Below are positions 1 to 64,000 of a DNA stretch of 64,000 bases, one piece after another; positions within the stretch are counted from its first letter, which is position 1, and each line of letters opens with the position of its first letter. The position numbers and the translations under genes are program-made. The stretch covers positions 1,798,001 through 1,862,000 of the forward strand of contig LSRY02000008.1 in NCBI GenBank assembly GCA_001643675.2. Reading direction: 5' to 3'. The notes below the pieces were generated by a model. That model made no database searches. It was not told the DNA's origin and was given only the letters and a program-made list of their open reading frames with translations. This stretch comes from Monocercomonoides exilis PA203 (lineage: Eukaryota; Protista; Preaxostyla).

Positions 1-330
1 CCCCATCATACACATCCCATACCAACACAAATTCACATCCACTCATCAGAAACACTCTTTGGCTCGGCCCTTCATCCAGATGTGTTATTTTTGGTGGATT
101 TGTGGAGATGTTGAAGAAGGTCAGTCGGGTGAGTGTCACAAGGCGTGTCAGAGGAGGTGCCAGAAACGGGGCTGAAGACACACAAAAAGATGAGAAATTC
201 GACTCACACACAAACACACTCCCACCTCCTTCACTTTCTTCTTCTCTTTCTTCTCCTCTTCCTTTTCCACCTCTTTCTTCACCACCTCGTTGTCCTCCTT
301 CATCCCTTCCTCTCCCAACCCCTCTCAATA
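1..330 (-). pseudogene. 5' part of another beta-helix cassette, running off the left edge
   Basis: Manual minus-strand translation gives GSVFVCESNFSSFCVSSAPFLAPPLTRLVTLTRLTFFNIST...LMSGCEF, then after a frameshift VWDVYDGG. This matches GSISVSESRFSSFCVSSAPFL...LTFFNIS...SVCDVYDGG in the 11646 ORF. Confidence 0.8.
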
Positions 331-2179
331 TTATTTTCATCATAATTCCAATACCCCTAAAACTCTTTTCCTTCCTTTTTCGCTGCTCATATAAAGTATC
401 TTGTTTAAAAAATGTGTAAAAGAACCTTCACTGCCAATGCCTTTTTATTATTAATGATCCTATAAAGCTCTTTCCCACGCTGATTCTGCTCATTGCCCTT
501 CACTTTCTATCGTCTGATCTTATTCTGCTTTTCCTCGCTGTTTTAGAAAACGCAAGCAAAAACAATTTTGTTCAAACAAATAGAAAGAAAAAACAATAAA
601 TCATATAAAAAATAGTCAAATAATATAATTAATAAAAATATCATACCTTTTTTATCCTTCAATCTTGCCAACTTTTGTCAAAGAATCACCGCATTCCTCG
701 CTTCCTCGTCCCTTCCGTTATCTCCCGCAAAAACAAACCCTTCTGAAATAGACGCGGAGTGTGACCTCTATCTTCAAGCCTTTTATTTTGATTAATATTC
801 CGAGGTATATTTCCATCTTCTTTTTAGAACTTTCTCCAAATTTTTGAATTATTTCCTCATAAAAGCCTCTCACATCAAGTTTTCTCTAAAATTCCTTTCT
901 CTTTCTTTTTCTTCTTTGTTAGGCACACTTTCTTTTCTTCTTCTCAATTATTTGTGCATGTTTTTTGTCTTTTCATCATTTTCCCATTCTCTCTTTTTGC
1001 TTTCAACCACATTTGTCCAGCACTCCTTCCAAAACCTTCAAAATTATCTTTCTTTCATTTCATTTCGCATTTCTCCTCCAGCTCACTCCTCTATGCGCCC
1101 CTTCATTTATTTCATCCAGACTTCTTTTATGCATTTTTAATCCTCTCTTTCCATATTCCATGTTCATTCATTTGCATAAAATATCTTTGCAAAAACCCTG
1201 ATTTCAACAAAAATAATATATGAAAAATCGTAATAAAAAAATATATATTCATGCCTTTTATAGCAACCCCCCTTCGCGACTTTTTTCTTTCTACTTTTCT
1301 AAATATTTCTCCGTTCTGCCAACAAAGCCCATCTTTCCCGCCTTCGCTTCTTTTCTGCTTCCTCAAATAAATATTAATCAAACCACAACCCTCTATTCTT
1401 CTTCCACTCAAATAACCTCCACAAACTCCATTCCATAAAAAACTGGTAAAGAAGAAGATTCCATCTGAATAACCCCTTCCCATCTCTTTTCGCAAAACCT
1501 CTTCTTCTTCTCTCCATTTCCCCCCAAAACAACAACAATACCACCACGCCAAATATCACAGTCCCTGTCTCCCCATCTCCCATTCCCCTTCTTCCAACCA
1601 AAAAAATATAAATATCTCCATCCTTTTTCTGTCTCTTTCCATTGCAAAACACCTCCCATAGTCAGCTCCTCATCTTCCTCTGTCTCCACACCTCCAATGC
1701 AAAGTGCCAGCGCTGATGTTCCTTCTTCCCGTCTTCCTCCGCATCCGCCTCCAACACTTGTCCTGCAAATGAGAGGCGCGGCCAAACGGTCCTTTCAATA
1801 AAAAATTAAAAAAGATTAAAAAAATATCTCTCACTTTTTTTTCCCCTTCAACCCCGCTTCCCTCTCTAATTATACACGCACTCACAAAAATTTTTCTTCT
1901 TGTTCCGCCTCATATGAGCCCTCCTCTCTCTCCCTGCATTTGAAAATAAATAACACCTCCTCCACATATCTCTCCATTTCTCGTCCTCTCCTCCAATAAA
2001 TATATTCCATTCACTCCACTCATTTTCGGCCCTTCTTGTTTTCCATCTTATCCCACCTTCTCAACAACAAATTCCTTTTCTCAAATAATAAACACTGCCT
2101 CAACACCTTCCCAATGATAAAAATCTCAAAAACAACCCCTCTAAATCTCATCCCTATCTATCCGCCACACATCCATTTT

Positions 2180-3400
2180 GCCTCTGAAATCTCACGAAAA
2201 CACCTCTTTTCCACAAAAAACATCCTTTTATCGCTCCTTTCCCCTTCGTAACCCTGCCCCTCCAAAAGCTCAGCTCCATCACCCCACACCAGAAATACAT
2301 ATTTTTTTAATCACATTGCCTTTATATGTCCATTCAGCCACAATGCATCGAGTAGGACTTTCTTTTCTTTTGTGGCCCTTATTCGTTATGGAAAATGATC
2401 AAGTTTTGCCAAATGCTCAGAAACTGTCAACGGGGTCAGATTCCGAAGCTAAAACAAAGACAGGTTGACTAAGTGAAATATTTCCAGTGAAAAGGTTGGG
2501 TATTACAAAAACAATATCTGTTTAATGGAAGATGAAATTGTTCATATTGATTGATGGAGAACTGTGAAGCAACAATATTTTCGATGGAAATGAAGAATTT
2601 TCAATGTATGTATTTTACATTGTGCTATATGTTGTGAAGATATTTCCATCCGTATCCTCTCCAAAGTCGTGATTCAGACAACTTATATAAAATGGACAAT
2701 TTATTCTATGCAGAGCAGAACAACGAGGAAGCGAGACAAATGTTACCTTACAAATATATTAGAGCCTGAATGTATTTTGTTACAAATGTTTATGTGACTT
2801 ATAATGGACTCAACATGCGCGATGTTTCGAAATGCGATGAAAAATGAATTTTGATGGAGCGGAAATGAACGGGGTTGGAAGACATCCAAGGCAAAAAGGA
2901 AGAACAGCCAATCTCTATGAAATGGGAGCACCATTTGAAGATGGCGGGGACATTTTCAAAAAATTTTGTTGAAGAGATTGGGACAAGTGACTGAAACAGG
3001 ACATTGGAGGCAATTGGAGCAGAACAAGGTGCCTTTCTTTGGAGAAGAAGGGCAAGACATTGATTTTATGGAACGAGGTGAAAGGGGTAGAATGGCACTT
3101 GATTGCTTGGGTTGAGGGGCGAAAATCCGAGAAATACAGACAATTTGGCGTGATGCAAGCAGCTGGAGGCAAATGATAGGCAAAATGGATTTGAGTCATT
3201 TTGCTATCGCATTAGGCATTGTGCCATCGAAGTATTTGCAACTGGAGCAGAGAACGAGATTGTTATGTTGAGGATATCTTCCAACAGAAAATTATCTTTC
3301 ATATGAAATTTCCTTAACATCTTATTCATCCTCTTCATCGTCTTCATTGTCTTCTTCAACTATTCCGTCTATTCTCCCCTTTCTTCTTCAGCCTTATTGT
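2180..3400 (+). pseudogene. Decayed gene relic of unknown family (copy 1 of relic X)
   Basis: Protein-like fragments (NLYEMGAPFEDGGDI, LKQDIGGNWSRTRCLS, EKYRQFG) broken by stops and frameshifts; inverted homolog at ~45600-47000 and a partial homolog at ~18250-18550. Confidence 0.45.
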
Positions 3401-4257
3401 TTTCATCACCAACATCGCAATCGTGTTTCCATATGCACCTCCAAATGATATGAAATCGTGTATTTTTCTCTTCACTTTTGATTATCACCTTCATCACCTT
3501 CATCACCTTCTGCAAATATTTATTCTTCATCGAATGCAACTAATTTTTATATTTCTTCATCATCTTCTTCACCATCATTGTTTTTGTATGCTCCTTTTCG
3601 GAAATTGAAATTATATGTCAATTTTATCCCTTCTTGGTCATTATCTTCTTCTTCTTCACCAAATCATTTTAATGGATTTTTATTATTTATGTGTTATTCG
3701 AGTGGAATCAGCGCCAAGAATTGGAAATAAGCAAATTTTTGGAAGCAGAACAGAATCACTTTCATTGATGTTGAGATTGGCAGCGGAGACAGATCAGCTG
3801 GATGTTGTTGGCAGAAAAGAACAATATTTTGAGAGGCACTCGAAGAAGAAGAAGAAAGTGTGTGAAGATTGGCGATAAATATATTTCAGAGTTTGTTTTG
3901 TATTATTTTTTTCCTCCAATTTTTCAAACATTTTATTTTTTTTTTGAGGGATTAAGATTTATGGAAGGACATTTTCAGGGAATGAATGAACATGGGGGAA
4001 AGAGCATGCTGGATGCTTTTCAGAAATCAGGCAATGACAATTTTTTTGAGAATATAGATGAATAAGCCAGAGGTTTTAAATGAAATGAATGGAAGAGGAG
4101 ACCTTTGAAGATTTATGTTAAATTTTGAAAAAGAAGAAGGCGAAGCGACGGAAAAGAATAATCGGAAAATTGAAGAAATGGCTGAAGAAGAAATGTGACA
4201 GGAAGTCAAGAAGGAAATGAAGATGAAGAAAAGGAAGCAGATTGCAAAAAGAAAATG

Positions 4258-4332
4258 GTACTGATTTGTGATATTTTTAATAACAATTTTATGTATTTTT
4301 AATATTTTTTCTTAATTGTTTAATCATAACAG
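4258..4332 (+). other. Spliceosomal-type intron in the decayed 5' flank shared by cassettes
   Basis: AT-rich GTACTG...CATAACAG block between purine-rich exon-like sequence. A same-position intron is at 20784-20890; a second flank intron type is at 11191-11274 and 47914-47974 (GTTTG...ATTAG). Confidence 0.55.
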
Positions 4333-4520
4333 GGACTTTTGTGCTAACATTCAAAAGCGAAGAATGCGAATGGAATATGGAAAGAAGGCAAAAGGAGAAA
4401 AGCGGAGAAAAAGATATTTAAAGAGAGCATGTAATCAAAAGAAGTGGAAGAGGCAAGACAATGGGATATGAGCTTCTTGAGATATTTTGCGACATGACTC
4501 CAAGAGCAAGGAGAAGATAA

Positions 4521-5975
4521 GGAGGTGAAGATGGAAGCGTTTCGACATGCGAATCTCTTATCTCATCTTCAACAGCATTTCTTTCATCACCTTCCATACC
4601 CCTTGTATCCCTCTCTCACCTGTCATTTTTCAACATTTCAACAGCAAATGATGCATGCTTGCCTTCAACAACTACGTCAACCCAAACCACGTGTATGATG
4701 AACAGCTGCTCATTCTCATCAGTTTGTGACGTTTATGATAGCGGGATTGTTCATTCCCTCAACAACCCCTTGGCCTCTTTGACAGCTTCAAACACCTCAT
4801 TCATTGGATGCTGCCGGACAAGAAACGTTGTATGTGAAGGAACTTCAGATGGAAAGTTGAATCCAGGGAGGCAAAACATTACTGACAATGGACCGAATAC
4901 ATTCACTTGGTGCGAGTGGAACGGATCGAAAACAACAGGAAGCAGTGATTCATGGACGGATGGAGAATCGAGCGGAGGGGCAATCTGTGTGAATGGTTTA
5001 TCATCTGCCTCTGTGTCTGTTTCCCATTGTATATTTAATAATTGTTTTGCATACAGTCGTGGAGGGGGAATAATGTGCGCAAGCATAAAAGAAGTTAAAA
5101 TAGAGAACAACTCATTTAATGCATGCACAGCTCAGAATCATTATGGGGGTGGAATGCTTATTTATACGATTTCATCATGTGTTCTGATCAGCGATTGTGA
5201 ATTCCAGAATTGCAAAGCAAATAGCTATGGAGGTGGTCTTAATCTTAACAATTTTAATGTTTCAGGAACAGGATGCATCCCAACAGAAAATGGAGAAGGG
5301 GAGAGTGCGTGTGTGTTTGACTGCAGTTTCACTTCGTGCTCGGTTACAAATTATTACGGCGGAGGTATGTATTGTGCTGCTGTTCCAGTTGCATTCAAAA
5401 TGAGGAGCATGCAGTTTATCTCATGTTCAGCACGGCAAGAGGGCGGAGGAATGAGATTGTATCCAAACAGGCCAACAGCACCTGATGATGGAATCTATTG
5501 TTATTTCCTTTTCTTCCACGAGTGCAAATGTTATAACAACCCCTCTTACGGTCATGACGTTATGTATAATGATTACTACAGTGTCTTTTTATCTTCAGAC
5601 AATCCGTTCAAAGAATGCTACACCACAAACACAGATGACAAGAGAGTGTGCTATGCATACAATTATGCAAATGCAAGTGTTTGGTCTTATCAGCACACGG
5701 AAAAGAAGGATTGGCTGAAGGACAAGACGATATATGTTTCTGTGAATGGGAATGATACTACTCCACTTTGTGGGGCAAATACAACATATCCGTGTCTGAC
5801 AGTGAAGAAAGCGTTTGAGATGTGTGAGGTGCAGATTAGCTTGACAGTCACGCTGCTGGAAGGGAATCATGTGAGTGAGGCAACAACAGTTGAGATTGGG
5901 GAAAAGAAGATTTCAATCATTGGGACAGGCAAAGAGAAGAGTTCAATTAGAACAGGAGCGAATTTTAGCCGTTAA
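4521..5975 (+). CDS. Cassette A: Cys/Gly-rich parallel beta-helix variable domain (truncated; likely silent cassette)
   Basis: Open frame from 4521 (GGEDGSVSTCES...FFNIS) to the stop at 5975; repeated CxFxxC..GGG motifs and a CGANTTYPC cap; no signal peptide or TM. Confidence 0.8.
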   Translation, partial: GGEDGSVSTCESLISSSTAFLSSPSIPLVSLSHLSFFNISTANDACLPSTTTSTQTTCMMNSCSFSSVCDVYDSGIVHSLNNPLASLTASNTSFIGCCRTRNVVCEGTSDGKLNPGRQNITDNGPNTFTWCEWNGSKTTGSSDSWTDGESSGGAICVNGLSSASVSVSHCIFNNCFAYSRGGGIMCASIKEVKIENNSFNACTAQNHYGGGMLIYTISSCVLISDCEFQNCKANSYGGGLNLNNFNVSGTGCIPTENGEGESACVFDCSFTSCSVTNYYGGGMYCAAVPVAFKMRSMQFISCSARQEGGGMRLYPNRPTAPDDGIYCYFLFFHECKCYNNPSYGHDVMYNDYYSVFLSSDNPFKECYTTNTDDKRVCYAYNYANASVWSYQHTEKKDWLKDKTIYVSVNGNDTTPLCGANTTYPCLTVKKAFEMCEVQISLTVTLLEGNHVSEATTVEIGEKKISIIGTGKEKSSIRTGANFSR

Positions 5976-8900
5976 TCCTTCTCATCTTCTTCTGCTCATT
6001 TTATTTTCTTCATGCAATTTTTCTTCTAAAAATTGTTCCTTGGCTATTTCAATTCATTTCACTTCAACTTTAAATCTGCAAGCGTCTTATTTTCAATTTC
6101 CCTTCTCTTATTATTTTTGCCTGGCAAGATTTTGAGACAACGAAGAAGGAGGAGTAGAAAGATAGAGGTGGAGCACTTGGAGCTGCTAACTGTGAAGGTG
6201 CTGTCAAATGCTCATTTATAATCACTAACTTTTTGTAAATAATTTTTAAAATAACTTCTTCTTGGTCATCATCATCAACAACAACATCATCATCATCCAC
6301 TTCTCCTGATTCATCAGTTTTATCATCTCCTTCTATTTGTCGTTCAATACTTCTTCAATAATTACTTCTTTGCCTTCTTCGCCATTCTGATCTATTTATT
6401 GGAATCAAGTTGTTGAAGTTTTTGAATCAGGGAATCTGAGGACTGGACTTTGACTATTTTCTTTTCTTTCCTTTTGAGCAAAATGGGGAAAATGCTATTG
6501 GCATCGGGATCGCCGGCAGAGATGGAGCAGGCGGGTGTGTTAGCAAAAAGGAGCAATATTTAGAGGAGGAGGAGGAGGAGGAAAAGAAGAAGAAGAAACG
6601 ACGAATTGGAAAGAGTAAGCGAAAAAAAATTGAATAAAAAGGTTTATTGTATGTTTTGTTTTATTTTGTTTTATTTTTTTCTTGCACAAAGGTTATGCCT
6701 TGATGCTTATTTTTCTGATTTTCATATATTTCATAAATGATTTTATTTCGTTCATTTTTCTTGTATATTTGTATTGTTGTGTACTTGGAATTTTTTTACG
6801 AATGCCAATTAAAGCGATGAAAGAAAATGGATTTTTGAAAACAAGCAGAAGATTGCAACAGAAGAAAAAGGGATACGGGGAAAGCAGACGATGAAGAAGG
6901 GGCAGAAAAGATGGAAAAAGGGATGCGACCATGTTGAGGTATTTTGTGAAATTTCACCAAGAAGCATTGAGAAGAGAAGGAGGCAAAGAAAGAAGTGCTT
7001 CAGTGAGCGAACTGCATTTCTCTTTTTTCTGTATTTTTCTCTTCCAACATATTTTTTTTCAATATTTCAACAGCAAATGACGCATGTTCGTCTTCAACCA
7101 CTACGTCAACACAAATCACATGTTTGATGAATAGTTGCTTTTTCTCATCGGTCTGTGATGTGTATGATGGCGGGATTGTCCCTTCCCTCAACAATCCCTA
7201 TGCCTCTTTGTCTGTTTCAAACACCTCATTCGTTGGATGTTGCAGGGCAAGAAACGTTGAATGCATTGGAACTGCAGATAGAAAGTTGACTCCTGGGAGG
7301 CAGAACGAAACATTCAATGGAGCAAATTCATTTATTTGGTGCGAGTGGAACGGATCGAAGGCTGCTGAAATGAGCGAAGATTATTCAAAACAAGCCTCGA
7401 ATGGAGGAGCAATATTTATGTATGGCTTGACGTCTGGTTCACTTACAGTTTCGAATTGTTCATTCAACGACTGCTTGTCATATTATGGTGGAGGAGGGAT
7501 AATGTGCCACACGATCAAATCAGTGGGTATTGAAAGCAGCACTTTCAATTGTTGTGTCTCCACAAATCGATATGGAGGAGGTGTTTATTTGTATGGCATT
7601 TCTACTTGTGCTCGGGTGAGTGGATGCGAGTTCAAAAACTGTCAAGCGATTGATTATGGAGGAGGGTTAAAATTAGATAATTTTAATATTTCAGGGACAA
7701 GATGCATTTCAACAGAAAGTGGAGAAGGGGAGAGTGCGTGTGTGTTTGACTGCAGTTTCACATCATGTTCAGTTTCTGGCTCATGGGGAGGAGGTATGTA
7801 CTGTTATGGTGTTCCTAATCAATTCAAAATGAGGAGCATGCAGTTTATTTCATGTTCTGCAATGACAAGGGGAGGCGGATTTCATTTGGAGCCAGCAAAA
7901 CAAACAGCGCCAAATGAAACAATTTATTGCTATTTCCTCTTCTTCCATGAATGCAAATGCTTGGCCAATGTTCCATATGGTCACGATATGATATACTTAG
8001 ATTATTACAAAATCTTTTTGAATTCAGACAATCCTTTCTATGAATGTTACACCACAAACACAGATGACAAGAGAGTGTGCTATGCATACAATTATGCAAA
8101 TGCAAGTGTTTGGTCTTATCAGCACACGGAAAAGAAGGATTGGCTGAAGGACAAGACGATATATGTTTCTGTGAATGGGAATGATACTACTCCACTTTGT
8201 GGGGCAAATACAACATATCCGTGTCTGACAGTGAAGAAAGCGTTTGAGATGTGTGAGGTGCAGATTAGCTTGACAGTCACGCTGCTGGAAGGGAATCATG
8301 TGAGTGAGGCAACAACAGTTGAGATTGGGGAAAAGAAGATTTCAATCATTGGGACAGGCAAAGAGAAGAGTTCAATTAGAACAGGAGCGAATTTTAGCCG
8401 TTAATCCTTCTCATCTTCTTCTGCTCATTTTATTTTCTTCATGCAATTTTTCTTCTAAAAATTGTTCCTTGGCTATTTCAATTCATTTCACTTCAACTTT
8501 AAATCTGCAAGCGTCTTATTTTCAATTTCCCTTCTCTTATTATTTTTGCCTGGCAAGATTTTGAGACAACGAAGAAGGAGGAGTAGAAAGATAGAGGTGG
8601 AGCACTTGGAGCTGCTAACTGTGAAGGTGCTGTCAAATGCTCATTTATAATCACTAACTTTTTTGTAAATAATTTTTAAAATAACTTCTTCTTGGTCATC
8701 ATCATCAACAACAACATCATCATCATCCACTTCTCCTGATTCATCAGTTTTATCATCTCCTTCTATTTGTCGTTCAATACTTCTTCAATAATTACTTCTT
8801 TGCCTTCTTCGCCATTCTGATCTATTTATTGGAATCAAGTTGTTGAAGTTTTTTGAATCAGGGAATCTGAGGACTGGACTTTGACTATTTTCTTTTCTTT

Positions 8901-10519
8901 CCTTTTGAGCAAAATGGGGAAAATGCTATTGGCATCGGGATCGCCGGCAGAGATGGAGCAGGCGGGTGTGTTAGCAAAAAGGAGCAATATTTAGAGGAGG
9001 AGGAGGAGGAGGAAAAGAAGAAGAAGAAACGACGAATTGGAAAGAGTAAGCGAAAAAAAAATTGAATAAAAAGGTTTATTGTATGTTTTGTTTTATTTTG
9101 TTTTATTTTTTTCTTGCACAAAGGTTATGCCTTGATGCTTATTTTTCTGATTTTCATATATTTCATAAATGATTTTATTTCGTTCATTTTTCTTGTATAT
9201 TTGTATTGTTGTGTACTTGGAATTTTTTTACGAATGCCAATTAAAGCGATGAAAGAAAATGGATTTTTGAAAACAAGCAGAAGATTGCAACAGAAGAAAA
9301 AGGGATACGGGGAAAGCAGACGATGAAGAAGGGGCAGAAAAGATGGAAAAAGGGATGCGACCATGTTGAGGTATTTTGTGAAATTTCACCAAGAAGCATT
9401 GAGAAGAGAAGGAGGCAAAGAAAGAAGTGCTTCAGTGAGCGAACTGCATTTCTCTTTTTTCTGTATTTTTCTCTTCCAACATATTTTTTTTTCAATATTT
9501 CAACAGCAAATGACGCATGTTCGTCTTCAACCACTACGTCAACACAAATCACATGTTTGATGAATAGTTGCTTTTTCTCATCGGTCTGTGATGTGTATGA
9601 TGGCGGGATTGTCCCTTCCCTCAACAATCCCTATGCCTCTTTGTCTGTTTCAAACACCTCATTCGTTGGATGTTGCAGGGCAAGAAACGTTGAATGCATT
9701 GGAACTGCAGATAGAAAGTTGACTCCTGGGAGGCAGAACGAAACATTCAATGGAGCAAATTCATTTATTTGGTGCGAGTGGAACGGATCGAAGGCTGCTG
9801 AAATGAGCGAAGATTATTCAAAACAAGCCTCGAATGGAGGAGCAATATTTATGTATGGCTTGACGTCTGGTTCACTTACAGTTTCGAATTGTTCATTCAA
9901 CGACTGCTTGTCATATTATGGTGGAGGAGGGATAATGTGCCACACGATCAAATCAGTGGGTATTGAAAGCAGCACTTTCAATTGTTGTGTCTCCACAAAT
10001 CGATATGGAGGAGGTGTTTATTTGTATGGCATTTCTACTTGTGCTCGGGTGAGTGGATGCGAGTTCAAAAACTGTCAAGCGATTGATTATGGAGGAGGGT
10101 TAAAATTAGATAATTTTAATATTTCAGGGACAAGATGCATTTCAACAGAAAGTGGAGAAGGGGAGAGTGCGTGTGTGTTTGACTGCAGTTTCACATCATG
10201 TTCAGTTTCTGGCTCATGGGGAGGAGGTATGTACTGTTATGGTGTTCCTAATCAATTCAAAATGAGGAGCATGCAGTTTATTTCATGTTCTGCAATGACA
10301 AGGGGAGGCGGATTTCATTTGGAGCCAGCAAAACAAACAGCGCCAAATGAAACAATTTATTGCTATTTCCTCTTCTTCCATGAATGCAAATGCTTGGCCA
10401 ATGTTCCATATGGTCACGATATGATATACTTAGATTATTACAAAATCTTTTTGAATTCAGACAATCCTTTCTATGAATGTTACACCACAAACACAGATGA
10501 CAAGAGAGTGTGCTATGCA
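5619..10519 (+). repeat. Tandem direct duplication, unit ~2430 bp
   Basis: 5619-8047 is repeated at 8048-10480, differing only in homopolymer lengths as far as I can see; a 39 bp junction sequence occurs three times (5619, 8048, 10481). Confidence 0.95.
7124..8404 (+). CDS. Cassette B: chimeric beta-helix cassette (N-part = C, C-part = A)
   Basis: 426 aa ORF identical to C up to ECYTTNTDDKRVCYA and to A thereafter. Confidence 0.8.
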   Translation: MMNSCFFSSVCDVYDGGIVPSLNNPYASLSVSNTSFVGCCRARNVECIGTADRKLTPGRQNETFNGANSFIWCEWNGSKAAEMSEDYSKQASNGGAIFMYGLTSGSLTVSNCSFNDCLSYYGGGGIMCHTIKSVGIESSTFNCCVSTNRYGGGVYLYGISTCARVSGCEFKNCQAIDYGGGLKLDNFNISGTRCISTESGEGESACVFDCSFTSCSVSGSWGGGMYCYGVPNQFKMRSMQFISCSAMTRGGGFHLEPAKQTAPNETIYCYFLFFHECKCLANVPYGHDMIYLDYYKIFLNSDNPFYECYTTNTDDKRVCYAYNYANASVWSYQHTEKKDWLKDKTIYVSVNGNDTTPLCGANTTYPCLTVKKAFEMCEVQISLTVTLLEGNHVSEATTVEIGEKKISIIGTGKEKSSIRTGANFSR

Positions 10520-10975
10520 CATTATCCTTCAGATTCTTGGGTGTATGATCAAATATCAAAAAAGGATTGGTTGAAGAGAGGGATTCTCAATCGATTTGTG
10601 GCTGTGAGTGGAGGAAACGCAGAAGAGTTGTGTGGATTGGATGAGTCAAGTGCATGCAGAACCATTGGTGTTGCAGTTGAAAAGAGCGTGATCCAGGTGA
10701 GCCTGTCGGTTACACTGATGGGAGGGGATCACACAAGCGAGACAACAACGATTGATATTGGAACAAAGAAAATTTCTGTTGTTGGGACAGGCATTGAGAA
10801 AAGTACGATTGGAACAGAAGTGAATTCGTATTCTTCGCCTTCTTCGCCATCATTTACTCCTCTTAATTGTCGATTTCATTTTTTCATTCTATTTGTTCTT
10901 CTTAACAATTATTATCATCTTCCACTTCTTCCTCTTCTCAGTGGTCCTCGCCTATTTTATGAAAGCACAAGTTGA
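9323..10975 (+). CDS. Cassette C: beta-helix variable domain
   Basis: 550 aa ORF; family homology from ~9490 (FFNIS) to ~10820 (IGTE), then low-complexity read-through. Confidence 0.8.
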   Translation: MKKGQKRWKKGCDHVEVFCEISPRSIEKRRRQRKKCFSERTAFLFFLYFSLPTYFFFNISTANDACSSSTTTSTQITCLMNSCFFSSVCDVYDGGIVPSLNNPYASLSVSNTSFVGCCRARNVECIGTADRKLTPGRQNETFNGANSFIWCEWNGSKAAEMSEDYSKQASNGGAIFMYGLTSGSLTVSNCSFNDCLSYYGGGGIMCHTIKSVGIESSTFNCCVSTNRYGGGVYLYGISTCARVSGCEFKNCQAIDYGGGLKLDNFNISGTRCISTESGEGESACVFDCSFTSCSVSGSWGGGMYCYGVPNQFKMRSMQFISCSAMTRGGGFHLEPAKQTAPNETIYCYFLFFHECKCLANVPYGHDMIYLDYYKIFLNSDNPFYECYTTNTDDKRVCYAHYPSDSWVYDQISKKDWLKRGILNRFVAVSGGNAEELCGLDESSACRTIGVAVEKSVIQVSLSVTLMGGDHTSETTTIDIGTKKISVVGTGIEKSTIGTEVNSYSSPSSPSFTPLNCRFHFFILFVLLNNYYHLPLLPLLSGPRLFYESTS

Positions 10976-11645
10976 AGGAGCAATTCGAATGGAAGCAGAA
11001 CAGGAGAATGGAAATGGAATGTTTATTTTTGGAGGAGCAGAAGAGATACAAAGCTGTTGATTGAATGATGGAAGAATGAGATGAGGGGAAATGGGTGCTT
11101 TTGCAGAAAGGAAAAATAATCTGGAGAAGGAGAAAGAAGAAAGACAGAAAAAAGAAGAACAGAAGCAATGAAGAATGGAGATTATACAAGGTTTGAATTC
11201 ATATTTTTTTATTTTTAATAAAAGAAATAACATTTTATCAAAATTTTCTAATATATATTTTTATTTGAAATTAGGATCTTTTTGGAAGAATATCTTCGTT
11301 GGTTAAAAGCGCGAGGGATGAGGAAAGATGGATTTTGAGGCGATCCCGTGAAGATGGCAGAAGGCGGGAAATGGAATGGGAATGGATGAGTGAGCAAAGG
11401 GAAACATATGAAATGGGTGGAAAAGAAGGGATTTGCGAAATGGAAAAGGTATTTTGAAAAGGGGGAAGGGAAGCGATAAAAGATAGAGAGAAGAGAAATT
11501 GATGATATGACCAAAGAAGGAGTCTTACAAGAATTTGAGAAGAAGATGATTTTTATAAGAACGCTGATTGAAAATGATGAAAGGCGAGGAAATGGAGGAA
11601 AAAGGAATTTGAAGATCGAATGTTTTGAGGAGCATTTGAAGAAGA

Positions 11646-13151
11646 GTGAGAAAAGGGGAAGAGAATGAAAAGTTTGTTGTGGGAATGGGGAAGGATGTTG
11701 AGGCAGGGGCATTTGATGTGAGTGGAAGCATTGGGGTGTTGACAAACGTCACATTGAAAGGGTGGAGAAGAGGGGGAGAGATCTATTCAGGCAGGCTATT
11801 TGGAGGGAAGGGATATGGAAGGGAGAAGGGTGGAGGTGAAGAAAAAGGAGGAGAAGGAGGAGAAATAGGAAGAGGAAGAGGAAGAGAAGGAGATGGAGAA
11901 GGAGAAGGCATCAAAGGGAGTATTTCAGTGAGTGAATCACGATTCTCTTCTTTTTGCGTCTCATCAGCCCCGTTCCTATCATCCCCTTCTATTCCCCTAA
12001 TGTCCCTCTCCAAACTCACTTTTTTCAACATCTCAATAGCAAATGAGGCATGTTCACCTCCAACCACTACGTCAGCCCAAGCTACATGTTTGATGAATAG
12101 TTGCTCATTCTCATCAGTTTGTGATGTGTATGATGGCGGAATTGTTCCTTCCCTCAACAACCCCTTTGCCTCTTTGATTGCCTCAAATACCTCGTTTGTT
12201 GGATGTTGCAGAACAAGAAATGTTGTTTGCGAAGGAACATCAGACAGAAAGTTGACTCCGGGGAGACAAAATGAAACAGAAAATGGGACCAATTCGTTTA
12301 TTTGGTGCGAGTGGAACGGGTCGAAAACGACTGGAAACAAAGATGATTATACTGATGATGCTTCAAATGGTGGAGCAATTCGAATGTACAATCTCAATTC
12401 TGGAGAACTATCTGTATCTCATTGCTCATTCAATGATTGCACTGCATTCTACCATGGGGGAGCAATCATGTGCCACGCAATCAAGACGATCAAGATTGTG
12501 AGCAACGTGTTCAATTCGTGCACAGCGCATAACTTTGGCGGGGGAGGGGTGTATGCTTACCAAATAAGTTCATGTGCCCTTGTCAGTGGGTGCGACTTCC
12601 AGATGTGCAAGGCTCACCACGATGGGGGAGGGTTGAGGTTGTTCAATTTCAGTGTGCCTGGATCAGGGTGCATCGGGGAAGAAGATGGAGAAGGAGGGAG
12701 CTCGTGTGTGTTTGAGTGTAATTTCACTTCGTGCTCAACAATAAGCACATGGGGCGGAGGGCTGTATTGCAACACTGTTCCTGCTGCATTCAAAGTGAGG
12801 AGCATTCAGTTAATTTCATGTTCAGCAACAGCAAATGGAGGGGGATTGTATTTTGAATCCAGAAACACAGCAGTTCCAACCAATTATTTTTATTGTTATT
12901 TTCTGTTCTTTCATGAATGCAAGTGCTCTGCAAATACGCCATATGGTCACGATGCGATATATTATGATCAATTCAATGTTTTTTTGTCTTCTGGAAATCC
13001 GTTCAATGAATGTTACACGACAAACACTGATAATCAGAGGGTGTGCTATGTGTATTATTATTCGAGTTCAGGTTCTTGGGTTTTTGGCCAAACAACGAAA
13101 ATGGATTGGCTGAAAGACAAATTGGTTTGCATTTCAGCTTGCGGAAGCTAG
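11646..13151 (+). CDS. Cassette D: beta-helix variable domain with G/E-rich linker upstream
   Basis: 501 aa ORF with the most 5'-complete homology (VLTNVTLKG...GSISVSESRFSSFCVSSAPFL); ends just after WLKDK. Confidence 0.8.
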   Translation: MRKGEENEKFVVGMGKDVEAGAFDVSGSIGVLTNVTLKGWRRGGEIYSGRLFGGKGYGREKGGGEEKGGEGGEIGRGRGREGDGEGEGIKGSISVSESRFSSFCVSSAPFLSSPSIPLMSLSKLTFFNISIANEACSPPTTTSAQATCLMNSCSFSSVCDVYDGGIVPSLNNPFASLIASNTSFVGCCRTRNVVCEGTSDRKLTPGRQNETENGTNSFIWCEWNGSKTTGNKDDYTDDASNGGAIRMYNLNSGELSVSHCSFNDCTAFYHGGAIMCHAIKTIKIVSNVFNSCTAHNFGGGGVYAYQISSCALVSGCDFQMCKAHHDGGGLRLFNFSVPGSGCIGEEDGEGGSSCVFECNFTSCSTISTWGGGLYCNTVPAAFKVRSIQLISCSATANGGGLYFESRNTAVPTNYFYCYFLFFHECKCSANTPYGHDAIYYDQFNVFLSSGNPFNECYTTNTDNQRVCYVYYYSSSGSWVFGQTTKMDWLKDKLVCISACGS

Positions 13152-14420
13152 TTATGTATGCTGCACCAAAAACAGTTAGGAAATGAAATTGCCCTGATTT
13201 CATATTGTTGTCATTGCTGTGCACAAAAAGTTGCGATAAGCACAAATTTGAAATTCTTTTGTTTTTTATTGTATTTGCATGCAAAATGTTTGTTCATCAG
13301 TTTGATGTATTGAAAGCAGTCCAATTATTTTTGAATAATTCTTTTCAAAAAAGGAAACGTGTTTCCAGCTTATTTTCTGAATTCTGATGAACAATTTTTA
13401 TTTTTATTTTTATTTTATTTTTATTTTTTTATTTTTATTTTTTTATTTTTTTTTTTTTTTTTGAGTATTAGTAAATTTTAATAAATAAATATACAAACGT
13501 TCCCTAATTTGAAATCAAGAAAAACGAATATTTCAAAAAGAAAAAAAAGACATCAAACTGGAAATCAAAAATAATTTTTTCCCATGTGTTTGCTCATTTT
13601 TGAAACAAAACATCAAATCGGAATTTTAAATAGAAAATAATATGATGTCAAAAAGAATTTCTCATATGCAGAATGAATGTCTTTTCAAGAAAGAACGACA
13701 GTTAGATTAATTATTCTGTGGAAGATCCTTTTAATTTATAAAAAGTTGGAAAAAATGAAATATTGTTCTTCAAAATGATTCGATTTATAATTTCATTTCA
13801 TCCTTTTCTTGTGTTGTGCTTCATCTTATTCAATCATAGGAGTCTATTCCAATAAACAATATTAAATAAGACAATGCGATAATAAGCAATTTCCATTGTT
13901 TAATTACAATCTCGTGAAGGATATATGTTCTTGAATCATAATTCAAATTATGGGAAGACATCATTCATCATTGAAGATTGGCAAAGAAGAATCACCTGAA
14001 TTGAAATAAGTATTGAAATGAATTATCCACTTGAAAGCAATTGAAAATTAATCATTCATCAAAAAATATGGAAATGATAAAGCACACAAAAAAGTTCAAT
14101 TCAAAAGATTATTTGTAAGATTGTCATTTCTTTGATTATGACAATGGACCAAAATAATAAAAAACTTCTTTGAAACAAATGACAAATAAATCCACCTCGG
14201 CAGTGTGTTATTGAGTTTTTCCATGTTGAATATGTAGCAATGAAAGCAATTGAGACAAATTTAAATAATATCTGAACTTTCAAATTGAGATTATTTAAGT
14301 CTCTTATGATTTCTTTTGTATTAATAAAGGATTGAAATGTGAAAAAAAGTTGACAGAAAATGTTTTTGAAAAAGCAAATCAATTGATATTCATTTAAACT
14401 GATCAACTGAAGATTTCTGT

Positions 14421-15478
14421 TTATTCATCAGAATAATTAGAAGCAACTTCTACGTCATCAATACCATACGAATCTTCTTCAATTTCAGCATCGTGCAACT
14501 CATGTTGAATGTCATCCGTATCAGAGATTTCATCATTTTCTGTCAGAACCAATTCATCATCCGCAGTAATAGGTCTTTCTTTTGGAACAAAATATTGCAT
14601 TTTTTTGTTAAATATCAACAAAATTTGAGTTTGAAATTCGTTTTAGAAGCCACATGCACAAGCAATTTGTTTTGAATGTTTTTCTAATACCTTGCAAAGG
14701 GAAAAAATGCTCTTCAATGACTCTATAACTCTTCAACTGCATTGGTGCAAGCACCTGTTTCTGGGTCTTTGTTGTTCCTTTTGTGGCAAACGATGATATT
14801 AACATATCCTTAATCTTTCAATCAATTGCAGCTTTTCCATTCTTCACGAATTATTGTCGTTCCTTGAAAAATTCTATCTTGAATTATCGGGATCAATGTT
14901 TCTTTTGTTCCGCTTGGAACGATGATAACGGGATATGTTCCAGCTCCTCCTCCTTCCTTGCTCTCAACTCCTCCAAAAATCCACAGCATGTCCTTCTTTC
15001 TTCCTCTTCCATATTTCCTTCACCTCCAAACATCCTCATTAATTTCGAAGAATTTTCAAGATCCTCATAATTTTGATATCATTTCATTCCATATTTGTGT
15101 GCAAACAACTCGAACAATGCTTATCCATAAACCTATTGTTGGACAAGAAACATCTGTCAGCAAATGAATCTGTTTCAATCCAATTCCAATCCAATAATAT
15201 AAAAGAATTAGTAGAACAATATAAATTGGAAGTTTCATTTTGGAAAAAATGGAATTTTGAAATATTGAGGTTTTTTTTCAATATGTTTGACGGCAAATGT
15301 GTTTGTATCCTTCTGTTTCTTCTTTTTCTTTCCTTTTATTTCTGCATATAGGGCAACCCTTTGCAGCATACTCTTGAAAACGTTGAAAAAAACCAATTTC
15401 AAGTTTCTTTTTTATCAAAGAAGAACGCTCTCAATTGAAATATTGTTTGCTATTCTTTTCCTCCACAGATTTTGCCAT
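14421..15478 (-). mobile_element. Decayed Merlin / ISXO2-like (IS1595-family) DDE transposase
   Basis: Manual translation: CPICR (Zn-ribbon-like); FEINEDVWR*RKYGRGRKKDMLWIFGGVES; KETLIPIIQDRIFQGTTIIREEWKS; GYVNIIVCHKRNNKDPETGACTNAVEEL. This follows the family pattern EIDE..KRKYNRGR..WVFGGVE..GT.I.SD.W..GY.H..VNH...DP.TG.HTN.IE; several stops. Confidence 0.85.
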
Positions 15479-15809
15479 TAAACACTTTTGATCATAAACT
15501 TTTTATTCAAACATTAATAACTTCATCAAAATTTATAAACTTCTTCAAAAGACCTTCCGATAACTATAAATTTATGAATTGTATCAATATGAAACGTTAA
15601 TGACTTTTCCTATTTTTTTGGTGCAAAATTGAAAGCTCCGATATTCATTCATTTTGTCGCAATTGATCATTCTATCAGTAATTCCTTTCATCCAACATGC
15701 ATGACTCGCCATTTAATTCTTCATGCTTTTTCCTGCAAACTTTGTCAAATTTGGTGGAACAATTGCATAATTTTGAAGTGCTTGAAACTTTATTTTTCCA
15801 ATATATATA

Positions 15810-16071
15810 TATGAGTTATTATTTTTTTTCAATAAATTTTTTTCTTTCAAAAATTTCGGTTCGAAAATTTTCCTTGAATATCAACAAAAGAACACTGAGA
15901 ATTGAAAAAGCTCATAGAAGACATCTTCATCTTTATTTGAGTGAAAACATTTGTTTCCAAAACAGTTGTGATAATTTTTCAATTCGAATACAAAATCTCT
16001 TCCCAATGACAAACAAGCTTAGAAAAATGAACACCCCGAAAAAAGTTATAATTTCAAAAATAATCACCATA
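15810..16071. mobile_element. ~260 bp MITE (TIR family TATGGGTGATTATTTTTGAAAT)
   Basis: Right end ATTTCAAAAATAATCACCATA; degenerate left TIR in a (TA)n run; interior homologous to the copy at 23851-24111. Confidence 0.7.
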
Positions 16072-17169
16072 TATTCGATCATTACAACGAACTTTTTGAA
16101 ATTGAAAATAGAAAAAAAAGACCTCTTTTAAATTTTTCTTGAATATATTGTGTGAAACTCACAACTTTTTGTGAGCTTGATCAAATCAAATTTCATTAAA
16201 AGGACGTTTTTGAAGAGAAAAAGGATTATTATTTCGATATTTTGGGAAAATTCATGAATGCAATTAAAGCCTGGGGATTAATTTTTTTCAATACATTTAT
16301 CAAGACAAACATCCAGAATGTCAAATTCACCATTTGAGTTTTGCTTAGTTGTTAGAAAAATGAAACTTACAGATATTGAATATGCAGCAGGTGCAACAAT
16401 AACTGGATAATTTTCATAAGCACAAGATGAGCAAACAATAAACTGACAAAGAAATTTTCTCGAACATTTTGATATTATGGAAAGAGTTAACACAATCTCA
16501 AATATGCACTTTTTGATGTTCATTTGAAAAAAAAGGTTGGATGTTGGAAAAGGGTTAAACACATGAAATGCATGGATTCAATCAACCATAATCCTTTTGT
16601 ATAACAAAGCTGTAGAAAAAGTGTAGAATTTGATGAGCATGAATGGAAAAGAAGATAATTCAAGATGAACAACAGGAAAAAGGAGATTCAGATATTTGGA
16701 AAAAATAGAAAAGGATCAGGAAGAATAAGAATAAATAAAAAATGACCCTTTTAAAATTGATGATATCAATGAAATCAAAATTTCAAAAGAAGATGAAACT
16801 TCAAGTGATGAGGTTGATGATGGGGAAAATTTGTCAAATTGGAGTGAAGACTAATTAATTTTGTTTTCAATTTTGTAATGACCAAAAAATAAATTCATTT
16901 TGTTGAATCAAATAAAAGAAAAAGAAAAAGAATAAGAATAAGAATAAGAAAAAGAAAAGAAAAAGAAATAAAATATAATATAATAAAACTAATTATTCAT
17001 TTTTTACAAGCAATTCACTATTAATAAAACATTCAAGCACAGAAATTATATTGTTTTCAATCAACACATCTTCATTTTTAACAAAAAGATTCAACTTCAA
17101 TATACTGCCGTCACGTCCGCGATCACACCTTCCAATCCTTTCTCATCTTCATCTGCACATCAAAAACTC

Positions 17170-17800
17170 CCGTGCTGACCGACACACACAAGCCCAGCCA
17201 GATTGTTGTGTTCTGGATGACACTCCATGATTTCCGCCAGCTCCTTCAGGGATCCTTCTCTTTCTTTCGTCTATTCTATATTTTCTCTATTTTCTGAAAA
17301 ATAACAAAAATAACAATCAAAAAAATGTTTCAAACCCGAATATCATTGACACACCTCAAACTCAGCAAAGCCATTTCCTCTTCTGTTTGTGTCTCCTCGT
17401 TGTCTTCTCTCTTCAACAAAGCTTTCACAAGGCAAGACACACAAATCGAAAGCAATCCAGGCGGGTAGTTTTCACTCAGAGAAACATGGCATTCGCAAAG
17501 ATCAGTCACCTGCTTTTCCCTCTTTCTCTTCTTTCTTCTCAGTTTCATCAGCAAGCATTCCTATCAACTCTTCCGTTCAACTCGGAAAAAATGAAAGCGA
17601 CGATTAAGGATCCTCTTCATTATTTTATTACATCCACCAACCTTCAATATCACGACTGAATTTTCTGGTGAATATTTTCTTTTTCTCCATCTTTTTCTGC
17701 ATTCTGTTGAGCAGCTCTGCCTCGAAAACGGATTGAAATTCCTCTTCGTTCATCCACTCTATAACACCCAAGGGGTTTTCTGCTTCTGCCCATCCCCCGC
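17170..17800 (-). pseudogene. Fragment of an expanded helical (ARM/HEAT-like) repeat protein family
   Basis: LLSICVSCLVKALLKREDNEETQTEEEMALLSL...KELAEIMECHPEHNNL resembles a multicopy family I recall from Monocercomonoides; interrupted frames. Confidence 0.5.
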
Positions 17801-18249
17801 GAAATCTTCAAGCCCACAAAACAATTATTCAACAAAAAAACAATCAAAGAAAAAAAGAAAGAAATGAAATTGACAAGAATTCCATTGAAACAATGTCTAC
17901 AGACCATAAACATCCATTTGTGCAAAACACAGCCTGCATTTTTGGAAATGCACTGCAGCCAGAAAGAATTGCCATTTCGCTTTTCGCATTGAACGAGCCC
18001 ACGCCTGAACAGAAGAAACAGGCAAATAAATACAATGTTATGCAATCACAAAAATAGCTGCGCTCGCGCCATCCTATTTACTGTTGGTATTTTTTGACTT
18101 GCATCCAGGAAGAAAAACAACGGTTTGTAACTTGAGTCTTTTTTGTAATGGATTCAATGATCATCAGATTTGAAAAAACGGAATATTCCATCACAGAATG
18201 AGAAATCCGTGAGGGAGCATGACCTGTAGAGCTAGGAATATTATTTCCT

Positions 18250-18550
18250 GTGGAGGCAACAAGAAACGAGGCAATGCAATATTTTTGGAATTCTGCCTGA
18301 TGATTTTTGTCAATTTGATGAACAAGGGGAATGCAACAATTTCATCAATCACACAAAAAGACATAATGTATGTAATTTATATTGTTCTATATGTTGTGAA
18401 GATATTTCCATCTGTATCCTCTCCAAAGTGCAGGAATCCGAATTATTGTTGAAATGGCCAATCTCCGCTTTGGAAAGCAATACGATGAGAACGGAGCAGA
18501 TTATTATATAGGCATTGGGAAATAAATGAAGTTACGGAAGATATATGATT
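18250..18550 (+). pseudogene. Partial third copy of relic X
   Basis: CTATATGTTGTGAAGATATTTCCATCyGTATCCTCTCCAAAGT shared with ~2626-2668 and, more diverged and inverted, ~46500-46545. Confidence 0.55.
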
Positions 18551-19452
18551 TTCATGATTTTTATTTGGTGCAAGAGATGAAAACAAATTCAACTGATGTT
18601 TTGTTGAATGAAGATTTATGGATGGAATTCTGTGAAGGACAAAATCTGCACAAAACTATGTAGAATTTTGATCCTAAGGCAAAGGAGAAACTTTTTGGGG
18701 CAAGGAAAGTGGCTGGCAAATAAAAGGAAGGATATTAATCACAAAAAAAAGGCAATAAATCAACGAAAAAAAGGAGAGCCCCAAAATATCAGTTTTATTT
18801 AGAAGGTTTTCCTGTTTCTCGGACTGTGCCAGGCAGACATGGAAGGCTGCGAAATTCTATTTGTGATTCCGCTTTTGCTTCAAAAGAGTGGAGAAACGCC
18901 AACTACGAGACATCCAATTATCGTATATTAGCTTGCAGTCGAACAACATTCTGTCCAACCACATTTGAATTTCATTCTTCGAAGAGGCAGCCATTTTGAG
19001 CAAGCAAGGCGATTATCATTCGAAGTTTGCTTTCTTCGAAGCCACAGCCAATGAAAGAGAATATGATGGTTTTTGTTTTCGTCGTTTGTTTTTCAACAAA
19101 GCTGTTGTTTCGCTCAGCTTCTATGTTTGTGCATGGTCCTTTGAATTTTGTGGCTCAGTTGCTGAAGATGGCATTACAATTCACGTTGCAATTCACATTG
19201 CGATCTGAACACACGACCCATGTCAAATGAGTGCCAACTTCTTTTTCATTTTTTATTTTTTTTTATCCTCCTTTTTTTACCTCTTTCTTCCTCAACAACG
19301 TTGCTGAAGAACAGCAAAAATCATTTTGGTTTTATTTCAGCTGCTTTCATCTTCGTCTTCTGCAACCTCCTTGATTTTTGAATGACATATCTGTTGCAAT
19401 GGATGAAGTGCCGTACCCTCCAAAACACTGAAACACGAACATTCCTGTCTTT

Positions 19453-19879
19453 TTCTTCATCTCCATCTTCTTCATCTCCATCTTCTTCATCTCCATCTTC
19501 TTCATCTCCATCTTCTTCATCTCCATCTTCTTCATCTCCATCTTCTTCATCTCCATCTTCTTCATCTCCATCTTCTTCATCTCCATCTTCTTCATCTCCA
19601 TCTTCTTCATCTCCATCTTCTTCATCTCCATCTTCTTCATCTCCATCTTCTTCATCTCCATCTTCTTCATCTCCATCTTCTTCATCTCCATCTTCTTCAT
19701 CTCCATCTTCTTCATCTCCATCTTCTTCATCTCCATCTTCTTCATCTCCATCTTCTTCATCTCCATCTTCTTCATCTCCATCTTCTTCATCTCCATCTTC
19801 TTCATCTCCATCTTCTTCATCTCCATCTTCTTCATCTCCATCTTCTTCATCTCCATCTTCTTCATCTCCATCTTCTTCA
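19453..19879. repeat. 15-bp minisatellite (TTCTTCATCTCCATC) x ~28
   Basis: Perfect tandem array seen directly; reads (SSSSP)n on + and (EEDGD)n on -. Confidence 0.97.
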
Positions 19880-21106
19880 CCATCATTTTCTTCTTCTTTG
19901 CCTTCATTCACTCATATCCCTCAGCCCTAGCAACAGTTTTCACTTTCTCCACATTTTTCTGTATTTTTCTGTATTTCTCCGAAACCTTTTCGATTTCTTC
20001 TCCTCAGTTGTCTCCTTCTTCTATTTTTTATTCGAATAATTTCCCTTCGCAGAATCCTAAATAGTCAGCTTCGCTGATATTTTCATCATCTTCATCTTCT
20101 TCTTTTTCATCAAAGATAATTTCATCGTTGTCAACTTCTATTTCAGCAACTTTGTTTTGTTCATCTTCCTTTCCATTTCTTTCTTTTCTTTCTTTTTTTG
20201 AAGAAAGAGGTAGTTTGAGATGTTAGAATTATTCGAATGGAAGCGAAACGGAGGACTAAAGAAGAATGATTTGTGGGGTTGAAGAGAAGATATATCATTA
20301 GTTGTGAGATTGGGAGCGGAGACAGAGAAGGGGAGTTTGATTGGCAGAAGGGAGTAATATTTTGAGAAGAAGAAGGAATGTGCGAAGGCTGGTCGATATG
20401 AAATGGATTGGTTTGTCATTTATTTATTTATTTATTTATTAATTTTTATAATAATATTTCAATTTTTTTTTTGAAAACATTTGGATTATTGAAAGAATGT
20501 TCAACGACAAGGAATGGACAAGGAATATGGTTTGAGGGGATATTGGATGCATTAAAAGAAATCGGGATATAATAATTGGAGGGCGTTTGGTGGAGTGAGC
20601 GGGCGCAAAATATAAATGAAAGGAAAAGAGAAGAAGATATATTTTTATTTGAAGGTTTTGGAAGGCATATCGGGAGAATCTTGTTAAAAGCCGAAAATGA
20701 GATCAAGGAATTGATGATACAGCAGAAGAAGAAATTTGGCAAAAAGTCGAGAAGAAGAAGCGGAAGATGGTGAAAAGAAAATGGTACGGGGCTTTTCATA
20801 TTTATTATTGAAAATTTTTTAACAATTTTATATTTTTGTATATTTTTTTTTTAATTTTTTGTTTTATTGAATTTTTTTAAATGATAGCAGGGGCTTTTGC
20901 GTGAATATTCAAAAGCGATGGAAGTGAATGGAATAAGGTTAGGAGCAAAAGATGGAAACAAAAGGAAAAGGAATACCGGGAAAGCAGACGATGAAGAAGG
21001 GGCAGAAGAGATAGAAAAATGTGCACAGCCATATTGGGTTATTTTGCGATATTTTTCTAAGAGGGGAAAGGAAGAGAAGGAGGCAAAAAAGGAAGCATTT
21101 CAGTGA

Positions 21107-22795
21107 GTGAGTCAAACTCCATTCCTCTCAACTCCCTCGATGCCATTTGCTTCTCTCTCCAAATTATCATTTTTCAACATCTCAACATCAAATGAGGCAT
21201 ATTCACCTTCTACCACTTCCTCATCCCAAACATCAAGTTTTATGAATAGTTGCTCATTTTCGTCTGTTTGTGACGTATATGATGGCGGAATTGTTCCTTC
21301 TTTGAACAGTCCATTGGCCTCTTTGACTGTCTCAAACACCTCATTCATTGGATGCTGCCGGACAAGGAATGTTGTTTGTGAAGGAACTTCAGATGGAAAG
21401 TTGAATCCAGGGAGGCAAAACATTACTGACAATGGAGCTAATTCATTCACTTGGTGCGAGTGGTACGGATCGACAACAACAGGAACAAACAATGATTATA
21501 CTGATGTGGATTCAAACGGAGGAGCAATCTGTATGTACAATCTGAGAAATGGAGAGCTTTCTGTTTCTCATTGCTCGTTTAATAATTGCGATGCTCACTG
21601 GTGTGGAGGAGGAATCATGTGTCATACAATCAAATCAGTCATTTCGGAAAATAACTTTTTCAATTCGTGCACCGCTCGGTACAGTTATGGAGGAGGATTA
21701 TACTCTTATTCGATCTCGGCATGTGCTCGGATCAGTGGATGCGAATTCCAGAATTGCAAAGCAAACAGTCAAGGCGGAGGTTTGAAACTTGAAAGTTTTC
21801 AGGTTTCAGGAACAGGATGCATTGAAGCAGAAAATGAAGGAGGAGAGAGTGCATGTGTGTTTGACTGCTGCTTCACATCATGCTCTCTTACAAATTCATA
21901 TGGTGGAGGTATGTATTGCTACAATGTTCCTAATCAATTCAAAATGAGGAGCGTTCAGTTTATCTCCTGTACAGCTTTGTCACAAGGTGGGGGAATGAGA
22001 TTGGAGCCAAATCGAGCAACAGGGCCAGTTGATGGGTGCTATTGTTATTTCCTATTTTTTCATGAGTGCAAGTGCTCAGCCAATCCTCCCAGTGGTCATG
22101 ATGTATTTTATGTTGATAAATACGATGTTTTCTTGAATGAGGGGAATCCGTTTTGCGAAAGCTATTCCACCAACAGCGATGATAGAAGAGTGTGCTATGT
22201 GTTTAACTTCTCGAATGCTGGTGTCTGGACATATGACCAAACATCAAAAAAGGATTGGTTGAAAGATAAAACGTTATACGTTTCAATGAATGGAAATGAT
22301 GAATATGAGCTGTGTGGGGCAAATACAACATTTGCATGTACAACAGTGAAGAAGGCGTTTGAGATGTGTGAAATACAGATTAGCTTGACAATCACACTGA
22401 TGGACGGGAATCACACAAGCGAGGCAACAACAATTGAGATTGGAGAAAAGAAGATTTCAGTTATTGGGAAAGGCAAAGATAAAAGTTTGATTGGAACAGG
22501 GGCACTTTCATCGGTAGGAATTCTATTCAGTGTTTCGACAGGACACCTTGGTTTATTGCACATGAAGGTTGATTGCAACTCAACAGCAGATTTTTCTTCG
22601 CCGAGTGTGGTTGTGGTGTCTGATGGGGGTGGGTCACTCTCATTGGAGGATGTTGTGATCACAACGAGTAAAACTGGAGGCTATGTGATGTCTTCGTCAG
22701 TGTTTGTGGTGGTGCTGTCACAACTGTCGATGGTTGGTGTGGAGATCAAAGACACGAATATTACACGGCTGCAGTTTTGTGAAACAGAATTGTGA
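21107..22795 (+). CDS. Cassette E: variable domain plus ~170 aa of the next module
   Basis: 562 aa ORF with the same framework; extends to GHLGLLHMKVDCNS...LSLEDVVIT. Confidence 0.8.
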   Translation: MSQTPFLSTPSMPFASLSKLSFFNISTSNEAYSPSTTSSSQTSSFMNSCSFSSVCDVYDGGIVPSLNSPLASLTVSNTSFIGCCRTRNVVCEGTSDGKLNPGRQNITDNGANSFTWCEWYGSTTTGTNNDYTDVDSNGGAICMYNLRNGELSVSHCSFNNCDAHWCGGGIMCHTIKSVISENNFFNSCTARYSYGGGLYSYSISACARISGCEFQNCKANSQGGGLKLESFQVSGTGCIEAENEGGESACVFDCCFTSCSLTNSYGGGMYCYNVPNQFKMRSVQFISCTALSQGGGMRLEPNRATGPVDGCYCYFLFFHECKCSANPPSGHDVFYVDKYDVFLNEGNPFCESYSTNSDDRRVCYVFNFSNAGVWTYDQTSKKDWLKDKTLYVSMNGNDEYELCGANTTFACTTVKKAFEMCEIQISLTITLMDGNHTSEATTIEIGEKKISVIGKGKDKSLIGTGALSSVGILFSVSTGHLGLLHMKVDCNSTADFSSPSVVVVSDGGGSLSLEDVVITTSKTGGYVMSSSVFVVVLSQLSMVGVEIKDTNITRLQFCETEL

Positions 22796-23850
22796 GGATT
22801 GTGGGGAAGAGAAAGTGTTCCGTGGGGTGAGAGAGGGAATGAAAAGAAAAGATAAAGCGAACAATGAAAGCTGAGTCACACGAAATGGAGAGTGTTTTGA
22901 GATGAATATTCTGGGGAGAGATTTATTGAAGTGGCTGAAAAGGTTCTTTGAGATGACGAAATATATTTTGCTATTTTTAATTTTCGAGAGGAGAGTGGAA
23001 GTTGCTTTGAGATTTTGTATCAGAAGATTTTTGGTTTTGTCAATTCTTTACAAATGGTCAGGAAAACAAAAAAAATTTTTTTATCAAAAGGATTTTTGAT
23101 TTTTCATTGAATCAAAAAGCATTTGGAAAAGATCCACAATAATCATTGTTTTGGGGCTTTAAGTGCGTTTTAATGATTTTTCGATTTTTCATTCATTAAT
23201 TTTTTAATTTTTAATAAAATGAGTGAGCTGTGAGATTTGCCTTTTTGGAATGCAATCAATAAACAGTAATTATCAGAAAACGTGCAAATTGATGAAAGCG
23301 ATGGAGAAAAGAGAAAAATTGTCAAAACTCAAGAAACGCGAAAAAAACGAGTTTTGTCATTCAAAGAAATAAATCGTTGTCAAAAACACTTCGGTTCTTA
23401 AAAAAAGACAATTATTATTAATACACTGATTTAGCAATTCTCTGTGAAATAATTATTAAGTGGATGTATTTCTTTTTTTTTAATCATTTCTTTTCTCTGA
23501 GCGTGGATCACATCTTTTATCTTTTCTTTCTGAGTGTGACAATAATATATGACAAATGAAAGATAATATAAATGTGTGTGCGTTATCCTTTTTGAAAAGT
23601 CGCAAATGTTTAATATCAGGGTTATATAAAATTTTGACCTTTTTGATAATTTTTGGTGATAAATCCATCAGACTTTATCACTTTGCAAATTAGAATAAAA
23701 CAATCGATATGAAGCGAGAATATGTGAATTGTGGAAAATCTTGATTGATTTTTTTGCAAAAATTGATCAAACAAGGAACATTCTCATTTGTCCTGGATAT
23801 TTAACATATGCAATTTTTCAAAAAGAATAACTCATATATATATATATATA

Positions 23851-24111
23851 TATGGGTGATTATTATTGAAATCATATTATTTCATACAAAAATTTCGAAT
23901 CGAAAATAAAACTTCAATATCAACAAAAGAACGCTGAAGAGTGAAAAGGCCTATAAAAAACAACAACATCTTTATTTGAACAAAAAGATTTATTTATTAA
24001 ACAATTGTGAAAAATTCACAAATTGCAGACAAAATCTCTTCCCAGTGACAAACAACCTTTAAAAAATGAACACCCCGAAAAAAGTTATAATTTCAAAAAT
24101 AATATCCCATA
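23851..24111. mobile_element. ~260 bp MITE (mirror copy 40454-40713)
   Basis: TATGGGTGATTATTATTGAAATCATA ... TATAATTTCAAAAATAATATCCCATA, next to a (TA)n run. Confidence 0.75.
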
Positions 24112-25310
24112 TAATCACATTTGGTTTTGATATGTGTTCAATTTTCAAAGAAAAATCGATTTTTTGATCCAAAATTTTTAAAAATTCGAATTTTCAGAAA
24201 TGCGATAAAAAAATAAGTCTGAATAACATAATAAAAAAATTATTTTTAATGCAATAAAACGAGTTATTGTGAAGAATTTCCTTAAATGAAAAAATAAACC
24301 CAATTTTTTTTTAATTAATAATATATTTACTATTTTTTTCTGTGTTAAGTCACATCGCAAATAATCACAATTGGAAAGTCACAAAAAGTTGAGCAAAAGC
24401 CGACGTGATAATATCTGATTTTGACCGTCAAATATTTTCATCGCTTTCTGACACTCATCCAAAAGCAATTTTTCACAAAAAATTTTTTGTTCAAAAATAC
24501 TCAAATGATAATTTTCGAATAATAAGTTTTTCAATTTTGAATAATAAATGATGAAACCAGTTTTGAGTGTTTTTGAATAAATGAAAATTATAGAAACATA
24601 GTCAGAACATGCGCATGATTCTTTTAGATGATGATGTGTGTAAACATGATGAATCATTGAAAACAAAAAGTCGTTAAAATGATTTTCCTGATTTTCATTC
24701 AATAAAACATATTTGGCTTTTCAAAATTCATTCCAACAATTTTTTTGTTCTGTTGATAAAACATGAGTTTTCCATCAAATATCTTTTTTTTTTAAAGAAA
24801 GACTCTTATTCTTTCCACTTGATTTATTTTTATTATAATTTTTATTTATTATTATTTTTTTGAGAGAATCTTTTTGGAAGAGATTTTATGGATGAGGCGG
24901 CGGTTAGTGTAGCGATTGAGGTGGAGAAAGATGGAGAGGGCGAGTGAAGGAAGAGACAGAGAGATGGCGGACGTGAGAGATGGAAAGAGAAGGAGAAAGA
25001 AGAAGTAGATAGAAGAGTTTGAGGGAAACAAGAACCCAACTGCGAGATATGATCAGCAAGAGATAGAGAAACGAATGAGAAGAGAATTCCGATTGGACAA
25101 ATGTTTTGTGTGACATTGTGGTGAAAATGGTGATGGATTTCAGCAAAGGTTATATCATTGAAATTGCTTCCTTCTTCTTCCTTCTTCTTCCCTCTTCATT
25201 TTTTCTATTGAATAATTTGCTTCACAAAATAAGCACAAAAAATTCTCTTTCACAGCCGTCTTCTGCTGCTTCACTGAACATTCCGTCTTTCTTCATGAAT
25301 AACTAATACC

Positions 25311-25412
25311 ATCGTCGTCGTCGTCGTCGTCGTCATCATCATCATCATCATCATTATCATCATCATCTTCTTCTTCTTCTTCTTCTTCTTCTTCTTCTTC
25401 TTCTTCTTCTTC
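25311..25412. repeat. Compound trinucleotide microsatellite (TCG)n(TCA)n(TCT)n; mirror at ~39156-39254
   Basis: Seen directly; block lengths differ between the two arms. Confidence 0.9.
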
Positions 25413-26156
25413 AGCTTATATTGCGTACTTGGCATATCTCAATGCCCCCCAGCTGCAAATTTATCAAGCAATGCGAAGGGAAAAAATGATGATAATTCTG
25501 CGGTTCCTTATTAGGAACAGGAAAACATAGAAATGAAGTTTTTGTTTGTTTAATCCCCACCGGAAAATCACGTTCATGCCTTCACAACTACTGTTGACAT
25601 TCAAGCAAATTAATTCTTCTTCTTCTTCCTCTTCTTCTTCTTTTACAGCAAGCACAAAATGTTTCATTATCCAAAGGAATTCAATGAGCTAAATTTCAAA
25701 GCAAAGGAAATGAAAGAGTATTTTTGTTTGATAATGCTTTGTGAGGAGAAGGCGGGAAAAATGAGGCACATTGATGATTTTCGATGGGCTGAGGAAGAGA
25801 TTGCAGGATTTTGAATTTGGAGAAGGGAAACAGAAATGGAACAAAGATGAAGATTGGAGGGAGAGCAATGAGAAGAAGGGATAAGAGAAAGGGGGAATAA
25901 TGAGGAAGTGGGAAAGGAAGAAAGAGAAGGGAAATTAATGAGAAAGATTCAAAAATATTGGAAAGTTCAAAGAAGACTGTGGCGATACGCTTTGAGGTTG
26001 CAATCAAAAGGATGATCTTTGGAGAAGCGAATTGGAACAAGGAATTATCTCAGCCTTTTTGATTTTTGTCAGATATGACGAAAGAGATGGAGGCGAGGGA
26101 TATAAAGATGCCTCGGCAAAAAAAGGCGAGATTGAAGGATAACAAAGGAATAACTA

Positions 26157-26213
<57 letters not shown>

Positions 26214-26802
26214 ATTTTATTTTATTTTATTTTATTTTATTTTTTGTGTGTGTGTGTATGCATGCGCGTGCGTGCGCAAGTAATTTTTTATTGTTATTTC
26301 CTTTTCGGTTGTGCTTAGCAAAAACGTTTTTATGGCTGCCTTCCAAAAATGACGAGGGAACATACACTTTGGAAGATTGACAGAAGATGGAAACTGAATG
26401 GCCATCAACAGCACAGCTGGATCGATAACTCTATGGGAGAATTTTTGTTATGCATTTTTGAAGAGAAAAGGAGCTTTTATTCATTTTCTACGAGATTTCT
26501 TTTATTAACAGTCGAAAAGGAAGGAAAAGGGATATAGGCTAATTATGATATTTGTAAAATTGCACAAAAAGTCGAGGCAGGCTATTGGGAAGGAAATAGG
26601 GAAATAGGGCCAATGAGCAAAGGAAAAAGAATCATTTCTGAAAGTTAATAACACGCATCCTCTTTTTGCGTGTCTTCTGCCCCATTCCTCTCAGGTCCCT
26701 AAATTTCCCTTATGTGCCTTCCCAAGCTTCCTTTTTTCCACATTTCTGCAAAATCAACAACATCAACAATTTTAATCAATTTCTTGTGAAACCTCTTATC
26801 TG

Positions 26803-28014
26803 ATGAGCAGTTGTTCATTTTCGTCTGTTTGTGATGTGTTTGATGGAGGAATTGTTCCATCCCTCAACAACCCCTTGGCTTCCTTAATTGTTTCAAACAC
26901 TTCATTCATTGGGTGTTGCAGAACAAGAAATGTTGAATGCACTGGAACTACAGATGGAAAGTTGACTCCAGACAGACAGAACGAAACATTCAATGGAGCT
27001 AATTCATTCACTTGGTGTGAATGGAGTGGATCAAATACAACAGGAATAAATAATGATTATGCAGATGTGGCTTCAAATGGAGGGGCCATCTGTATGTATG
27101 GTCAATCAAACGCCTCTGTCTCAATTAAATACTGTTCTTTCAACGACTGTTATGCTTATTGGGATGGAGGAGGAGTCATGTGTGCAAACATAAAATCGGT
27201 TGAAATTGAAAGCAACTATTTCAATTCATGTTCAGCTCAAGTGAATGTTGGGGGAGCCATGTGCGTTGTGACAATTTCATCGTGTGTTCGGATTAGCGAG
27301 TGTGAATTCCAGAATTGTAAAGCGGCTTATAATGGAGGAGGGCTTTTTCTTAGCAGTTTTAATGTTTCAGGAACAGGCTGCATCGAGGAAGAAAATGGGG
27401 AAGGGGAGAGTGCGTGTGTGTATGACTGCAGTTTTTCTTCATGCTCACTTACAAGCACAAGTGGCGGAGGTATGTTTTGTCAATATGTTCCTGCTGCATT
27501 TAAAATGAGGAGCATTCAGTTTATATCATGTAATGCATCGGCATATGGAGGAGGATTTTGGTTTCATCCTGCTCAATCAACAGCGCCAAGTGATGGATTT
27601 TATTGTTATTTTTTGTTCTTCCATGAATGCAAATGCAGAACAACCTCCACTCCATATGGGCATGATGTGATGTATTATGATCGCTATGAACTTTTTAACT
27701 CTTCAGGGAATCCATTTCATGAATGTTACACAACTAATACAGATGGCAGGAGAGTATGTTACGGATATAATAATACGGGAAGTAGCTGGCTATTTAAACA
27801 CACAGAAAAGAAGGATTGGTTGAAAGATAAAACGTTATATGTTTCTGTGAATGGAAATGATGAATATGAGCTGTGTGGGGCAAATGAAGCATTTCCTTGT
27901 CTGACAGTGAAGAAGGCACTTGAGATGTGTGAGGTTCAGATTAGCTTGACAATAACGCTGATGGACGGGAATCATCAAAGTGAGACAACAACTATTGAGA
28001 TTGGGACAAGATGA
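26803..28014 (+). CDS. Cassette F
   Basis: 403 aa ORF. Upstream homology (SSFCVSSAPFL, from ~26655) is out of frame and contains a stop; downstream homology (ISIIGKGRE) continues after a frameshift. Confidence 0.8.
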   Translation: MSSCSFSSVCDVFDGGIVPSLNNPLASLIVSNTSFIGCCRTRNVECTGTTDGKLTPDRQNETFNGANSFTWCEWSGSNTTGINNDYADVASNGGAICMYGQSNASVSIKYCSFNDCYAYWDGGGVMCANIKSVEIESNYFNSCSAQVNVGGAMCVVTISSCVRISECEFQNCKAAYNGGGLFLSSFNVSGTGCIEEENGEGESACVYDCSFSSCSLTSTSGGGMFCQYVPAAFKMRSIQFISCNASAYGGGFWFHPAQSTAPSDGFYCYFLFFHECKCRTTSTPYGHDVMYYDRYELFNSSGNPFHECYTTNTDGRRVCYGYNNTGSSWLFKHTEKKDWLKDKTLYVSVNGNDEYELCGANEAFPCLTVKKALEMCEVQISLTITLMDGNHQSETTTIEIGTR

Positions 28015-29348
28015 TTTCGATCATTGGGAAGGGAAGGGAAATAAATGTGATTAGCACAGAAGTTAATATGAAATGTTCATCTTTCTTAATTTTCCTTATC
28101 TTTTTTTTATTATTATTAATCTTTTTTTCTATTCCCTCATCTTCTTCCTCTTCTTTCTCATTTTCATCTTTTTGCATATCAAATTCTTTTTATTCTACCA
28201 TCTCTTCTCCCTCTTCCTCTTCTCCCTCTTCCTCGTTACTATCTTTTTTGTCTCTCTTTTTAGAATGTGATTGTCAAAATTATTTAATAGGAAACGGAAC
28301 ATGAGATTGAGTATTGCCATATGTTTATTTTGGAGCAGAATGGAAGGGAAGACGGGGAAGATGGGTGCATTGGGAGAACGGGGAAGCATTTGGAGAGAAG
28401 AAGTGAAAGAAAAAGTCAGCAAAGAGGAAACATAAAAAACATGCATTAATTTATTGTTTATAAATAATATTCCAATTTTTCATCTTTTATCAATTTTTGT
28501 TTCTTTAAGGTTATTGTGTAAGAAATGTTGAATGGCTATGAATGAACATGGAATGTGGAAAGAGAGGTTATTTGATGCATATAAAGATCAGGAGATAATA
28601 ACTGCAAGGCGCATAGAAGAATGAGCGAGAGGAAATAAATGAAAGGAAAGGAAAAGATAATTTTTTTTTGAAGGCATTGGAAGGCATTTACGACGAATCT
28701 TGTTAAAAGCAAAAAGATGTAACAGAAGCTGATGATAAAACAGAAGAAAATATTTGGTTAAAAGTTGAGAAGAAGAAGAAGAAGGGATTGGTGAATCAGA
28801 AGATTGCGAAAGGAAAATGGTACAGGCTTTTTCATATTTTATGAAATATTTTTTGATAATTTTCTTCAATGTTTTATTTCATGTTTAACATTTTGTTGTT
28901 TGATTATTTAATCAAATTATTTCATATTCTCCATTAAGTTTATATCAAAATAGTTCTTAAGCTTATTCTCTATGCGAATGTACTTATGGAATATGGAAAG
29001 AAAGCAGAAGATGGAAACAGGAAAAAAAGAGATAATGTGGAAGAGGGATAACGAGGGATGTTGGAATACTGTTTCGATTGGGCGATGTTGAAGAGAAAAG
29101 TTTTCTAATTTTCACAAAATATTTATCAGAAGTATCAAAAGAGAAATAGGAAGAGGACTTCAAGCCCATTGAAGTCTTGGCGAATATTTCATTGAAACAC
29201 ATGGCAGATTTATGCAAATGAGTGAAGGAAAAAGGAGTATTTCGGTGAGAGAGTCGCACTTCTCATCTACTTCCTCATTCTTCTCATTACCCTCACACCC
29301 CTAATTTTCTTCTCTCACCTGACATTTTTCAACACATCAACAGCAAAT

Positions 29349-30781
29349 GTGGCATGTTCACCTGCAACCACAATGTCAACCCAAGTATCATGTTTTATGG
29401 TCAGCTGCTCATTTTCGTCTGTTTGTGATGTGTATGATGGCGGAATTGTCCCTTCTCTGAACAACCCCTATGCCTCTCTGATAGCCTCAAACACCTCATT
29501 CATTGGATGCTGCCGGACAAGGAATGTTGTTTGTGAAGGAACTGCAGATAATAAGAAACAACTGGGAAGACAGAATGAAACAGAAAATGGAGCGAATACA
29601 TTTGTTTGGTGTGAATGGAATGGATCGAGGACAACAGGAGAAAGTGAGTCTGTTACAGATGGAGTATCAAGCGGAGGAGCAATTTGCATGTTCAGTCAGT
29701 CATCCGCCTCTGTTTCCGTTTCTCACTGCACTTTCAACGACTGCTATGCGTATTATGATGGAGGAGCTATCATGTGCTATAATATAAAATCTGTGAAAAT
29801 TGAAAACAACTATTTCAATTCATGTTCAGCTCAAGTGAATGTTGGGGGAGCCATGTGCATCGTCACGATTTCATCGTGTGTTCGGATCAGCGGATGTGAA
29901 TTTCAGAATTGTAAAGCAAATAGTCAAGGGGGAGGGTTTTATCTTGATCGTTTTCAGGTTTCAGAAACAGGATGTATTGAAGCAGAAAATGGAGAAGGGG
30001 AGAGTGCGTGTGTGTTTGACTGCAGTTTTTCTTCATGCTCAGTTGCAAATAATTATGGCGGAGGCATGTATTGCACTAACATTCCTGTTGCATTCAAGAT
30101 CAAGAATATTAGATTTCTTTTTGCTATGCTGTTTCATATGGCGGAGGGTTGCGATTATATACAGATAAAGCAACGATGCCTAAAGCTTTGCATTATTGTT
30201 ATTTCCTTTTCTTCCATGAATGCAAATGTTCAGCCAATCCACCATATGGGCATGACGTTGCATATGCAGATTATAACAGTCTTTATCTGGATTCAGGGAA
30301 TCCGTTCAAAGAATGCTACACCACAAACACAGAGGAGAAGAGAGTGTGCTATGCCTACAATTATACTGGGAACAGCTGGTCCTTTCAACACACCGAAAAA
30401 AAGGATTGGCTGAAAGACAAGACGATTTATGTGTCAGTGAATGGGAATGACAATTTAGAGTCATGTGGAGTAAATGAAGCAAATCCGTGCAAAACGGTGA
30501 AGAAGGCGTTTGAGATGTGTGAAATACAGATAAGCTTGTCAGTCACGCTGATGGAAGGAAATCACGTAAGCAAGACAGCAACAATTGAGATTGGAGAAAA
30601 GAAGATCTCAGTCATTGGGAAGGGAAGGGAAGCAAGTTCGATTGGAACAGGAACGCTTTCATTTCCATCCGCAGCTAAATCGCTGTTCAGCGTGTCAACA
30701 GGTCGTCTGGGAATGCATAAGTTGAAGATTGATTGTAACTCACATACAAGTCCTCTTTCACACATTCTTGAACTCTGTTAA
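29349..30781 (+). pseudogene. Cassette G (1-nt frameshift at T-run 30118-30122)
   Basis: Two ORFs (29349-30413 and 30149-30781) together equal the intact mirror copy G'; T5 here versus T6 in G'. Confidence 0.8.
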
Positions 30782-31586
30782 TGAGGTGTGCTTTAGAGAT
30801 GCTTGTGAAAAAGCAGGAAATATCTATAAGTTTTTGCCTAAGCTATCTTTTCACATAGAATTGCTTTCAAAAATGTTGTGAGTACAAAGGCATTTATTGT
30901 TCATTAAAAACTATCTTGTAATAGTTTTTTAATGAACAATGGATTTTTTTTCACATTAAAATCAATCTTTACAATTAATAATAGAGCAACATTTTTAAAG
31001 ACTTTGTACACTATTTTTGAATTACGTACACAAAAAATAATTCGGTTTCGAAATAGTGATTAAAAGGGCATAAAGCTACTTTAAGGGTAACTGAAAAATT
31101 AAAAACAAGCTTTATGAAAAGGCTAAATGTTTTCGAGTGAACTTTCATCAACACTCTTTGGTGTTGGCTATACGTTTTATTTATCATTTTTCTTTTTTAG
31201 GGTTTTCGTTCTCAAAAACAACTGTCCCCTAATTGAAATTTTTAAATAATTTTTTTTTTGATAAATTCATTAAATAACAATAAAAAGACATTTTCAGGTT
31301 TTTAAATTTGAATATTATTGCTATTTGCAATTGTTTGGGTTGAAAATAACTCAATTTAAGTATTTTAATGAAGTTTGAAAAAAGCCTCGTAAAACTTGAG
31401 ATTTGAATAAAAAATCACTCAGTCATTTTTTGCTTTGATCAATTGGTTATTATTTCCCTAATGTATTAATAATATCTTTACATTGTATTTTTTTAGCTAT
31501 TTATTCATGGATTTAACGAAAAAATCTGGTACCCTTAAAGGAGCATCTTTCCATTAAAAGTCGAATCTAATATTTTTTAAACAAAT

Positions 31587-31846
31587 ATTGGGGATTATTT
31601 TTGAAATCATATTTTTTTCGGAGTATGGATGATAAAATGTATTTTTTATCACTGACATGGATAATTCATGTTAAAATGTTCTATCAATTGCAATAATCAC
31701 AAAAATGTGTGTTTTTAATGAATGAAATGAAACGAACTCTTTTAATGGTGCGATTCTTTTATGGGTTAATCTTCCAGTTTTAATAAATAAGTTTTCAAAA
31801 CAATTTTTGTGACAAAAATTTTTGACTTCAATTATAATCACTCATA
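31587..31846. mobile_element. ~260 bp MITE, degenerate (mirror 32722-32981)
   Basis: ATTGGGGATTATTTTTGAAATCATA ... TTGACTTCAATTATAATCACTCATA. Confidence 0.65.
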
Positions 31847-33785
31847 TCTTAAATATATTTTAAAATAATGCATTTAAATATTATTTAAAAATGATAGAAT
31901 GAAAGGAATCATGGGCAAAAATCAAATGTTGATGATATTCAAAAAATTGAATTCGAAGGTTGCATCGAGAAGAATATCTGTACCTGTGATGCTTGCAACA
32001 GAATTGACGTTTCATCGTTTGAGAATAATTTTTAAATGAAAAATTTTCTCATTTTTCAATTGTGTTTTTCTTTTTGAGAAAATAGCACACATATTCCAAC
32101 AGTTTGGATCCGTTTTTTCTTTCTCAAGTCAATGCTTTCGATATATCTAATTAACATGTGTAATTCTTTTTGAAAAGTTTATTATGTTTCACTTTCACTT
32201 TAAATGAAATAAAGTATTTTTAATGAAATTTTGACTGTCTACCTGTTTAATATGATTGGAATGATAATCATGTCATATCTGAAAATATTCGTTGAAATAA
32301 ATCGTGTGAAAGAAAATTTTAACATCCAGGTAGAAACAACATAAGGATAATATATGAATTTCATTTAAAGTGAAAGTGAAACATTTTAAACTTTTCAAAA
32401 AGAATTACACATGTTAATTAGATATATCGAAAGCATTGACTTGAGAAAGAAAAAACGGATCCAAACTGTTGGAATATGTGTGCTATTTTCTCAAAAAGAA
32501 AAACACAATTGAAAAATGAGAAAATTTTTCATTTAAAAATTATTCTCAAACGATGAAACGTCAATTCTGTTGCAAGCATCACAGGTACAGATATTCTTCT
32601 CGATGCAACCTTCGAATTCAATTTTTTGAATATCATCAACATTTGATTTTTGCCCATGATTCCTTTCATTCTATCATTTTTAAATAATATTTAAATGCAT
32701 TATTTTAAAATATATTTAAGATATGAGTGATTATAATTGAAGTCAAAAATTTTTGTCACAAAAATTGTTTTGAAAACTTATTTATTAAAACTGGAAGATT
32801 AACCCATAAAAGAATCGCACCATTAAAAGAGTTCGTTTCATTTCATTCATTAAAAACACACATTTTTGTGATTATTGCAATTGATAGAACATTTTAACAT
32901 GAATTATCCATGTCAGTGATAAAAAATACATTTTATCATCCATACTCCGAAAAAAATATGATTTCAAAAATAATCCCCAATATTTGTTTAAAAAATATTA
33001 GATTCGACTTTTAATGGAAAGATGCTCCTTTAAGGGTACCAGATTTTTTCGTTAAATCCATGAATAAATAGCTAAAAAAATACAATGTAAAGATATTATT
33101 AATACATTAGGGAAATAATAACCAATTGATCAAAGCAAAAAATGACTGAGTGATTTTTTATTCAAATCTCAAGTTTTACGAGGCTTTTTTCAAACTTCAT
33201 TAAAATACTTAAATTGAGTTATTTTCAACCCAAACAATTGCAAATAGCAATAATATTCAAATTTAAAAACCTGAAAATGTCTTTTTATTGTTATTTAATG
33301 AATTTATCAAAAAAAAAATTATTTAAAAATTTCAATTAGGGGACAGTTGTTTTTGAGAACGAAAACCCTAAAAAAGAAAAATGATAAATAAAACGTATAG
33401 CCAACACCAAAGAGTGTTGATGAAAGTTCACTCGAAAACATTTAGCCTTTTCATAAAGCTTGTTTTTAATTTTTCAGTTACCCTTAAAGTAGCTTTATGC
33501 CCTTTTAATCACTATTTCGAAACCGAATTATTTTTGTGTACGTAATTCAAAAATAGTGTACAAAGTCTTTAAAAATGTTGCTCTATTATTAATTGTAAAG
33601 ATTGATTTTAATGTGAAAAAAAATCCATTGTTCATTAAAAAACTATTACAAGATAGTTTTTAATGAACAATAAATGCCTTTGTACTCACAACATTTTTGA
33701 AAGCAATTCTATGTGAAAAGATAGCTTAGGCAAAAACTTATAGATATTTCCTGCTTTTTCACAAGCATCTCTAAAGCACACCTCA

Positions 33786-35219
33786 TTAACAGAGTTCAAG
33801 AATGTGTGAAAGAGGACTTGTATGTGAGTTACAATCAATCTTCAACTTATGCATTCCCAGACGACCTGTTGACACGCTGAACAGCGATTTAGCTGCGGAT
33901 GGAAATGAAAGCGTTCCTGTTCCAATCGAACTTGCTTCCCTTCCCTTCCCAATGACTGAGATCTTCTTTTCTCCAATCTCAATTGTTGCTGTCTTGCTTA
34001 CGTGATTTCCTTCCATCAGCGTGACTGACAAGCTTATCTGTATTTCACACATCTCAAACGCCTTCTTCACCGTTTTGCACGGATTTGCTTCATTTACTCC
34101 ACATGACTCTAAATTGTCATTCCCATTCACTGACACATAAATCGTCTTGTCTTTCAGCCAATCCTTTTTTTCGGTGTGTTGAAAGGACCAGCTGTTCCCA
34201 GTATAATTGTAGGCATAGCACACTCTCTTCTCCTCTGTGTTTGTGGTGTAGCATTCTTTGAACGGATTCCCTGAATCCAGATAAAGACTGTTATAATCTG
34301 CATATGCAACGTCATGCCCATATGGTGGATTGGCTGAACATTTGCATTCATGGAAGAAAAGGAAATAACAATAATGCAAAGCTTTAGGCATCGTTGCTTT
34401 ATCTGTATATAATCGCAACCCTCCGCCATATGAAACAGCATAGCAAAAAAGAAATCTAATATTCTTGATCTTGAATGCAACAGGAATGTTAGTGCAATAC
34501 ATGCCTCCGCCATAATTATTTGCAACTGAGCATGAAGAAAAACTGCAGTCAAACACACACGCACTCTCCCCTTCTCCATTTTCTGCTTCAATACATCCTG
34601 TTTCTGAAACCTGAAAACGATCAAGATAAAACCCTCCCCCTTGACTATTTGCTTTACAATTCTGAAATTCACATCCGCTGATCCGAACACACGATGAAAT
34701 CGTGACGATGCACATGGCTCCCCCAACATTCACTTGAGCTGAACATGAATTGAAATAGTTGTTTTCAATTTTCACAGATTTTATATTATAGCACATGATA
34801 GCTCCTCCATCATAATACGCATAGCAGTCGTTGAAAGTGCAGTGAGAAACGGAAACAGAGGCGGATGACTGACTGAACATGCAAATTGCTCCTCCGCTTG
34901 ATACTCCATCTGTAACAGACTCACTTTCTCCTGTTGTCCTCGATCCATTCCATTCACACCAAACAAATGTATTCGCTCCATTTTCTGTTTCATTCTGTCT
35001 TCCCAGTTGTTTCTTATTATCTGCAGTTCCTTCACAAACAACATTCCTTGTCCGGCAGCATCCAATGAATGAGGTGTTTGAGGCTATCAGAGAGGCATAG
35101 GGGTTGTTCAGAGAAGGGACAATTCCGCCATCATACACATCACAAACAGACGAAAATGAGCAGCTGACCATAAAACATGATACTTGGGTTGACATTGTGG
35201 TTGCAGGTGAACATGCCAC
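33786..35219 (-). CDS. Cassette G' (intact mirror of G)
   Basis: 477 aa ORF with the family framework. Confidence 0.8.
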   Translation of the reverse strand: MACSPATTMSTQVSCFMVSCSFSSVCDVYDGGIVPSLNNPYASLIASNTSFIGCCRTRNVVCEGTADNKKQLGRQNETENGANTFVWCEWNGSRTTGESESVTDGVSSGGAICMFSQSSASVSVSHCTFNDCYAYYDGGAIMCYNIKSVKIENNYFNSCSAQVNVGGAMCIVTISSCVRISGCEFQNCKANSQGGGFYLDRFQVSETGCIEAENGEGESACVFDCSFSSCSVANNYGGGMYCTNIPVAFKIKNIRFLFCYAVSYGGGLRLYTDKATMPKALHYCYFLFFHECKCSANPPYGHDVAYADYNSLYLDSGNPFKECYTTNTEEKRVCYAYNYTGNSWSFQHTEKKDWLKDKTIYVSVNGNDNLESCGVNEANPCKTVKKAFEMCEIQISLSVTLMEGNHVSKTATIEIGEKKISVIGKGREASSIGTGTLSFPSAAKSLFSVSTGRLGMHKLKIDCNSHTSPLSHILELC

Positions 35220-36553
35220 ATTTGCTGTTGATGTGTTGAAAAATGTCAGGTGAGAGAAGAAAATTAGGGGTGTGAGGGTAATGAGAAGAATGAGGAAGTA
35301 GATGAGAAGTGCGACTCTCTCACCGAAATACTCCTTTTTCCTTCACTCATTTGCATAAATCTGCCATGTGTTTCAATGAAATATTCGCCAAGACTTCAAT
35401 GGGCTTGAAGTCCTCTTCCTATTTCTCTTTTGATACTTCTGATAAATATTTTGTGAAAATTAGAAAACTTTTCTCTTCAACATCGCCCAATCGAAACAGT
35501 ATTCCAACATCCCTCGTTATCCCTCTTCCACATTATCTCTTTTTTTCCTGTTTCCATCTTCTGCTTTCTTTCCATATTCCATAAGTACATTCGCATAGAG
35601 AATAAGCTTAAGAACTATTTTGATATAAACTTAATGGAGAATATGAAATAATTTGATTAAATAATCAAACAACAAAATGTTAAACATGAAATAAAACATT
35701 GAAGAAAATTATCAAAAAATATTTCATAAAATATGAAAAAGCCTGTACCATTTTCCTTTCGCAATCTTCTGATTCACCAATCCCTTCTTCTTCTTCTTCT
35801 CAACTTTTAACCAAATATTTTCTTCTGTTTTATCATCAGCTTCTGTTACATCTTTTGCTTTTAACAAGATTCGTCGTAAATGCCTTCCAATGCCTTCAAA
35901 AAAAAATTATCTTTTCCTTTCCTTTCATTTATTTCCTCTCGCTCATTCTTCTATGCGCCTTGCAGTTATTATCTCCTGATCTTTATATGCATCAAATAAC
36001 CTCTCTTTCCACATTCCATGTTCATTCATAGCCATTCAACATTTCTTACACAATAACCTTAAAGAAACAAAAATTGATAAAAGATGAAAAATTGGAATAT
36101 TATTTATAAACAATAAATTAATGCATGTTTTTTATGTTTCCTCTTTGCTGACTTTTTCTTTCACTTCTTCTCTCCAAATGCTTCCCCGTTCTCCCAATGC
36201 ACCCATCTTCCCCGTCTTCCCTTCCATTCTGCTCCAAAATAAACATATGGCAATACTCAATCTCATGTTCCGTTTCCTATTAAATAATTTTGACAATCAC
36301 ATTCTAAAAAGAGAGACAAAAAAAGATAGTAACGAGGAAGAGGGAGAAGAGGAAGAGGGAGAAGAGATGGTAGAATAAAAAGAATTTGATATGCAAAAAG
36401 ATGAAAATGAGAAAGAAGAGGAAGAAGATGAGGGAATAGAAAAAAAGATTAATAATAATAAAAAAAAGATAAGGAAAATTAAGAAAGATGAACATTTCAT
36501 ATTAACTTCTGTGCTAATCACATTTATTTCCCTTCCCTTCCCAATGATCGAAA

Positions 36554-37765
36554 TCATCTTGTCCCAATCTCAATAGTTGTTGTCTCACTTTGATGATTCC
36601 CGTCCATCAGCGTTATTGTCAAGCTAATCTGAACCTCACACATCTCAAGTGCCTTCTTCACTGTCAGACAAGGAAATGCTTCATTTGCCCCACACAGCTC
36701 ATATTCATCATTTCCATTCACAGAAACATATAACGTTTTATCTTTCAACCAATCCTTCTTTTCTGTGTGTTTAAATAGCCAGCTACTTCCCGTATTATTA
36801 TATCCGTAACATACTCTCCTGCCATCTGTATTAGTTGTGTAACATTCATGAAATGGATTCCCTGAAGAGTTAAAAAGTTCATAGCGATCATAATACATCA
36901 CATCATGCCCATATGGAGTGGAGGTTGTTCTGCATTTGCATTCATGGAAGAACAAAAAATAACAATAAAATCCATCACTTGGCGCTGTTGATTGAGCAGG
37001 ATGAAACCAAAATCCTCCTCCATATGCCGATGCATTACATGATATAAACTGAATGCTCCTCATTTTAAATGCAGCAGGAACATATTGACAAAACATACCT
37101 CCGCCACTTGTGCTTGTAAGTGAGCATGAAGAAAAACTGCAGTCATACACACACGCACTCTCCCCTTCCCCATTTTCTTCCTCGATGCAGCCTGTTCCTG
37201 AAACATTAAAACTGCTAAGAAAAAGCCCTCCTCCATTATAAGCCGCTTTACAATTCTGGAATTCACACTCGCTAATCCGAACACACGATGAAATTGTCAC
37301 AACGCACATGGCTCCCCCAACATTCACTTGAGCTGAACATGAATTGAAATAGTTGCTTTCAATTTCAACCGATTTTATGTTTGCACACATGACTCCCCCT
37401 CCATCAAAGAAAGCATAACAGTCGTTGAAAGAACAGTATTTAATTGAGACAGAGGCGTTTGATTGACCATACATACAGATGGCCCCTCCATTTGAAGCCA
37501 CATCTGCATAATCATTATTTATTCCTGTTGTATTTGATCCACTCCATTCACACCAAGTGAATGAATTAGCTCCATTGAATGTTTCGTTCTGTCTGTCTGG
37601 AGTCAACTTTCCATCTGTAGTTCCAGTGCATTCAACATTTCTTGTTCTGCAACACCCAATGAATGAAGTGTTTGAAACAATTAAGGAAGCCAAGGGGTTG
37701 TTGAGGGATGGAACAATTCCTCCATCAAACACATCACAAACAGACGAAAATGAACAACTGCTCAT
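36554..37765 (-). CDS. Cassette F' (mirror of F; YW to FF change in a variable loop)
   Basis: 403 aa ORF identical to F except CYAFFDGGG versus CYAYWDGGG. Confidence 0.8.
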   Translation of the reverse strand: MSSCSFSSVCDVFDGGIVPSLNNPLASLIVSNTSFIGCCRTRNVECTGTTDGKLTPDRQNETFNGANSFTWCEWSGSNTTGINNDYADVASNGGAICMYGQSNASVSIKYCSFNDCYAFFDGGGVMCANIKSVEIESNYFNSCSAQVNVGGAMCVVTISSCVRISECEFQNCKAAYNGGGLFLSSFNVSGTGCIEEENGEGESACVYDCSFSSCSLTSTSGGGMFCQYVPAAFKMRSIQFISCNASAYGGGFWFHPAQSTAPSDGFYCYFLFFHECKCRTTSTPYGHDVMYYDRYELFNSSGNPFHECYTTNTDGRRVCYGYNNTGSSWLFKHTEKKDWLKDKTLYVSVNGNDEYELCGANEAFPCLTVKKALEMCEVQISLTITLMDGNHQSETTTIEIGTR

Positions 37766-38354
37766 CAGATAAGAGGTTTCACAAGAAATTGATTAAAATT
37801 GTTGATGTTGTTGATTTTGCAGAAATGTGGAAAAAAGGAAGCTTGGGAAGGCACATAAGGGAAATTTAGGGACCTGAGAGGAATGGGGCAGAAGACACGC
37901 AAAAAGAGGATGCGTGTTATTAACTTTCAGAAATGATTCTTTTTCCTTTGCTCATTGGCCCTATTTCCCTATTTCCTTCCCAATAGCCTGCCTCGACTTT
38001 TTGTGCAATTTTACAAATATCATAATTAGCCTATATCCCTTTTCCTTCCTTTTCGACTGTTAATAAAAGAAATCTCGTAGAAAATGAATAAAAGCTCCTT
38101 TTCTCTTCAAAAATGCATAACAAAAATTCTCCCATAGAGTTATCGATCCAGCTGTGCTGTTGATGGCCATTCAGTTTCCATCTTCTGTCAATCTTCCAAA
38201 GTGTATGTTCCCTCGTCATTTTTGGAAGGCAGCCATAAAAACGTTTTTGCTAAGCACAACCGAAAAGGAAATAACAATAAAAAATTACTTGCGCACGCAC
38301 GCGCATGCATACACACACACACAAAAAATAAAATAAAATAAAATAAAATAAAAT

Positions 38355-38411
<57 letters not shown>

Positions 38412-41400
38412 TAGTTATTCCTTTGTTATCCTTCAATCTCGCCTTTTTTTGCCGAGGCATCTTTATATCCCTCGCCTCCATCTCTTTCGTCATATCTGAC
38501 AAAAATCAAAAAGGCTGAGATAATTCCTTGTTCCAATTCGCTTCTCCAAAGATCATCCTTTTGATTGCAACCTCAAAGCGTATCGCCACAGTCTTCTTTG
38601 AACTTTCCAATATTTTTGAATCTTTCTCATTAATTTCCCTTCTCTTTCTTCCTTTCCCACTTCCTCATTATTCCCCCTTTCTCTTATCCCTTCTTCTCAT
38701 TGCTCTCCCTCCAATCTTCATCTTTGTTCCATTTCTGTTTCCCTTCTCCAAATTCAAAATCCTGCAATCTCTTCCTCAGCCCATCGAAAATCATCAATGT
38801 GCCTCATTTTTCCCGCCTTCTCCTCACAAAGCATTATCAAACAAAAATACTCTTTCATTTCCTTTGCTTTGAAATTTAGCTCATTGAATTCCTTTGGATA
38901 ATGAAACATTTTGTGCTTGCTGTAAAAGAAGAAGAAGAGGAAGAAGAAGAAGAATTAATTTGCTTGAATGTCAACAGTAGTTGTGAAGGCATGAACGTGA
39001 TTTTCCGGTGGGGATTAAACAAACAAAAACTTCATTTCTATGTTTTCCTGTTCCTAATAAGGAACCGCAGAATTATCATCATTTTTTCCCTTCGCATTGC
39101 TTGATAAATTTGCAGCTGGGGGGCATTGAGATATGCCAAGTACGCAATATAAGCTGAAGAAGAAGAAGAAGAAGAAGAAGAAGAAGATGATGATGATGAT
39201 GATGATGATAATGATGATGATGATGATGATGACGACGACGACGACGACGACGATGGTATTAGTTATTCATGAAGAAAGACGGAATGTTCAGTGAAGCAGC
39301 AGAAGACGGCTGTGAAAGAGAATTTTTTGTGCTTATTTTGTGAAGCAAATTATTCAATAGAAAAAATGAAGAGGGAAGAAGAAGGAAGAAGAAGGAAGCA
39401 ATTTCAATGATATAACCTTTGCTGAAATCCATCACCATTTTCACCACAATGTCACACAAAACATTTGTCCAATCGGAATTCTCTTCTCATTCGTTTCTCT
39501 ATCTCTTGCTGATCATATCTCGCAGTTGGGTTCTTGTTTCCCTCAAACTCTTCTATCTACTTCTTCTTTCTCCTTCTCTTTCCATCTCTCACGTCCGCCA
39601 TCTCTCTGTCTCTTCCTTCACTCGCCCTCTCCATCTTTCTCCACCTCAATCGCTACACTAACCGCCGCCTCATCCATAAAATCTCTTCCAAAAAGATTCT
39701 CTCAAAAAAATAATAATAAATAAAAATTATAATAAAAATAAATCAAGTGGAAAGAATAAGAGTCTTTCTTTAAAAAAAAAAGATATTTGATGGAAAACTC
39801 ATGTTTTATCAACAGAACAAAAAAATTGTTGGAATGAATTTTGAAAAGCCAAATATGTTTTATTGAATGAAAATCAGGAAAATCATTTTAACGACTTTTT
39901 GTTTTCAATGATTCATCATGTTTACACACATCATCATCTAAAAGAATCATGCGCATGTTCTGACTATGTTTCTATAATTTTCATTTATTCAAAAACACTC
40001 AAAACTGGTTTCATCATTTATTATTCAAAATTGAAAAACTTATTATTCGAAAATTATCATTTGAGTATTTTTGAACAAAAAATTTTTTGTGAAAAATTGC
40101 TTTTGGATGAGTGTCAGAAAGCGATGAAAATATTTGACGGTCAAAATCAGATATTATCACGTCGGCTTTTGCTCAACTTTTTGTGACTTTCCAATTGTGA
40201 TTATTTGCGATGTGACTTAACACAGAAAAAAATAGTAAATATATTATTAATTAAAAAAAAATTGGGTTTATTTTTTCATTTAAGGAAATTCTTCACAATA
40301 ACTCGTTTTATTGCATTAAAAATAATTTTTTTATTATGTTATTCAGACTTATTTTTTTATCGCATTTCTGAAAATTCGAATTTTTAAAAATTTTGGATCA
40401 AAAAATCGATTTTTCTTTGAAAATTGAACACATATCAAAACCAAATGTGATTATATGGGATATTATTTTTGAAATTATAACTTTTTCGGGGTGTTCATTT
40501 TTTAAAGGTTGTTTGTCACTGGGAAGAGATTTTGTCTGCAATTTGTGAATTTTTCACAATTGTTTAATAAATAAATCTTTTTGTTCAAATAAAGATGTTG
40601 TTGTTTTTTATAGGCCTTTTCACTCTTCAGCGTTCTTTTGTTGATATTGAAGTTTTATTTTCGATTCGAAATTTTTGTATGAAATAATATGATTTCAATA
40701 ATAATCACCCATATATATATATATATATATGAGTTATTCTTTTTGAAAAATTGCATATGTTAAATATCCAGGACAAATGAGAATGTTCCTTGTTTGATCA
40801 ATTTTTGCAAAAAAATCAATCAAGATTTTCCACAATTCACATATTCTCGCTTCATATCGATTGTTTTATTCTAATTTGCAAAGTGATAAAGTCTGATGGA
40901 TTTATCACCAAAAATTATCAAAAAGGTCAAAATTTTATATAACCCTGATATTAAACATTTGCGACTTTTCAAAAAGGATAACGCACACACATTTATATTA
41001 TCTTTCATTTGTCATATATTATTGTCACACTCAGAAAGAAAAGATAAAAGATGTGATCCACGCTCAGAGAAAAGAAATGATTAAAAAAAAAGAAATACAT
41101 CCACTTAATAATTATTTCACAGAGAATTGCTAAATCAGTGTATTAATAATAATTGTCTTTTTTTAAGAACCGAAGTGTTTTTGACAACGATTTATTTCTT
41201 TGAATGACAAAACTCGTTTTTTTCGCGTTTCTTGAGTTTTGACAATTTTTCTCTTTTCTCCATCGCTTTCATCAATTTGCACGTTTTCTGATAATTACTG
41301 TTTATTGATTGCATTCCAAAAAGGCAAATCTCACAGCTCACTCATTTTATTAAAAATTAAAAAATTAATGAATGAAAAATCGAAAAATCATTAAAACGCA

Positions 41401-41768
41401 CTTAAAGCCCCAAAACAATGATTATTGTGGATCTTTTCCAAATGCTTTTTGATTCAATGAAAAATCAAAAATCCTTTTGATAAAAAAATTTTTTTTGTTT
41501 TCCTGACCATTTGTAAAGAATTGACAAAACCAAAAATCTTCTGATACAAAATCTCAAAGCAACTTCCACTCTCCTCTCGAAAATTAAAAATAGCAAAATA
41601 TATTTCGTCATCTCAAAGAACCTTTTCAGCCACTTCAATAAATCTCTCCCCAGAATATTCATCTCAAAACACTCTCCATTTCGTGTGACTCAGCTTTCAT
41701 TGTTCGCTTTATCTTTTCTTTTCATTCCCTCTCTCACCCCACGGAACACTTTCTCTTCCCCACAATCC

Positions 41769-43346
41769 TCACAATTCTGTTTCACAAAACTGCAGCCGTG
41801 TAATATTCGTGTCTTTGATCTCCACACCAACCATCGACAGTTGTGACAGCACCACCACAAACACTGACGAAGACATCACATAGCCTCCAGTTTTACTCGT
41901 TGTGATCACAACATCCTCCAATGAGAGTGACCCACCCCCATCAGACACCACAACCACACTCGGCGAAGAAAAATCTGCTGTTGAGTTGCAATCAACCTTC
42001 ATGTGCAATAAACCAAGGTGTCCTGTCGAAACACTGAATAGAATTCCTACCGATGAAAGTGCCCCTGTTCCAATCAAACTTTTATCTTTGCCTTTCCCAA
42101 TAACTGAAATCTTCTTTTCTCCAATCTCAATTGTTGTTGCCTCGCTTTGATGATTTCCTTCCATCAGTGTGACTGACAAGCTTATCTGTATTTCACACAT
42201 CTCAAACGCCTTCTTCACTGTCAGGCACGGATTTGATTCATTTGCTCCACATGACTCTAAATTGTCATTCCCATTCACTGACACATAAATCGTCTTGTCC
42301 GTCAGCCAATCTTTCTTTTCGGTGTACTGATATGACCAGCTGTTCCCAGTATAATTGTAGGCATAGCACACTCTCTTCTCCTCTGTGTTTGTGGTATAGC
42401 ATTCTTTGAACGGACTATCTGAGTTCAAATATTTACTGTAATAATCTTCATAGTATAGGTCAGCTCCATATGGCTGATCTCTTGAACAACTGCAATTGTG
42501 AAAGAAAATGAAAAAGCAATACAGTTTATCACTTGGTAATGCATCTTTCCATGGAGCAAAACACAATCCTCCACCATGAGACGCTGCCGAACATGAAATA
42601 AATTGAATGCTTCTCATTTTAAATTCCGTCGCAGGAACATTTTTACAAAACATGCCTCCGCCAAGTGTATTTGTGATTGAGCATGAAGTGAAACTGCAGT
42701 CAAACACACACGCATTCTCATCTCCTTCATTTTCTGTCCCAATGCATCCTGTTCCTGAAACCTGAAAACTTTCAAGTTTCAAACCTCCGCCTTGACTGTT
42801 TGCTTTGCAATTCTGGAATTCGCATCCACTGATCCGAGCACATGCCGAGATCGAATAAGAGTATAATCCTCCTCCATAACTGTACCGAGCGGTGCACGAA
42901 TTGAAAAAGTTATTTACCGAAATGACTGATTTAATTGTATGGCACATGACTCCACCTCCATACGCATATGCTGTGCATCCATTGAATGAGCAATGCGAAA
43001 CATAAAGTTCTCCATTTTCCAGGCTGAACATGCGAATTGCCCCGCCATTAGAAGAATCATCAGTGTGATCATTGTTTGTTCCTGTTGTTTTCGATCCATT
43101 CCATTCACACCAAGAAAATGTATTCGCTCCATTTTCTGTTTCATTCTGTCTATCTGGCTTTATAATATTGTCTGAAGTTCCTTCACATTTCACGTTTCTT
43201 GTCCGGTAGCACCCGATGAATGATGTGTTTGAGGCAGTCAGAGAGGCAAAGGGGTTGTTCAGAGAGGGGACAATCCCGCCATCATACGCATCGAAAACAG
43301 ACCAAAATGAGCAACTATTTATAAAACTTGATACTTGGGTTGACAT
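41769..43346 (-). CDS. Cassette J (mirror position to E; mosaic)
   Basis: 525 aa ORF; C-terminal ~125 aa identical to E; internal tracts match E and G. Confidence 0.8.
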   Translation of the reverse strand: MSTQVSSFINSCSFWSVFDAYDGGIVPSLNNPFASLTASNTSFIGCYRTRNVKCEGTSDNIIKPDRQNETENGANTFSWCEWNGSKTTGTNNDHTDDSSNGGAIRMFSLENGELYVSHCSFNGCTAYAYGGGVMCHTIKSVISVNNFFNSCTARYSYGGGLYSYSISACARISGCEFQNCKANSQGGGLKLESFQVSGTGCIGTENEGDENACVFDCSFTSCSITNTLGGGMFCKNVPATEFKMRSIQFISCSAASHGGGLCFAPWKDALPSDKLYCFFIFFHNCSCSRDQPYGADLYYEDYYSKYLNSDSPFKECYTTNTEEKRVCYAYNYTGNSWSYQYTEKKDWLTDKTIYVSVNGNDNLESCGANESNPCLTVKKAFEMCEIQISLSVTLMEGNHQSEATTIEIGEKKISVIGKGKDKSLIGTGALSSVGILFSVSTGHLGLLHMKVDCNSTADFSSPSVVVVSDGGGSLSLEDVVITTSKTGGYVMSSSVFVVVLSQLSMVGVEIKDTNITRLQFCETEL

Positions 43347-44459
43347 AATTGTTGAAGGTGAATAATCTGAAGATGCTGTTGAAATGTTGAAAAATGTGAG
43401 TTTGGAGAGAGAAGCAAGAGGGATTGAGGGAGATGAAATAAATAGGGCTGATGAGACACAAAAAGAAGAGAATCATGATTCACTCGCCCACGCACTCCCT
43501 TCTCTTTTAATTTTTTGACCATATACCTGTTTTGCCTCTTTGCACAACGTTGAAATATCCTCGGAAAAGTCCAACTCTCTTTTCCTATTTTTTTCCCGTC
43601 ACTTCTGATTTGCATGTTTTCCCAAAGTCTTTTTTTCTTCTCTTGCCATTTCCTGTCTTCTTTCCAAATTCAATTTTCTCGTATTTCTCTTGAACATGCA
43701 AGGGCCCTAATATCTCCGAAAAAACAGAATATATATATATATATATAATAAATAAGAAAAATAAAACATAAAAATATGAAATTGAGCATAAATGAAAATT
43801 TTTAAAAATATAAAAAATACAAAATTTGAAATGCCATACCACTTTCTTTAATCAATCTTCTTCTTCTTCTTCTTCTCATCAAAATTTCTTTTCTCTTTCT
43901 CATATTCTTCTCTGTCGTTTTCTTCAACAATTTCATTAATTTCATGCTCTCTTTTCTGTCCCTTCCCCTCCTTCTTTCCAAAATGCCCTAAAATTCTTCA
44001 AATCCCATATTTTTCATTCGTTTCATTCATTTCTCTCTGGCTCATTCCTCTATACGCATTTCAGCTGTTCCACCTTCCTATCATTTCCAGGCACACCTCA
44101 AACCCATCTTTCCTCATTCCATATGTACAAATCGGGTAGAAATACTCTTCCAAAAAGATACTAATGCTATTTAATAAAATAAAATATTATAAAATATAAT
44201 AAAATAAAAAAATAAATAAAAAATATATTTTAAAACATATTTTTAAAGCATGAAAATACAAACCAATGCCTCTTGCTATTTCTTCTCTTCACACACTTTC
44301 TCTTTCTTCTCCAAATATCGTTCATTTCTCCGAATGCGCTTATCCCTCTCGTCTTCGCTTCCCTTCAGATCGCAAAAAAAAGGAGGAAAATAATATCATT
44401 TATCAAAGCCCAGACTTCAGTTCTGGCTTTGTTAAAAATAACTATAAAAGCCAAATTCT

Positions 44460-44960
44460 TTAAAATAGACGAAGAAAAAGACGAAGAAGGAGAAAAAAGG
44501 CGGAGAAAGAGAAGGAGGAAAAGGAGGAGGAGAAAGAGGAGGAGGAGAAAGAGGAGGAGGAGGAGGAGAAGAAGAAGGCTTGGAGGAAAATAAAGAAGTG
44601 GAAGTAAATGAAGAAAAAGAAGAAGAAGAAGAAGGCGAAAATGATAATGAACAAGAAGGAATATGTATATGCATATGTATGTATTAATTTTGATTGCTGC
44701 GACAGTGCATATGAAAACAATGAAGGAGAAGAATTCGATGAAGGAAATGAAGATGATGAAGAGGATGAAGCAGATGAAGATGATGAGGAAGAAAACGAAA
44801 AGGAACAAAAGGAACAAAAGGTAGAAAAAGAAAAGGAAGAAAAGGAAGAAAAGGAAGAAAAGGAAGAAAAGGAAGAAAAGGAAGAAAAGGAACAAAAGGA
44901 ACAAAAGGAAGAAAAGGAAGAAAAGGAAGAAAATGAAAAAGAAGAAGAAGATAAAGAAGG
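44460..44960. repeat. Purine-rich low-complexity tract with a 9-bp repeat (AAGGAAGAA / AAGGAACAA)
   Basis: Seen directly; 9-mer array at ~44800-44930. Confidence 0.85.
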
Positions 44961-45599
44961 AGAATACGATAACAGCCAAGAAGAAAATATGTGTGTGTAA
45001 CTTCATTTGTTGGAGCAGCGCAAATGACAACAATTACAGCAAACATAATGAAGAATGCAATGAGGGGGAAGAAGAAGAAGAAGAAGAAGAAGGAATTGCA
45101 GCATCAATTGAATTTTTATCTTCAGAGAATCATTTCAAAACGAAATTCGTCGTTTCTCTCTTGGCATGCTCTGACACAAAGCCAAAAGCAGCAAACAGGC
45201 TGTTTCACACAGATGACAGCCAGCCAGAAATATTCTTCGTTTGACAATTGTTTCGAGAAGGAGAGACTCAGCAGCAGGACAATGCGGCTCAAATGCATTT
45301 GGCGTTTCGACTGAAGAGGAAGCAGAAAATGGAGGAGGATGAATTCATGGCGCGGGGAAAAGAAGATGAAGACAAAGAAGAAGAAGAAGAAAAATAAAAA
45401 TTAGTTGCATTCGATGAAGAAGAAATACTTGCAGAAGGTGATGAAGGCAGAGAAGAAAAGGAAGAAAAGGAAGATGAAGATAATGATAAAGAAGGAAATA
45501 AAATTATTTATGTGCTTAGGTCGTGGAAAGAAAAACATGACAAAAATGAAGAAGAAGAAGAAGAAGAAGGCTAAGCCGAAAAAGTCGAAGAGAGAAAAG

Positions 45600-47000
45600 C
45601 AGATAAAGAAAGTGAAGGTGATGAAGGTGATGAAGGTGATGAAGGTGATAATCAAAAATGAGGAGAAAAATACACATTTTCATATCATTTGTAGGTGTTT
45701 ACGAAAACATGATGGAGATGAGACAGATAAGGCTGACGAAAACAATGAGGGTGAAGAAGAAGGGGGAGAATAGACGAAAAAGTCGAAGAAGACAATGAAG
45801 ACAATGAAGAAGACGATGAAGAAAATGAAGACGATGAAGAAAATGAAGACGATGCTATCGAGAACTCAAATAACGGATATTTTCTGGTCGAAGATGGCTT
45901 CAAAAATACCTTGTTCTCTACTCTTGTGGATAACGCGTCAACGATAGAAGGCTGAAGACAAAGGTCAAACGATAAAAGTCCATTTTGCCTATCATTTTCC
46001 TCAGTTGCTTGTATTGCGCCAAATTGTCTGTATTTCTCGTATTTTCGCCTCTCAAACCAATCAGTGAATTCCAGTTCCATCTCTCTCCTCAGTCCATAAA
46101 AGCAATGTCTTTTCATTCCCACCCCAAGAAAGGCACCTTGCTCTGTCCCAACTGCCTCCAATGTCCTGCTTCAGTCATTTGCCACAATCACCCCAACAAA
46201 TTTTTTTGTAAATATCCCCGCCATCTTCAAAGGGTGTTCCCTTTTCATAGGGATTGGACATTCTTCCTTTTTGGTCTTGGACATCTTCCAACCCCGTTGA
46301 CTTCTGCTCCATCAAAATTCATTTTTCATCGTATTTCTATCCATCACGCATGTTGAGCTCATAATAAGTCACATAAATATTTGTAACAAAATACATTCAG
46401 GCTCCAATATATTTGAAAGATAGCATTTGTCTCGCTTCATTGCTGTTCTGCTCTGCAAAGAATAAATTGTCCATTTTATATAAATCGTCTGAATCACGAC
46501 TTTGGAAAGGATACAGATGATAACATCTTCACAACAAATAGAACAATATAAAATACATACATTGAAAATTCTTCATTTCCATCGAAAATATTGTTGCTTC
46601 ACGGCCATCCAGCAATCAAAATGAACAATTTCATCTTCCATCAAACAGATATCGTTTTTGTAATATCCTCCTTTTCACTGGAAATATATCATTTAGTCAA
46701 CCTGTTCTTGTTTTAGCTTCGGAATCTGACCCCGTTGGCAGTTTCTGAGCATTTGGCAAAACTTGATCATTTTCCATAACGAATAAGAGCCACAAAAGAA
46801 AAGGAGCACAACTCGATGTGTCGTTGCTGAACGGGCATATGAAGACAATGCGATAACAAAAGGATGGATTTGTGGTGTGGGGTGATGAAGTTGAGTTTTT
46901 GGAGGAAGCAGGGTTTTGAGAGGGAATGGAACGATTAAAGGATATTTTTTTGTGGAAAGAGGCATTTTTGTGATATTTCAGAGGCAAAATGGATGCGTGG
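45600..47000 (-). pseudogene. Relic X copy 2 (inverted paralog of 2180-3500)
   Basis: ORF 46697-46987(-) matches ORF 2178-2468(+) (FVMENDQVLPNAQKL.TGSDSEAKT.TG); also NPYEKGTPFEDGGDI and EKYRQFG. Confidence 0.55.
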
Positions 47001-48326
47001 GAGATGGATTGGAATGGACTTTTGCGGGGTTGTTTTTACGATTTTTGTGAGTTGGAAGGAGTGGAAGTTGTGTTTATTGTGGAGAAATGGAATTTGTTGT
47101 GTTGAAGGTGGGGCGAGGAGGGAATAGAGGGGGGGAAGATGAGTGGGGTTAATGGAATAAGCTTATTGGAGGGGAAGATTAGAGATGGAAAGGAAATGGA
47201 GAAGAAATGGAAAAGGAATATTATTTTTTTATGTATCGAGAGGAGGAGGCACATGAGGTATGACAAGAGGGAGAGTTTTTGTGGATGTATGTTTGATAAG
47301 AAAGAGAAGTGGGGTTGAAGGGGAAAAAAAAGTGAGAGATATTTTTTTAATCTTTTTTAATTTTTTATTGAAAGGACCGTTTGGCCGCGCCTCTCATTTG
47401 CAGGACAAGTGTTGGAGGCTGAGGCGGAGGAAGACGGGAAGAAGGAACATCAGCGCTGGCACTTTGCATTGGAGGTGTGGAGGCAGAGGAAGATGAGGAG
47501 CTGACTATGGGAGGTGTTTTGCAATGGAAGGAGACGGAAAAAGGATGGAGATATTTATATTTTTTTGGTTGGAAGAAGGGGAATGGGAGATGGGGAGACA
47601 GGGACTGTGATATTTGGCGTGGTGGTATTGTTGTTGTTTTGGGGGGAAATGGAGAGAAGAAGAAGACGTTTTGCGAAAAGGGATGGGAAGGGGTTATTCA
47701 GATGGAATCTTTTTCATTACCAGTTTTTTATAGAACGGAGTTTGTGGAGGTTTTTTGAGTGGAAGCAGAACTGAGGATTTGGGTTTAAGCTAATTTTTTT
47801 GAGGAAGCAGAAGGGAAGCGTTGATGGGGCAGATGGGCTTTGTTGGCAGAACGGAGAAATATTTAGAAAAGAAGAAAGAAATCTGCGAAAGGCGATCGTT
47901 GTGAAAGATATAGGTTTGCATTTTTTTTAAAATTATTTTAATTTTTTTTCACATATTATTATTTATGAAATTAGGATTTTTGCAAGAATGTTCAACGACA
48001 GTGAATGAACAAGGAATATGTCAAGAGGGGATATTGGATGCATTAAAAGAAGTCAGGATATGACAATTGCAGAACGTAGAGTGAAATGAGCTGGACGAAA
48101 TATCAAGGAAAGGAAAAGAGAAGATATATTTTTATTTGAAGGTTTTGGAAGGCATATCGGGAGAATCTTGTTAAAAGCCGAAAATGAGATCAAGGAATTG
48201 ATGATACAGCAGAAGAAGAAATTTGGCAAATGTTTGAGAAGAAGAAAAAGAAGCGGAAGTTGGAGCAGAAGATAGGGAAAAGAAAATGAGATGAAGAAGG
48301 AAAACAAGAGGAATTGGAAGAATGAA

Positions 48327-48357
<31 letters not shown>

Positions 48358-48544
48358 AATGAAAGGATTCTTTCATACGTATTCAACAGGAATGGATGGG
48401 AATGGAATAAGATTAAGAGACAGATGATGGCCATCCAAAAAAGAGATTATTGGGAAAGCATTCCAATCAGAAGGGGAAGAAGAGATAGAAAAATGTGAAT
48501 TCAAGCTCAATACATAGCGCAAAGAGGCGTAGGGAAGGGGGAGA

Positions 48545-50011
48545 ATGAATAGGAAGAATTTTCTGAGAGAAAATCACACTTTTCCTCTTTTTTTCCAATT
48601 TTTCTCATCGCCTTCCAAACGCCTTGAATCCTTCTCCAAATTATCATTTTTCAACATTTCAACAGCAAATGATCTATGTTCACCTTCAACCACAATGTCA
48701 ACCCAAACAAATTGTATGATGAGTAGCTGCTCATTTTGGTCTGTTTGTGATACGTATGATGGCGGAATTGTTCATTCCCTCAACAATCCCTATGCCTCTT
48801 TAACTGCCTCAAATACCTCGTTTGTTGGATGTTATCGGACAAGAAATGTTGAATGCAGTGGAACAGCAGAGGTTCCTTTGAAGCCAGACAGACAGAACGA
48901 AACATTCAATGGAGCTAATTCATTCACTTGGTGCGAATGGAATGGATCGAAAACATCAGGAGAAAGTGAGTCTGTTACAGATGGAGTATCAAGCGGAGGA
49001 GCAATTTGCATGTTCAGTCAGTCATCCGCCTCTGTTTCCGTTTCTCACTGCACTTTCAACGACTGCTATGCGTATTATGATGGAGGAGCTATCATGTGCT
49101 ATAATATAAAATCTGTGAAAATTGAAAACAACTATTTCAATTCATGTTCAGCTCAAGTGAATGTTGGGGGAGCCATGTGCATCGTCACGATTTCATCGTG
49201 TATTCGGATCAGTGGATGTGAATTCCAGAATTGTAAAGCGGCTTATAATGGAGGAGGGCTTTATCTTGAAAATTTTCAGGTTTCAGGAGCTGATTGCATT
49301 GGAACAGAAAGTGGAGGAGGAGAGAGTGCGTGTGTGTTTGACTGCAGTTTCACTTCATGTTCTGTGACAAATTATTATGGTGGAGGTATGCGTTGTTACA
49401 ATGTTCCTAATCAATTCAAAATGAGGAGCATTCAATTTATCTCATGCTCAGCACGGCAAGAGGGCGGAGGATTATTATTGCAGCCAAATCGAGAAACAAC
49501 ACAAAATGATGGGTTCTATTGTTATTTTTTGTTCTTCCATGAATGCAGCTGCAGGGATGCAGCCAATCCACGTGGGCATGACGTTGAGTACGTCGATACG
49601 TACAATCTGTATTTGGAATCAGGAAATCCATTTTATGAATGTTACACCACAAACACAAACGATAAGAGGATCTGCTTTGCATACAATTATGCAAATGCAA
49701 GCGCTTGGTCATATGATCAAACATCAAAAAAGGATTGGCTGAAGAGAGGGATTCTCAACCGATTTGTGGCAGTGAGCGGTGGTGGTGAAGATGATCTGTG
49801 TGGACTGGATGAGTCAAGTGCATGCCGAACCATTGGTGTTGCAGTTGATAAGAGCAAGATCCAGGTGAGTCTGTCTGTTACGCTGATGGAAGGGAATCAC
49901 ACAAGCGAGACAACAACTATTGCGATTGGGGAAAAGAAGATTTCTGTTATTGGAACAGGAAAGGATTCATCATCTTTGGAAATATCGGACTCGCAATGGC
50001 AACATCATTGA
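48545..50011 (+). CDS. Cassette K: highly mosaic
   Basis: 488 aa ORF; tracts matching G, F, A, E and C. Confidence 0.8.
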   Translation: MNRKNFLRENHTFPLFFQFFSSPSKRLESFSKLSFFNISTANDLCSPSTTMSTQTNCMMSSCSFWSVCDTYDGGIVHSLNNPYASLTASNTSFVGCYRTRNVECSGTAEVPLKPDRQNETFNGANSFTWCEWNGSKTSGESESVTDGVSSGGAICMFSQSSASVSVSHCTFNDCYAYYDGGAIMCYNIKSVKIENNYFNSCSAQVNVGGAMCIVTISSCIRISGCEFQNCKAAYNGGGLYLENFQVSGADCIGTESGGGESACVFDCSFTSCSVTNYYGGGMRCYNVPNQFKMRSIQFISCSARQEGGGLLLQPNRETTQNDGFYCYFLFFHECSCRDAANPRGHDVEYVDTYNLYLESGNPFYECYTTNTNDKRICFAYNYANASAWSYDQTSKKDWLKRGILNRFVAVSGGGEDDLCGLDESSACRTIGVAVDKSKIQVSLSVTLMEGNHTSETTTIAIGEKKISVIGTGKDSSSLEISDSQWQHH

Positions 50012-51289
50012 GATTATGTTTATTATTAGAGCACTTTTAATTTCCAGCGCAAAATTATGAACAAAACATTTCAAGGCAATGGCCATGTGGATCTGCATTC
50101 TGTGTTTTGGAAGATGTTGAGCACCTGAGCCAGGAAAGCACAGAATGAATGATCGTTTTTGTTTCTTGAAGTGCTGAATGGTGATGGGCAGAAGAGTGCT
50201 TTCCACTTAGATCTGAGCAATTGGCTGCCATGTTAATGCTGCTGAGACGTATTGACAGGCAAAAGGGGTTGGAAGCATATGAAGCGGAAGATGGCAGGTT
50301 AAAGGTGCCTTTGAGGTGTTTGCATGAACGGTGATAAACAAATGAAGTGAGCCTTGGGGTTTGTTTGTTATTGGATGGAGAAATGTGTTGTTGTGAGAGA
50401 ATAAGAGTGAAGCAGCGTTTGATTTGTTCATTAATTTTTGAAGAGTTTTCCTTTTATTAGTTTTTCAATTTTTGCAAAAATCAAATGAATTGCCATTTTT
50501 GAGATATTTTGTGCTTATTATTCTTTTTCTTGAGTAGTTCTGATGATAAATAAGTGTGCAAAAATTAAAATTGACGAGATAAAATGTTTTAGGGATAATA
50601 TGAATTGGGTATTGGATATGGACAAGGAAATGGAGCATTTCAAACATTTTCATTGAAAAAGTATCTGTGAAAAAGAATGAGAAAGAATTATTGCAATGAA
50701 CCCAAAATGGAGCCAAGAACAGAAAATATCGAGAAACAGACAAACAGTTGTTTTGGAATAATTCTTTATTCCAATTGTTCAGAGAGGATCAAGTCAAATG
50801 TGAAATTGAATTTTGTATCAAACTCGAGAAACAATTTCAAATCATCCAAAAGAGTCAGTTTTGATATGTGACGGTTATGAAACACATAAAAAGTGACTTT
50901 ATTTTTTTCTCTATTATTATTTTTAAAACGACGATTTTCTTTTTCATTTCCTTAATTTTTTGATTGTTTCTGAGGATTGTCAAAATGGTTCGAAGAGATG
51001 ATGAAAAGAAGAAAAACAAAAAAAGAAAACTTGAGCAAATGATTCAATCAATTCAGATTAAAAATACAACAGGAATTAAATAATTTGAAACAGGGGTTTT
51101 CAACCTTGTTGGCTGAATCGTGATTCAATTATCTTCCAAGTCACTTTCTTTTGGAAAACACAATAATCTTCAAATATTTAAAGAAAATAAAACTTAGTGG
51201 TTCGTTTTCACATCGTTCTATTTCTTTCAAGAAATTTTTATTAATGCATTATTTTCATTGAAAACAAATAGATATGAAAAATAATGAAA

Positions 51290-52590
51290 CAATCTGGGGG
51301 AAAAAATGAACTTCCAAGCATTTTTTGCACAAATGACAAAATTATGGTTTCACTCATAACTTTGGTAAACTCTCTCAGATTTCAAAATAAATTCGATTTT
51401 CATATTTGTTCACAAACATCATTAACATAATTACAAAATGTTTTGTGACCTCACATGTATTTCAAATAATAAACCCATATTACTGATTATTTCTGTTCAC
51501 GAAAAGTCAAGAAAATGTGCACTATTTTCCAATGAAAATGCATAAAGTCAAATATTTTTCCCCAAATCAAGAATTGAAGTTAGACAAAAGTGAATTTTTA
51601 AATCAAATTACATTATTTTTTCCAACAATTTCATGAAAATTACTATTAAACATGAAATATTTGGTTTTTTTCAAAAAAACTTCATCATATTGCATCATCC
51701 CAAACGTTATTTTTATTTAATCAGAACATCATTTCAACTGGATGAGCCAATTGACTTCAACTTAACTTGAAAATACAAGACAGTGAAATTAATCATTATA
51801 AGAAAAATCAAAGTCAATGATTTTCATTGGTATAAATGAAAACATTATCATTTGGGTGATTATTTTTCATATCAAATTTTTCAACCAAAAAATTCGATTT
51901 GAAAATTTATTTTTCATTATTTTTAAGATGAACACTGAAAAGTGATAATTCAAATATCAGATATATTTGTGTTTCTAAAATGGGACAAAATATTTGACAT
52001 CAGACATTTTCATTGAAAAATTATACATCTAAGATGATCATTTTGTGATCAAAACAAATGGAAAAAATGTGTTTATTTTTTGAAATACATGTGATGTCAC
52101 ACAACAAAATGTTATTATTTCAATGATGTTTGTTTTCAGATATAAAATCAAATTTATTATGAAATCAGATAAAGTTTAATTATGTGATAAGTGAAACTAT
52201 ATTTTCATGCTTTGCGCAGAAAAAGCTTGAAAGCCCATATTTAACCCCAAATATTGAACATTGAATTTTTTAAGCAATTGTGACAACTGAAACGTTCACA
52301 TGAAAAACTTTTTTTCAATAACAAAAAAATATGGATGATAATTTTCAAAGTCACAGATTTTCAATCGAACTTTTCGTTTAAAAAGTCTCTAAGAATATAT
52401 GCATATGAATGCTTTTAGTTTTAAACACAATTTTCAAATAGTTTTGTTGTGCATTTATTTCAAGCATAGGTTTTTGAAACAATTATTATTCATTTTTTAT
52501 TAGAATTGAATACTTCTTGATAAAGACCAAAACCATCTGAAAAATTTGGACCCCGCAAAAAAAGTTGTGATTTCAAAAATATTCACATTT
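51290..52590. mobile_element. Nest of degenerate MITE-like elements
   Basis: 51290-51480 and ~52065-52250 are diverged inverted copies beginning with a TIR-like ATGkGTTTATTwTTTGAAATACAT; further TIR-like ends at ~51852 and ~52570-52587. Confidence 0.5.
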
Positions 52591-52915
52591 ATTCAGCGAA
52601 TAATGAAAAATTATTATCCTTTTCCAAAAAACAACAATTTTGGAAATTAAAAAGTCAACACGAAAAATTCAAAACATATGAGTATCACACATTTCTTGGA
52701 TAAAAAATTAAATAAATCAAGATTATTGAATGTTAATGTTATCCTTTTAAAAAAAGTCACAAATGTTAAATTTTCAAAGAAAACAAAATTTCCATGTTTT
52801 GATCAAATTCTTGTTCATGCTCACGAAACTGCACTAAAATGAAAGTTATTTCTTGATTGCCTAATGAAATTCATTATTGTGAATAGTTGCGAGCCGGAAC
52901 AGAAATTTGATCAAG

Positions 52916-53181
52916 ATATGGGTGATTATTTTTGAAATCATATTCTTTCATTTTTTAAAAAATTCAGTTCGTAATTAAGTGAAGAATATTTGTGATAAAA
53001 CACCAATAAATTATCGCACTATTTGTAGTATTTATTTCTCACTTTCATTTAAAAAATCGGTTTTTTCAAACAATCAAAATGGATGAACCATTTTCGTGAA
53101 ACGCTTCTGATCAAACAATTTAAACAATTGAAAAATTAACAAACCGAAAAAAGTTATGATTTCAAAAATAATCACCCATAT
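52916..53181. mobile_element. MITE with perfect 27-bp terminal inverted repeats
   Basis: ATATGGGTGATTATTTTTGAAATCATA ... TATGATTTCAAAAATAATCACCCATAT; TA at both ends; 266 bp, non-coding. Confidence 0.85.
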
Positions 53182-56100
53182 GGAAATTTTTTTGTTATAT
53201 TAAGAATTTAACATCTAAGACAAAATTCTTGCATTTATGAAAAAAATAAAAATTTGTTCCAAACTTTTTCTGAAAGAGCATCAAGAAATAATCTTTTTTT
53301 CTCTGTCAAAAAATATGCAAAATGAAAAAATTGAGTAAAATATACGAAAATATTGTGTGGAACAAAATTCATAAAGAATAAAATTTTGTTCTGTATGGGA
53401 CTTTTCAAAAAGAAAGACACACATATTTTTAAAGAAACAAAGTTCAAATTGAACCAACATAAAACAAAAAATGTCTAAAAAGAACACTTTTTCGCTTCCT
53501 GAAGAAATTGAAAACAAGTTTAAATTGTTTTTCAAATTAACATATTCAAAGATATTTAAATGATTTGCAAAATTTTGATGAGACACTTATTTAAAAATCG
53601 ATCATTATGCAGTTTGCAATACCACCAATAAAAACATAAGTTGTGAGTTCTGGAAGTGACATCTGTTGGCGCCTTAACTTGCACATCTTTCTCGATGCAT
53701 AAGTGATACATTCCATTTTTCCATCATCTTTGCCCGCACATTTTCTGGTAATGTTTGTTTATTGGATGAGATTTATCGAAATGTTTGCTTGCCTTTTTTC
53801 ATTTTTTGGAATGGCTGTTCTTGACTATTTCGTGAATTGCCTTTGATGTGTGCTTTCATAAATGTCTGTTATTTTGCCCATCCTCAGCGCATTAAGGCTT
53901 GGCGAATCGTTGTTTTGCCAAATTGTTGAGTTACGAGCCTGATAGCCCGGGGTATTGTTTATGCAGCAACCAAAGTGCATTTACTGAATTGCATTAGGCG
54001 AGTGGGCGGGGTTGCGATAAGTACTGGCTTGCATAATGTGGGAGAAGGAGTGGAAAGAGAGATATTGGGGTGTCTTGTGGACAAAAGTGGCCGAGAAGGG
54101 AGAAGAGAGGAAAATAGGTGCATTTGAAATTGGATTGCGAAAAGCGAATATCGAATGGTGAGAAGGTGGTGAAAGAGAGTCATTCAGCGAAGATGCATGA
54201 GTCAGTTATTGAAACATTTCAGCGGAATTTGCTGCTCGATTGAGGTCAGTGTTTGGAGAATTGAAGGTGAATGGAATGGCATTTCTTTTTTGGGGGGAAG
54301 TGAATGGGGTGAGTGAAAGATGAGACGCAATATGCGTTCGAGTGGAGAAAAGAGGAGAGAAAGGCGATTGGAGCACACTCACATTATGGACTGATTTTTT
54401 CGTTTTCTGCTCATTTGGTTCAGGTGACATCAAGACGAATGTGCACTTCGACTATTTTCAACAACAACATTATCATCATCATTATCTTTTTTTTCCTTTT
54501 TCTTCTTCTTTAAATTCTTTTTCTTTATCAATTAATTCAATGAATAATTCCGTTGATTTGATATCAGAAGGAACAAAGGGGAAGATTTTCAAATACAACA
54601 TCATAAATAGAGTGTGAAAGAGCATTCCAGAAGAGATTATGTGGATTAAGGAAGAAGAAGAAGAAGAAGAAATTCTTTGCAAAAACACAAAATTTGTTAA
54701 AGAAAATGAAGTGTAATTTTAAAAAAAAAAAAATAAAAATAAAAAAAAAAATTCCTCTTTCGCACTTCTTTTGAGAATTGCGGAATTTTTCTGTGAAAGC
54801 AAAGAAGAGAGGAAACATAATAATAATAAGAAGAAGAAAATAAGATGATGATGAAATAGAAGAGGAGGAAGAAGAAGAAGAAAGAGGAAGAAGAGGAAGA
54901 ATAAAGAAGGATTGACAAAGTGTCATTTGCAGTTTTGAGATGTGTGAAAAGCAAGTTGATGAAGTGGAACTTTGTGAATTGTCTTATTGTTATGGCTTTT
55001 ATTTTTTATTATTTTTGGCAATTGGTTTTCATCTTTTTCTTTGTGCAGCGTTATCAGACAAAAGAATTCGAATAAAAAATAATTATATAGATTTGCAATC
55101 ATTTTTAAAAAAATGACAACAAAAAGCAAAAGATTGTTTATTTGACAAATGTCCTGAAACGAAGTCATATTTTTTGTTGTGTGTTTTTGGAATATCACAA
55201 GAACTGACGGTTCAGCAAAAACAACATTTGGATAAAAAGAAATCAATGAATAAGAAAGAAGTTCCCGAATTGGTCATTGATGTGACAATCGTGAATGTCC
55301 AAGTTTGGTGTGTTCTCTTTCTTTTTGTTGAACCCTTTTTTGTCAGATGATGATGACGATGATGATTGTTTTTATCTTTCCTTCAAAAGAGAAACTTGGG
55401 AGATGGCTGTTCGTTTGAGCCATGCTGAACAAACAATGATTTTTCATCTCGTCCAGCACATCCTCTGCTTCATCATCCTTTTGCCTCAAAAACTGATTGA
55501 TAAAATCAGAATCAAGCTCTTGAGTTGAGTGTTTGCTGGCAATAAAAAGCAGTTTAAAAATTCGAAATGTGACAATAAATGACTGAAAATGTTTCAAATA
55601 TATCATTGCGCCATGCAGCCCAATGATACAGCAAAGAAGAAAAGCAAGCAAATAAGTTGTGATGAGGTGACAGAAATATTCAAAAAAGAAAAGAAAAAAG
55701 TTGAGATGTCAAAATATTCAAGGTCAAGAAGAAAATTGAACAAAAACATTACAGCTGGATAAAACTTTTTCTGAAAAAAAAACGTAACAGGTGAAATGAT
55801 TCCTTCTATTCTTCCGGTTGGAAAAAGATGCAAATGAAGTTATTTGAGGGAAATACAATAAATAAAATAATCGAATTGAATTGAATTGAAAAATGAATAT
55901 AAAAGATTTTGAGAAAGGATATGGTACAATTGCAACGGCAACAATATGCACGTTATCAAATTGACAAAGTTATTTCAACTCTTCTCTTTCAGAACATGCA
56001 GCAAAAAGTTTGACTGGAAGGGTCTTTCATTTCACAATTGAACGAATTTTCAAGGAGCAAAACAGTTCCATCAGCTCTTCAATTGGTTGAAATTTCTTTC

Positions 56101-56207
56101 ATATTATTATTCTTTCTGATTTCTGAGCTTCATTCTCCCCTCCCTCACATCCTCCTTCGTTTTCTGAAGCAACCACAACTATATTATCTGCTCTGCTCAA
56201 CAGCCTT

Positions 56208-59200
56208 CTATCCCGCATCAAGCAATCCCATTTCAACAATATCCCAAACAATTTCTGATTTATCTTTTCTTTTCTGATTTCTCTTTTTCTTTTTCTTCCT
56301 CCTCTTCTGTTTCTCTTCACCTTTCGAACTTTCCTCACCATTCGTATATTTACCAACATCTGTCAATTTCCCCTCCTCTTCAAACCCTTTACCCTCTTTC
56401 ATCATTTCTTCTCCCTCGGTTTCTTTAGTGACCCTCCTTCTTTTTTCTGGAGCTCTTCCAATATCTTTTATGGCATTTTCCTCCTTCTCTCTTTCTTCTT
56501 CCATCATCCTCTTCATCCCTTGCTCTTCTGAATCCTCTCCAACCATCGAAAAATGGCTGTTTGGTGCTGAACATATCCCAATATAATATTCTGTCGGCTT
56601 TCCATTTCTTCCATCATCTGCAGCTGCAACCCCACCCAACTCCTCCAATCCAATCTCGGGTCCTCCCCTCTCATCCCCAATTTCATCAACCTCTTCCACT
56701 TTCTTCCATTTCTTCCCCTTCCTTCTCTTCCCCCTTTTCGCTTTTCTATCTCTTTTTCGCACATTCTCATCTTCCTTTCTTCTTGCATCAGTCTCTGTTC
56801 CTTCTTCCCCTCCACCGCCAAGAAGCGAAGCAACTGTTTGTATTTCAACATAATTCAATGGCACCACCTCGATCACTCCCTTGCAATCAAATCCACTCTC
56901 CACCATTTCTTTGTTCTCACACACCTTCAGCTCCTCACCTTTCTCTGTTGGCACTCCCATCACATTTCCCGTTTCTCTTGCCAATAATGTTTGCATCTCC
57001 CTCTCTTCTTCCTCAACTCTTTCTGCAACATCTTCTTTTCTCCATTCCCCTCTCCCAATATTCTTTGATTCTTCAATATCTCCATCTTCAACTCTCCGTC
57101 CTCCTCCATTCTGCTTCTTTCTCAGTTGCACAACAACCACAACAATCACAAATAACAGAATCACAATAATAACAATGCACCCAATAAATGCAATCAAACT
57201 CCATTCAATTTGTTCCTCTCCTTTTGATATTATTTCATCTCCTTTTGGTTCAGTTTCACTTTTGTTCTTCAGAATGAATGAATCTGTTGATGAAGGAGAT
57301 TCTGCATTTCCAAATAAAATATGCACACTCACTTCTGTTTCATCTTCATAACTGATGATAATATCTTTCGCAACTCTCCCTTCGACTTCTCTTTCTGATA
57401 AAAACCCATTAGAATCAAAATCATGTTTTTCAATCTCTTTCTCTTCTCCAAGACTCTTCACAACTGAGAATGACAGATTGCATGGAATAAGAAGCATTCC
57501 TTTGAACGTCAGCTTCATTCTATCTGTTGATTCTTTTGCTTCCACACTCTCCAGAACAGGAATGAAGAATGATGAATCTCTCTCTGAAGCAATCCCTTCA
57601 AAATTGCACCCTTCATTCAACATCCAAAGTGATGAATTTGGCAAAACTCCATCTCCTCCTTTCAAACTCATCACATTCAATGTTCCTGAATTTGAACAGA
57701 CGATATTCCTTCTCAGTGATGGATATCCTTCAATTGATGGATTGTTATTCAAAAATTCTCCTTTTTCAATTATCACATTTCCTCCACTCATTGTTATTCC
57801 TCCTTTTGGTGTATTTGATATTGTTGAAACTTTCATCACCACAGAACTCTTCACAACATCAACAAGAGATCCATCCCATCTGCACATCTCTTCTTCTGTA
57901 TTTGAATTCTTTTCATTTCTTTCCTTTGAACTCCCATCAAAAATACAACTGTCCATTTTCACATCTGTGCAATTCTCCATTTTCATCAATTTCCCTTTTG
58001 TGGTCTTTGAACTGACTCCACCCATTGTGCAATTTGCCAATTGCATCGTCTTTTTTATTGACAAGCAAGATATCAATGATTCTTCATTTCCTTCAACTGT
58101 GATATTTTCTGAATGAAACTTTTCCATTTTTAATTGTTCACATTCATTAATTTCAACAAGCGAATGAGAAACTGTTGAATTGAAAATCGTTAATGAATCA
58201 ATAACTGATGGAAGAGAAGATGAAAGATATAATGCAGATTTTTGAAGAATGAGATATGATATTGTGCATCCATCAAGTTGTAATTCTCCTTTTGTCATCT
58301 GAATGATGTGAAATGGAATGTTTGCAAAATCAGCATTAACTCCTTCCTTCAGTTGTTTTGAAGTGAACGAACAATCCATCACTTCAAGAATTCCTCCTTC
58401 TGGCGAGATCAGTGATTCGTGAGAAGAGATGAAATTCGAATCAAACACAAAGTTCACTTTCAATAATGAAACTTCTCCTGTTGTTGTGATCAATGTCTCT
58501 CTTGTTTTTTCAATTCCTGATTTCACTTCAACTTTGCACATCTCTCTGCTCTTCGAACTCAAACTCATTTCCTTCAAATCTAATTCTCCTTCAATCACGC
58601 TCTCTTTAGCAACGAACATCTGACTAATGAAATCAGAAGTCATATGCACCAGCCCATGATCAATCGAATCACATGGTAATGTGTTTGTTCCACATTGTCT
58701 GCCATTCGAACCATCAACACTGCTCACAACAATTGTGTCACTCTGATGAATCGTAATAAATCCAATCAGATTTGTATCATCTTTGTGTTCACAACTATCA
58801 ATTCCATAGATTGCATTAATTCGTGAGTAATGATTCTCACGAAGATCAAACTGAAATTGGCTTTCATTGATCTGCGATGTGATGTTGAAACATTCAATAT
58901 AAATGTCATTCCCCACTTTTGCTGTGTTTGAACTGAATTTCATTCCCACAAATGTGAAATTCAATTCTCCTCTTTCCTTTGTTGCCAGATACACCCCTCC
59001 TCCTTTCCCATTGGTGCAGCTGCAACGGCTGATTGTTGAATCAACCATCTTCATCGATCCAGATGCACCCAATGTGAAGAATATTGCCCCTCCTTTTTCA
59101 CTTGATTCTGCTTTGTCTTCTGTGATGTTGCTCTCATTCACAACCAAACAAATCTTTTTCTCACTCTTTGATTCCAAAATGCTTGCTCCATTGTCAGTTC

Positions 59201-62200
59201 TCTTCACTCCTGAAAATGATGATTTCTCAATCTTTATATTTGCTCCTTCTTTAATTTCTCCATTTATCCTTAATCCTTGTTCAGATTTCTTGATTGATAA
59301 AATGCATCCTCTGCTTTCATTTAACGACTCCACTCGAACATTCTTCAACTGGCAAGAAATTCCAACATCATGAATGACAAAAATACTGTTTCCAATATAG
59401 CATGATTCCATTGACAAATCATTCACTTCCACACTGCCCGCAATCACATCCACAAATACACAATCAAATCCATTGTTCGCTCCTGCCTCTGAATGGAATG
59501 AACTTTCACTTATCACCAATTCTCCATTTTTGTTGGAAATAATCGTTTTGGCTGAGTTCTCAAATCCAGATGTAAGTTGCAGTTGGATATTTATCAATTC
59601 AAAATGCTCATCATTTTCCATGATATATTCCAGTTGACTTCCAATTGCCTTTTCAAAATTCAATATTGCTTTTGTATCTTCCTCTCCCATCTTCACACCC
59701 TTTTTGATCTGATAATTGGAAACATTGAATGAATCTCGAATAATTGTTGATCCTTTAATCTGAATTGTTTTCATTCCACTTTCCTTTTTCATGTTTTCCA
59801 TCCCTTTCCACATTGTGAAGCATGGCTCTTCCTCACTTCCACAACGCGCCACATCAAATCCTTCTGATGAGATAAATATCTCAAATGAGCTGTATGGAAT
59901 CAGAAACACGAATAAATCCTTGTTTGAATGAAAGTTGTCACTTCCCACAAACAAATTACCATCATTTGTCATTGATGAATAATCGAAGGCAAATGTCTCA
60001 TTTGTCACGGTCTTGTTCAGATCAGATGCAAAAATGAATGCATTCTTTCCAATGGCTGCATTGTTATTCTTAAAAGTTACGTCAGCATCAAAAACAAATG
60101 GCTTCTCATTCAAACAATTTTGGCAATCCAAATACAAAAACCCTCCTTTTCCATTGCCTGATGAAAGTGAACACGATGATGCATTTGTTGATTTCATCAC
60201 CAATTCTTCTTCATTTTTTAATGTAACTTTTGCAACGCCTCCTTCTTCACCACTTCCAGTGTTCCTAATGTTTGAAAGGCTGCTGTTTTCAAATAAAACA
60301 GAAGAAGCCATCACCAATGGAGATTTGGAAAATGAGCAATCTGTCAAACTGCATCCCTTCAATGTGCAACTTCCAGTGGTTGTTGTTATCAACGAGTATG
60401 GAATGGTCGTTGATGATTGGATGTCAAACAAACAGTTTTCGAGTTGAAGAACCCCACTCGATGAGATCAGAGAATTCATATTTGGCTCAAATTGACTTGG
60501 AATCTGCAGCTTCAAAGATAACAAGCTGAGTGAGGCAGTTGACGTAATAACAGATGAAGATGATGATGCAGAATTCCCTTTGATTGTCCCTTCAAAATGA
60601 ACAGGCTTGTGTTGAACTTCATCTCCTTCATTCACACACCCATCAATCGCAAGTGCATCTGTGAAAGAATAAATATCTTCAATTGTCCCTTCATCCCTCA
60701 CTTTCACTTTCCTTTCTCCTTCCGCTCCACTTCTGTCAATGTGGCTTATTCCACTCCACATTGATTCACATGGATATCCATCGCTCCCACATCCCAATGT
60801 GTCATACCCCTCCTTCGACACACACACCTCCATTCCCTTCATTTCAACAAGAAACAGCCCAAGATCAACACTCTCTGCAAAATGCTCTCTGTCAATCCCT
60901 TTCATATCAACTGCCTGACCTTCTCCTTCTCCTTCTCCATTTTCATATTTGTATTCAAATCCAAACCTCTCCTTCGTCACTGTTTCATTCAGTTTCTTGC
61001 AAGAAATGAACAAATCCCTTCCCTCGGCAGCAACATTGCCTTCGAATGTCAATGTTGTCAACGCAAAGTTATTCACACAATTGTCACTCAAATCCAGATA
61101 TATTCCTCCTCCTCTTCCTCCATTTCCATTCGCCGAGCATCTCAATATGGATGATGATCCCATTTCAAGCAAATCATTCAGGTCCATCTCGCTCTTCACA
61201 CACCCTCCACTCACGCTTTCTGTCTCAATATTCTCAAATCTGCTTTCTCCATCAACCATCAAACTCGATCCTCCATTCGACGTTATCAGCGATCCTGCTC
61301 CCACAACACACCCCAATGCTGTCATGTTCCTCAATGTCACTTCCGATCCACCATTCCCCACTACCATTCCTCCTCCACTGGTCTCAATCCCACTCAATGA
61401 ACAGTTCTCAAATATCACATTCCCTCCTCCAAATCTTGCAATTCCACATTCTTCAAATCTTATCCCATTCATTTCTGTTCTCTCTATTCGAATAACTCCT
61501 CCATTCCCAATCACTATCCACTTCCCACACTCATTCACATTTGAATTCCCTTCTCCTCCTGAAAACAAACAATCTAAAATGAAACATTCCCCAATCCTCG
61601 CTTCCACAATCGATTCGTCACCACTTGCACTTGCAGAGGAGGAACATGGAAGCAAAATCTGAAGAAGTGACAAAGTCAAATGTGTTTGTCCATCTCCTTC
61701 TGTCAATTCAAATTTCCCTCCCTCTTCAACAACCAGCTGTTTCTTTTCTTTATTCCCTTCGATTGTCAGTCCTTTCCCACCTCTGTTGATAGTCTTGCTC
61801 ACTGAAGCAGCACCAACAAGCATAATCCTCTCTATCTCATCGTTCAATCGATCAAACCCAATATCAACAGAAAAGCAAGGTTTGACTTTCGCTCCACAAC
61901 TTGATAATTCGTTTCCAGAATTGCTCACAAACAAATCCGTTCCCAATCTTGGAAACAGATAATTGATCAGTGAGTCTTCTTTTCTTGGTTCAGATGACTC
62001 AAGCACCCACATCTTATTTTCTGCTGTGACTCTTGTGGCTGTCCCTTCCCACAACGCTGGAAGAAGCATCGTCCATGGTGATCCGCACACCAAATACACA
62101 TCTTCTCCTTTTTCTGCAACATTGTTCGCAAAATCATCATTCTTCATAGAGTATTCAATATTCGTTGTTTCAAATGTCAGATGCAACCCTCCTCCTTTTC

Positions 62201-64000
62201 CACTTCTATCTGAAACTGTGCATCCATTCATCTTGTTTTCATCAAACAACAGTTTTCCTCCATCTCCCACAATCATAACAACCCCTCCCCCAATTGCGCT
62301 CACTGAATTGCATTTGCATTCCTCAAACACGCATTTGTTAATATCCACACACTTCCCATTCCCCGCTCTCCCATTCAACACCCCTCCATTCCCACTGCCT
62401 CTCTGAATTGATTTGAATGTGCAGTTCCAGATTTTTGCATTAATCCCTTCTCCAATCTCAATCTCATTTCCATCATCAAAACGAGATTCATTCATCGTTG
62501 TGTTCTTAATCTCAACATCTCCTCCATTTCTCAGCTCAAATAAGCTTCTTCCCTCATTTTCTCTTGTCACATTCCTCACAATCACCTCATCAATCAATCC
62601 TCCAACCCCTGCTCCATCAAAAGTCACCATCCCTAATTTGGTCATTCGGATATTTTCAAATTCACAATTTGTCAACTCCACTTTCCCTCCTTTCCCGCAA
62701 ATCAATCCCACACCAATACTTTCTGATTCTGCTCCAAATGAACATCCTTCAAATCTCAATGTGCTTGAACTGCACAAAAATACACACTCCTTTCTTGATT
62801 CGGCAAATGTTGATATCGAAAATGACAATGATGAAAACGATATTGCTCGTTCGCTCTTTATCAAAAATTCATTTTCTCCTCCTTCGACAATTCCAATCTT
62901 TGCCTTTGAAATATCTCCATCAATGTTCATTTCTTGAGTGTTGAGTGTCATTTCATCGAAAATAGAACTTCCATCGACAAGTTTCAGTGCTGCTGGCGAT
63001 GTACCAAAAACACTTGTTCCCGCATATGTCAATGTGGAGCATGGAAAGTCAGCATATCCGCACTTATGATAGTCCATCCCTCCATTCCCCCCATTCACAT
63101 ACCCAACACTCGGCTTCTCTCGAAAGAACACCACAACTGGAATCAATTTCAACTCATTCCCATCTTCTGCTCCCATAAGATCTTTTATGTTGAATCCTTC
63201 GCCTTCAATCTCAAATGAGAAGTCAAATGAAACATTATTCACCAACTGTGGCAAATCTGCTCCTTCAACAAACACATTGTTTCCTCCATGTGCCGCAGTG
63301 TTTGCTCTGTCTCCTTCTAAAAATGTCAATCCACTCATCACAAAGTCCCTTCCTCCTTCCTCGCATCTCAACAACACTCCTCCTCCATATCCCCCAACTG
63401 ATCCCTCACCACCAGCTGAACATTTCTCAAACGATGTAACCACTCCACTCTTCCCCAAACGCATTTCTCCTGTTCCCTTCAATATCACACTCATCCCTCC
63501 TCCACATCCCTTCAATGTTCCACATCCTTCAATCACAACATCATTCACCTCAACAGAACATCCATTTCCAACTTCTCCACTCACAACACTCCCATTTCCC
63601 TCCAAACTGCTCATCTTCATAATCGTGCAATTCCTCATCCCCAGCTTCTTTCCATTTTCATCCCATATCAGTCCTTTCCCTCCCATCACACATTCTTGTG
63701 CTGTCACATTCACAATCGTCAATGAACTCGATGATGATGAATAATCAATCAATCCCTTCATATTTGTTGTTTCCACATTCTCAAGCAAGGAATCCCCAAT
63801 CGAAGCCTCTCCGCTCCCTTCAGCAACAATGAATGCCTTCAATCCAAATTTCACATGAGTCATACTAAAACCTGAAATGGATAATGTCCCTCCACTTGCA
63901 CTCACAAACTTATAATTCGCAGAATCCACTCCGTTCCCCATCTTCATCCCACAATCAGCAAATCTCAATGTGCCTCCTGAAGAATGAACAAATGATGATC
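56208..64000 (-). CDS. Giant multi-module beta-helix type-I membrane (surface) protein, 5' end beyond the window
   Basis: >2590 aa uninterrupted frame, open to the window edge; five CGxxxxPC-capped modules with GGG/GGA motifs; TM helix WSLIAFIGCIVIIVILLFVIVVVVV (~57128-57203) followed by RKKQ and a ~300 aa charged tail. Confidence 0.92.
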   Translation of the reverse strand, partial: SSFVHSSGGTLRFADCGMKMGNGVDSANYKFVSASGGTLSISGFSMTHVKFGLKAFIVAEGSGEASIGDSLLENVETTNMKGLIDYSSSSSSLTIVNVTAQECVMGGKGLIWDENGKKLGMRNCTIMKMSSLEGNGSVVSGEVGNGCSVEVNDVVIEGCGTLKGCGGGMSVILKGTGEMRLGKSGVVTSFEKCSAGGEGSVGGYGGGVLLRCEEGGRDFVMSGLTFLEGDRANTAAHGGNNVFVEGADLPQLVNNVSFDFSFEIEGEGFNIKDLMGAEDGNELKLIPVVVFFREKPSVGYVNGGNGGMDYHKCGYADFPCSTLTYAGTSVFGTSPAALKLVDGSSIFDEMTLNTQEMNIDGDISKAKIGIVEGGENEFLIKSERAISFSSLSFSISTFAESRKECVFLCSSSTLRFEGCSFGAESESIGVGLICGKGGKVELTNCEFENIRMTKLGMVTFDGAGVGGLIDEVIVRNVTRENEGRSLFELRNGGDVEIKNTTMNESRFDDGNEIEIGEGINAKIWNCTFKSIQRGSGNGGVLNGRAGNGKCVDINKCVFEECKCNSVSAIGGGVVMIVGDGGKLLFDENKMNGCTVSDRSGKGGGLHLTFETTNIEYSMKNDDFANNVAEKGEDVYLVCGSPWTMLLPALWEGTATRVTAENKMWVLESSEPRKEDSLINYLFPRLGTDLFVSNSGNELSSCGAKVKPCFSVDIGFDRLNDEIERIMLVGAASVSKTINRGGKGLTIEGNKEKKQLVVEEGGKFELTEGDGQTHLTLSLLQILLPCSSSASASGDESIVEARIGECFILDCLFSGGEGNSNVNECGKWIVIGNGGVIRIERTEMNGIRFEECGIARFGGGNVIFENCSLSGIETSGGGMVVGNGGSEVTLRNMTALGCVVGAGSLITSNGGSSLMVDGESRFENIETESVSGGCVKSEMDLNDLLEMGSSSILRCSANGNGGRGGGIYLDLSDNCVNNFALTTLTFEGNVAAEGRDLFISCKKLNETVTKERFGFEYKYENGEGEGEGQAVDMKGIDREHFAESVDLGLFLVEMKGMEVCVSKEGYDTLGCGSDGYPCESMWSGISHIDRSGAEGERKVKVRDEGTIEDIYSFTDALAIDGCVNEGDEVQHKPVHFEGTIKGNSASSSSSVITSTASLSLLSLKLQIPSQFEPNMNSLISSSGVLQLENCLFDIQSSTTIPYSLITTTTGSCTLKGCSLTDCSFSKSPLVMASSVLFENSSLSNIRNTGSGEEGGVAKVTLKNEEELVMKSTNASSCSLSSGNGKGGFLYLDCQNCLNEKPFVFDADVTFKNNNAAIGKNAFIFASDLNKTVTNETFAFDYSSMTNDGNLFVGSDNFHSNKDLFVFLIPYSSFEIFISSEGFDVARCGSEEEPCFTMWKGMENMKKESGMKTIQIKGSTIIRDSFNVSNYQIKKGVKMGEEDTKAILNFEKAIGSQLEYIMENDEHFELINIQLQLTSGFENSAKTIISNKNGELVISESSFHSEAGANNGFDCVFVDVIAGSVEVNDLSMESCYIGNSIFVIHDVGISCQLKNVRVESLNESRGCILSIKKSEQGLRINGEIKEGANIKIEKSSFSGVKRTDNGASILESKSEKKICLVVNESNITEDKAESSEKGGAIFFTLGASGSMKMVDSTISRCSCTNGKGGGVYLATKERGELNFTFVGMKFSSNTAKVGNDIYIECFNITSQINESQFQFDLRENHYSRINAIYGIDSCEHKDDTNLIGFITIHQSDTIVVSSVDGSNGRQCGTNTLPCDSIDHGLVHMTSDFISQMFVAKESVIEGELDLKEMSLSSKSREMCKVEVKSGIEKTRETLITTTGEVSLLKVNFVFDSNFISSHESLISPEGGILEVMDCSFTSKQLKEGVNADFANIPFHIIQMTKGELQLDGCTISYLILQKSALYLSSSLPSVIDSLTIFNSTVSHSLVEINECEQLKMEKFHSENITVEGNEESLISCLSIKKTMQLANCTMGGVSSKTTKGKLMKMENCTDVKMDSCIFDGSSKERNEKNSNTEEEMCRWDGSLVDVVKSSVVMKVSTISNTPKGGITMSGGNVIIEKGEFLNNNPSIEGYPSLRRNIVCSNSGTLNVMSLKGGDGVLPNSSLWMLNEGCNFEGIASERDSSFFIPVLESVEAKESTDRMKLTFKGMLLIPCNLSFSVVKSLGEEKEIEKHDFDSNGFLSEREVEGRVAKDIIISYEDETEVSVHILFGNAESPSSTDSFILKNKSETEPKGDEIISKGEEQIEWSLIAFIGCIVIIVILLFVIVVVVVQLRKKQNGGGRRVEDGDIEESKNIGRGEWRKEDVAERVEEEEREMQTLLARETGNVMGVPTEKGEELKVCENKEMVESGFDCKGVIEVVPLNYVEIQTVASLLGGGGEEGTETDARRKEDENVRKRDRKAKRGKRRKGKKWKKVEEVDEIGDERGGPEIGLEELGGVAAADDGRNGKPTEYYIGICSAPNSHFSMVGEDSEEQGMKRMMEEEREKEENAIKDIGRAPEKRRRVTKETEGEEMMKEGKGFEEEGKLTDVGKYTNGEESSKGEEKQKRRKKKKKRNQKRKDKSEIVWDIVEMGLLDAG

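Follow-up and report, generated by a model that had tools for sequence, protein, structure and literature searches.

A palindrome-rich array of open, doubly truncated beta-helix cassettes in Monocercomonoides exilis and its possible role as a sequence reservoir for giant receptors

The window (the whole stretch of DNA that was analysed, 64 kb long) lies on contig C80 of the gut flagellate Monocercomonoides exilis and is a palindrome-rich array of headless, tailless, still readable copies of an outermost receptor domain, with the 3' part of a giant membrane-protein gene at its right end. For this window, a tblastn search with the giant protein and a 2,917-aa relative as queries found 11 complete cassettes and one cut by the window start, which matches the 12 counted in the first-pass annotation. 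The features are, in order:

1-343, minus strand (match 343 to 2): edge cassette, first 114 aa of a 629-aa annotated model; giant-gene subfamily
933-3510, no strand: non-coding flank upstream of the edge cassette, inverted and 80.7% identical to 45623-48248, the flank upstream of cassette 11
4539-5975, plus strand: cassette 1 (homology span 4539-5954)
5226-10519, plus strand: tandem repeat, 2.2 copies of a 2,429-bp unit at 96.4% identity, with boundaries inside cassettes
7112-8404, plus strand: cassette 2, chimeric (homology span 7112-8383)
9449-10975, plus strand: cassette 3 (homology span 9449-10816)
11676-13163, plus strand: cassette 4 (with C14/C26 queries; otherwise 11922-13124)
21107-22795, plus strand: cassette 5 (homology span 21107-22783), containing a palindrome outer end (~22417)
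22417-32210, plus strand: palindrome left arm, with the 3' part of cassette 5 and cassettes 6 and 7
26665-28032, plus strand: cassette 6 (ORF 26803-28014), mirror twin of cassette 9
27158-27171, plus strand: patch of 5 substitutions in 14 nt relative to the mirror copy at 37397-37410
29310-30781, plus strand: cassette 7 (homology span 29310-30754), mirror twin of cassette 8
32211-32357, no strand: palindrome centre spacer, unique, 147 bp
32358-42147, minus strand: palindrome right arm, with cassettes 8 and 9 and the 3' part of cassette 10
33786-35258, minus strand: cassette 8 (homology span 33813-35258), intact, 477 aa
36536-37903, minus strand: cassette 9, mirror twin of cassette 6
41769-43442, minus strand: cassette 10 (homology span 41781-43442), containing a palindrome outer end
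48545-50011, plus strand: cassette 11 (homology span 48632-49978), 3' arm of the same type as in cassette 3
56208-64000, minus strand: giant gene, C-terminal 2,596 codons of a single-ORF membrane protein of 4,299 aa in total

The array that spans the window occupies ~0.7-0.8 Mb of C80, cassette-filled arrays are also present on contigs C53, C71 and C42, and the domain motif was counted 519 times genome-wide, every homologue being an M. exilis protein. The public annotation lists the cassettes as genes for proteins of 316-705 aa, and their models in the window are plain single-exon ORFs. One cassette locus reads identically in the gene sets of 2016 and 2021, which favours a stable archive and is silent on its use. 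Several cassettes have peculiarities of their own: cassette 1 has a mirror twin outside the window (C80:1786454-1787659); the 3' arm shared by cassettes 3 and 11 is of a second type (RGILNRFVAVSGG...CGLDESSAC); cassette 4 alone extends further upstream, as far as residue 182 of a full-length relative, and its 3' end is the shortest; in cassette 6 the upstream conserved 5' arm (26580-26750) is degraded and out of frame; and cassette 7 carries a 1-nt frameshift near 30117 that is absent from its mirror twin.

The open frame of the giant gene runs past the window to 69161 (4,317 codons, 4,299 aa from the first Met). Of the eight beta-helix modules in the protein, five are encoded inside the window, together with a TM helix and a low-complexity tail, and the CG-x(4-5)-[PA]C motif occurs 5 times in this part, as the first-pass annotation had claimed for its cap motif, and 8 times in the whole protein. 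That annotation had also pointed past base 64000 for the N-terminus of the gene, and there (64001-69161) a signal-like peptide is indeed followed by the cassette domain, at residues ~127-597. The giant gene belongs to a different subfamily from the neighbouring cassettes (~50% aa identity), so their adjacency looks incidental. The family to which it belongs comprises more than 100 complete giant type-I membrane proteins of 2,500-4,300 aa, which are dispersed (over many contigs, with no fewer than 144 long proteins of the family and dozens of open frames longer than 2,000 aa), and no dedicated expression site was recognised among these complete genes. In full-length family genes the cassette domain is membrane-distal, and this Cys-rich module is extracellular in every full-length relative. 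Most full-length relatives carry a kinase-like tail (PF07714), for which the giant gene of the window gave no match; in two tails that were scanned only the C-lobe matches PF07714 (profile positions 161-258 of 258), suggesting that the tails may be pseudokinases. The text of two papers on these kinase-bearing genes was found to say nothing of giant ectodomains with a beta-helix, arrays of truncated cassettes, palindromes or mosaic genes, and to contain none of the wording palindrom-, pseudogene, surface protein, beta-helix or antigenic.

The domain is predicted to fold as a right-handed three-faced beta-helix. Its AlphaFold model has a core pLDDT of 85-96, and VIA-align superposed 220-260 residues (Z 17-18, rmsd 3.6-4.2) on tailspikes, alginate epimerases and a pectate lyase; Foldseek alone returned nothing significant. 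Protein-language-model neighbours were the Chlam_PMP (PF02415), DUF1565 (PF07602) and Beta_helix (PF13229) families, a few paralogues have a precomputed PF13229 match, and a Pfam search of two window cassettes at E up to 1 gave no match, Chlam_PMP included.

Cassettes cover only residues ~214/252 to 628-845 of the full-length proteins (the module itself being residues ~215-700). In homology searches the window cassettes left the N-terminal 180-250 aa and the stalk unmatched, save for the one that reaches residue 182, and a TM-like segment was found in 0 of 120 annotated cassette models compared with 104 of 120 full-length models, in line with the earlier reading that the cassettes lack a signal peptide and TM. 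The homology ends at or soon past the CGANxxxPC motif (residue 629 of the reference), which bears out the earlier proposal that they stop at the start of the next module. Both ends are heterogeneous, with the frame entering unrelated sequence before its stop, and many cassettes start at a conserved Met just ahead of the domain, a residue that is internal in full-length genes. In a comparison of 20 full-length genes, a variable block (residues 302-622) lies between conserved arms, at 222-301 and beyond 623; the cassettes span both arms and the block of ~320 aa, whose variable positions immediately precede the GGG turn in every helix rung. Over their first ~220 residues full-length proteins vary still more than in the block, and no cassette holds that region. 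A variable core between two conserved arms is the layout that would be expected of a conversion donor.

Duplication has shaped the array with breakpoints inside the cassettes, both by inverted (palindromic) and by tandem growth. The palindrome arms, of ~9.8 kb, are 99.9% identical (over 9.76 kb they differ by 11 substitutions and 8 single-base indels), unitigs from two sequencing runs bridge the centre (32152-32416 and 32168-32400) with 42-58 nt of each arm and no mismatch, and dozens of further mirror pairs lie mid-contig on several contigs. The human Y chromosome carries ampliconic palindromes with multi-kb inverted arms ~99.9% identical, a short unique spacer and members of multi-copy gene families. 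The M. exilis palindrome resembles these in arm identity, in its short unique spacer and in its multi-copy family content, but its arms hold truncated cassettes and end inside cassettes, and they may simply be young. The mirror version of the 14-nt patch at 27158-27171 was found exactly (21 nt) in a cassette pair on C71, and we therefore read the patch as a short-tract conversion. Through the tandem repeat, whose boundaries fall inside cassettes, cassette 2 is a chimera of the 5' part of cassette 3 and the 3' part of cassette 1.

Cassettes also swap tracts, ~20-1,000 bp in length, through either ectopic gene conversion or unequal crossing-over. Exact common tracts of 176, 245, 357 and 975 nt were found in cassette pairs otherwise 70-78% identical, far exceeding the column-permuted expectation (pair p = 0 of 200 permutations), and the exchange among cassettes that the first reading had noticed is thereby confirmed. 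Cassettes 1 and 2 share 357 nt (5619-5975 and 8048-8404), an island of 176 nt in cassette 5 (21649-21824) is identical to cassette 10, and a 245-nt tract is common to cassettes 8 (34689-34933), 11 (48957-49201) and 7. Genome-wide, pairs below 80% identity share identical runs of up to 100 aa, and 54% of 20-aa cassette windows have a near-exact match in another cassette.

Cassettes are under purifying selection equal to that on the domain in full-length genes, and their variable sites follow the same pattern. Among cassettes dN/dS is 0.24, equal to that of full-length genes, at a dS of ~1; ~92-99% of copies are stop-free inside the domain, with a few carrying 1-3 stops or a frameshift, and the correlation between the per-site entropy of cassettes and that of full-length genes is r = 0.94. 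Simulated neutral substitution of 5% is enough to close 98.5% of frames, and open frames at this dS and dN/dS rule out neutral decay as their source. The nearest neighbour of a cassette is another cassette in 92 of 101 cases; with full-length genes, the best identity of a cassette has a median of 73%.

In the full-length genes the block has a history of its own. Pairs with 85-92% identical stalks have tips that are only 50-65% identical (r = 0.22), and block dS is several-fold to ~100-fold above that of the flanks. For two genes on C91, dS is 0.15-0.27 upstream of the block, 0.67-1.34 within it and 0.01-0.4 downstream, and their blocks fall in different cassette subfamilies. By these comparisons the block shows itself as an independently inherited mosaic unit, with an ancestry much older than that of its flanks. 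Links to cassettes are also visible: one cassette has ~160 nt at 97-98% in common with a gene on C7 and ~210 nt at 93-98% with a gene on C14, and cassette 2 has a 105-nt tract at 96% in common with a full-length gene on C21. Of 526 cassette/full-length pairs, 8 have a common tract that is no shorter than 100 nt and no less than 96% identical. In the 15 cassettes (among several hundred) whose DNA was compared, such tracts measured 100-190 nt at 95-98% and none was exact. For the full-length blocks examined there was no exact or near-exact donor, the best non-self matches being 74% and 88%. Near-exact matches in 101 cassettes were found for 18% of 20-aa windows of full-length blocks, against 3.5% under a linkage-broken null, and these blocks match cassettes no better than they match other full-length genes (18% vs 15.5%). 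As the complete genes number more than 100, the tips could owe their diversity to exchange among full-length genes alone.

We hypothesise that the array consists of truncated, selected tip-domain cassettes serving as a sequence reservoir for the full-length receptors, a reading to which we give a probability of roughly one half. The cassettes would be "functional pseudogenes", from which full-length receptor genes would, over evolutionary time, receive segments in their ligand-facing tips, and copying would probably also run back, from full-length genes to cassettes. The first-pass annotation had proposed the cassettes as donors for the distal domain of giant surface proteins, and this stands in part. 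The distal position in full-length genes, the double truncation of cassettes that are kept open with a variable block between arms, the greater age of that block than its flanks and the shared tracts of 100-190 bp are all compatible with it; the dispersal of the complete genes in place of one or a few expression sites, the different subfamily of the adjacent giant gene, the lack of an exact donor and the equally good matches among full-length genes do not support it. A donor reservoir for the tip domain is plausible but unproven.

Other explanations have to be weighed against such a reservoir. The cassettes could be genes themselves, each encoding a short beta-helix protein that stands alone, in the cytosol or exported by an unconventional route, and is itself the target of purifying selection, with tract exchange as ordinary family dynamics. 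Their open frames with dN/dS of 0.24, the conserved Met ahead of the domain in many of them, their annotation as proteins of 316-705 aa and a variable-site pattern as structured as that of full-length genes would all fit. We nevertheless consider this unlikely, since a module that is Cys-rich and extracellular in all full-length relatives would here have neither signal peptide nor anchor, the ends are heterogeneous and read into unrelated sequence, the same Met is found internally in full-length genes, some cassettes have an out-of-frame 5' arm and the gene models are bare ORFs. The selection that speaks for stand-alone genes weighs in turn against the arrays being non-functional by-products of runaway palindromic or tandem duplication, in which damage is overwritten by constant conversion, whether from other copies or from intact genes. 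Stops cannot be purged by conversion among equally unselected copies, the simulated closure of 98.5% of frames after 5% neutral change is at odds with dS ~1 and dN/dS of 0.24, and variable and invariant sites coincide with those of full-length genes. Moreover, cassettes are ~27% off the nearest full-length gene in protein, which indicates that intact genes are not overwriting them. This too we regard as improbable, even with palindromes and tandem repeats that break inside cassettes, the very intense mosaicism (54% of 20-aa windows), the copies with 1-3 stops or a frameshift and the 28.9 Mb of the genome classed as "unclassified repeat" overlapping kinase genes.

A strict programmed high-frequency switching as in vlsE, msp2 or VSG, with one or few expressed genes rewritten somatically from silent cassettes, is suggested by the arm-flanked variable core, the double truncation, the clustered arrays and the very recent micro-conversion in the palindrome arm. 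The more than 100 complete dispersed genes with no recognisable expression site, the full-length genes examined with no exact donor tracts, the other subfamily of the neighbouring giant gene and the life of M. exilis as a gut commensal kept in culture make it very unlikely, and nothing indicates either a single expression site or rapid programmed switching. An assembly artefact, with palindromes and near-identical copies arising from Nanopore fold-back, collapse or polishing errors, is the explanation to which we give least credence, next to none. The assembly is ONT-based with ten rounds of Pilon polishing, the arm differences include single-base indels, and the checking runs come from the same sample as the assembly; against this, unitigs of two runs cross the unique 147-bp centre with no mismatch, 66-68% of the words sampled from a 10-kb cassette stretch recur in 2016 runs of that sample, dozens of mirror pairs lie mid-contig on several contigs, and the cassettes are diverged paralogues, not collapsed copies.

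Among the closest known systems are the "functional pseudogenes" of Anaplasma msp2/p44 (PMC2789410, PMC11946796) and the silent cassettes of Borrelia vls (PMC11499132): there too, many clustered copies are missing both ends of the expressed gene, have a hypervariable core set between conserved arms, stay open and exchange segments. Those systems use one expression site, with expressed segments identical to donors and unidirectional transfer (PMC2789410, PMC11946796, PMC11499132), whereas M. exilis, a eukaryotic gut commensal, has more than 100 complete genes, full-length tracts only 95-98% identical, giant receptors with a kinase-like tail and palindromes with 10-kb arms. More generally, the doubly truncated archive and the arm-flanked core of vlsE, msp2/p44, pilE/pilS and mosaic VSG are present in M. 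exilis, and their one or few dedicated expression sites have no recognised counterpart there. The Trypanosoma brucei VSG archive is also eukaryotic, with hundreds of incomplete copies in arrays and a surface-exposed domain, and its mosaic VSGs are assembled from several partly similar donors (PMC3708902). VSG members are, however, mostly damaged pseudogenes, while the M. exilis cassettes are more than 90% open; VSGs have telomeric expression sites and 70-bp repeats (PMC3708902), neither seen here, and the M. exilis mosaics are known from their sequence. Chlamydial Pmp and trichomonad Pmp/BspA are, like the present family, large paralogous beta-helical surface families with Gly-rich rung motifs, and the trichomonad families are, like the cassettes, found in metamonad protists (PMC10715098, PMC11166332, PMC6701047). 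The M. exilis motif is a Cys-framed xxGGG rung, in contrast to GGA(I/L/V)/FxxN in Pmp. To our knowledge, no truncated-cassette archive accompanies the Pmp/BspA families.

A stronger form of the reservoir hypothesis can be put forward, tentatively and as something we would bet against: several hundred open, putatively unexpressed cassettes in self-correcting palindromes would actively diversify the tips of more than 100 giant receptor pseudokinases, with copying frequent enough for selection to keep the archive readable. If true, this would be a repertoire generator for solenoid receptors in a mitochondrion-less gut commensal, unlike the immune-evasion device of a pathogen.

The structural description of the array is secure. 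By tblastn of the window (G000:C80:1798001-1862000, on contig C80 of an 82.3-Mb assembly in 101 contigs), with the giant membrane protein and a 2,917-aa relative as queries, we recovered 11 full cassettes and a twelfth cut at the window start, matching the 12 paralogous copies of one domain counted in the first-pass annotation. On full-length proteins, the giant membrane-anchored members of the family, all of them align from residue ~214/252 to residue 628-845. The first 180-250 residues of those proteins (a signal-like peptide plus a highly variable N-terminal stretch) are present in no window cassette, and neither are the stalk, the transmembrane (TM) helix or the tail; a TM-like segment was found in none of the annotated cassette models versus 104 of 120 long family members, so the absence of signal peptide and anchor noted from the sequence was borne out. 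Cassette homology stops at or shortly past the motif CGANxxxPC, which opens the next module, as had been proposed, and this motif occurs five times in the window part of the giant gene, the number first reported, and eight times in the whole protein. In the window no upstream exon proved homologous to a full-length N-terminus, apart from an extension of cassette 4 into the pre-domain region, which matches 16 full-length genes and is missing from the other window cassettes. We rejected a splicing model in which each cassette would supply a variable first exon to a constant region: cassettes occur in both orientations and without a signal peptide, and no constant exons are found in their vicinity. 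The frame of cassette 7 is broken by a single-base indel at 30117 (mirror position ~34451), while its mirror twin, cassette 8, is intact; the assembly is Nanopore-based (PMC8767320), and the indel may be a genuine lesion or an error left over from assembly.

The predicted fold of the cassette domain is a right-handed beta-helix. An AlphaFold model built with 39 paralogues has a confident core of short stacked strands (pLDDT 85-96 at residues ~70-260). Pfam gave no match for the window cassettes and Foldseek against the PDB no significant match for the cassette model; it was VIA-align that subsequently revealed the likeness to right-handed parallel beta-helices (tailspikes, alginate epimerases, pectate lyase), with Z of 17-18 over 220-260 residues, and the nearest families in a language-model search were Chlam_PMP, DUF1565 and Beta_helix. 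Variability is highest at the 2-3 residues right before each invariant GGG turn, plus a few after it, and the variable columns sit within a fixed frame of cysteines, glycines and hydrophobic residues.

The giant gene beside the array could be followed beyond the window, and it carries the following features:
56208-64000 (minus strand), window part of the giant gene; its frame remains open past base 64000 up to 69161 (4,317 codons, protein of 4,299 aa)
56208-57400 (minus strand), cytoplasmic tail after the TM helix, ~310 aa with many E, K, G and R residues and without a kinase match
The protein starts with a hydrophobic signal-like peptide and has the cassette domain at residues ~127-597, which is where the first-pass annotation had suggested looking for it. 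No kinase domain was found in the giant gene and no kinase exon downstream of it; a kinase-like tail is usual in the family, unlike the tail of this gene. Its adjacency to the cassettes looks incidental, since it has only about 50% identity to them and its closest relatives, at about 80% at the DNA level, are on two other contigs (C41 and C42).

Three complete relatives (2,917-3,119 aa) have a common layout.
Layout of complete relatives, from N to C terminus
signal-like N-terminus
variable region of about 215-270 aa
cassette domain
stalk of internally repeated modules
one TM helix
tail of 300-450 aa
The family includes at least 144 proteins of 1,400-4,300 aa, most of them with PF07714. In the two tails that were scanned (L004:1941-3320 and L002:2625-3701) the kinase profile matched in its C-lobe only (positions 161-258 of 258), so the receptors may be pseudokinases. 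The full-length receptor genes belong to the 'tyrosine kinase-like' family reported as the largest of the M. exilis genome and as overlapping its 'unclassified repeats' (PMC6759080, PMC8767320); palindromes, pseudogenes, surface proteins and beta-helices gave no hit in term searches of these two papers, and a literature search was likewise empty. The protein homologues found were throughout M. exilis entries named 'uncharacterized protein MONOS_...', apart from weaker relatives in another oxymonad, Streblomastix strix (2 of the 10 relatives looked up), whose match is confined to the repeated rungs of the domain. As a DNA pattern, the motif DGGIV has 519 matches in the genome and its reversed control none. 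Domain copies in open frames of ~465-825 aa cluster on C80 (1.18-1.86 Mb), C53, C71 and C42, and those in frames of 2,500-3,100 aa lie scattered. For one stalk group the full-length genes show strong clustering: of the 30 best matches, C26 holds at least 13 loci and C21 at least 12.

We found evidence that selection acts on the cassettes. Their dN/dS is 0.24 at dS of about 1, equal to that among full-length genes and between both classes, and the domain is free of stops in 92-99% of the best genomic copies (roughly 100 for each search), whereas in simulation a 5% random substitution closes 98.5% of such frames. The cassettes are not decaying. Nor are they fresh copies of intact genes, since the nearest neighbour is another cassette for 92 of 101 cassettes (median aa identity 79%) and the best match of these 101 to any of 85 full-length domains has a median of only 73%. 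Per-site entropy profiles of cassettes and full-length genes are correlated at r = 0.94. Frames that are open at this divergence, in fragments that are not fresh copies and vary at the same sites as full-length genes, therefore indicate that something selects on the coding content of fragments that have neither signal peptide nor anchor.

Full-length genes themselves are mosaics, and precisely at this domain. In a comparison of 82 long proteins, tip (cassette domain) identity is only 50-65% in pairs with 85-92% stalk identity, and the two identities are poorly correlated (r = 0.22). In two genes on contig C91, 95 kb apart, dS is 0.15-0.27 in the first 250 codons, 0.67-1.34 in codons 250-600 and 0.01-0.4 afterwards, and their tip blocks fall in different cassette subfamilies. 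Such a limitation of high synonymous divergence to the block implies an ancestry separate from that of its flanks, and points to recombination rather than to faster protein evolution.
Mean aa identity by region across 20 genes of one stalk group
residues 61-221: 0.26-0.46
residues 222-301: 0.71-0.75
residues 302-622: 0.53-0.64
residues beyond 623: climbing from 0.70 to 0.90
Residues 61-221 are the most variable part of the full-length genes (loci L027-L056), with third codon positions near saturation. Cassettes reach from the conserved island across the variable block into the beginning of the conserved stalk, the layout to be expected of a conversion donor.

The earlier claim that cassettes swap DNA tracts was upheld by exact tracts of hundreds of bases in diverged pairs and by the chimeric cassette 2, in which 7112-8086 is identical to 9545-10519 (cassette 3) and 8048-8404 to 5619-5975 (cassette 1), within a 2.2-copy tandem repeat with a unit of 2,429 bp. 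Cassette 11 has 245 exact bases in common with cassettes 7 and 8 at an overall identity of 77%, cassettes 5 and 10 have 176 exact bases in common outside the palindrome, and genome-wide identical runs reach 100 aa in cassette pairs below 80% identity. The palindrome consists of:
22417-32210, first arm
147-bp spacer
32358-42147, second arm, inverted
Over 9.76 kb the arms show 11 substitutions and 8 single-base indels relative to each other, and 5 of the 11 substitutions are packed into 14 nt of the mirror twins, cassettes 6 and 9. The cassette 9 version of this patch has an exact 21-nt match in a mirror cassette pair on C71, and the patch is an ectopic conversion of a short stretch that took place after the palindrome had formed. 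The outer ends fall inside cassettes 5 and 10. Recent conversion replacing the 5' parts of these cassettes was rejected, no exact donor being found for the diverged parts (best 82% and 76%), and this, together with the position of the ends, means that the arms probably arose via recombination or template switching between cassettes that were inverted and had already diverged, the palindrome end being the junction formed between them. Unitigs of two runs cross the palindrome centre without mismatch; these runs and the assembly share one sample, which makes the support less than fully independent. Many equal-score mirror pairs exist elsewhere in the genome, and cassette 1 has an identical-score mirror twin 16 kb upstream, outside the window (C80:1786454-1787659), which makes it probable that a second palindrome has its centre about 2.8 kb ahead of base 1 of the window and that the window's left end (1-~6000) forms its right arm.

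Neither a transposase nor any other gene was found in the spacers, whose open frames belong to no Pfam family and which hold no tRNAs, and capture by a mobile element thus has no support. The spacers and flanks contain:
19453-19897, 15-bp tandem repeat TTCTTCATCTCCATC, nearly perfect (98% matches over 29.7 copies), within the 8-kb spacer that separates cassettes 4 and 5, yielding long low-complexity open frames on both strands
44740-44958, GA-rich tandem repeats with units of 9 and 27 bp in the spacer on the upstream side of cassette 11
933-3510 and 45623-48248, 2.6-kb non-coding flank, inverted, 80.7% identity, upstream of two cassettes of different subfamilies
Shorter upstream flanks of 400-800 bp are common to several other cassettes at 70-72%. 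Either the duplicated unit extends beyond the cassette or the flank has its own role.

Cassettes and full-length genes do appear to exchange segments, with traces that are not fresh. One cassette (C80:1204973) has about 160 nt in common with a gene on C7 at 97-98%, about 210 nt with a gene on C14 at 93-98% and about 350 nt with a 1,075-aa copy on C14 at 97%, against a background identity of 60-75% in these pairs.
Pairs sharing a tract (100 nt or longer, 96% identity or more), among pairs of at most 85% overall identity (DNA of 15 cassettes and 37 long genes)
cassette and cassette: 7 of 100
cassette and full-length: 8 of 526
full-length and full-length: 22 of 646
At the protein level (20-aa windows, at least 19 of 20 matching, 101 cassettes), 18% of full-length block windows were matched in some cassette versus 3.5% in a linkage-broken null, about as many as were matched in other full-length genes (15.5%), and 54% of cassette windows were matched in other cassettes. 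No near-exact donor was found for the full-length blocks examined (best non-self matches 74% and 88%). At one locus, the 2016 and 2021 protein sets differ in gene model only.

We consider it most likely, with a probability of about one half, that the cassettes are a selected reservoir of tip variants that would trade segments with full-length genes over evolutionary time, because this explains open frames without export or anchor signals, the conserved arms that flank the variable block and the separate ancestry of that block. The proposal that cassettes donate tracts to the N-terminal domain of giant surface proteins, as in vlsE, msp2 and VSG, thus stands in part: the conserved-arm layout, the block's ancestry and the 93-98% tracts in common with full-length genes favour it, and the lack of a near-exact donor in the blocks examined speaks against it. 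The more than 100 complete genes and the lack of exact donor tracts make a strict switching system like that of vlsE or VSG unlikely. Cassettes acting as stand-alone proteins, and cassettes as unselected by-products of duplication, are serious rival readings, both less likely than the reservoir and equal to each other in probability.

To our knowledge, nearly all described archives of truncated donor cassettes belong to antibody-evading pathogens. M. exilis is a commensal flagellate and a model for life without mitochondria, and although the layout is alike, here it concerns the outermost domain of a huge receptor-like family in a commensal. Even if the archive is unused, several hundred fragments open at dS of about 1, chains of palindromes with 10-kb arms that break inside cassettes, and separate ancestries of tip and stalk are all unusual and, as far as the literature was searched, undescribed. 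If the archive is used, cassette-based diversification would be a general route to receptor repertoires in microbial eukaryotes, would probably account for part of the genome's 28.9 Mb of 'unclassified repeats', and would offer a tractable case of selection on unexpressed DNA.

Follow-up and report, generated by a model that had tools for sequence, protein, structure and literature searches.

Introduction

Between positions 4900 and 49600 of a 64,000-nucleotide stretch of the Monocercomonoides exilis PA203 genome (contig C80, accession LSRY02000008.1), referred to here as the window, a near-constant coding sequence recurs with short variable segments at fixed places. This raises the question of whether the copies belong to a repertoire of receptors, to a variable coat, or to debris that the cell no longer uses. 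In the genome papers the family appears only within the 'largest gene family, tyrosine kinases' and within the 'unclassified repeats', which are 35% of the M. exilis assembly (PMC6759080, PMC8767320). In the published literature we found no paper that describes the ectodomain of the family, and two cassette products gave zero exact-protein matches in public assemblies.

The window is an array of shortened copies of one domain, the 'head', which is the membrane-distal part of giant type-I surface proteins that make up a very large M. exilis family. We propose, as the reading that on balance is probably correct, that the variable residues of this truncated-head array form a ridge which is a putative inherited ligand-binding repertoire.

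The window as an array of truncated heads

Using tblastn, we found 11 copies of a domain of ~430 amino acids in the window, plus one fragment at its left edge. The features are listed below with their strand and the evidence for each.

2-217, minus strand: left-edge fragment of a head cassette, domain start only (tblastn, full-length residues 224-295; open reading frame 2-427, minus strand)
4539-5975, plus strand: truncated head cassette, unit 1 of a 2.45-kb tandem array (tblastn match from 4566; full-length residues ~224-698)
7070-8404, plus strand: truncated head cassette, tandem unit 2 (open reading frame translation, tblastn from 7070)
9323-10975, plus strand: truncated head cassette, tandem unit 3, chimeric with unit 2 (tblastn match from 9464)
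11646-13151, plus strand: truncated head cassette, tandem unit 4 (tblastn match from 11958)
21107-22795, plus strand: reference head cassette, an open frame of 562 aa (full-length residues 236-796; structure model made)
21596-21604, 21680-21688, 21764-21772, 21893-21901 and 21977-21985, plus strand: hypervariable triplets of the reference cassette
22417-32210, plus strand: left arm of a palindrome with 9.8-kb arms, two cassettes inside
26698-28032, plus strand: head cassette in the left arm, loop 2 = YWD (open reading frame translation, tblastn)
27158-27171, plus strand: sole substitution cluster between the arms, in hypervariable loop 2, 5 changes in 14 bp against 37397-37410
29310-30781, plus strand: head cassette in the left arm, split by a 1-base T5/T6 difference at 30117 (tblastn, arm comparison)
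32358-42147, minus strand: right arm of the palindrome (9.8-kb arms)
33786-35258, minus strand: head cassette in the right arm, intact partner of 29310-30781 (tblastn)
36536-37870, minus strand: head cassette in the right arm, loop 2 = FFD (open reading frame translation, tblastn)
41769-43442, minus strand: head cassette straddling the outer palindrome boundary (tblastn)
48545-50011, plus strand: head cassette (tblastn match from 48599)
56208-64000, minus strand: divergent full-length family member of about 4,200-4,300 aa (head 53% identical; continues beyond the window end)

When a full-length protein was used as the tblastn query, the window cassettes corresponded to its residues ~224-800 only, and the signal peptide, stalk, membrane span and kinase-homology tail were all absent from the frames of the 11 cassettes. 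The window heads are 60-77% identical to the heads of open frames of 2,900-3,100 aa, with homology over the full domain length, and more than 200 relatives in the genome share their pattern of variation. Tandem unit 4 extends further upstream than the others and ends early, at domain residue ~396, and the spacers between cassettes hold low-complexity open frames only. Since they have neither signal peptide nor membrane span, the window copies cannot themselves be surface receptors. It is also unlikely that they are standalone secreted short proteins, as in most cassettes the reading frame has its first ATG at the conserved methionine with which the domain starts, and no signal peptide precedes it.

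Full-length relatives

At least 124 full-length relatives, of 1,600-4,300 aa, are present in the genome, with more than 100 complete genes spread across many contigs. They begin with a signal peptide and ~250 variable residues; the head comes next, then further beta-helix modules that span ~1,800 residues, and at the C-terminus a single membrane helix followed by a cytoplasmic tail. The divergent member at the right of the window has its membrane span and charged tail within the window and its signal peptide and head beyond the window end; a Pfam search gave no kinase match in this copy. The kinase profile PF07714 is found in about two thirds of the 124 long relatives, its matches being confined to positions ~157-258 in the 16 tails scanned with Pfam, and in four tails that were read no HRD or DFG motif was visible upstream of the W.APE motif. 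Judged from these motifs, the tail retains only the C-lobe of a TKL-type kinase and is not a complete active-kinase domain.

Taken together, the signal peptide, membrane span and kinase C-lobe remnant make the full-length members receptor-like. A preliminary description of the locus had proposed a receptor repertoire at 4900-49600; this would apply to the full-length members, but not to the copies in that interval, which are truncated heads.

A predicted beta-helix scaffold with a variable ridge

The AF2 model of the reference cassette is a right-handed beta-helix with a pLDDT of about 90 over residues 50-325, a predicted structure that agrees with the scaffold first proposed from the letters. 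In the model the rungs are 28-29 residues long with strand patterns in phase from rung to rung, and the head contains six of them, of the form [C/N]xFxxCxA-xxx-GGGhxhx. VIA-align matched the model with Z 15-18 to AlgG, tailspikes, NosD, pectate lyases and autotransporter passengers, and the closest predicted structures in the ESM Atlas carried Chlam_PMP, Beta_helix or NosD (TM 0.5-0.63). In the PDB, Foldseek found nothing at E <= 0.001, so that the fold was recovered only by VIA-align and the Atlas, and a PDB sequence search with the head profile returned nothing meaningful.

The framework motifs named in the preliminary description (WCEWNGS, GGAI, CEFQNCKA, ESACVFDCSF, FKMRS.QFISC and YCYFLFFHEC) are all present in the open reading frame translations, as are its loop variants (YSR, YYG, FYH, HWC, YWD, FFD, YYD, YAY and the rest). 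The head framework is near-invariant; entropy peaks at 2.2-3.4 bits in the triplets before GGG and at the outward residues +4, +6 and +7, with 0-0.4 bits at GGG and about 1.1-1.4 bits elsewhere. Among 143 non-redundant heads the entropy at positions -3, -2 and -1 from the first G of GGG is 2.40, 2.23 and 2.80 bits, falling to 0.04, 0.00 and 0.21 bits at GGG itself and standing at 2.44, 2.59 and 2.01 bits at +4, +6 and +7 after the first G. The 15 pre-GGG positions in these heads average 2.69 bits, a mean reached by 0 of 100,000 random sets of 15 positions, and the remaining core positions average 1.14. In 102 heads taken from proteins 1,600 aa or longer the pattern recurs, with 3.02 and 1.36 bits respectively. 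Variation had been said to lie just before each GGG; the triplets there are indeed peaks, but the alternating outward residues that follow GGG vary just as much. The GGAI rung is preceded by a longer variable acidic loop. The remaining outward helix positions are moderately variable (1.3-1.9 bits), which makes the concentration of variation at one corner relative and not absolute, and in nine full-length paralogues the variability of the head exceeds that of parts of the stalk only slightly; we count both against our main reading.

The loop before GGG is three residues long in at least 97% of 256 heads and the spacing of the triplets is invariant at 29/28/28/43/28, so that they must stack along the helix axis, as had been anticipated for a solenoid. 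Variable residues that occupy the same rung position make one continuous ridge around the helix corner, and the periodicity and alternation of the pattern suggest that this ridge is exposed on one face of the modelled helix.

Composition of the ridge and tests for selection

Relative to the rest of the core, the loops are enriched in Tyr (3.8x), Trp (3.6x), His (3.1x), Asn (2.0x) and Ser (1.4x), the residues to which attention had first been drawn, and also in Arg (2.2x), and they contain no Pro. Against a neutral expectation, Tyr is observed at 19.5% rather than 6.2% and Pro at 0 rather than 2.9%, with Lys, Ile, Leu and Phe depleted (chi-square 1881). The composition therefore departs strongly from neutrality and appears paratope-like, consistent with the binding-surface character that had been ascribed to it.

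Selection was assessed on 39 sequences by pairwise Nei-Gojobori counts and per-class maximum likelihood (ML) omega. The loops gave pN/pS of 1.51 (CI 0.93-3.31) and 1.05 (0.83-1.35), the framework 0.34-0.37 and GGG 0.01, and the contrast of non-synonymous to synonymous change between loops and framework had an odds ratio of 4.75 (p = 1.5e-5). Loop pN/pS is 3-4 times that of the framework, a difference on which the preliminary description had staked its interpretation; it is clearly above the framework and statistically indistinguishable from 1. In the per-class ML codon model the loop omega is 0.64, with synonymous sites saturated family-wide (pS 0.53-0.72).

These values would also be expected if constraint were simply relaxed, with the pre-GGG turns and outward residues being the least constrained sites of a structural or coat protein and drifting with no ligand repertoire behind them; a pN/pS indistinguishable from 1, the ML omega of 0.64 and the fact that other exposed positions vary as well are in keeping with this. 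Drift, however, predicts mutation-driven residue frequencies, whereas Pro is at 0%, Lys, Ile, Leu and Phe are 3-6 times under expectation and Tyr is 3-5 times over it. The 102 full-length heads show the same bias and loop length is strictly conserved, and we regard relaxed constraint alone as unlikely.

Most likely the ridge is a putative ligand-binding surface that is germline-encoded, its ligand probably being a glycan or other surface polymer of bacteria or of host mucus; recognition of bacteria as such is conjecture. The variety of ridges may then constitute the cell's repertoire of receptor or adhesin specificities. If the ridge does bind, hundreds of germline-encoded specificities would be carried on a beta-helix, a new eukaryotic scaffold for a diversified receptor repertoire, and the recognition of prey or of host surfaces by a bacterivorous gut commensal would become tractable. 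A fixed-length ridge rich in Tyr, Ser and Asn on a rigid repeat protein would also be a natural counterpart of engineered binder scaffolds.

Exchange between copies

The truncated heads are arranged in tandem and palindromic arrays and long tracts have been swapped among them. Cassette pairs are 72-90% identical overall, with identical tracts of 120-975 nt: tandem units 1 and 2 have a 354-nt tract in common; units 2 and 3 are identical over 975 nt and diverged past that; the cassette at 41769-43442 shares 176 nt with that at 21107; and the cassette at 48545-50011 shares 245 nt with that at 33786-35258. The differences between the palindrome arms amount to 5 homopolymer indels, 1 simple-repeat change, 2 bases adjoining the centre (32182-32183) and the one 5-substitution patch, which reads TAT TGG GAT GGA GGA in the left arm (27158-27171) and TTC TTT GAT GGA GGG in the right (37397-37410). 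The FFD version of this loop recurs in a paralogue pair, 76% identical, on contig C71, and the 21-mer of the YWD version is unique in the assembly; about 100 bp of identity with the C71 paralogue may alternatively have produced the patch as a polishing artefact. Differences in the ridge between paralogues would arise by substitution together with segmental gene conversion. A mutator of the diversity-generating-retroelement type is unsupported, the spacers showing by eye no likeness to reverse transcriptase and Trp (TGG) being frequent in the loops.

As for the role of the window copies, they may store head variants as a reservoir, or they may be by-products that segmental duplication has left and constant exchange keeps readable. 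When 22 truncated heads, a small share of the cassettes, were compared with 102 full-length heads, the longest shared peptide was 39 aa and the best identities were 67-76%; no long identical protein tract was found in this sample, from which a reservoir role thus gains no direct support.

The same arrangement invites comparison with a variant surface coat directed against host immunity, in which truncated copies would be the silent donor cassettes of antigenic variation and not a receptor repertoire. The copies are domain-only and in frame, have no start and signal peptide of their own, lie in arrays and palindromes and are mosaic, and the 5-substitution patch falls exactly in a hypervariable loop of arms otherwise identical but for the small changes listed above. 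Against this, the more than 100 full-length genes are distributed over many contigs and not gathered at one expression site, their conserved cytoplasmic kinase-homology tail suggests signalling or scaffolding, and no full-length head in the assembly copies a sampled cassette. Given in addition that M. exilis is regarded as a gut commensal (PMC6759080, PMC8767320), we think antigenic variation quite improbable.

It is also conceivable that segmental duplication left the window copies behind as dead debris, with a loop pattern inherited from functional ancestors and uninformative on these loci. This would suit the lack of a signal peptide or membrane span, the low-complexity spacers, the one frameshifted copy, and the finding that conversion tracts, and not new mutation, brought in much of the divergence seen in close pairs. 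Yet about 99% of the heads scored in the genome (97/98) are stop-free despite copies being 25-30% different at the DNA level, and framework dN/dS is equal in pairs of truncated copies (0.23) and pairs of full-length genes (0.22). Moreover, the sole frameshift is the T5/T6 homopolymer difference, which may be a sequencing error, and four RNA runs from one study contain about half of the sampled words of the cassette stretch 20500-23500. That the copies are dead is, in our view, rather doubtful.

An inherited ligand-binding repertoire remains our preferred reading, and it has a bolder form that we put forward tentatively and with more doubt than belief: that of inherited combinatorial recognition, in which several hundred giant receptors, their beta-helix heads bearing a Tyr-rich hypervariable ridge, would be served by megabase head-only arrays acting as a conversion reservoir, reshuffling ridge loops, including loop-sized patches, into new specificities for bacterial or host polymers. 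If true, a free-standing protist that lacks mitochondria would be using a solenoid for something analogous to the logic of VLRs or VSGs.

Comparison with known systems

Lamprey VLRs and antibody CDRs resemble the M. exilis head in placing Tyr/Ser/Asn-rich hypervariable positions on a constant scaffold, and in VLRs these positions stack along a single solenoid face, as is proposed here, with cassette-like partial copies in the neighbourhood of complete genes. The term 'CDR-like' used in the preliminary description holds as an analogy; it goes too far in that the diversity is inherited, lying between germline paralogues, and in that loop length is fixed. All the diversity seen in the one assembly is of this kind and gives no indication of somatic diversification, and the M. 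exilis data contain neither signs of somatic assembly nor an incomplete germline gene that would await it, in contrast to VLRs.

The TMKs of Entamoeba histolytica and the LRR receptor kinases of plants are large families that likewise combine a variable, repeat-built ectodomain (cysteine-rich or solenoid), one membrane span and a kinase or pseudokinase tail, and in LRR receptors the variation is carried by solvent-exposed positions of the repeats. The M. exilis proteins differ in having an ectodomain of beta-helix and not of CXXC or LRR repeats, a tail that appears to be a C-lobe only, and lengths of 3,000-4,300 aa. To our knowledge, the arrays of head-only copies have no counterpart in either family.

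Such arrays are more reminiscent of trypanosome VSG arrays, Borrelia vls, Neisseria pilS and Giardia VSPs, where promoterless or truncated but readable copies of a variable part lie in arrays and undergo mosaic gene conversion. The window copies share the feature of readable, non-expressible, recombining partial copies, being truncated, almost all stop-free and joined by identical tracts. M. exilis differs from these systems in having no single expression site, in its more than 100 complete genes, and in that no cassette-to-gene transfer was detected in the sample.

The chlamydial Pmp proteins (PF02415) and the Pmp-like proteins of Trichomonas are also paralogous surface families built of right-handed beta-helix coils; each coil has an F-x-x motif and repeats a turn of the GGA(I/L/V) type, and the proteins act as adhesins (PMC11166332, PMC10715098, PMC6701047). 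Two heads gave no match to Chlam_PMP or any other Pfam family at E <= 1. The head motif is FxxC...GGG[ILM], a conserved cysteine pattern replacing FxxN, with one GGAI and five GGG[ILMV] turns. Unlike Pmp proteins, the M. exilis protein is a eukaryotic type-I membrane protein with a putative kinase-remnant tail and no autotransporter C-terminal beta-barrel, and its family is orders of magnitude larger.

Among solved structures, the best matches to the model are phage tailspikes and polysaccharide lyases and epimerases of the pectate-lyase fold (Z 15-18, rmsd 3-4 A over 210-263 residues). With 7-14% sequence identity and no catalytic motif identified, the likeness of the modelled head would be one of fold level only; in these proteins polysaccharide is bound along one face of the helix.

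Variable positions in the head

Variation in the head, the ~430-aa outermost beta-helix domain of giant Monocercomonoides exilis surface proteins, was mapped in an alignment of 36 heads from the window and other genome loci, in 143 non-redundant heads that include those of annotated proteins and, in a separate alignment, in 102 heads from proteins of 1,600 aa or more. The framework motifs and loop variants quoted in the preliminary description are all present in the translated open frames of the window. Entropy is periodic along the head: each of five GGG turns is preceded by three residues with 2.2–3.4 bits, a level also reached at positions +4, +6 and +7 from the first G, with 0.0–0.4 bits at GGG and a mean elsewhere of about 1.1–1.4 bits. 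None of 100,000 random 15-position sets matched the pre-GGG mean entropy of the 143 heads, among which each loop has 42–72 distinct triplets, and the hypervariable pattern is confirmed as real and statistically strong. The peaks described as lying just before GGG are therefore real, but variation is not confined there, alternating post-GGG residues being equally variable. At least 97% of heads have three-residue loops, and the spacing of the rungs (single beta-helix coils) is constant at 29/28/28/43/28.

Before GGG, Tyr accounts for 19.5% of residues, Asn for 15.8% and Ser for 14.4%. There is 2–3.6-fold enrichment of Trp, His and Arg and no Pro at all; Lys, Ile, Leu and Phe lie 3–6 fold under the expectation from window-spacer base composition. 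Tyr reaches 30% at +4/+6. This loop composition is inconsistent with drift under A+T-rich mutation bias and resembles that of protein- or glycan-binding surfaces. The loops may be called CDR-like only by analogy: their diversity is inherited and their length fixed, and they compare better with the variable face presented by solenoid receptors such as VLRs and LRR receptor kinases.

Predicted fold

In an AlphaFold2 model built from the 36-head alignment (pLDDT about 90 over residues 50–325), the strands of each rung are regular and in phase. Foldseek found no significant match for the model in the PDB; VIA-align gave Z of 15–18 against alginate epimerases, tailspikes, NosD, pectate lyases, autotransporter passengers and the adhesin PfbA, and the closest Atlas models are annotated Chlam_PMP, Beta_helix or NosD. 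Because of this strand pattern and the VIA-align and Atlas matches, the scaffold is predicted to be a right-handed beta-helix, as had been read correctly at the outset. In such a model the variable triplets must align parallel to the helix axis, since their rung position is identical. After GGG the residues alternate as h-x-h-x, so that +4 and +6 probably point outward, and we infer that the pre- and post-GGG variable positions together form an exposed ridge round the GGG corner.

Selection on the loops

Family-wide pN/pS is 0.72–0.80 for loops and 0.35–0.36 for framework, ratios that are compressed because synonymous sites are saturated (pS 0.53–0.72). Phylogenetically independent closest pairs gave a loop pN/pS of 1.51 (five pairs; bootstrap CI 0.93–3.31) or 1.05 (13 pairs; CI 0.83–1.35), with 0.34–0.37 for framework and 0.01 for GGG; loops differ significantly from framework in N:S, with an odds ratio of 4.75 (p = 1.5e-5). 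A per-class ML codon model returned omega of 0.64 (loops), 0.52 and 0.25, but its trees are about 49 substitutions per codon long. Loops change 3–4 times faster than framework, at a rate about neutral or above. The higher dN/dS envisaged for loops was found, but an excess over 1 is unsupported, as both intervals span 1. New here are the rung-level variation map, the loop composition, the fixed loop length and this selection estimate.

Full-length proteins and relatives

The head occurs in two genomic settings: 1) single open frames of 2,700–3,100 aa, scattered across many contigs; and, 2) open frames of 400–820 aa, clustered on contigs C80, C53 and C71 and frequently paired as mirror images, which include the window copies. 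The long frames encode a signal peptide, the head at residues ~225–700, more beta-helix modules over ~1,800 residues, one membrane helix and a cytoplasmic tail. The head is present in at least 124 annotated proteins, 1,600–4,300 aa long; about two thirds have PF07714, and a few are annotated ‘putative protein tyrosine and serine/threonine kinase’. The kinase match is confined to profile positions ~157–258 in the 16 tails scanned, and in four tails that were read neither HRD nor DFG stands upstream of the W.APE motif. The long proteins are receptor-like with a kinase C-lobe remnant, which links them both to what has been called the ‘largest gene family, tyrosine kinases’ in M. exilis (Karnkowska et al., 2019; PMC6759080) and to the ‘unclassified repeats’ overlapping kinases (Treitli et al., 2021; PMC8767320). 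A description of the ectodomain is absent from both papers, and literature searches found none. The proposal of a receptor repertoire gains support from this full-length architecture, but fails for the copies at the coordinates for which it was made, since these are truncated.

A divergent complete family member lies at 56208–64000 (minus strand), with its start beyond the window end. Its tail (56208–57100) encodes a ~290-residue Lys/Glu/Arg-rich cytoplasmic part that has no kinase-profile match and differs from that of most full-length relatives.

In another oxymonad, Streblomastix strix, giant proteins P0153 and P0156 contain 39–50 F..C....GGGh rungs each, spaced by 28–31 residues, and therefore the rung predates the M. 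exilis head. The complete head was matched in M. exilis only.

Truncated cassettes

A tblastn search with one open frame as query located 11 head copies at 4.5–50 kb and a left-edge fragment, with 60–77% protein identity among copies. Inter-copy DNA is A+T-rich and of low complexity, with no credible genes. Eight copies are arranged as follows:

4.5–13.2 kb: four head copies in a 2.45-kb tandem run
22417–32210 and 32358–42147: arms of a palindrome containing four head copies as mirror pairs

Window cassettes span just residues ~224–800 of the full-length protein; in most, the first in-frame ATG is a conserved Met at the domain start, and none has a signal peptide or membrane span before or after it. 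Of the scored genome matches, 97 of 98 heads are stop-free, and framework dN/dS is 0.23 in truncated copies and 0.22 in full-length genes. Perfectly identical tracts of 120–975 nt in cassette pairs otherwise 72–90% identical show recent gene conversion or unequal crossing-over; given this exchange, the ‘purifying’ signal may in part have been imported and not reflect selection at the cassette loci. Short and full-length heads are mixed in the tree (48 label changes; 75.6 +/- 4.2 with shuffled labels), and a protein-level comparison of 22 truncated heads with 102 full-length ones showed no long shared tract. About half of the words sampled from 20500–23500 are present in four RNA runs of one study, which is consistent with cassette transcription, or may reflect DNA carry-over.

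Differences between the palindrome arms

Over 9.8 kb, arm differences include five single-base length changes, one simple-repeat change and two bases adjoining the palindrome centre (32182–32183):

24078, 28243, 28711, 30117 and 31032, and mirror positions: single-base indels, in A or T runs of 5–7 bases

The indel at 30117 is the sole cause of a cassette frameshift and, because all five indels are A/T-run length differences, this ‘broken’ cassette may be a sequencing error.

There is one substitution cluster, five changes in 14 bp exactly within hypervariable loop 2, which converts YWD to FFD with a synonymous GGA>GGG. FFD is also encoded by a 76%-identical paralogue pair of contig C71 (L047/L048; G000:C71:54202-57222 and 70085-73105) that shares with both arms (27150–27290) another ~95-bp perfectly identical stretch, directly downstream of loop 2, which is an older conversion tract adjoining the loop patch. 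Within the assembly the 21-mer for YWD occurs once; other YWD-bearing heads nonetheless exist. The simplest reading of the patch would be short-tract conversion, and by our own estimate a random patch lands in any of the ten loops per arm with a chance of about 2%. The patch is, however, a single event and may be a short-read polishing artefact between paralogues.

Other features in and beside the window

Inverted duplicates of the tandem units (97% identity) lie left of the window at G000:C80:1784224-1787674, 10–14 kb before its start, with the E-values of the tandem unit at 4683; the tandem run itself thus forms an arm of a further palindrome. Between and around cassettes we also observed:

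933–3510 and 45623–48248: 2.6-kb non-coding element, inverted copies (80.7% identity), a head cassette downstream of each; shorter relatives at 28.3–28.8 and 35.7–36.2 kb
19453–19897: 15-bp near-perfect tandem repeat TTCTTCATCTCCATC between cassettes (29.7 copies, 98% matches), the source of long but spurious open frames on each strand
44200–45400: low-complexity block with strong strand asymmetry (AT skew 0.36), its open frames Lys/Glu-rich or Phe/Leu-rich

What the first reader, a model, noticed from the sequence alone, without database searches (positions are those of the whole stretch)
27157..27171. Clustered 5-substitution patch in a variable loop between otherwise near-identical palindrome arms
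Left arm GCT TAT TGG GAT GGA GGA (A Y W D G G) versus right arm (37397-37410, minus) GCT TTC TTT GAT GGA GGG (A F F D G G): five substitutions within 14 bp, one silent. Elsewhere I found the arms differ mainly by homopolymer/microsatellite indels and two bases near the centre. This is what a very recent templated micro-conversion landing on a hypervariable loop would leave. I did not find the donor in this window.
Basis: partly seen in the sequence, partly recalled or inferred. Interest (0 to 1): 0.88.

Follow-up and report, generated by a model that had tools for sequence, protein, structure and literature searches.

The report
Gene-conversion patch in receptor-cassette palindrome
Two mirror-image copies of a surface-receptor "head" gene in the gut protist Monocercomonoides exilis are identical except for a five-base patch that matches a relative on another contig, a footprint of short DNA copying between gene-family members (a known process in an undescribed gene family).

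Summary
Over about 9.8 kb the two palindrome arms differ only by five homopolymer indels, one microsatellite, a TT/AA pair near the centre, and five substitutions at 27158, 27159, 27161, 27162 and 27171 (Y119W120 versus F119F120, plus a silent GGA/GGG).

Both versions occur in 2016 short-read contigs of the same strain, so the patch is not a polishing artefact.

The genome is the M. exilis PA203 Nanopore assembly. The gene is a head-only cassette of a large, species-specific family of giant beta-solenoid surface receptors.

The right-arm (FF) version has a partner: a cassette pair on contig 71, only 76% identical overall. It matches the right arm exactly for 22 nt across all five sites. After one mismatch it matches both arms for a further 81 nt, the strongest shared tract in the gene (0 of 2000 permutations).

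A second palindrome shows a 16-substitution patch whose template is the neighbouring cassette. The palindrome centre is a MITE-like element, which suggests a young fold-back duplication.

Best reading: a short templated ectopic conversion, most likely contig 71 into the right arm; polarity is not proven. This scan already noted the same cassette and palindrome system on other windows of this genome. It is a new member of a known kind, of moderate interest.

The parts
27157..27171 (+). Patch, left-arm version (TAT TGG ... GGA; Y119 W120, G123)
   Evidence: The 22-mer around it is unique in the genome. The 15-mer occurs elsewhere only at contig 21:68971.
37397..37411 (-). Patch, right-arm version (TTC TTT ... 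GGG; F119 F120, G123)
   Evidence: The FF 15-mer occurs elsewhere only in the contig 71 pair. The A-F-F-D-G-G-G coding pattern is found in only 3 loci genome-wide.
37394..37415 (-). Maximal 22-nt stretch of the right arm that is identical to the contig 71 cassette and spans all five sites (mirror of 27153-27174)
27176..27256 (+). 81-nt block identical between both arms of gene B and both arms of the contig 71 cassette (mirror copy at 37312-37392); proposed homology anchor
   Evidence: longest exact run with any paralogue; 70 consecutive concordant polymorphic sites, 0 of 2000 permutations; the right breakpoint is foreign to the contig 71 lineage.
26803..28014 (+). Cassette B, left copy: 403-aa ORF, head domain of the receptor family
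36554..37765 (-). Cassette B, right copy: 403-aa ORF
22417..32210 (+). Left palindrome arm; its outer boundary lies inside cassette A
32358..42147 (-). Right palindrome arm
32211..32357 (.). 147-nt asymmetric spacer
32141..32427 (.). MITE-like element at the palindrome centre. Its roughly 70-nt inverted ends are the innermost arm sequence. The TT/AA mismatch at 32182-3/32385-6 lies inside these ends.
   Evidence: the ends match dozens of dispersed loci at 75-90% identity, typically as two inverted hits about 180-200 nt apart.
25366..25380 (.). (CAT)n(CTT)n microsatellite length and composition difference between the arms

Best explanation
The patch is the footprint of a short templated, non-allelic (ectopic) gene-conversion or template-switch event between one copy of head cassette B and a paralogous cassette on contig 71.

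Shown: the two palindrome arms are otherwise identical. The palindrome is centred on a MITE-like hairpin element. Cassette B and the contig 71 cassette, only 76% alike overall, share an 81-nt block of perfect identity (27176-27256). The right-arm patch is identical to contig 71 over the 22 nt directly next to that block, including the silent site.

Inferred: the palindrome is a very young fold-back duplication, or has been freshly homogenised. The identity block served as the homology anchor for pairing of the right-arm copy with the contig 71 cassette. Repair synthesis or heteroduplex repair then ran about 22 nt beyond the block and copied TTC TTT ... GGG into the right arm, while the left arm keeps the cassette's own TAT TGG ... 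GGA. Arm-to-arm homogenisation has not yet erased the difference.

I put about 0.65 on a templated ectopic event with this polarity. The process is general in this family: cassettes are mosaics of 40-80-nt tracts, and other palindromes carry similar one-arm patches.
For: - Cluster: 5 substitutions in 14 nt, against 2 others in 9.8 kb.
- Both haplotypes are present in independent 2016 short-read contigs.
- The FF 15-mer occurs in the genome only in the right arm and the contig 71 pair. All five sites plus flanks match over 22 nt. The chance that untemplated changes would hit the states of that one pre-identified partner is (1/3)^5, about 0.004.
- That same partner holds the longest shared tract of the whole gene, directly adjacent: an 81-nt exact run and 70 concordant polymorphic sites, 0 of 2000 permutations.
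- GGG at 27171 is shared by the closest kin of the contig 71 cassette (L047, L059). TAT and GGA are shared by gene C and the cassette at 49 kb, the local kin of B.
- Analogous case: in palindrome C80:1425k/1440k one arm has 16 substitutions in 61 nt and is 100% identical over 86 nt to the neighbouring cassette pair. The other arm's version is unique, best match 93%.
- Further one-arm patches occur in L002/L003 and L019/L020.
- The MITE-like centre supports arms that started identical.
Against: - One mismatch at 27175 (G in both B arms, A in both contig 71 arms) splits the 22-nt and 81-nt blocks. No single continuous tract explains everything.
- The 81-nt block looks foreign in contig 71, that is, transferred B into contig 71. 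The preferred polarity therefore needs two abutting transfers in opposite directions, or one reciprocal event.
- The four non-synonymous states (TTC TTT) are not found in the kin of either lineage, so an outgroup gives no firm polarity.
- A 17-nt exact candidate donor for the YW version also exists at contig 21:68971.
- Placement of one version per arm rests on the assembly only.
Confidence: 0.65

Rival explanations
1. Reverse polarity. FF was the state of cassette B, which donated a single 104-nt tract (27153-27256) to the contig 71 cassette. The left arm was later overwritten at 27158-27171 by a YW-type paralogue. This is still templated micro-conversion, but the converted arm is the left one.
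For: The right breakpoint of the shared block at 27256/7 is foreign to the contig 71 lineage: B, gene C and the 49-kb cassette continue alike, while contig 71 returns to its own kin. One tract with one later point change is simple. YW is the commonest state in the family (24 versus 5 near-matches). An exact 15-17-nt YW+GGA match exists at contig 21:68971.
Against: The left-arm 22-mer is unique in the genome, and the contig 21 cassette is only 73.5% alike, with no adjacent identity block. TAT and GGA agree with B's local kin. In the analogous palindrome, the version with an exact copy elsewhere is the derived one.
Confidence: 0.15
2. Relic island. The arms were once diverged mirror paralogues and were homogenised by arm-to-arm conversion. 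The 14-22-nt patch is a gap between two tracts, or a patch of unrepaired heteroduplex.
For: The outer boundary of the palindrome lies inside mirror cassettes that are still 82% alike beyond it. So arm-to-arm recombination between older mirror copies has occurred. Five differences in 14-22 nt equals paralogue-level divergence.
Against: It needs two multi-kb tracts ending within 22 nt of each other, with no other relic in 9.8 kb. It does not predict the 5/5 match to contig 71, nor the coincidence of the island's left edge with the left edge of the contig 71 identity (27153). The MITE-like centre points to a fold-back duplication with arms identical from the start. The second palindrome's patch has an exact template, which a relic cannot explain.
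Confidence: 0.07
3. Both versions are real but wrongly placed. They are alleles, sub-clones of the culture, or copies of a collapsed extra repeat that the assembler and polishers (Canu, Nanopolish, Pilon) distributed one per arm.
For: The assembly paper itself states that multi-copy regions are poorly polished (PMC8767320). Five uncorrected homopolymer indels between the arms show that polishing was weak here. Short contigs cannot phase the arms.
Against: All five changes are linked on one contig in an independent 2016 run, and the other version appears in two further runs. A five-site cluster with no other variant in 9.8 kb would still require the same conversion event. Contig 71 reads cannot be the source, because that copy differs at many more sites within the 203-nt contig.
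Confidence: 0.08
4. Untemplated clustered mutation, for example error-prone synthesis during break-induced replication when the palindrome formed. The match to contig 71 would be coincidental or due to later donation.
For: A TT/AA dinucleotide change and a microsatellite change also separate the arms. Break-induced replication is known to be mutagenic (general knowledge).
Against: The 5/5 identity, including the silent site, is with the one paralogue that also holds the adjacent 81-nt block. The TT/AA lies within the MITE-like inverted ends and is more simply an original imperfection of that element.
Confidence: 0.05

Closest known systems
Giardia lamblia vsp genes: identical inverted pairs and inter-vsp recombination (Adam et al. 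2010, PMC2996952)
   Same: Both are metamonad gut protists with a large cysteine-rich surface-protein family. Identical gene copies occur as head-to-head or tail-to-tail inverted pairs with an abrupt outer divergence point. A Sawyer-type test shows recombination among members.
   Different: The proteins are unrelated: there is no Pfam VSP hit and the predicted fold is a beta-solenoid. Arms here are about 10 kb with several cassettes and a roughly 140-nt MITE-like centre, rather than a 2-4 kb spacer. The cassettes are head-only fragments of giant receptors.
Human Y- and X-chromosome ampliconic palindromes kept alike by arm-to-arm gene conversion (e.g. PMC3723533)
   Same: These are large inverted repeats with more than 99.9% arm identity and a short spacer that carry multigene families. 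Rare paralogous sequence variants mark recent events (abstract).
   Different: Here the single variant cluster is imported from, or shared with, a paralogue on another contig rather than arising by point mutation. The centre is a MITE-like hairpin element, which suggests a recent fold-back origin rather than long-term maintenance.
Segmental or micro gene conversion in contingency gene families (mosaic VSG in Trypanosoma brucei, vlsE silent cassettes in Borrelia, pilS/pilE in Neisseria; human micro-conversions such as CYP21A2) - from general knowledge
   Same: Short templated tracts of tens of nucleotides are copied between diverged family members. The archive consists of truncated cassettes that cover only the variable part. 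The resulting genes are mosaics.
   Different: No expression site, no directionality and no switching phenotype are shown here. The exchange seen is cassette to cassette. The organism is a commensal, not a pathogen under documented immune pressure.
MITE-centred fold-back palindrome noted earlier in this genome (scan note s1-463897)
   Same: The inverted ends of a small dispersed element form the pivot of a near-perfect gene-bearing palindrome. I found the same here and a dispersed element at the contig 71 centre.
   Different: That case involved full-length receptor genes. This one holds three head-only cassettes per arm and ends inside a cassette.

Membership tests
Ectopic (non-allelic) short-tract gene conversion footprint | Clustered substitutions in otherwise identical duplicates | tested here: met
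   5 substitutions in 14 nt against 2 others in about 9.8 kb
Ectopic (non-allelic) short-tract gene conversion footprint | One version is identical to a paralogue elsewhere across all variant sites and flanks | tested here: met
   Right arm equals contig 71:55701/71585 over 22 nt, and over 104 nt with 1 mismatch
Ectopic (non-allelic) short-tract gene conversion footprint | Shared tract longer than expected from overall divergence (Sawyer/GENECONV-type test) | tested here: met
   70 consecutive concordant polymorphic sites with the contig 71 cassette, 0 of 2000 permutations; five further significant tracts with other paralogues
Ectopic (non-allelic) short-tract gene conversion footprint | Donor and acceptor polarised by an outgroup | tested here: inconclusive
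   Kin of B share TAT and GGA, and kin of the contig 71 cassette share GGG. TTC TTT is absent from both, and site 27175 shows crossed states
Ectopic (non-allelic) short-tract gene conversion footprint | The two versions lie on the two duplicates of one molecule | not testable with these tools
   Only short Logan contigs were available. This needs Nanopore reads of 11 kb or more.
Fold-back (hairpin-primed) inverted duplication / large palindrome | Near-identical inverted arms with a short asymmetric spacer | tested here: met
   Arms 22417-32210 and 42147-32358; 147-nt spacer
Fold-back (hairpin-primed) inverted duplication / large palindrome | Pre-existing short inverted repeat at the pivot | tested here: met
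   The innermost roughly 70 nt of each arm match a dispersed element that occurs elsewhere as inverted hit pairs about 180-200 nt apart
Palindrome maintained by arm-to-arm gene conversion (Y-chromosome type) | Evidence of repeated arm-to-arm conversion rather than youth | tested here: inconclusive
   The outer boundary lies inside mirror cassettes that are 82% alike beyond it. That fits conversion or a recombinational end of a duplication. There are no population data.
Silent-cassette archive for surface-protein variation (vls/pilS/VSG-like) | Truncated cassettes that cover only the variable part of a longer expressed gene | tested here: met
   11 cassettes in the window align only to aa ~162-607/715 of the 2062-aa member P0123. 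One receptor body lies at 60152-56517.
Silent-cassette archive for surface-protein variation (vls/pilS/VSG-like) | Cassettes kept readable | tested here: met
   Median dN/dS 0.26 against 51 paralogues; 2 of 53 have an in-frame stop
Silent-cassette archive for surface-protein variation (vls/pilS/VSG-like) | Transfer from cassettes into an expressed full-length gene; switching of the expressed variant | not tested
Earlier scan notes claim such patches, but I did not check them.
Right-handed beta-helix (Pfam PF13229) | Significant Pfam match | tested here: not met
   No Pfam family for four cassettes. One homologue carries a precomputed PF13229 hit.
Right-handed beta-helix (Pfam PF13229) | Beta-solenoid fold | tested here: inconclusive
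   The AF2 model has stacked short strands with pLDDT above 90 for aa 70-190. Foldseek PDB hits are all beta-helix proteins, but the best E-value is 0.06.
Giardia VSP family | Sequence homology (Pfam VSP domain) | tested here: not met
   No Pfam hit. The resemblance is in genome organisation only.

The most novel reading that the evidence does not exclude
The patch is one caught-in-the-act event of a standing diversification system. Hundreds of head-only, selection-maintained cassettes of giant beta-solenoid surface receptors are multiplied by fold-back at MITE-like hairpins into palindromes. They are continually reshuffled by 20-100-nt templated patches nucleated at identity blocks. This would form a reservoir of variants for the full-length receptor genes, an antigenic-variation-like archive in a commensal, mitochondrion-free protist.
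Probability: 0.3. Interest if true: 0.75.

Novelty: new member of a known kind. Interest (0 to 1): 0.48.

Why it matters
In a pair of duplicates that is otherwise base-for-base identical, a single event stands out without background noise. The patch shows that tracts as short as about 22 nt are exchanged between cassettes only 76% alike, right next to an 81-nt identity block that may have anchored the pairing.

In the 17 copy pairs compared (16 inverted pairs and one further copy), clustered patches account for more differing bases than isolated point changes: 31 against 4 in the clear cases. Templated exchange, not point mutation, therefore appears to drive diversification of this large, undescribed receptor-head family. 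I found no paper describing gene conversion, palindromes or these cassettes in M. exilis.

The practical consequence is that these loci need long-read phasing, because polishing leaves errors in them.

Tried and rejected
- Pfam on four cassettes and on the full-length member P0123: nothing useful.
- Foldseek against the PDB: no significant match, only weak beta-helix hits.
I did not try to obtain them by another tool. The census therefore rests on the 2-3 kb per arm already held.
- X1 contig showing only G>T at 27162. I first considered it a third allele. It fits the TATTGT-type paralogues (C80:1425164/1439999, contig 12:922820) laid at 95% likeness, so it says nothing about YW versus FF.
- Local templating from the TTCTTT hexamer 20 nt upstream (27137-27142). 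Rejected: only 6 nt are shared, and it cannot explain 27171.
- GC-biased conversion. The two versions have equal G+C, so there is no signal.
- Homology between the centres of this palindrome and the contig 71 palindrome: none. They are independent palindromes.
- Expression: no RNA run was listed, so it was not tested.
- The first MAFFT run timed out and was rerun with fast settings.

Full report
**What is in the sequence.**
The left arm reads GCT TAT TGG GAT GGA GGA at 27154-27171. The mirror position on the right arm, read on the minus strand, reads GCT TTC TTT GAT GGA GGG.

A global alignment of the left arm against the reverse complement of the right arm shows very few differences between about 22420 and 32210:
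- five 1-nt indels, at 24078, 28244, 28711, 30118 and 31032
- a microsatellite difference at 25366-25380
- the five substitutions at 27158, 27159, 27161, 27162 and 27171
- TT/AA at 32182-32183

All five indels lie in A5-6 or T5-6 runs. The one at 30118 breaks cassette C in the left arm only; the right copy is an intact 477-aa ORF. These indels are the kind of Nanopore residue that the assembly paper says survives in multi-copy regions (PMC8767320).

The patch changes Y119W120 to F119F120 and leaves G123 silent. Both 403-aa ORFs are intact. Five of seven substitutions within 14 nt of 9.8 kb is far beyond chance, of order 1e-10 by my arithmetic.

**Is it an artefact?**
The genome has 82,301,135 bases in 101 contigs, and every homologue is a 'MONOS_' protein of Monocercomonoides exilis. 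This fits the PA203 Nanopore assembly, which was built with Canu, Nanopolish and ten rounds of Pilon.

Four public runs of one sample hold the stretch. I laid their Logan contigs on 25900-28400:
- Runs X2 and X4 give a 203-nt contig over 27003-27205 with no difference from the left arm.
- Run X3 gives the same 203-nt contig with exactly the five alternative letters, all linked.

These runs date from 2016 and predate the Nanopore assembly, so both haplotypes are real DNA of the strain. The contig 71 paralogue cannot be the source, because it differs at many more positions in that span. A contig in X1 that shows only G>T at 27162 fits the TATTGT-type paralogues and is irrelevant.

One thing remains untested: whether single molecules carry one version per arm. 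Only short contigs were available.

**What the gene is.**
The 403-aa ORF (26803-28014, mirror 36554-37765) has no Pfam match. It has more than 150 close homologues, all in M. exilis, one of which is annotated with the right-handed beta-helix domain PF13229.

An exhaustive HMMER search also finds members of 1,000-3,500 aa in which this domain sits near the N-terminus. One of them, P0123 (2062 aa), has a transmembrane helix near aa 1784-1811 followed by a charged tail.

A tblastn search with P0123 shows that the window holds eleven copies of aa ~162-607/715 only, and a single receptor body (aa 799-2006) at 60152-56517. The palindrome therefore carries head-only cassettes.

The cassettes are not decaying. 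Median dN/dS against 51 paralogues is 0.26 at dS of about 0.86, and only 2 of 53 have an in-frame stop.

An AF2 model built on 40 family members (pTM 0.74, pLDDT above 90 for aa 70-190) shows stacked short strands. Residues 119-120 lie in a turn before the invariant GGG. Foldseek finds only weak beta-helix hits.

Codons 119 and 120 rank at the 81st and 91st percentile of family entropy, but they are nearly always aromatic: Y/H/F at 119 and W/Y/S/F at 120. They are variable, but 'hypervariable loop' is somewhat too strong.

**The partner.**
- The left-arm 22-mer is unique in the genome. Its 15-mer recurs only at contig 21:68971, in a cassette 73.5% alike with different flanks.
- The right-arm 15-mer recurs only in an inverted cassette pair at contig 71:55701(-)/71585(+).
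- The coding pattern A-F-F-D-G-G-G occurs in just three loci genome-wide.

The contig 71 cassette is only 76% identical to cassette B overall. It nevertheless equals the right arm over 27153-27174, differs at 27175, and then equals both arms over 27176-27256.

That 81-nt run is the longest exact run between B and any of about 50 paralogues. In a Sawyer-type permutation test on polymorphic sites it gives 70 consecutive concordant sites, reached in 0 of 2000 permutations. A geometric approximation puts it at about 1e-9 (my arithmetic).

The same test finds further tracts with other paralogues:
- 27504-27568
- 27213-27264, shared with gene C and the cassette at 49 kb
- 27597-27649
- 27848-27885

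Cassette B is therefore a patchwork.

**Polarity.**
At the right breakpoint (27256/7), B, gene C and the 49-kb cassette continue alike, while contig 71 returns to the sequence of its own kin, L047 and L059. The 81-nt block therefore looks foreign in contig 71, which implies transfer from B into contig 71.

For the patch itself the evidence is mixed:
- TAT and GGA are shared with B's local kin.
- GGG is shared with contig 71's kin.
- TTC TTT is found in neither kin group.
- Site 27175 shows crossed states.

My preferred reading is as follows. The identity block anchored pairing of the right-arm copy with contig 71. About 22 nt beyond the block were then copied into the right arm, which explains all five sites, the silent one included, in a single event.

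The reverse is not excluded: B carried FF and donated 104 nt to contig 71, and the left arm was later patched to YW.

**Generality.**
At least 14 inverted pairs occur among the 40 best family hits. Comparing the 2-3 kb I hold for each copy of 17 copy pairs gave these results:
- Most pairs are identical apart from homopolymer indels.
- Several carry isolated clusters: 16 substitutions in 61 nt (L012/L013), 7 in 48 nt (L002/L003, the contig 71 palindrome itself) and 3 in 16 nt (L019/L020).
- Isolated single substitutions total only 4.

For L012/L013, the L012 version is 100% identical over 86 nt to the neighbouring cassette pair in the same palindrome, at C80:1427603(+)/1437494(-). The L013 version is unique, with a best match of 93%. 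This is a second, unambiguous templated patch in one arm.

**Origin of the palindrome.**
- The innermost roughly 70 nt of each arm, together with the 147-nt spacer, match a dispersed element. Elsewhere that element occurs as two inverted hits about 180-200 nt apart, at dozens of loci. It is MITE-like.
- The TT/AA mismatch lies inside these inverted ends.
- The contig 71 palindrome has arms of at least 9 kb and a 140-nt spacer. It has an unrelated centre, which is also a dispersed element.

This favours a fold-back inverted duplication primed at a hairpin-forming element, so the arms would have started identical.

The outer boundary at about 22417/42147 lies inside mirror cassettes that are 82% alike beyond it. 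That fits an end resolved by recombination between cassettes, or later arm-to-arm conversion.

Either way, a relic-island explanation for the patch is unlikely. It would need two multi-kb tracts ending within 22 nt of each other, and it does not predict the match to contig 71.

**Comparison and novelty.**
The closest described analogue in genome organisation is the set of identical inverted vsp pairs of Giardia, together with recombination among vsp genes (PMC2996952). The closest analogue for arm identity is the human sex-chromosome palindromes (PMC3723533). For mechanism, the closest is segmental or micro-conversion in contingency gene families (general knowledge).

The proteins are unrelated to VSPs. 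I found no paper on conversion, palindromes or these cassettes in M. exilis.

Earlier notes of this scan on other windows of the same genome already describe head-only cassettes, palindromes and patch swapping. My results agree with them independently, but the system is not first seen here.

**Verdict.**
This is a real, recent, templated patch, and its partner has been identified. It is a new member of a known kind of event. Its interest is moderate, mainly as an unusually clean example and as part of an undescribed cassette system.

Noticed in passing
window 4617-13124, 21161-22819, 26788-30646, 33822-43403, 48638-49978; body at 56517-60152 (-): Eleven head-only cassettes (aa ~162-607/715 of a 2062-aa receptor) and only one receptor body in 64 kb. 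The cassettes are under purifying selection (median dN/dS 0.26; 2 of 53 with an in-frame stop).
   Followed up: partly
window 32141-32427: The palindrome centre is a MITE-like dispersed element. Its roughly 70-nt inverted ends recur at dozens of loci as inverted pairs about 180-200 nt apart. The TT/AA arm mismatch at 32182-3 lies inside these ends.
   Followed up: partly
L016:2590-2729 (contig 71:63589-63728): The partner cassette on contig 71 lies in its own palindrome, with arms of at least 9 kb and a 140-nt spacer. The centre is unrelated to this window's centre. It is also a dispersed element, with three 81-83% copies on contig 42.
   Followed up: partly
L012:1748-1808 versus L013 (C80:1425k/1440k): Another palindrome has 16 substitutions in 61 nt in one arm only. 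That arm's version is 100% identical over 86 nt to the neighbouring cassette pair at C80:1427603/1437494. The other arm's version is unique.
   Followed up: yes
L002:2485-2532 versus L003; L019:1777-1792 versus L020: Further isolated clusters (7 substitutions in 48 nt, and 3 in 16 nt) in otherwise identical arms of two contig 71 palindromes, apparently outside coding sequence. Donors were not searched for.
   Followed up: no
window 30118 / 34450: A 1-nt T5/T6 homopolymer difference splits cassette C in the left arm (ORFs 29349-30413 and 30149-30781), while the right copy is an intact 477-aa ORF (33786-35219). This is probably an unpolished Nanopore error.
   Followed up: partly
window 27175 / 37393: A single G (both B arms) versus A (both contig 71 arms) splits the 22-nt and 81-nt identity blocks. 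Kin states are crossed: gene C and the 49-kb cassette have A, while L047 and L059 have G. Unexplained.
   Followed up: partly
window 22246-22416 / 42319-42147: The outer palindrome boundary is a roughly 170-nt mosaic zone inside cassette A. Beyond it the mirror cassettes are only 82% alike (21128-21970 versus 43436-42591).
   Followed up: partly
window 25330-25420 / 39150-39240: The (CAT)n(CTT)n microsatellite differs between the arms in the share of CAT and CTT units. This could be slippage or a read error.
   Followed up: no
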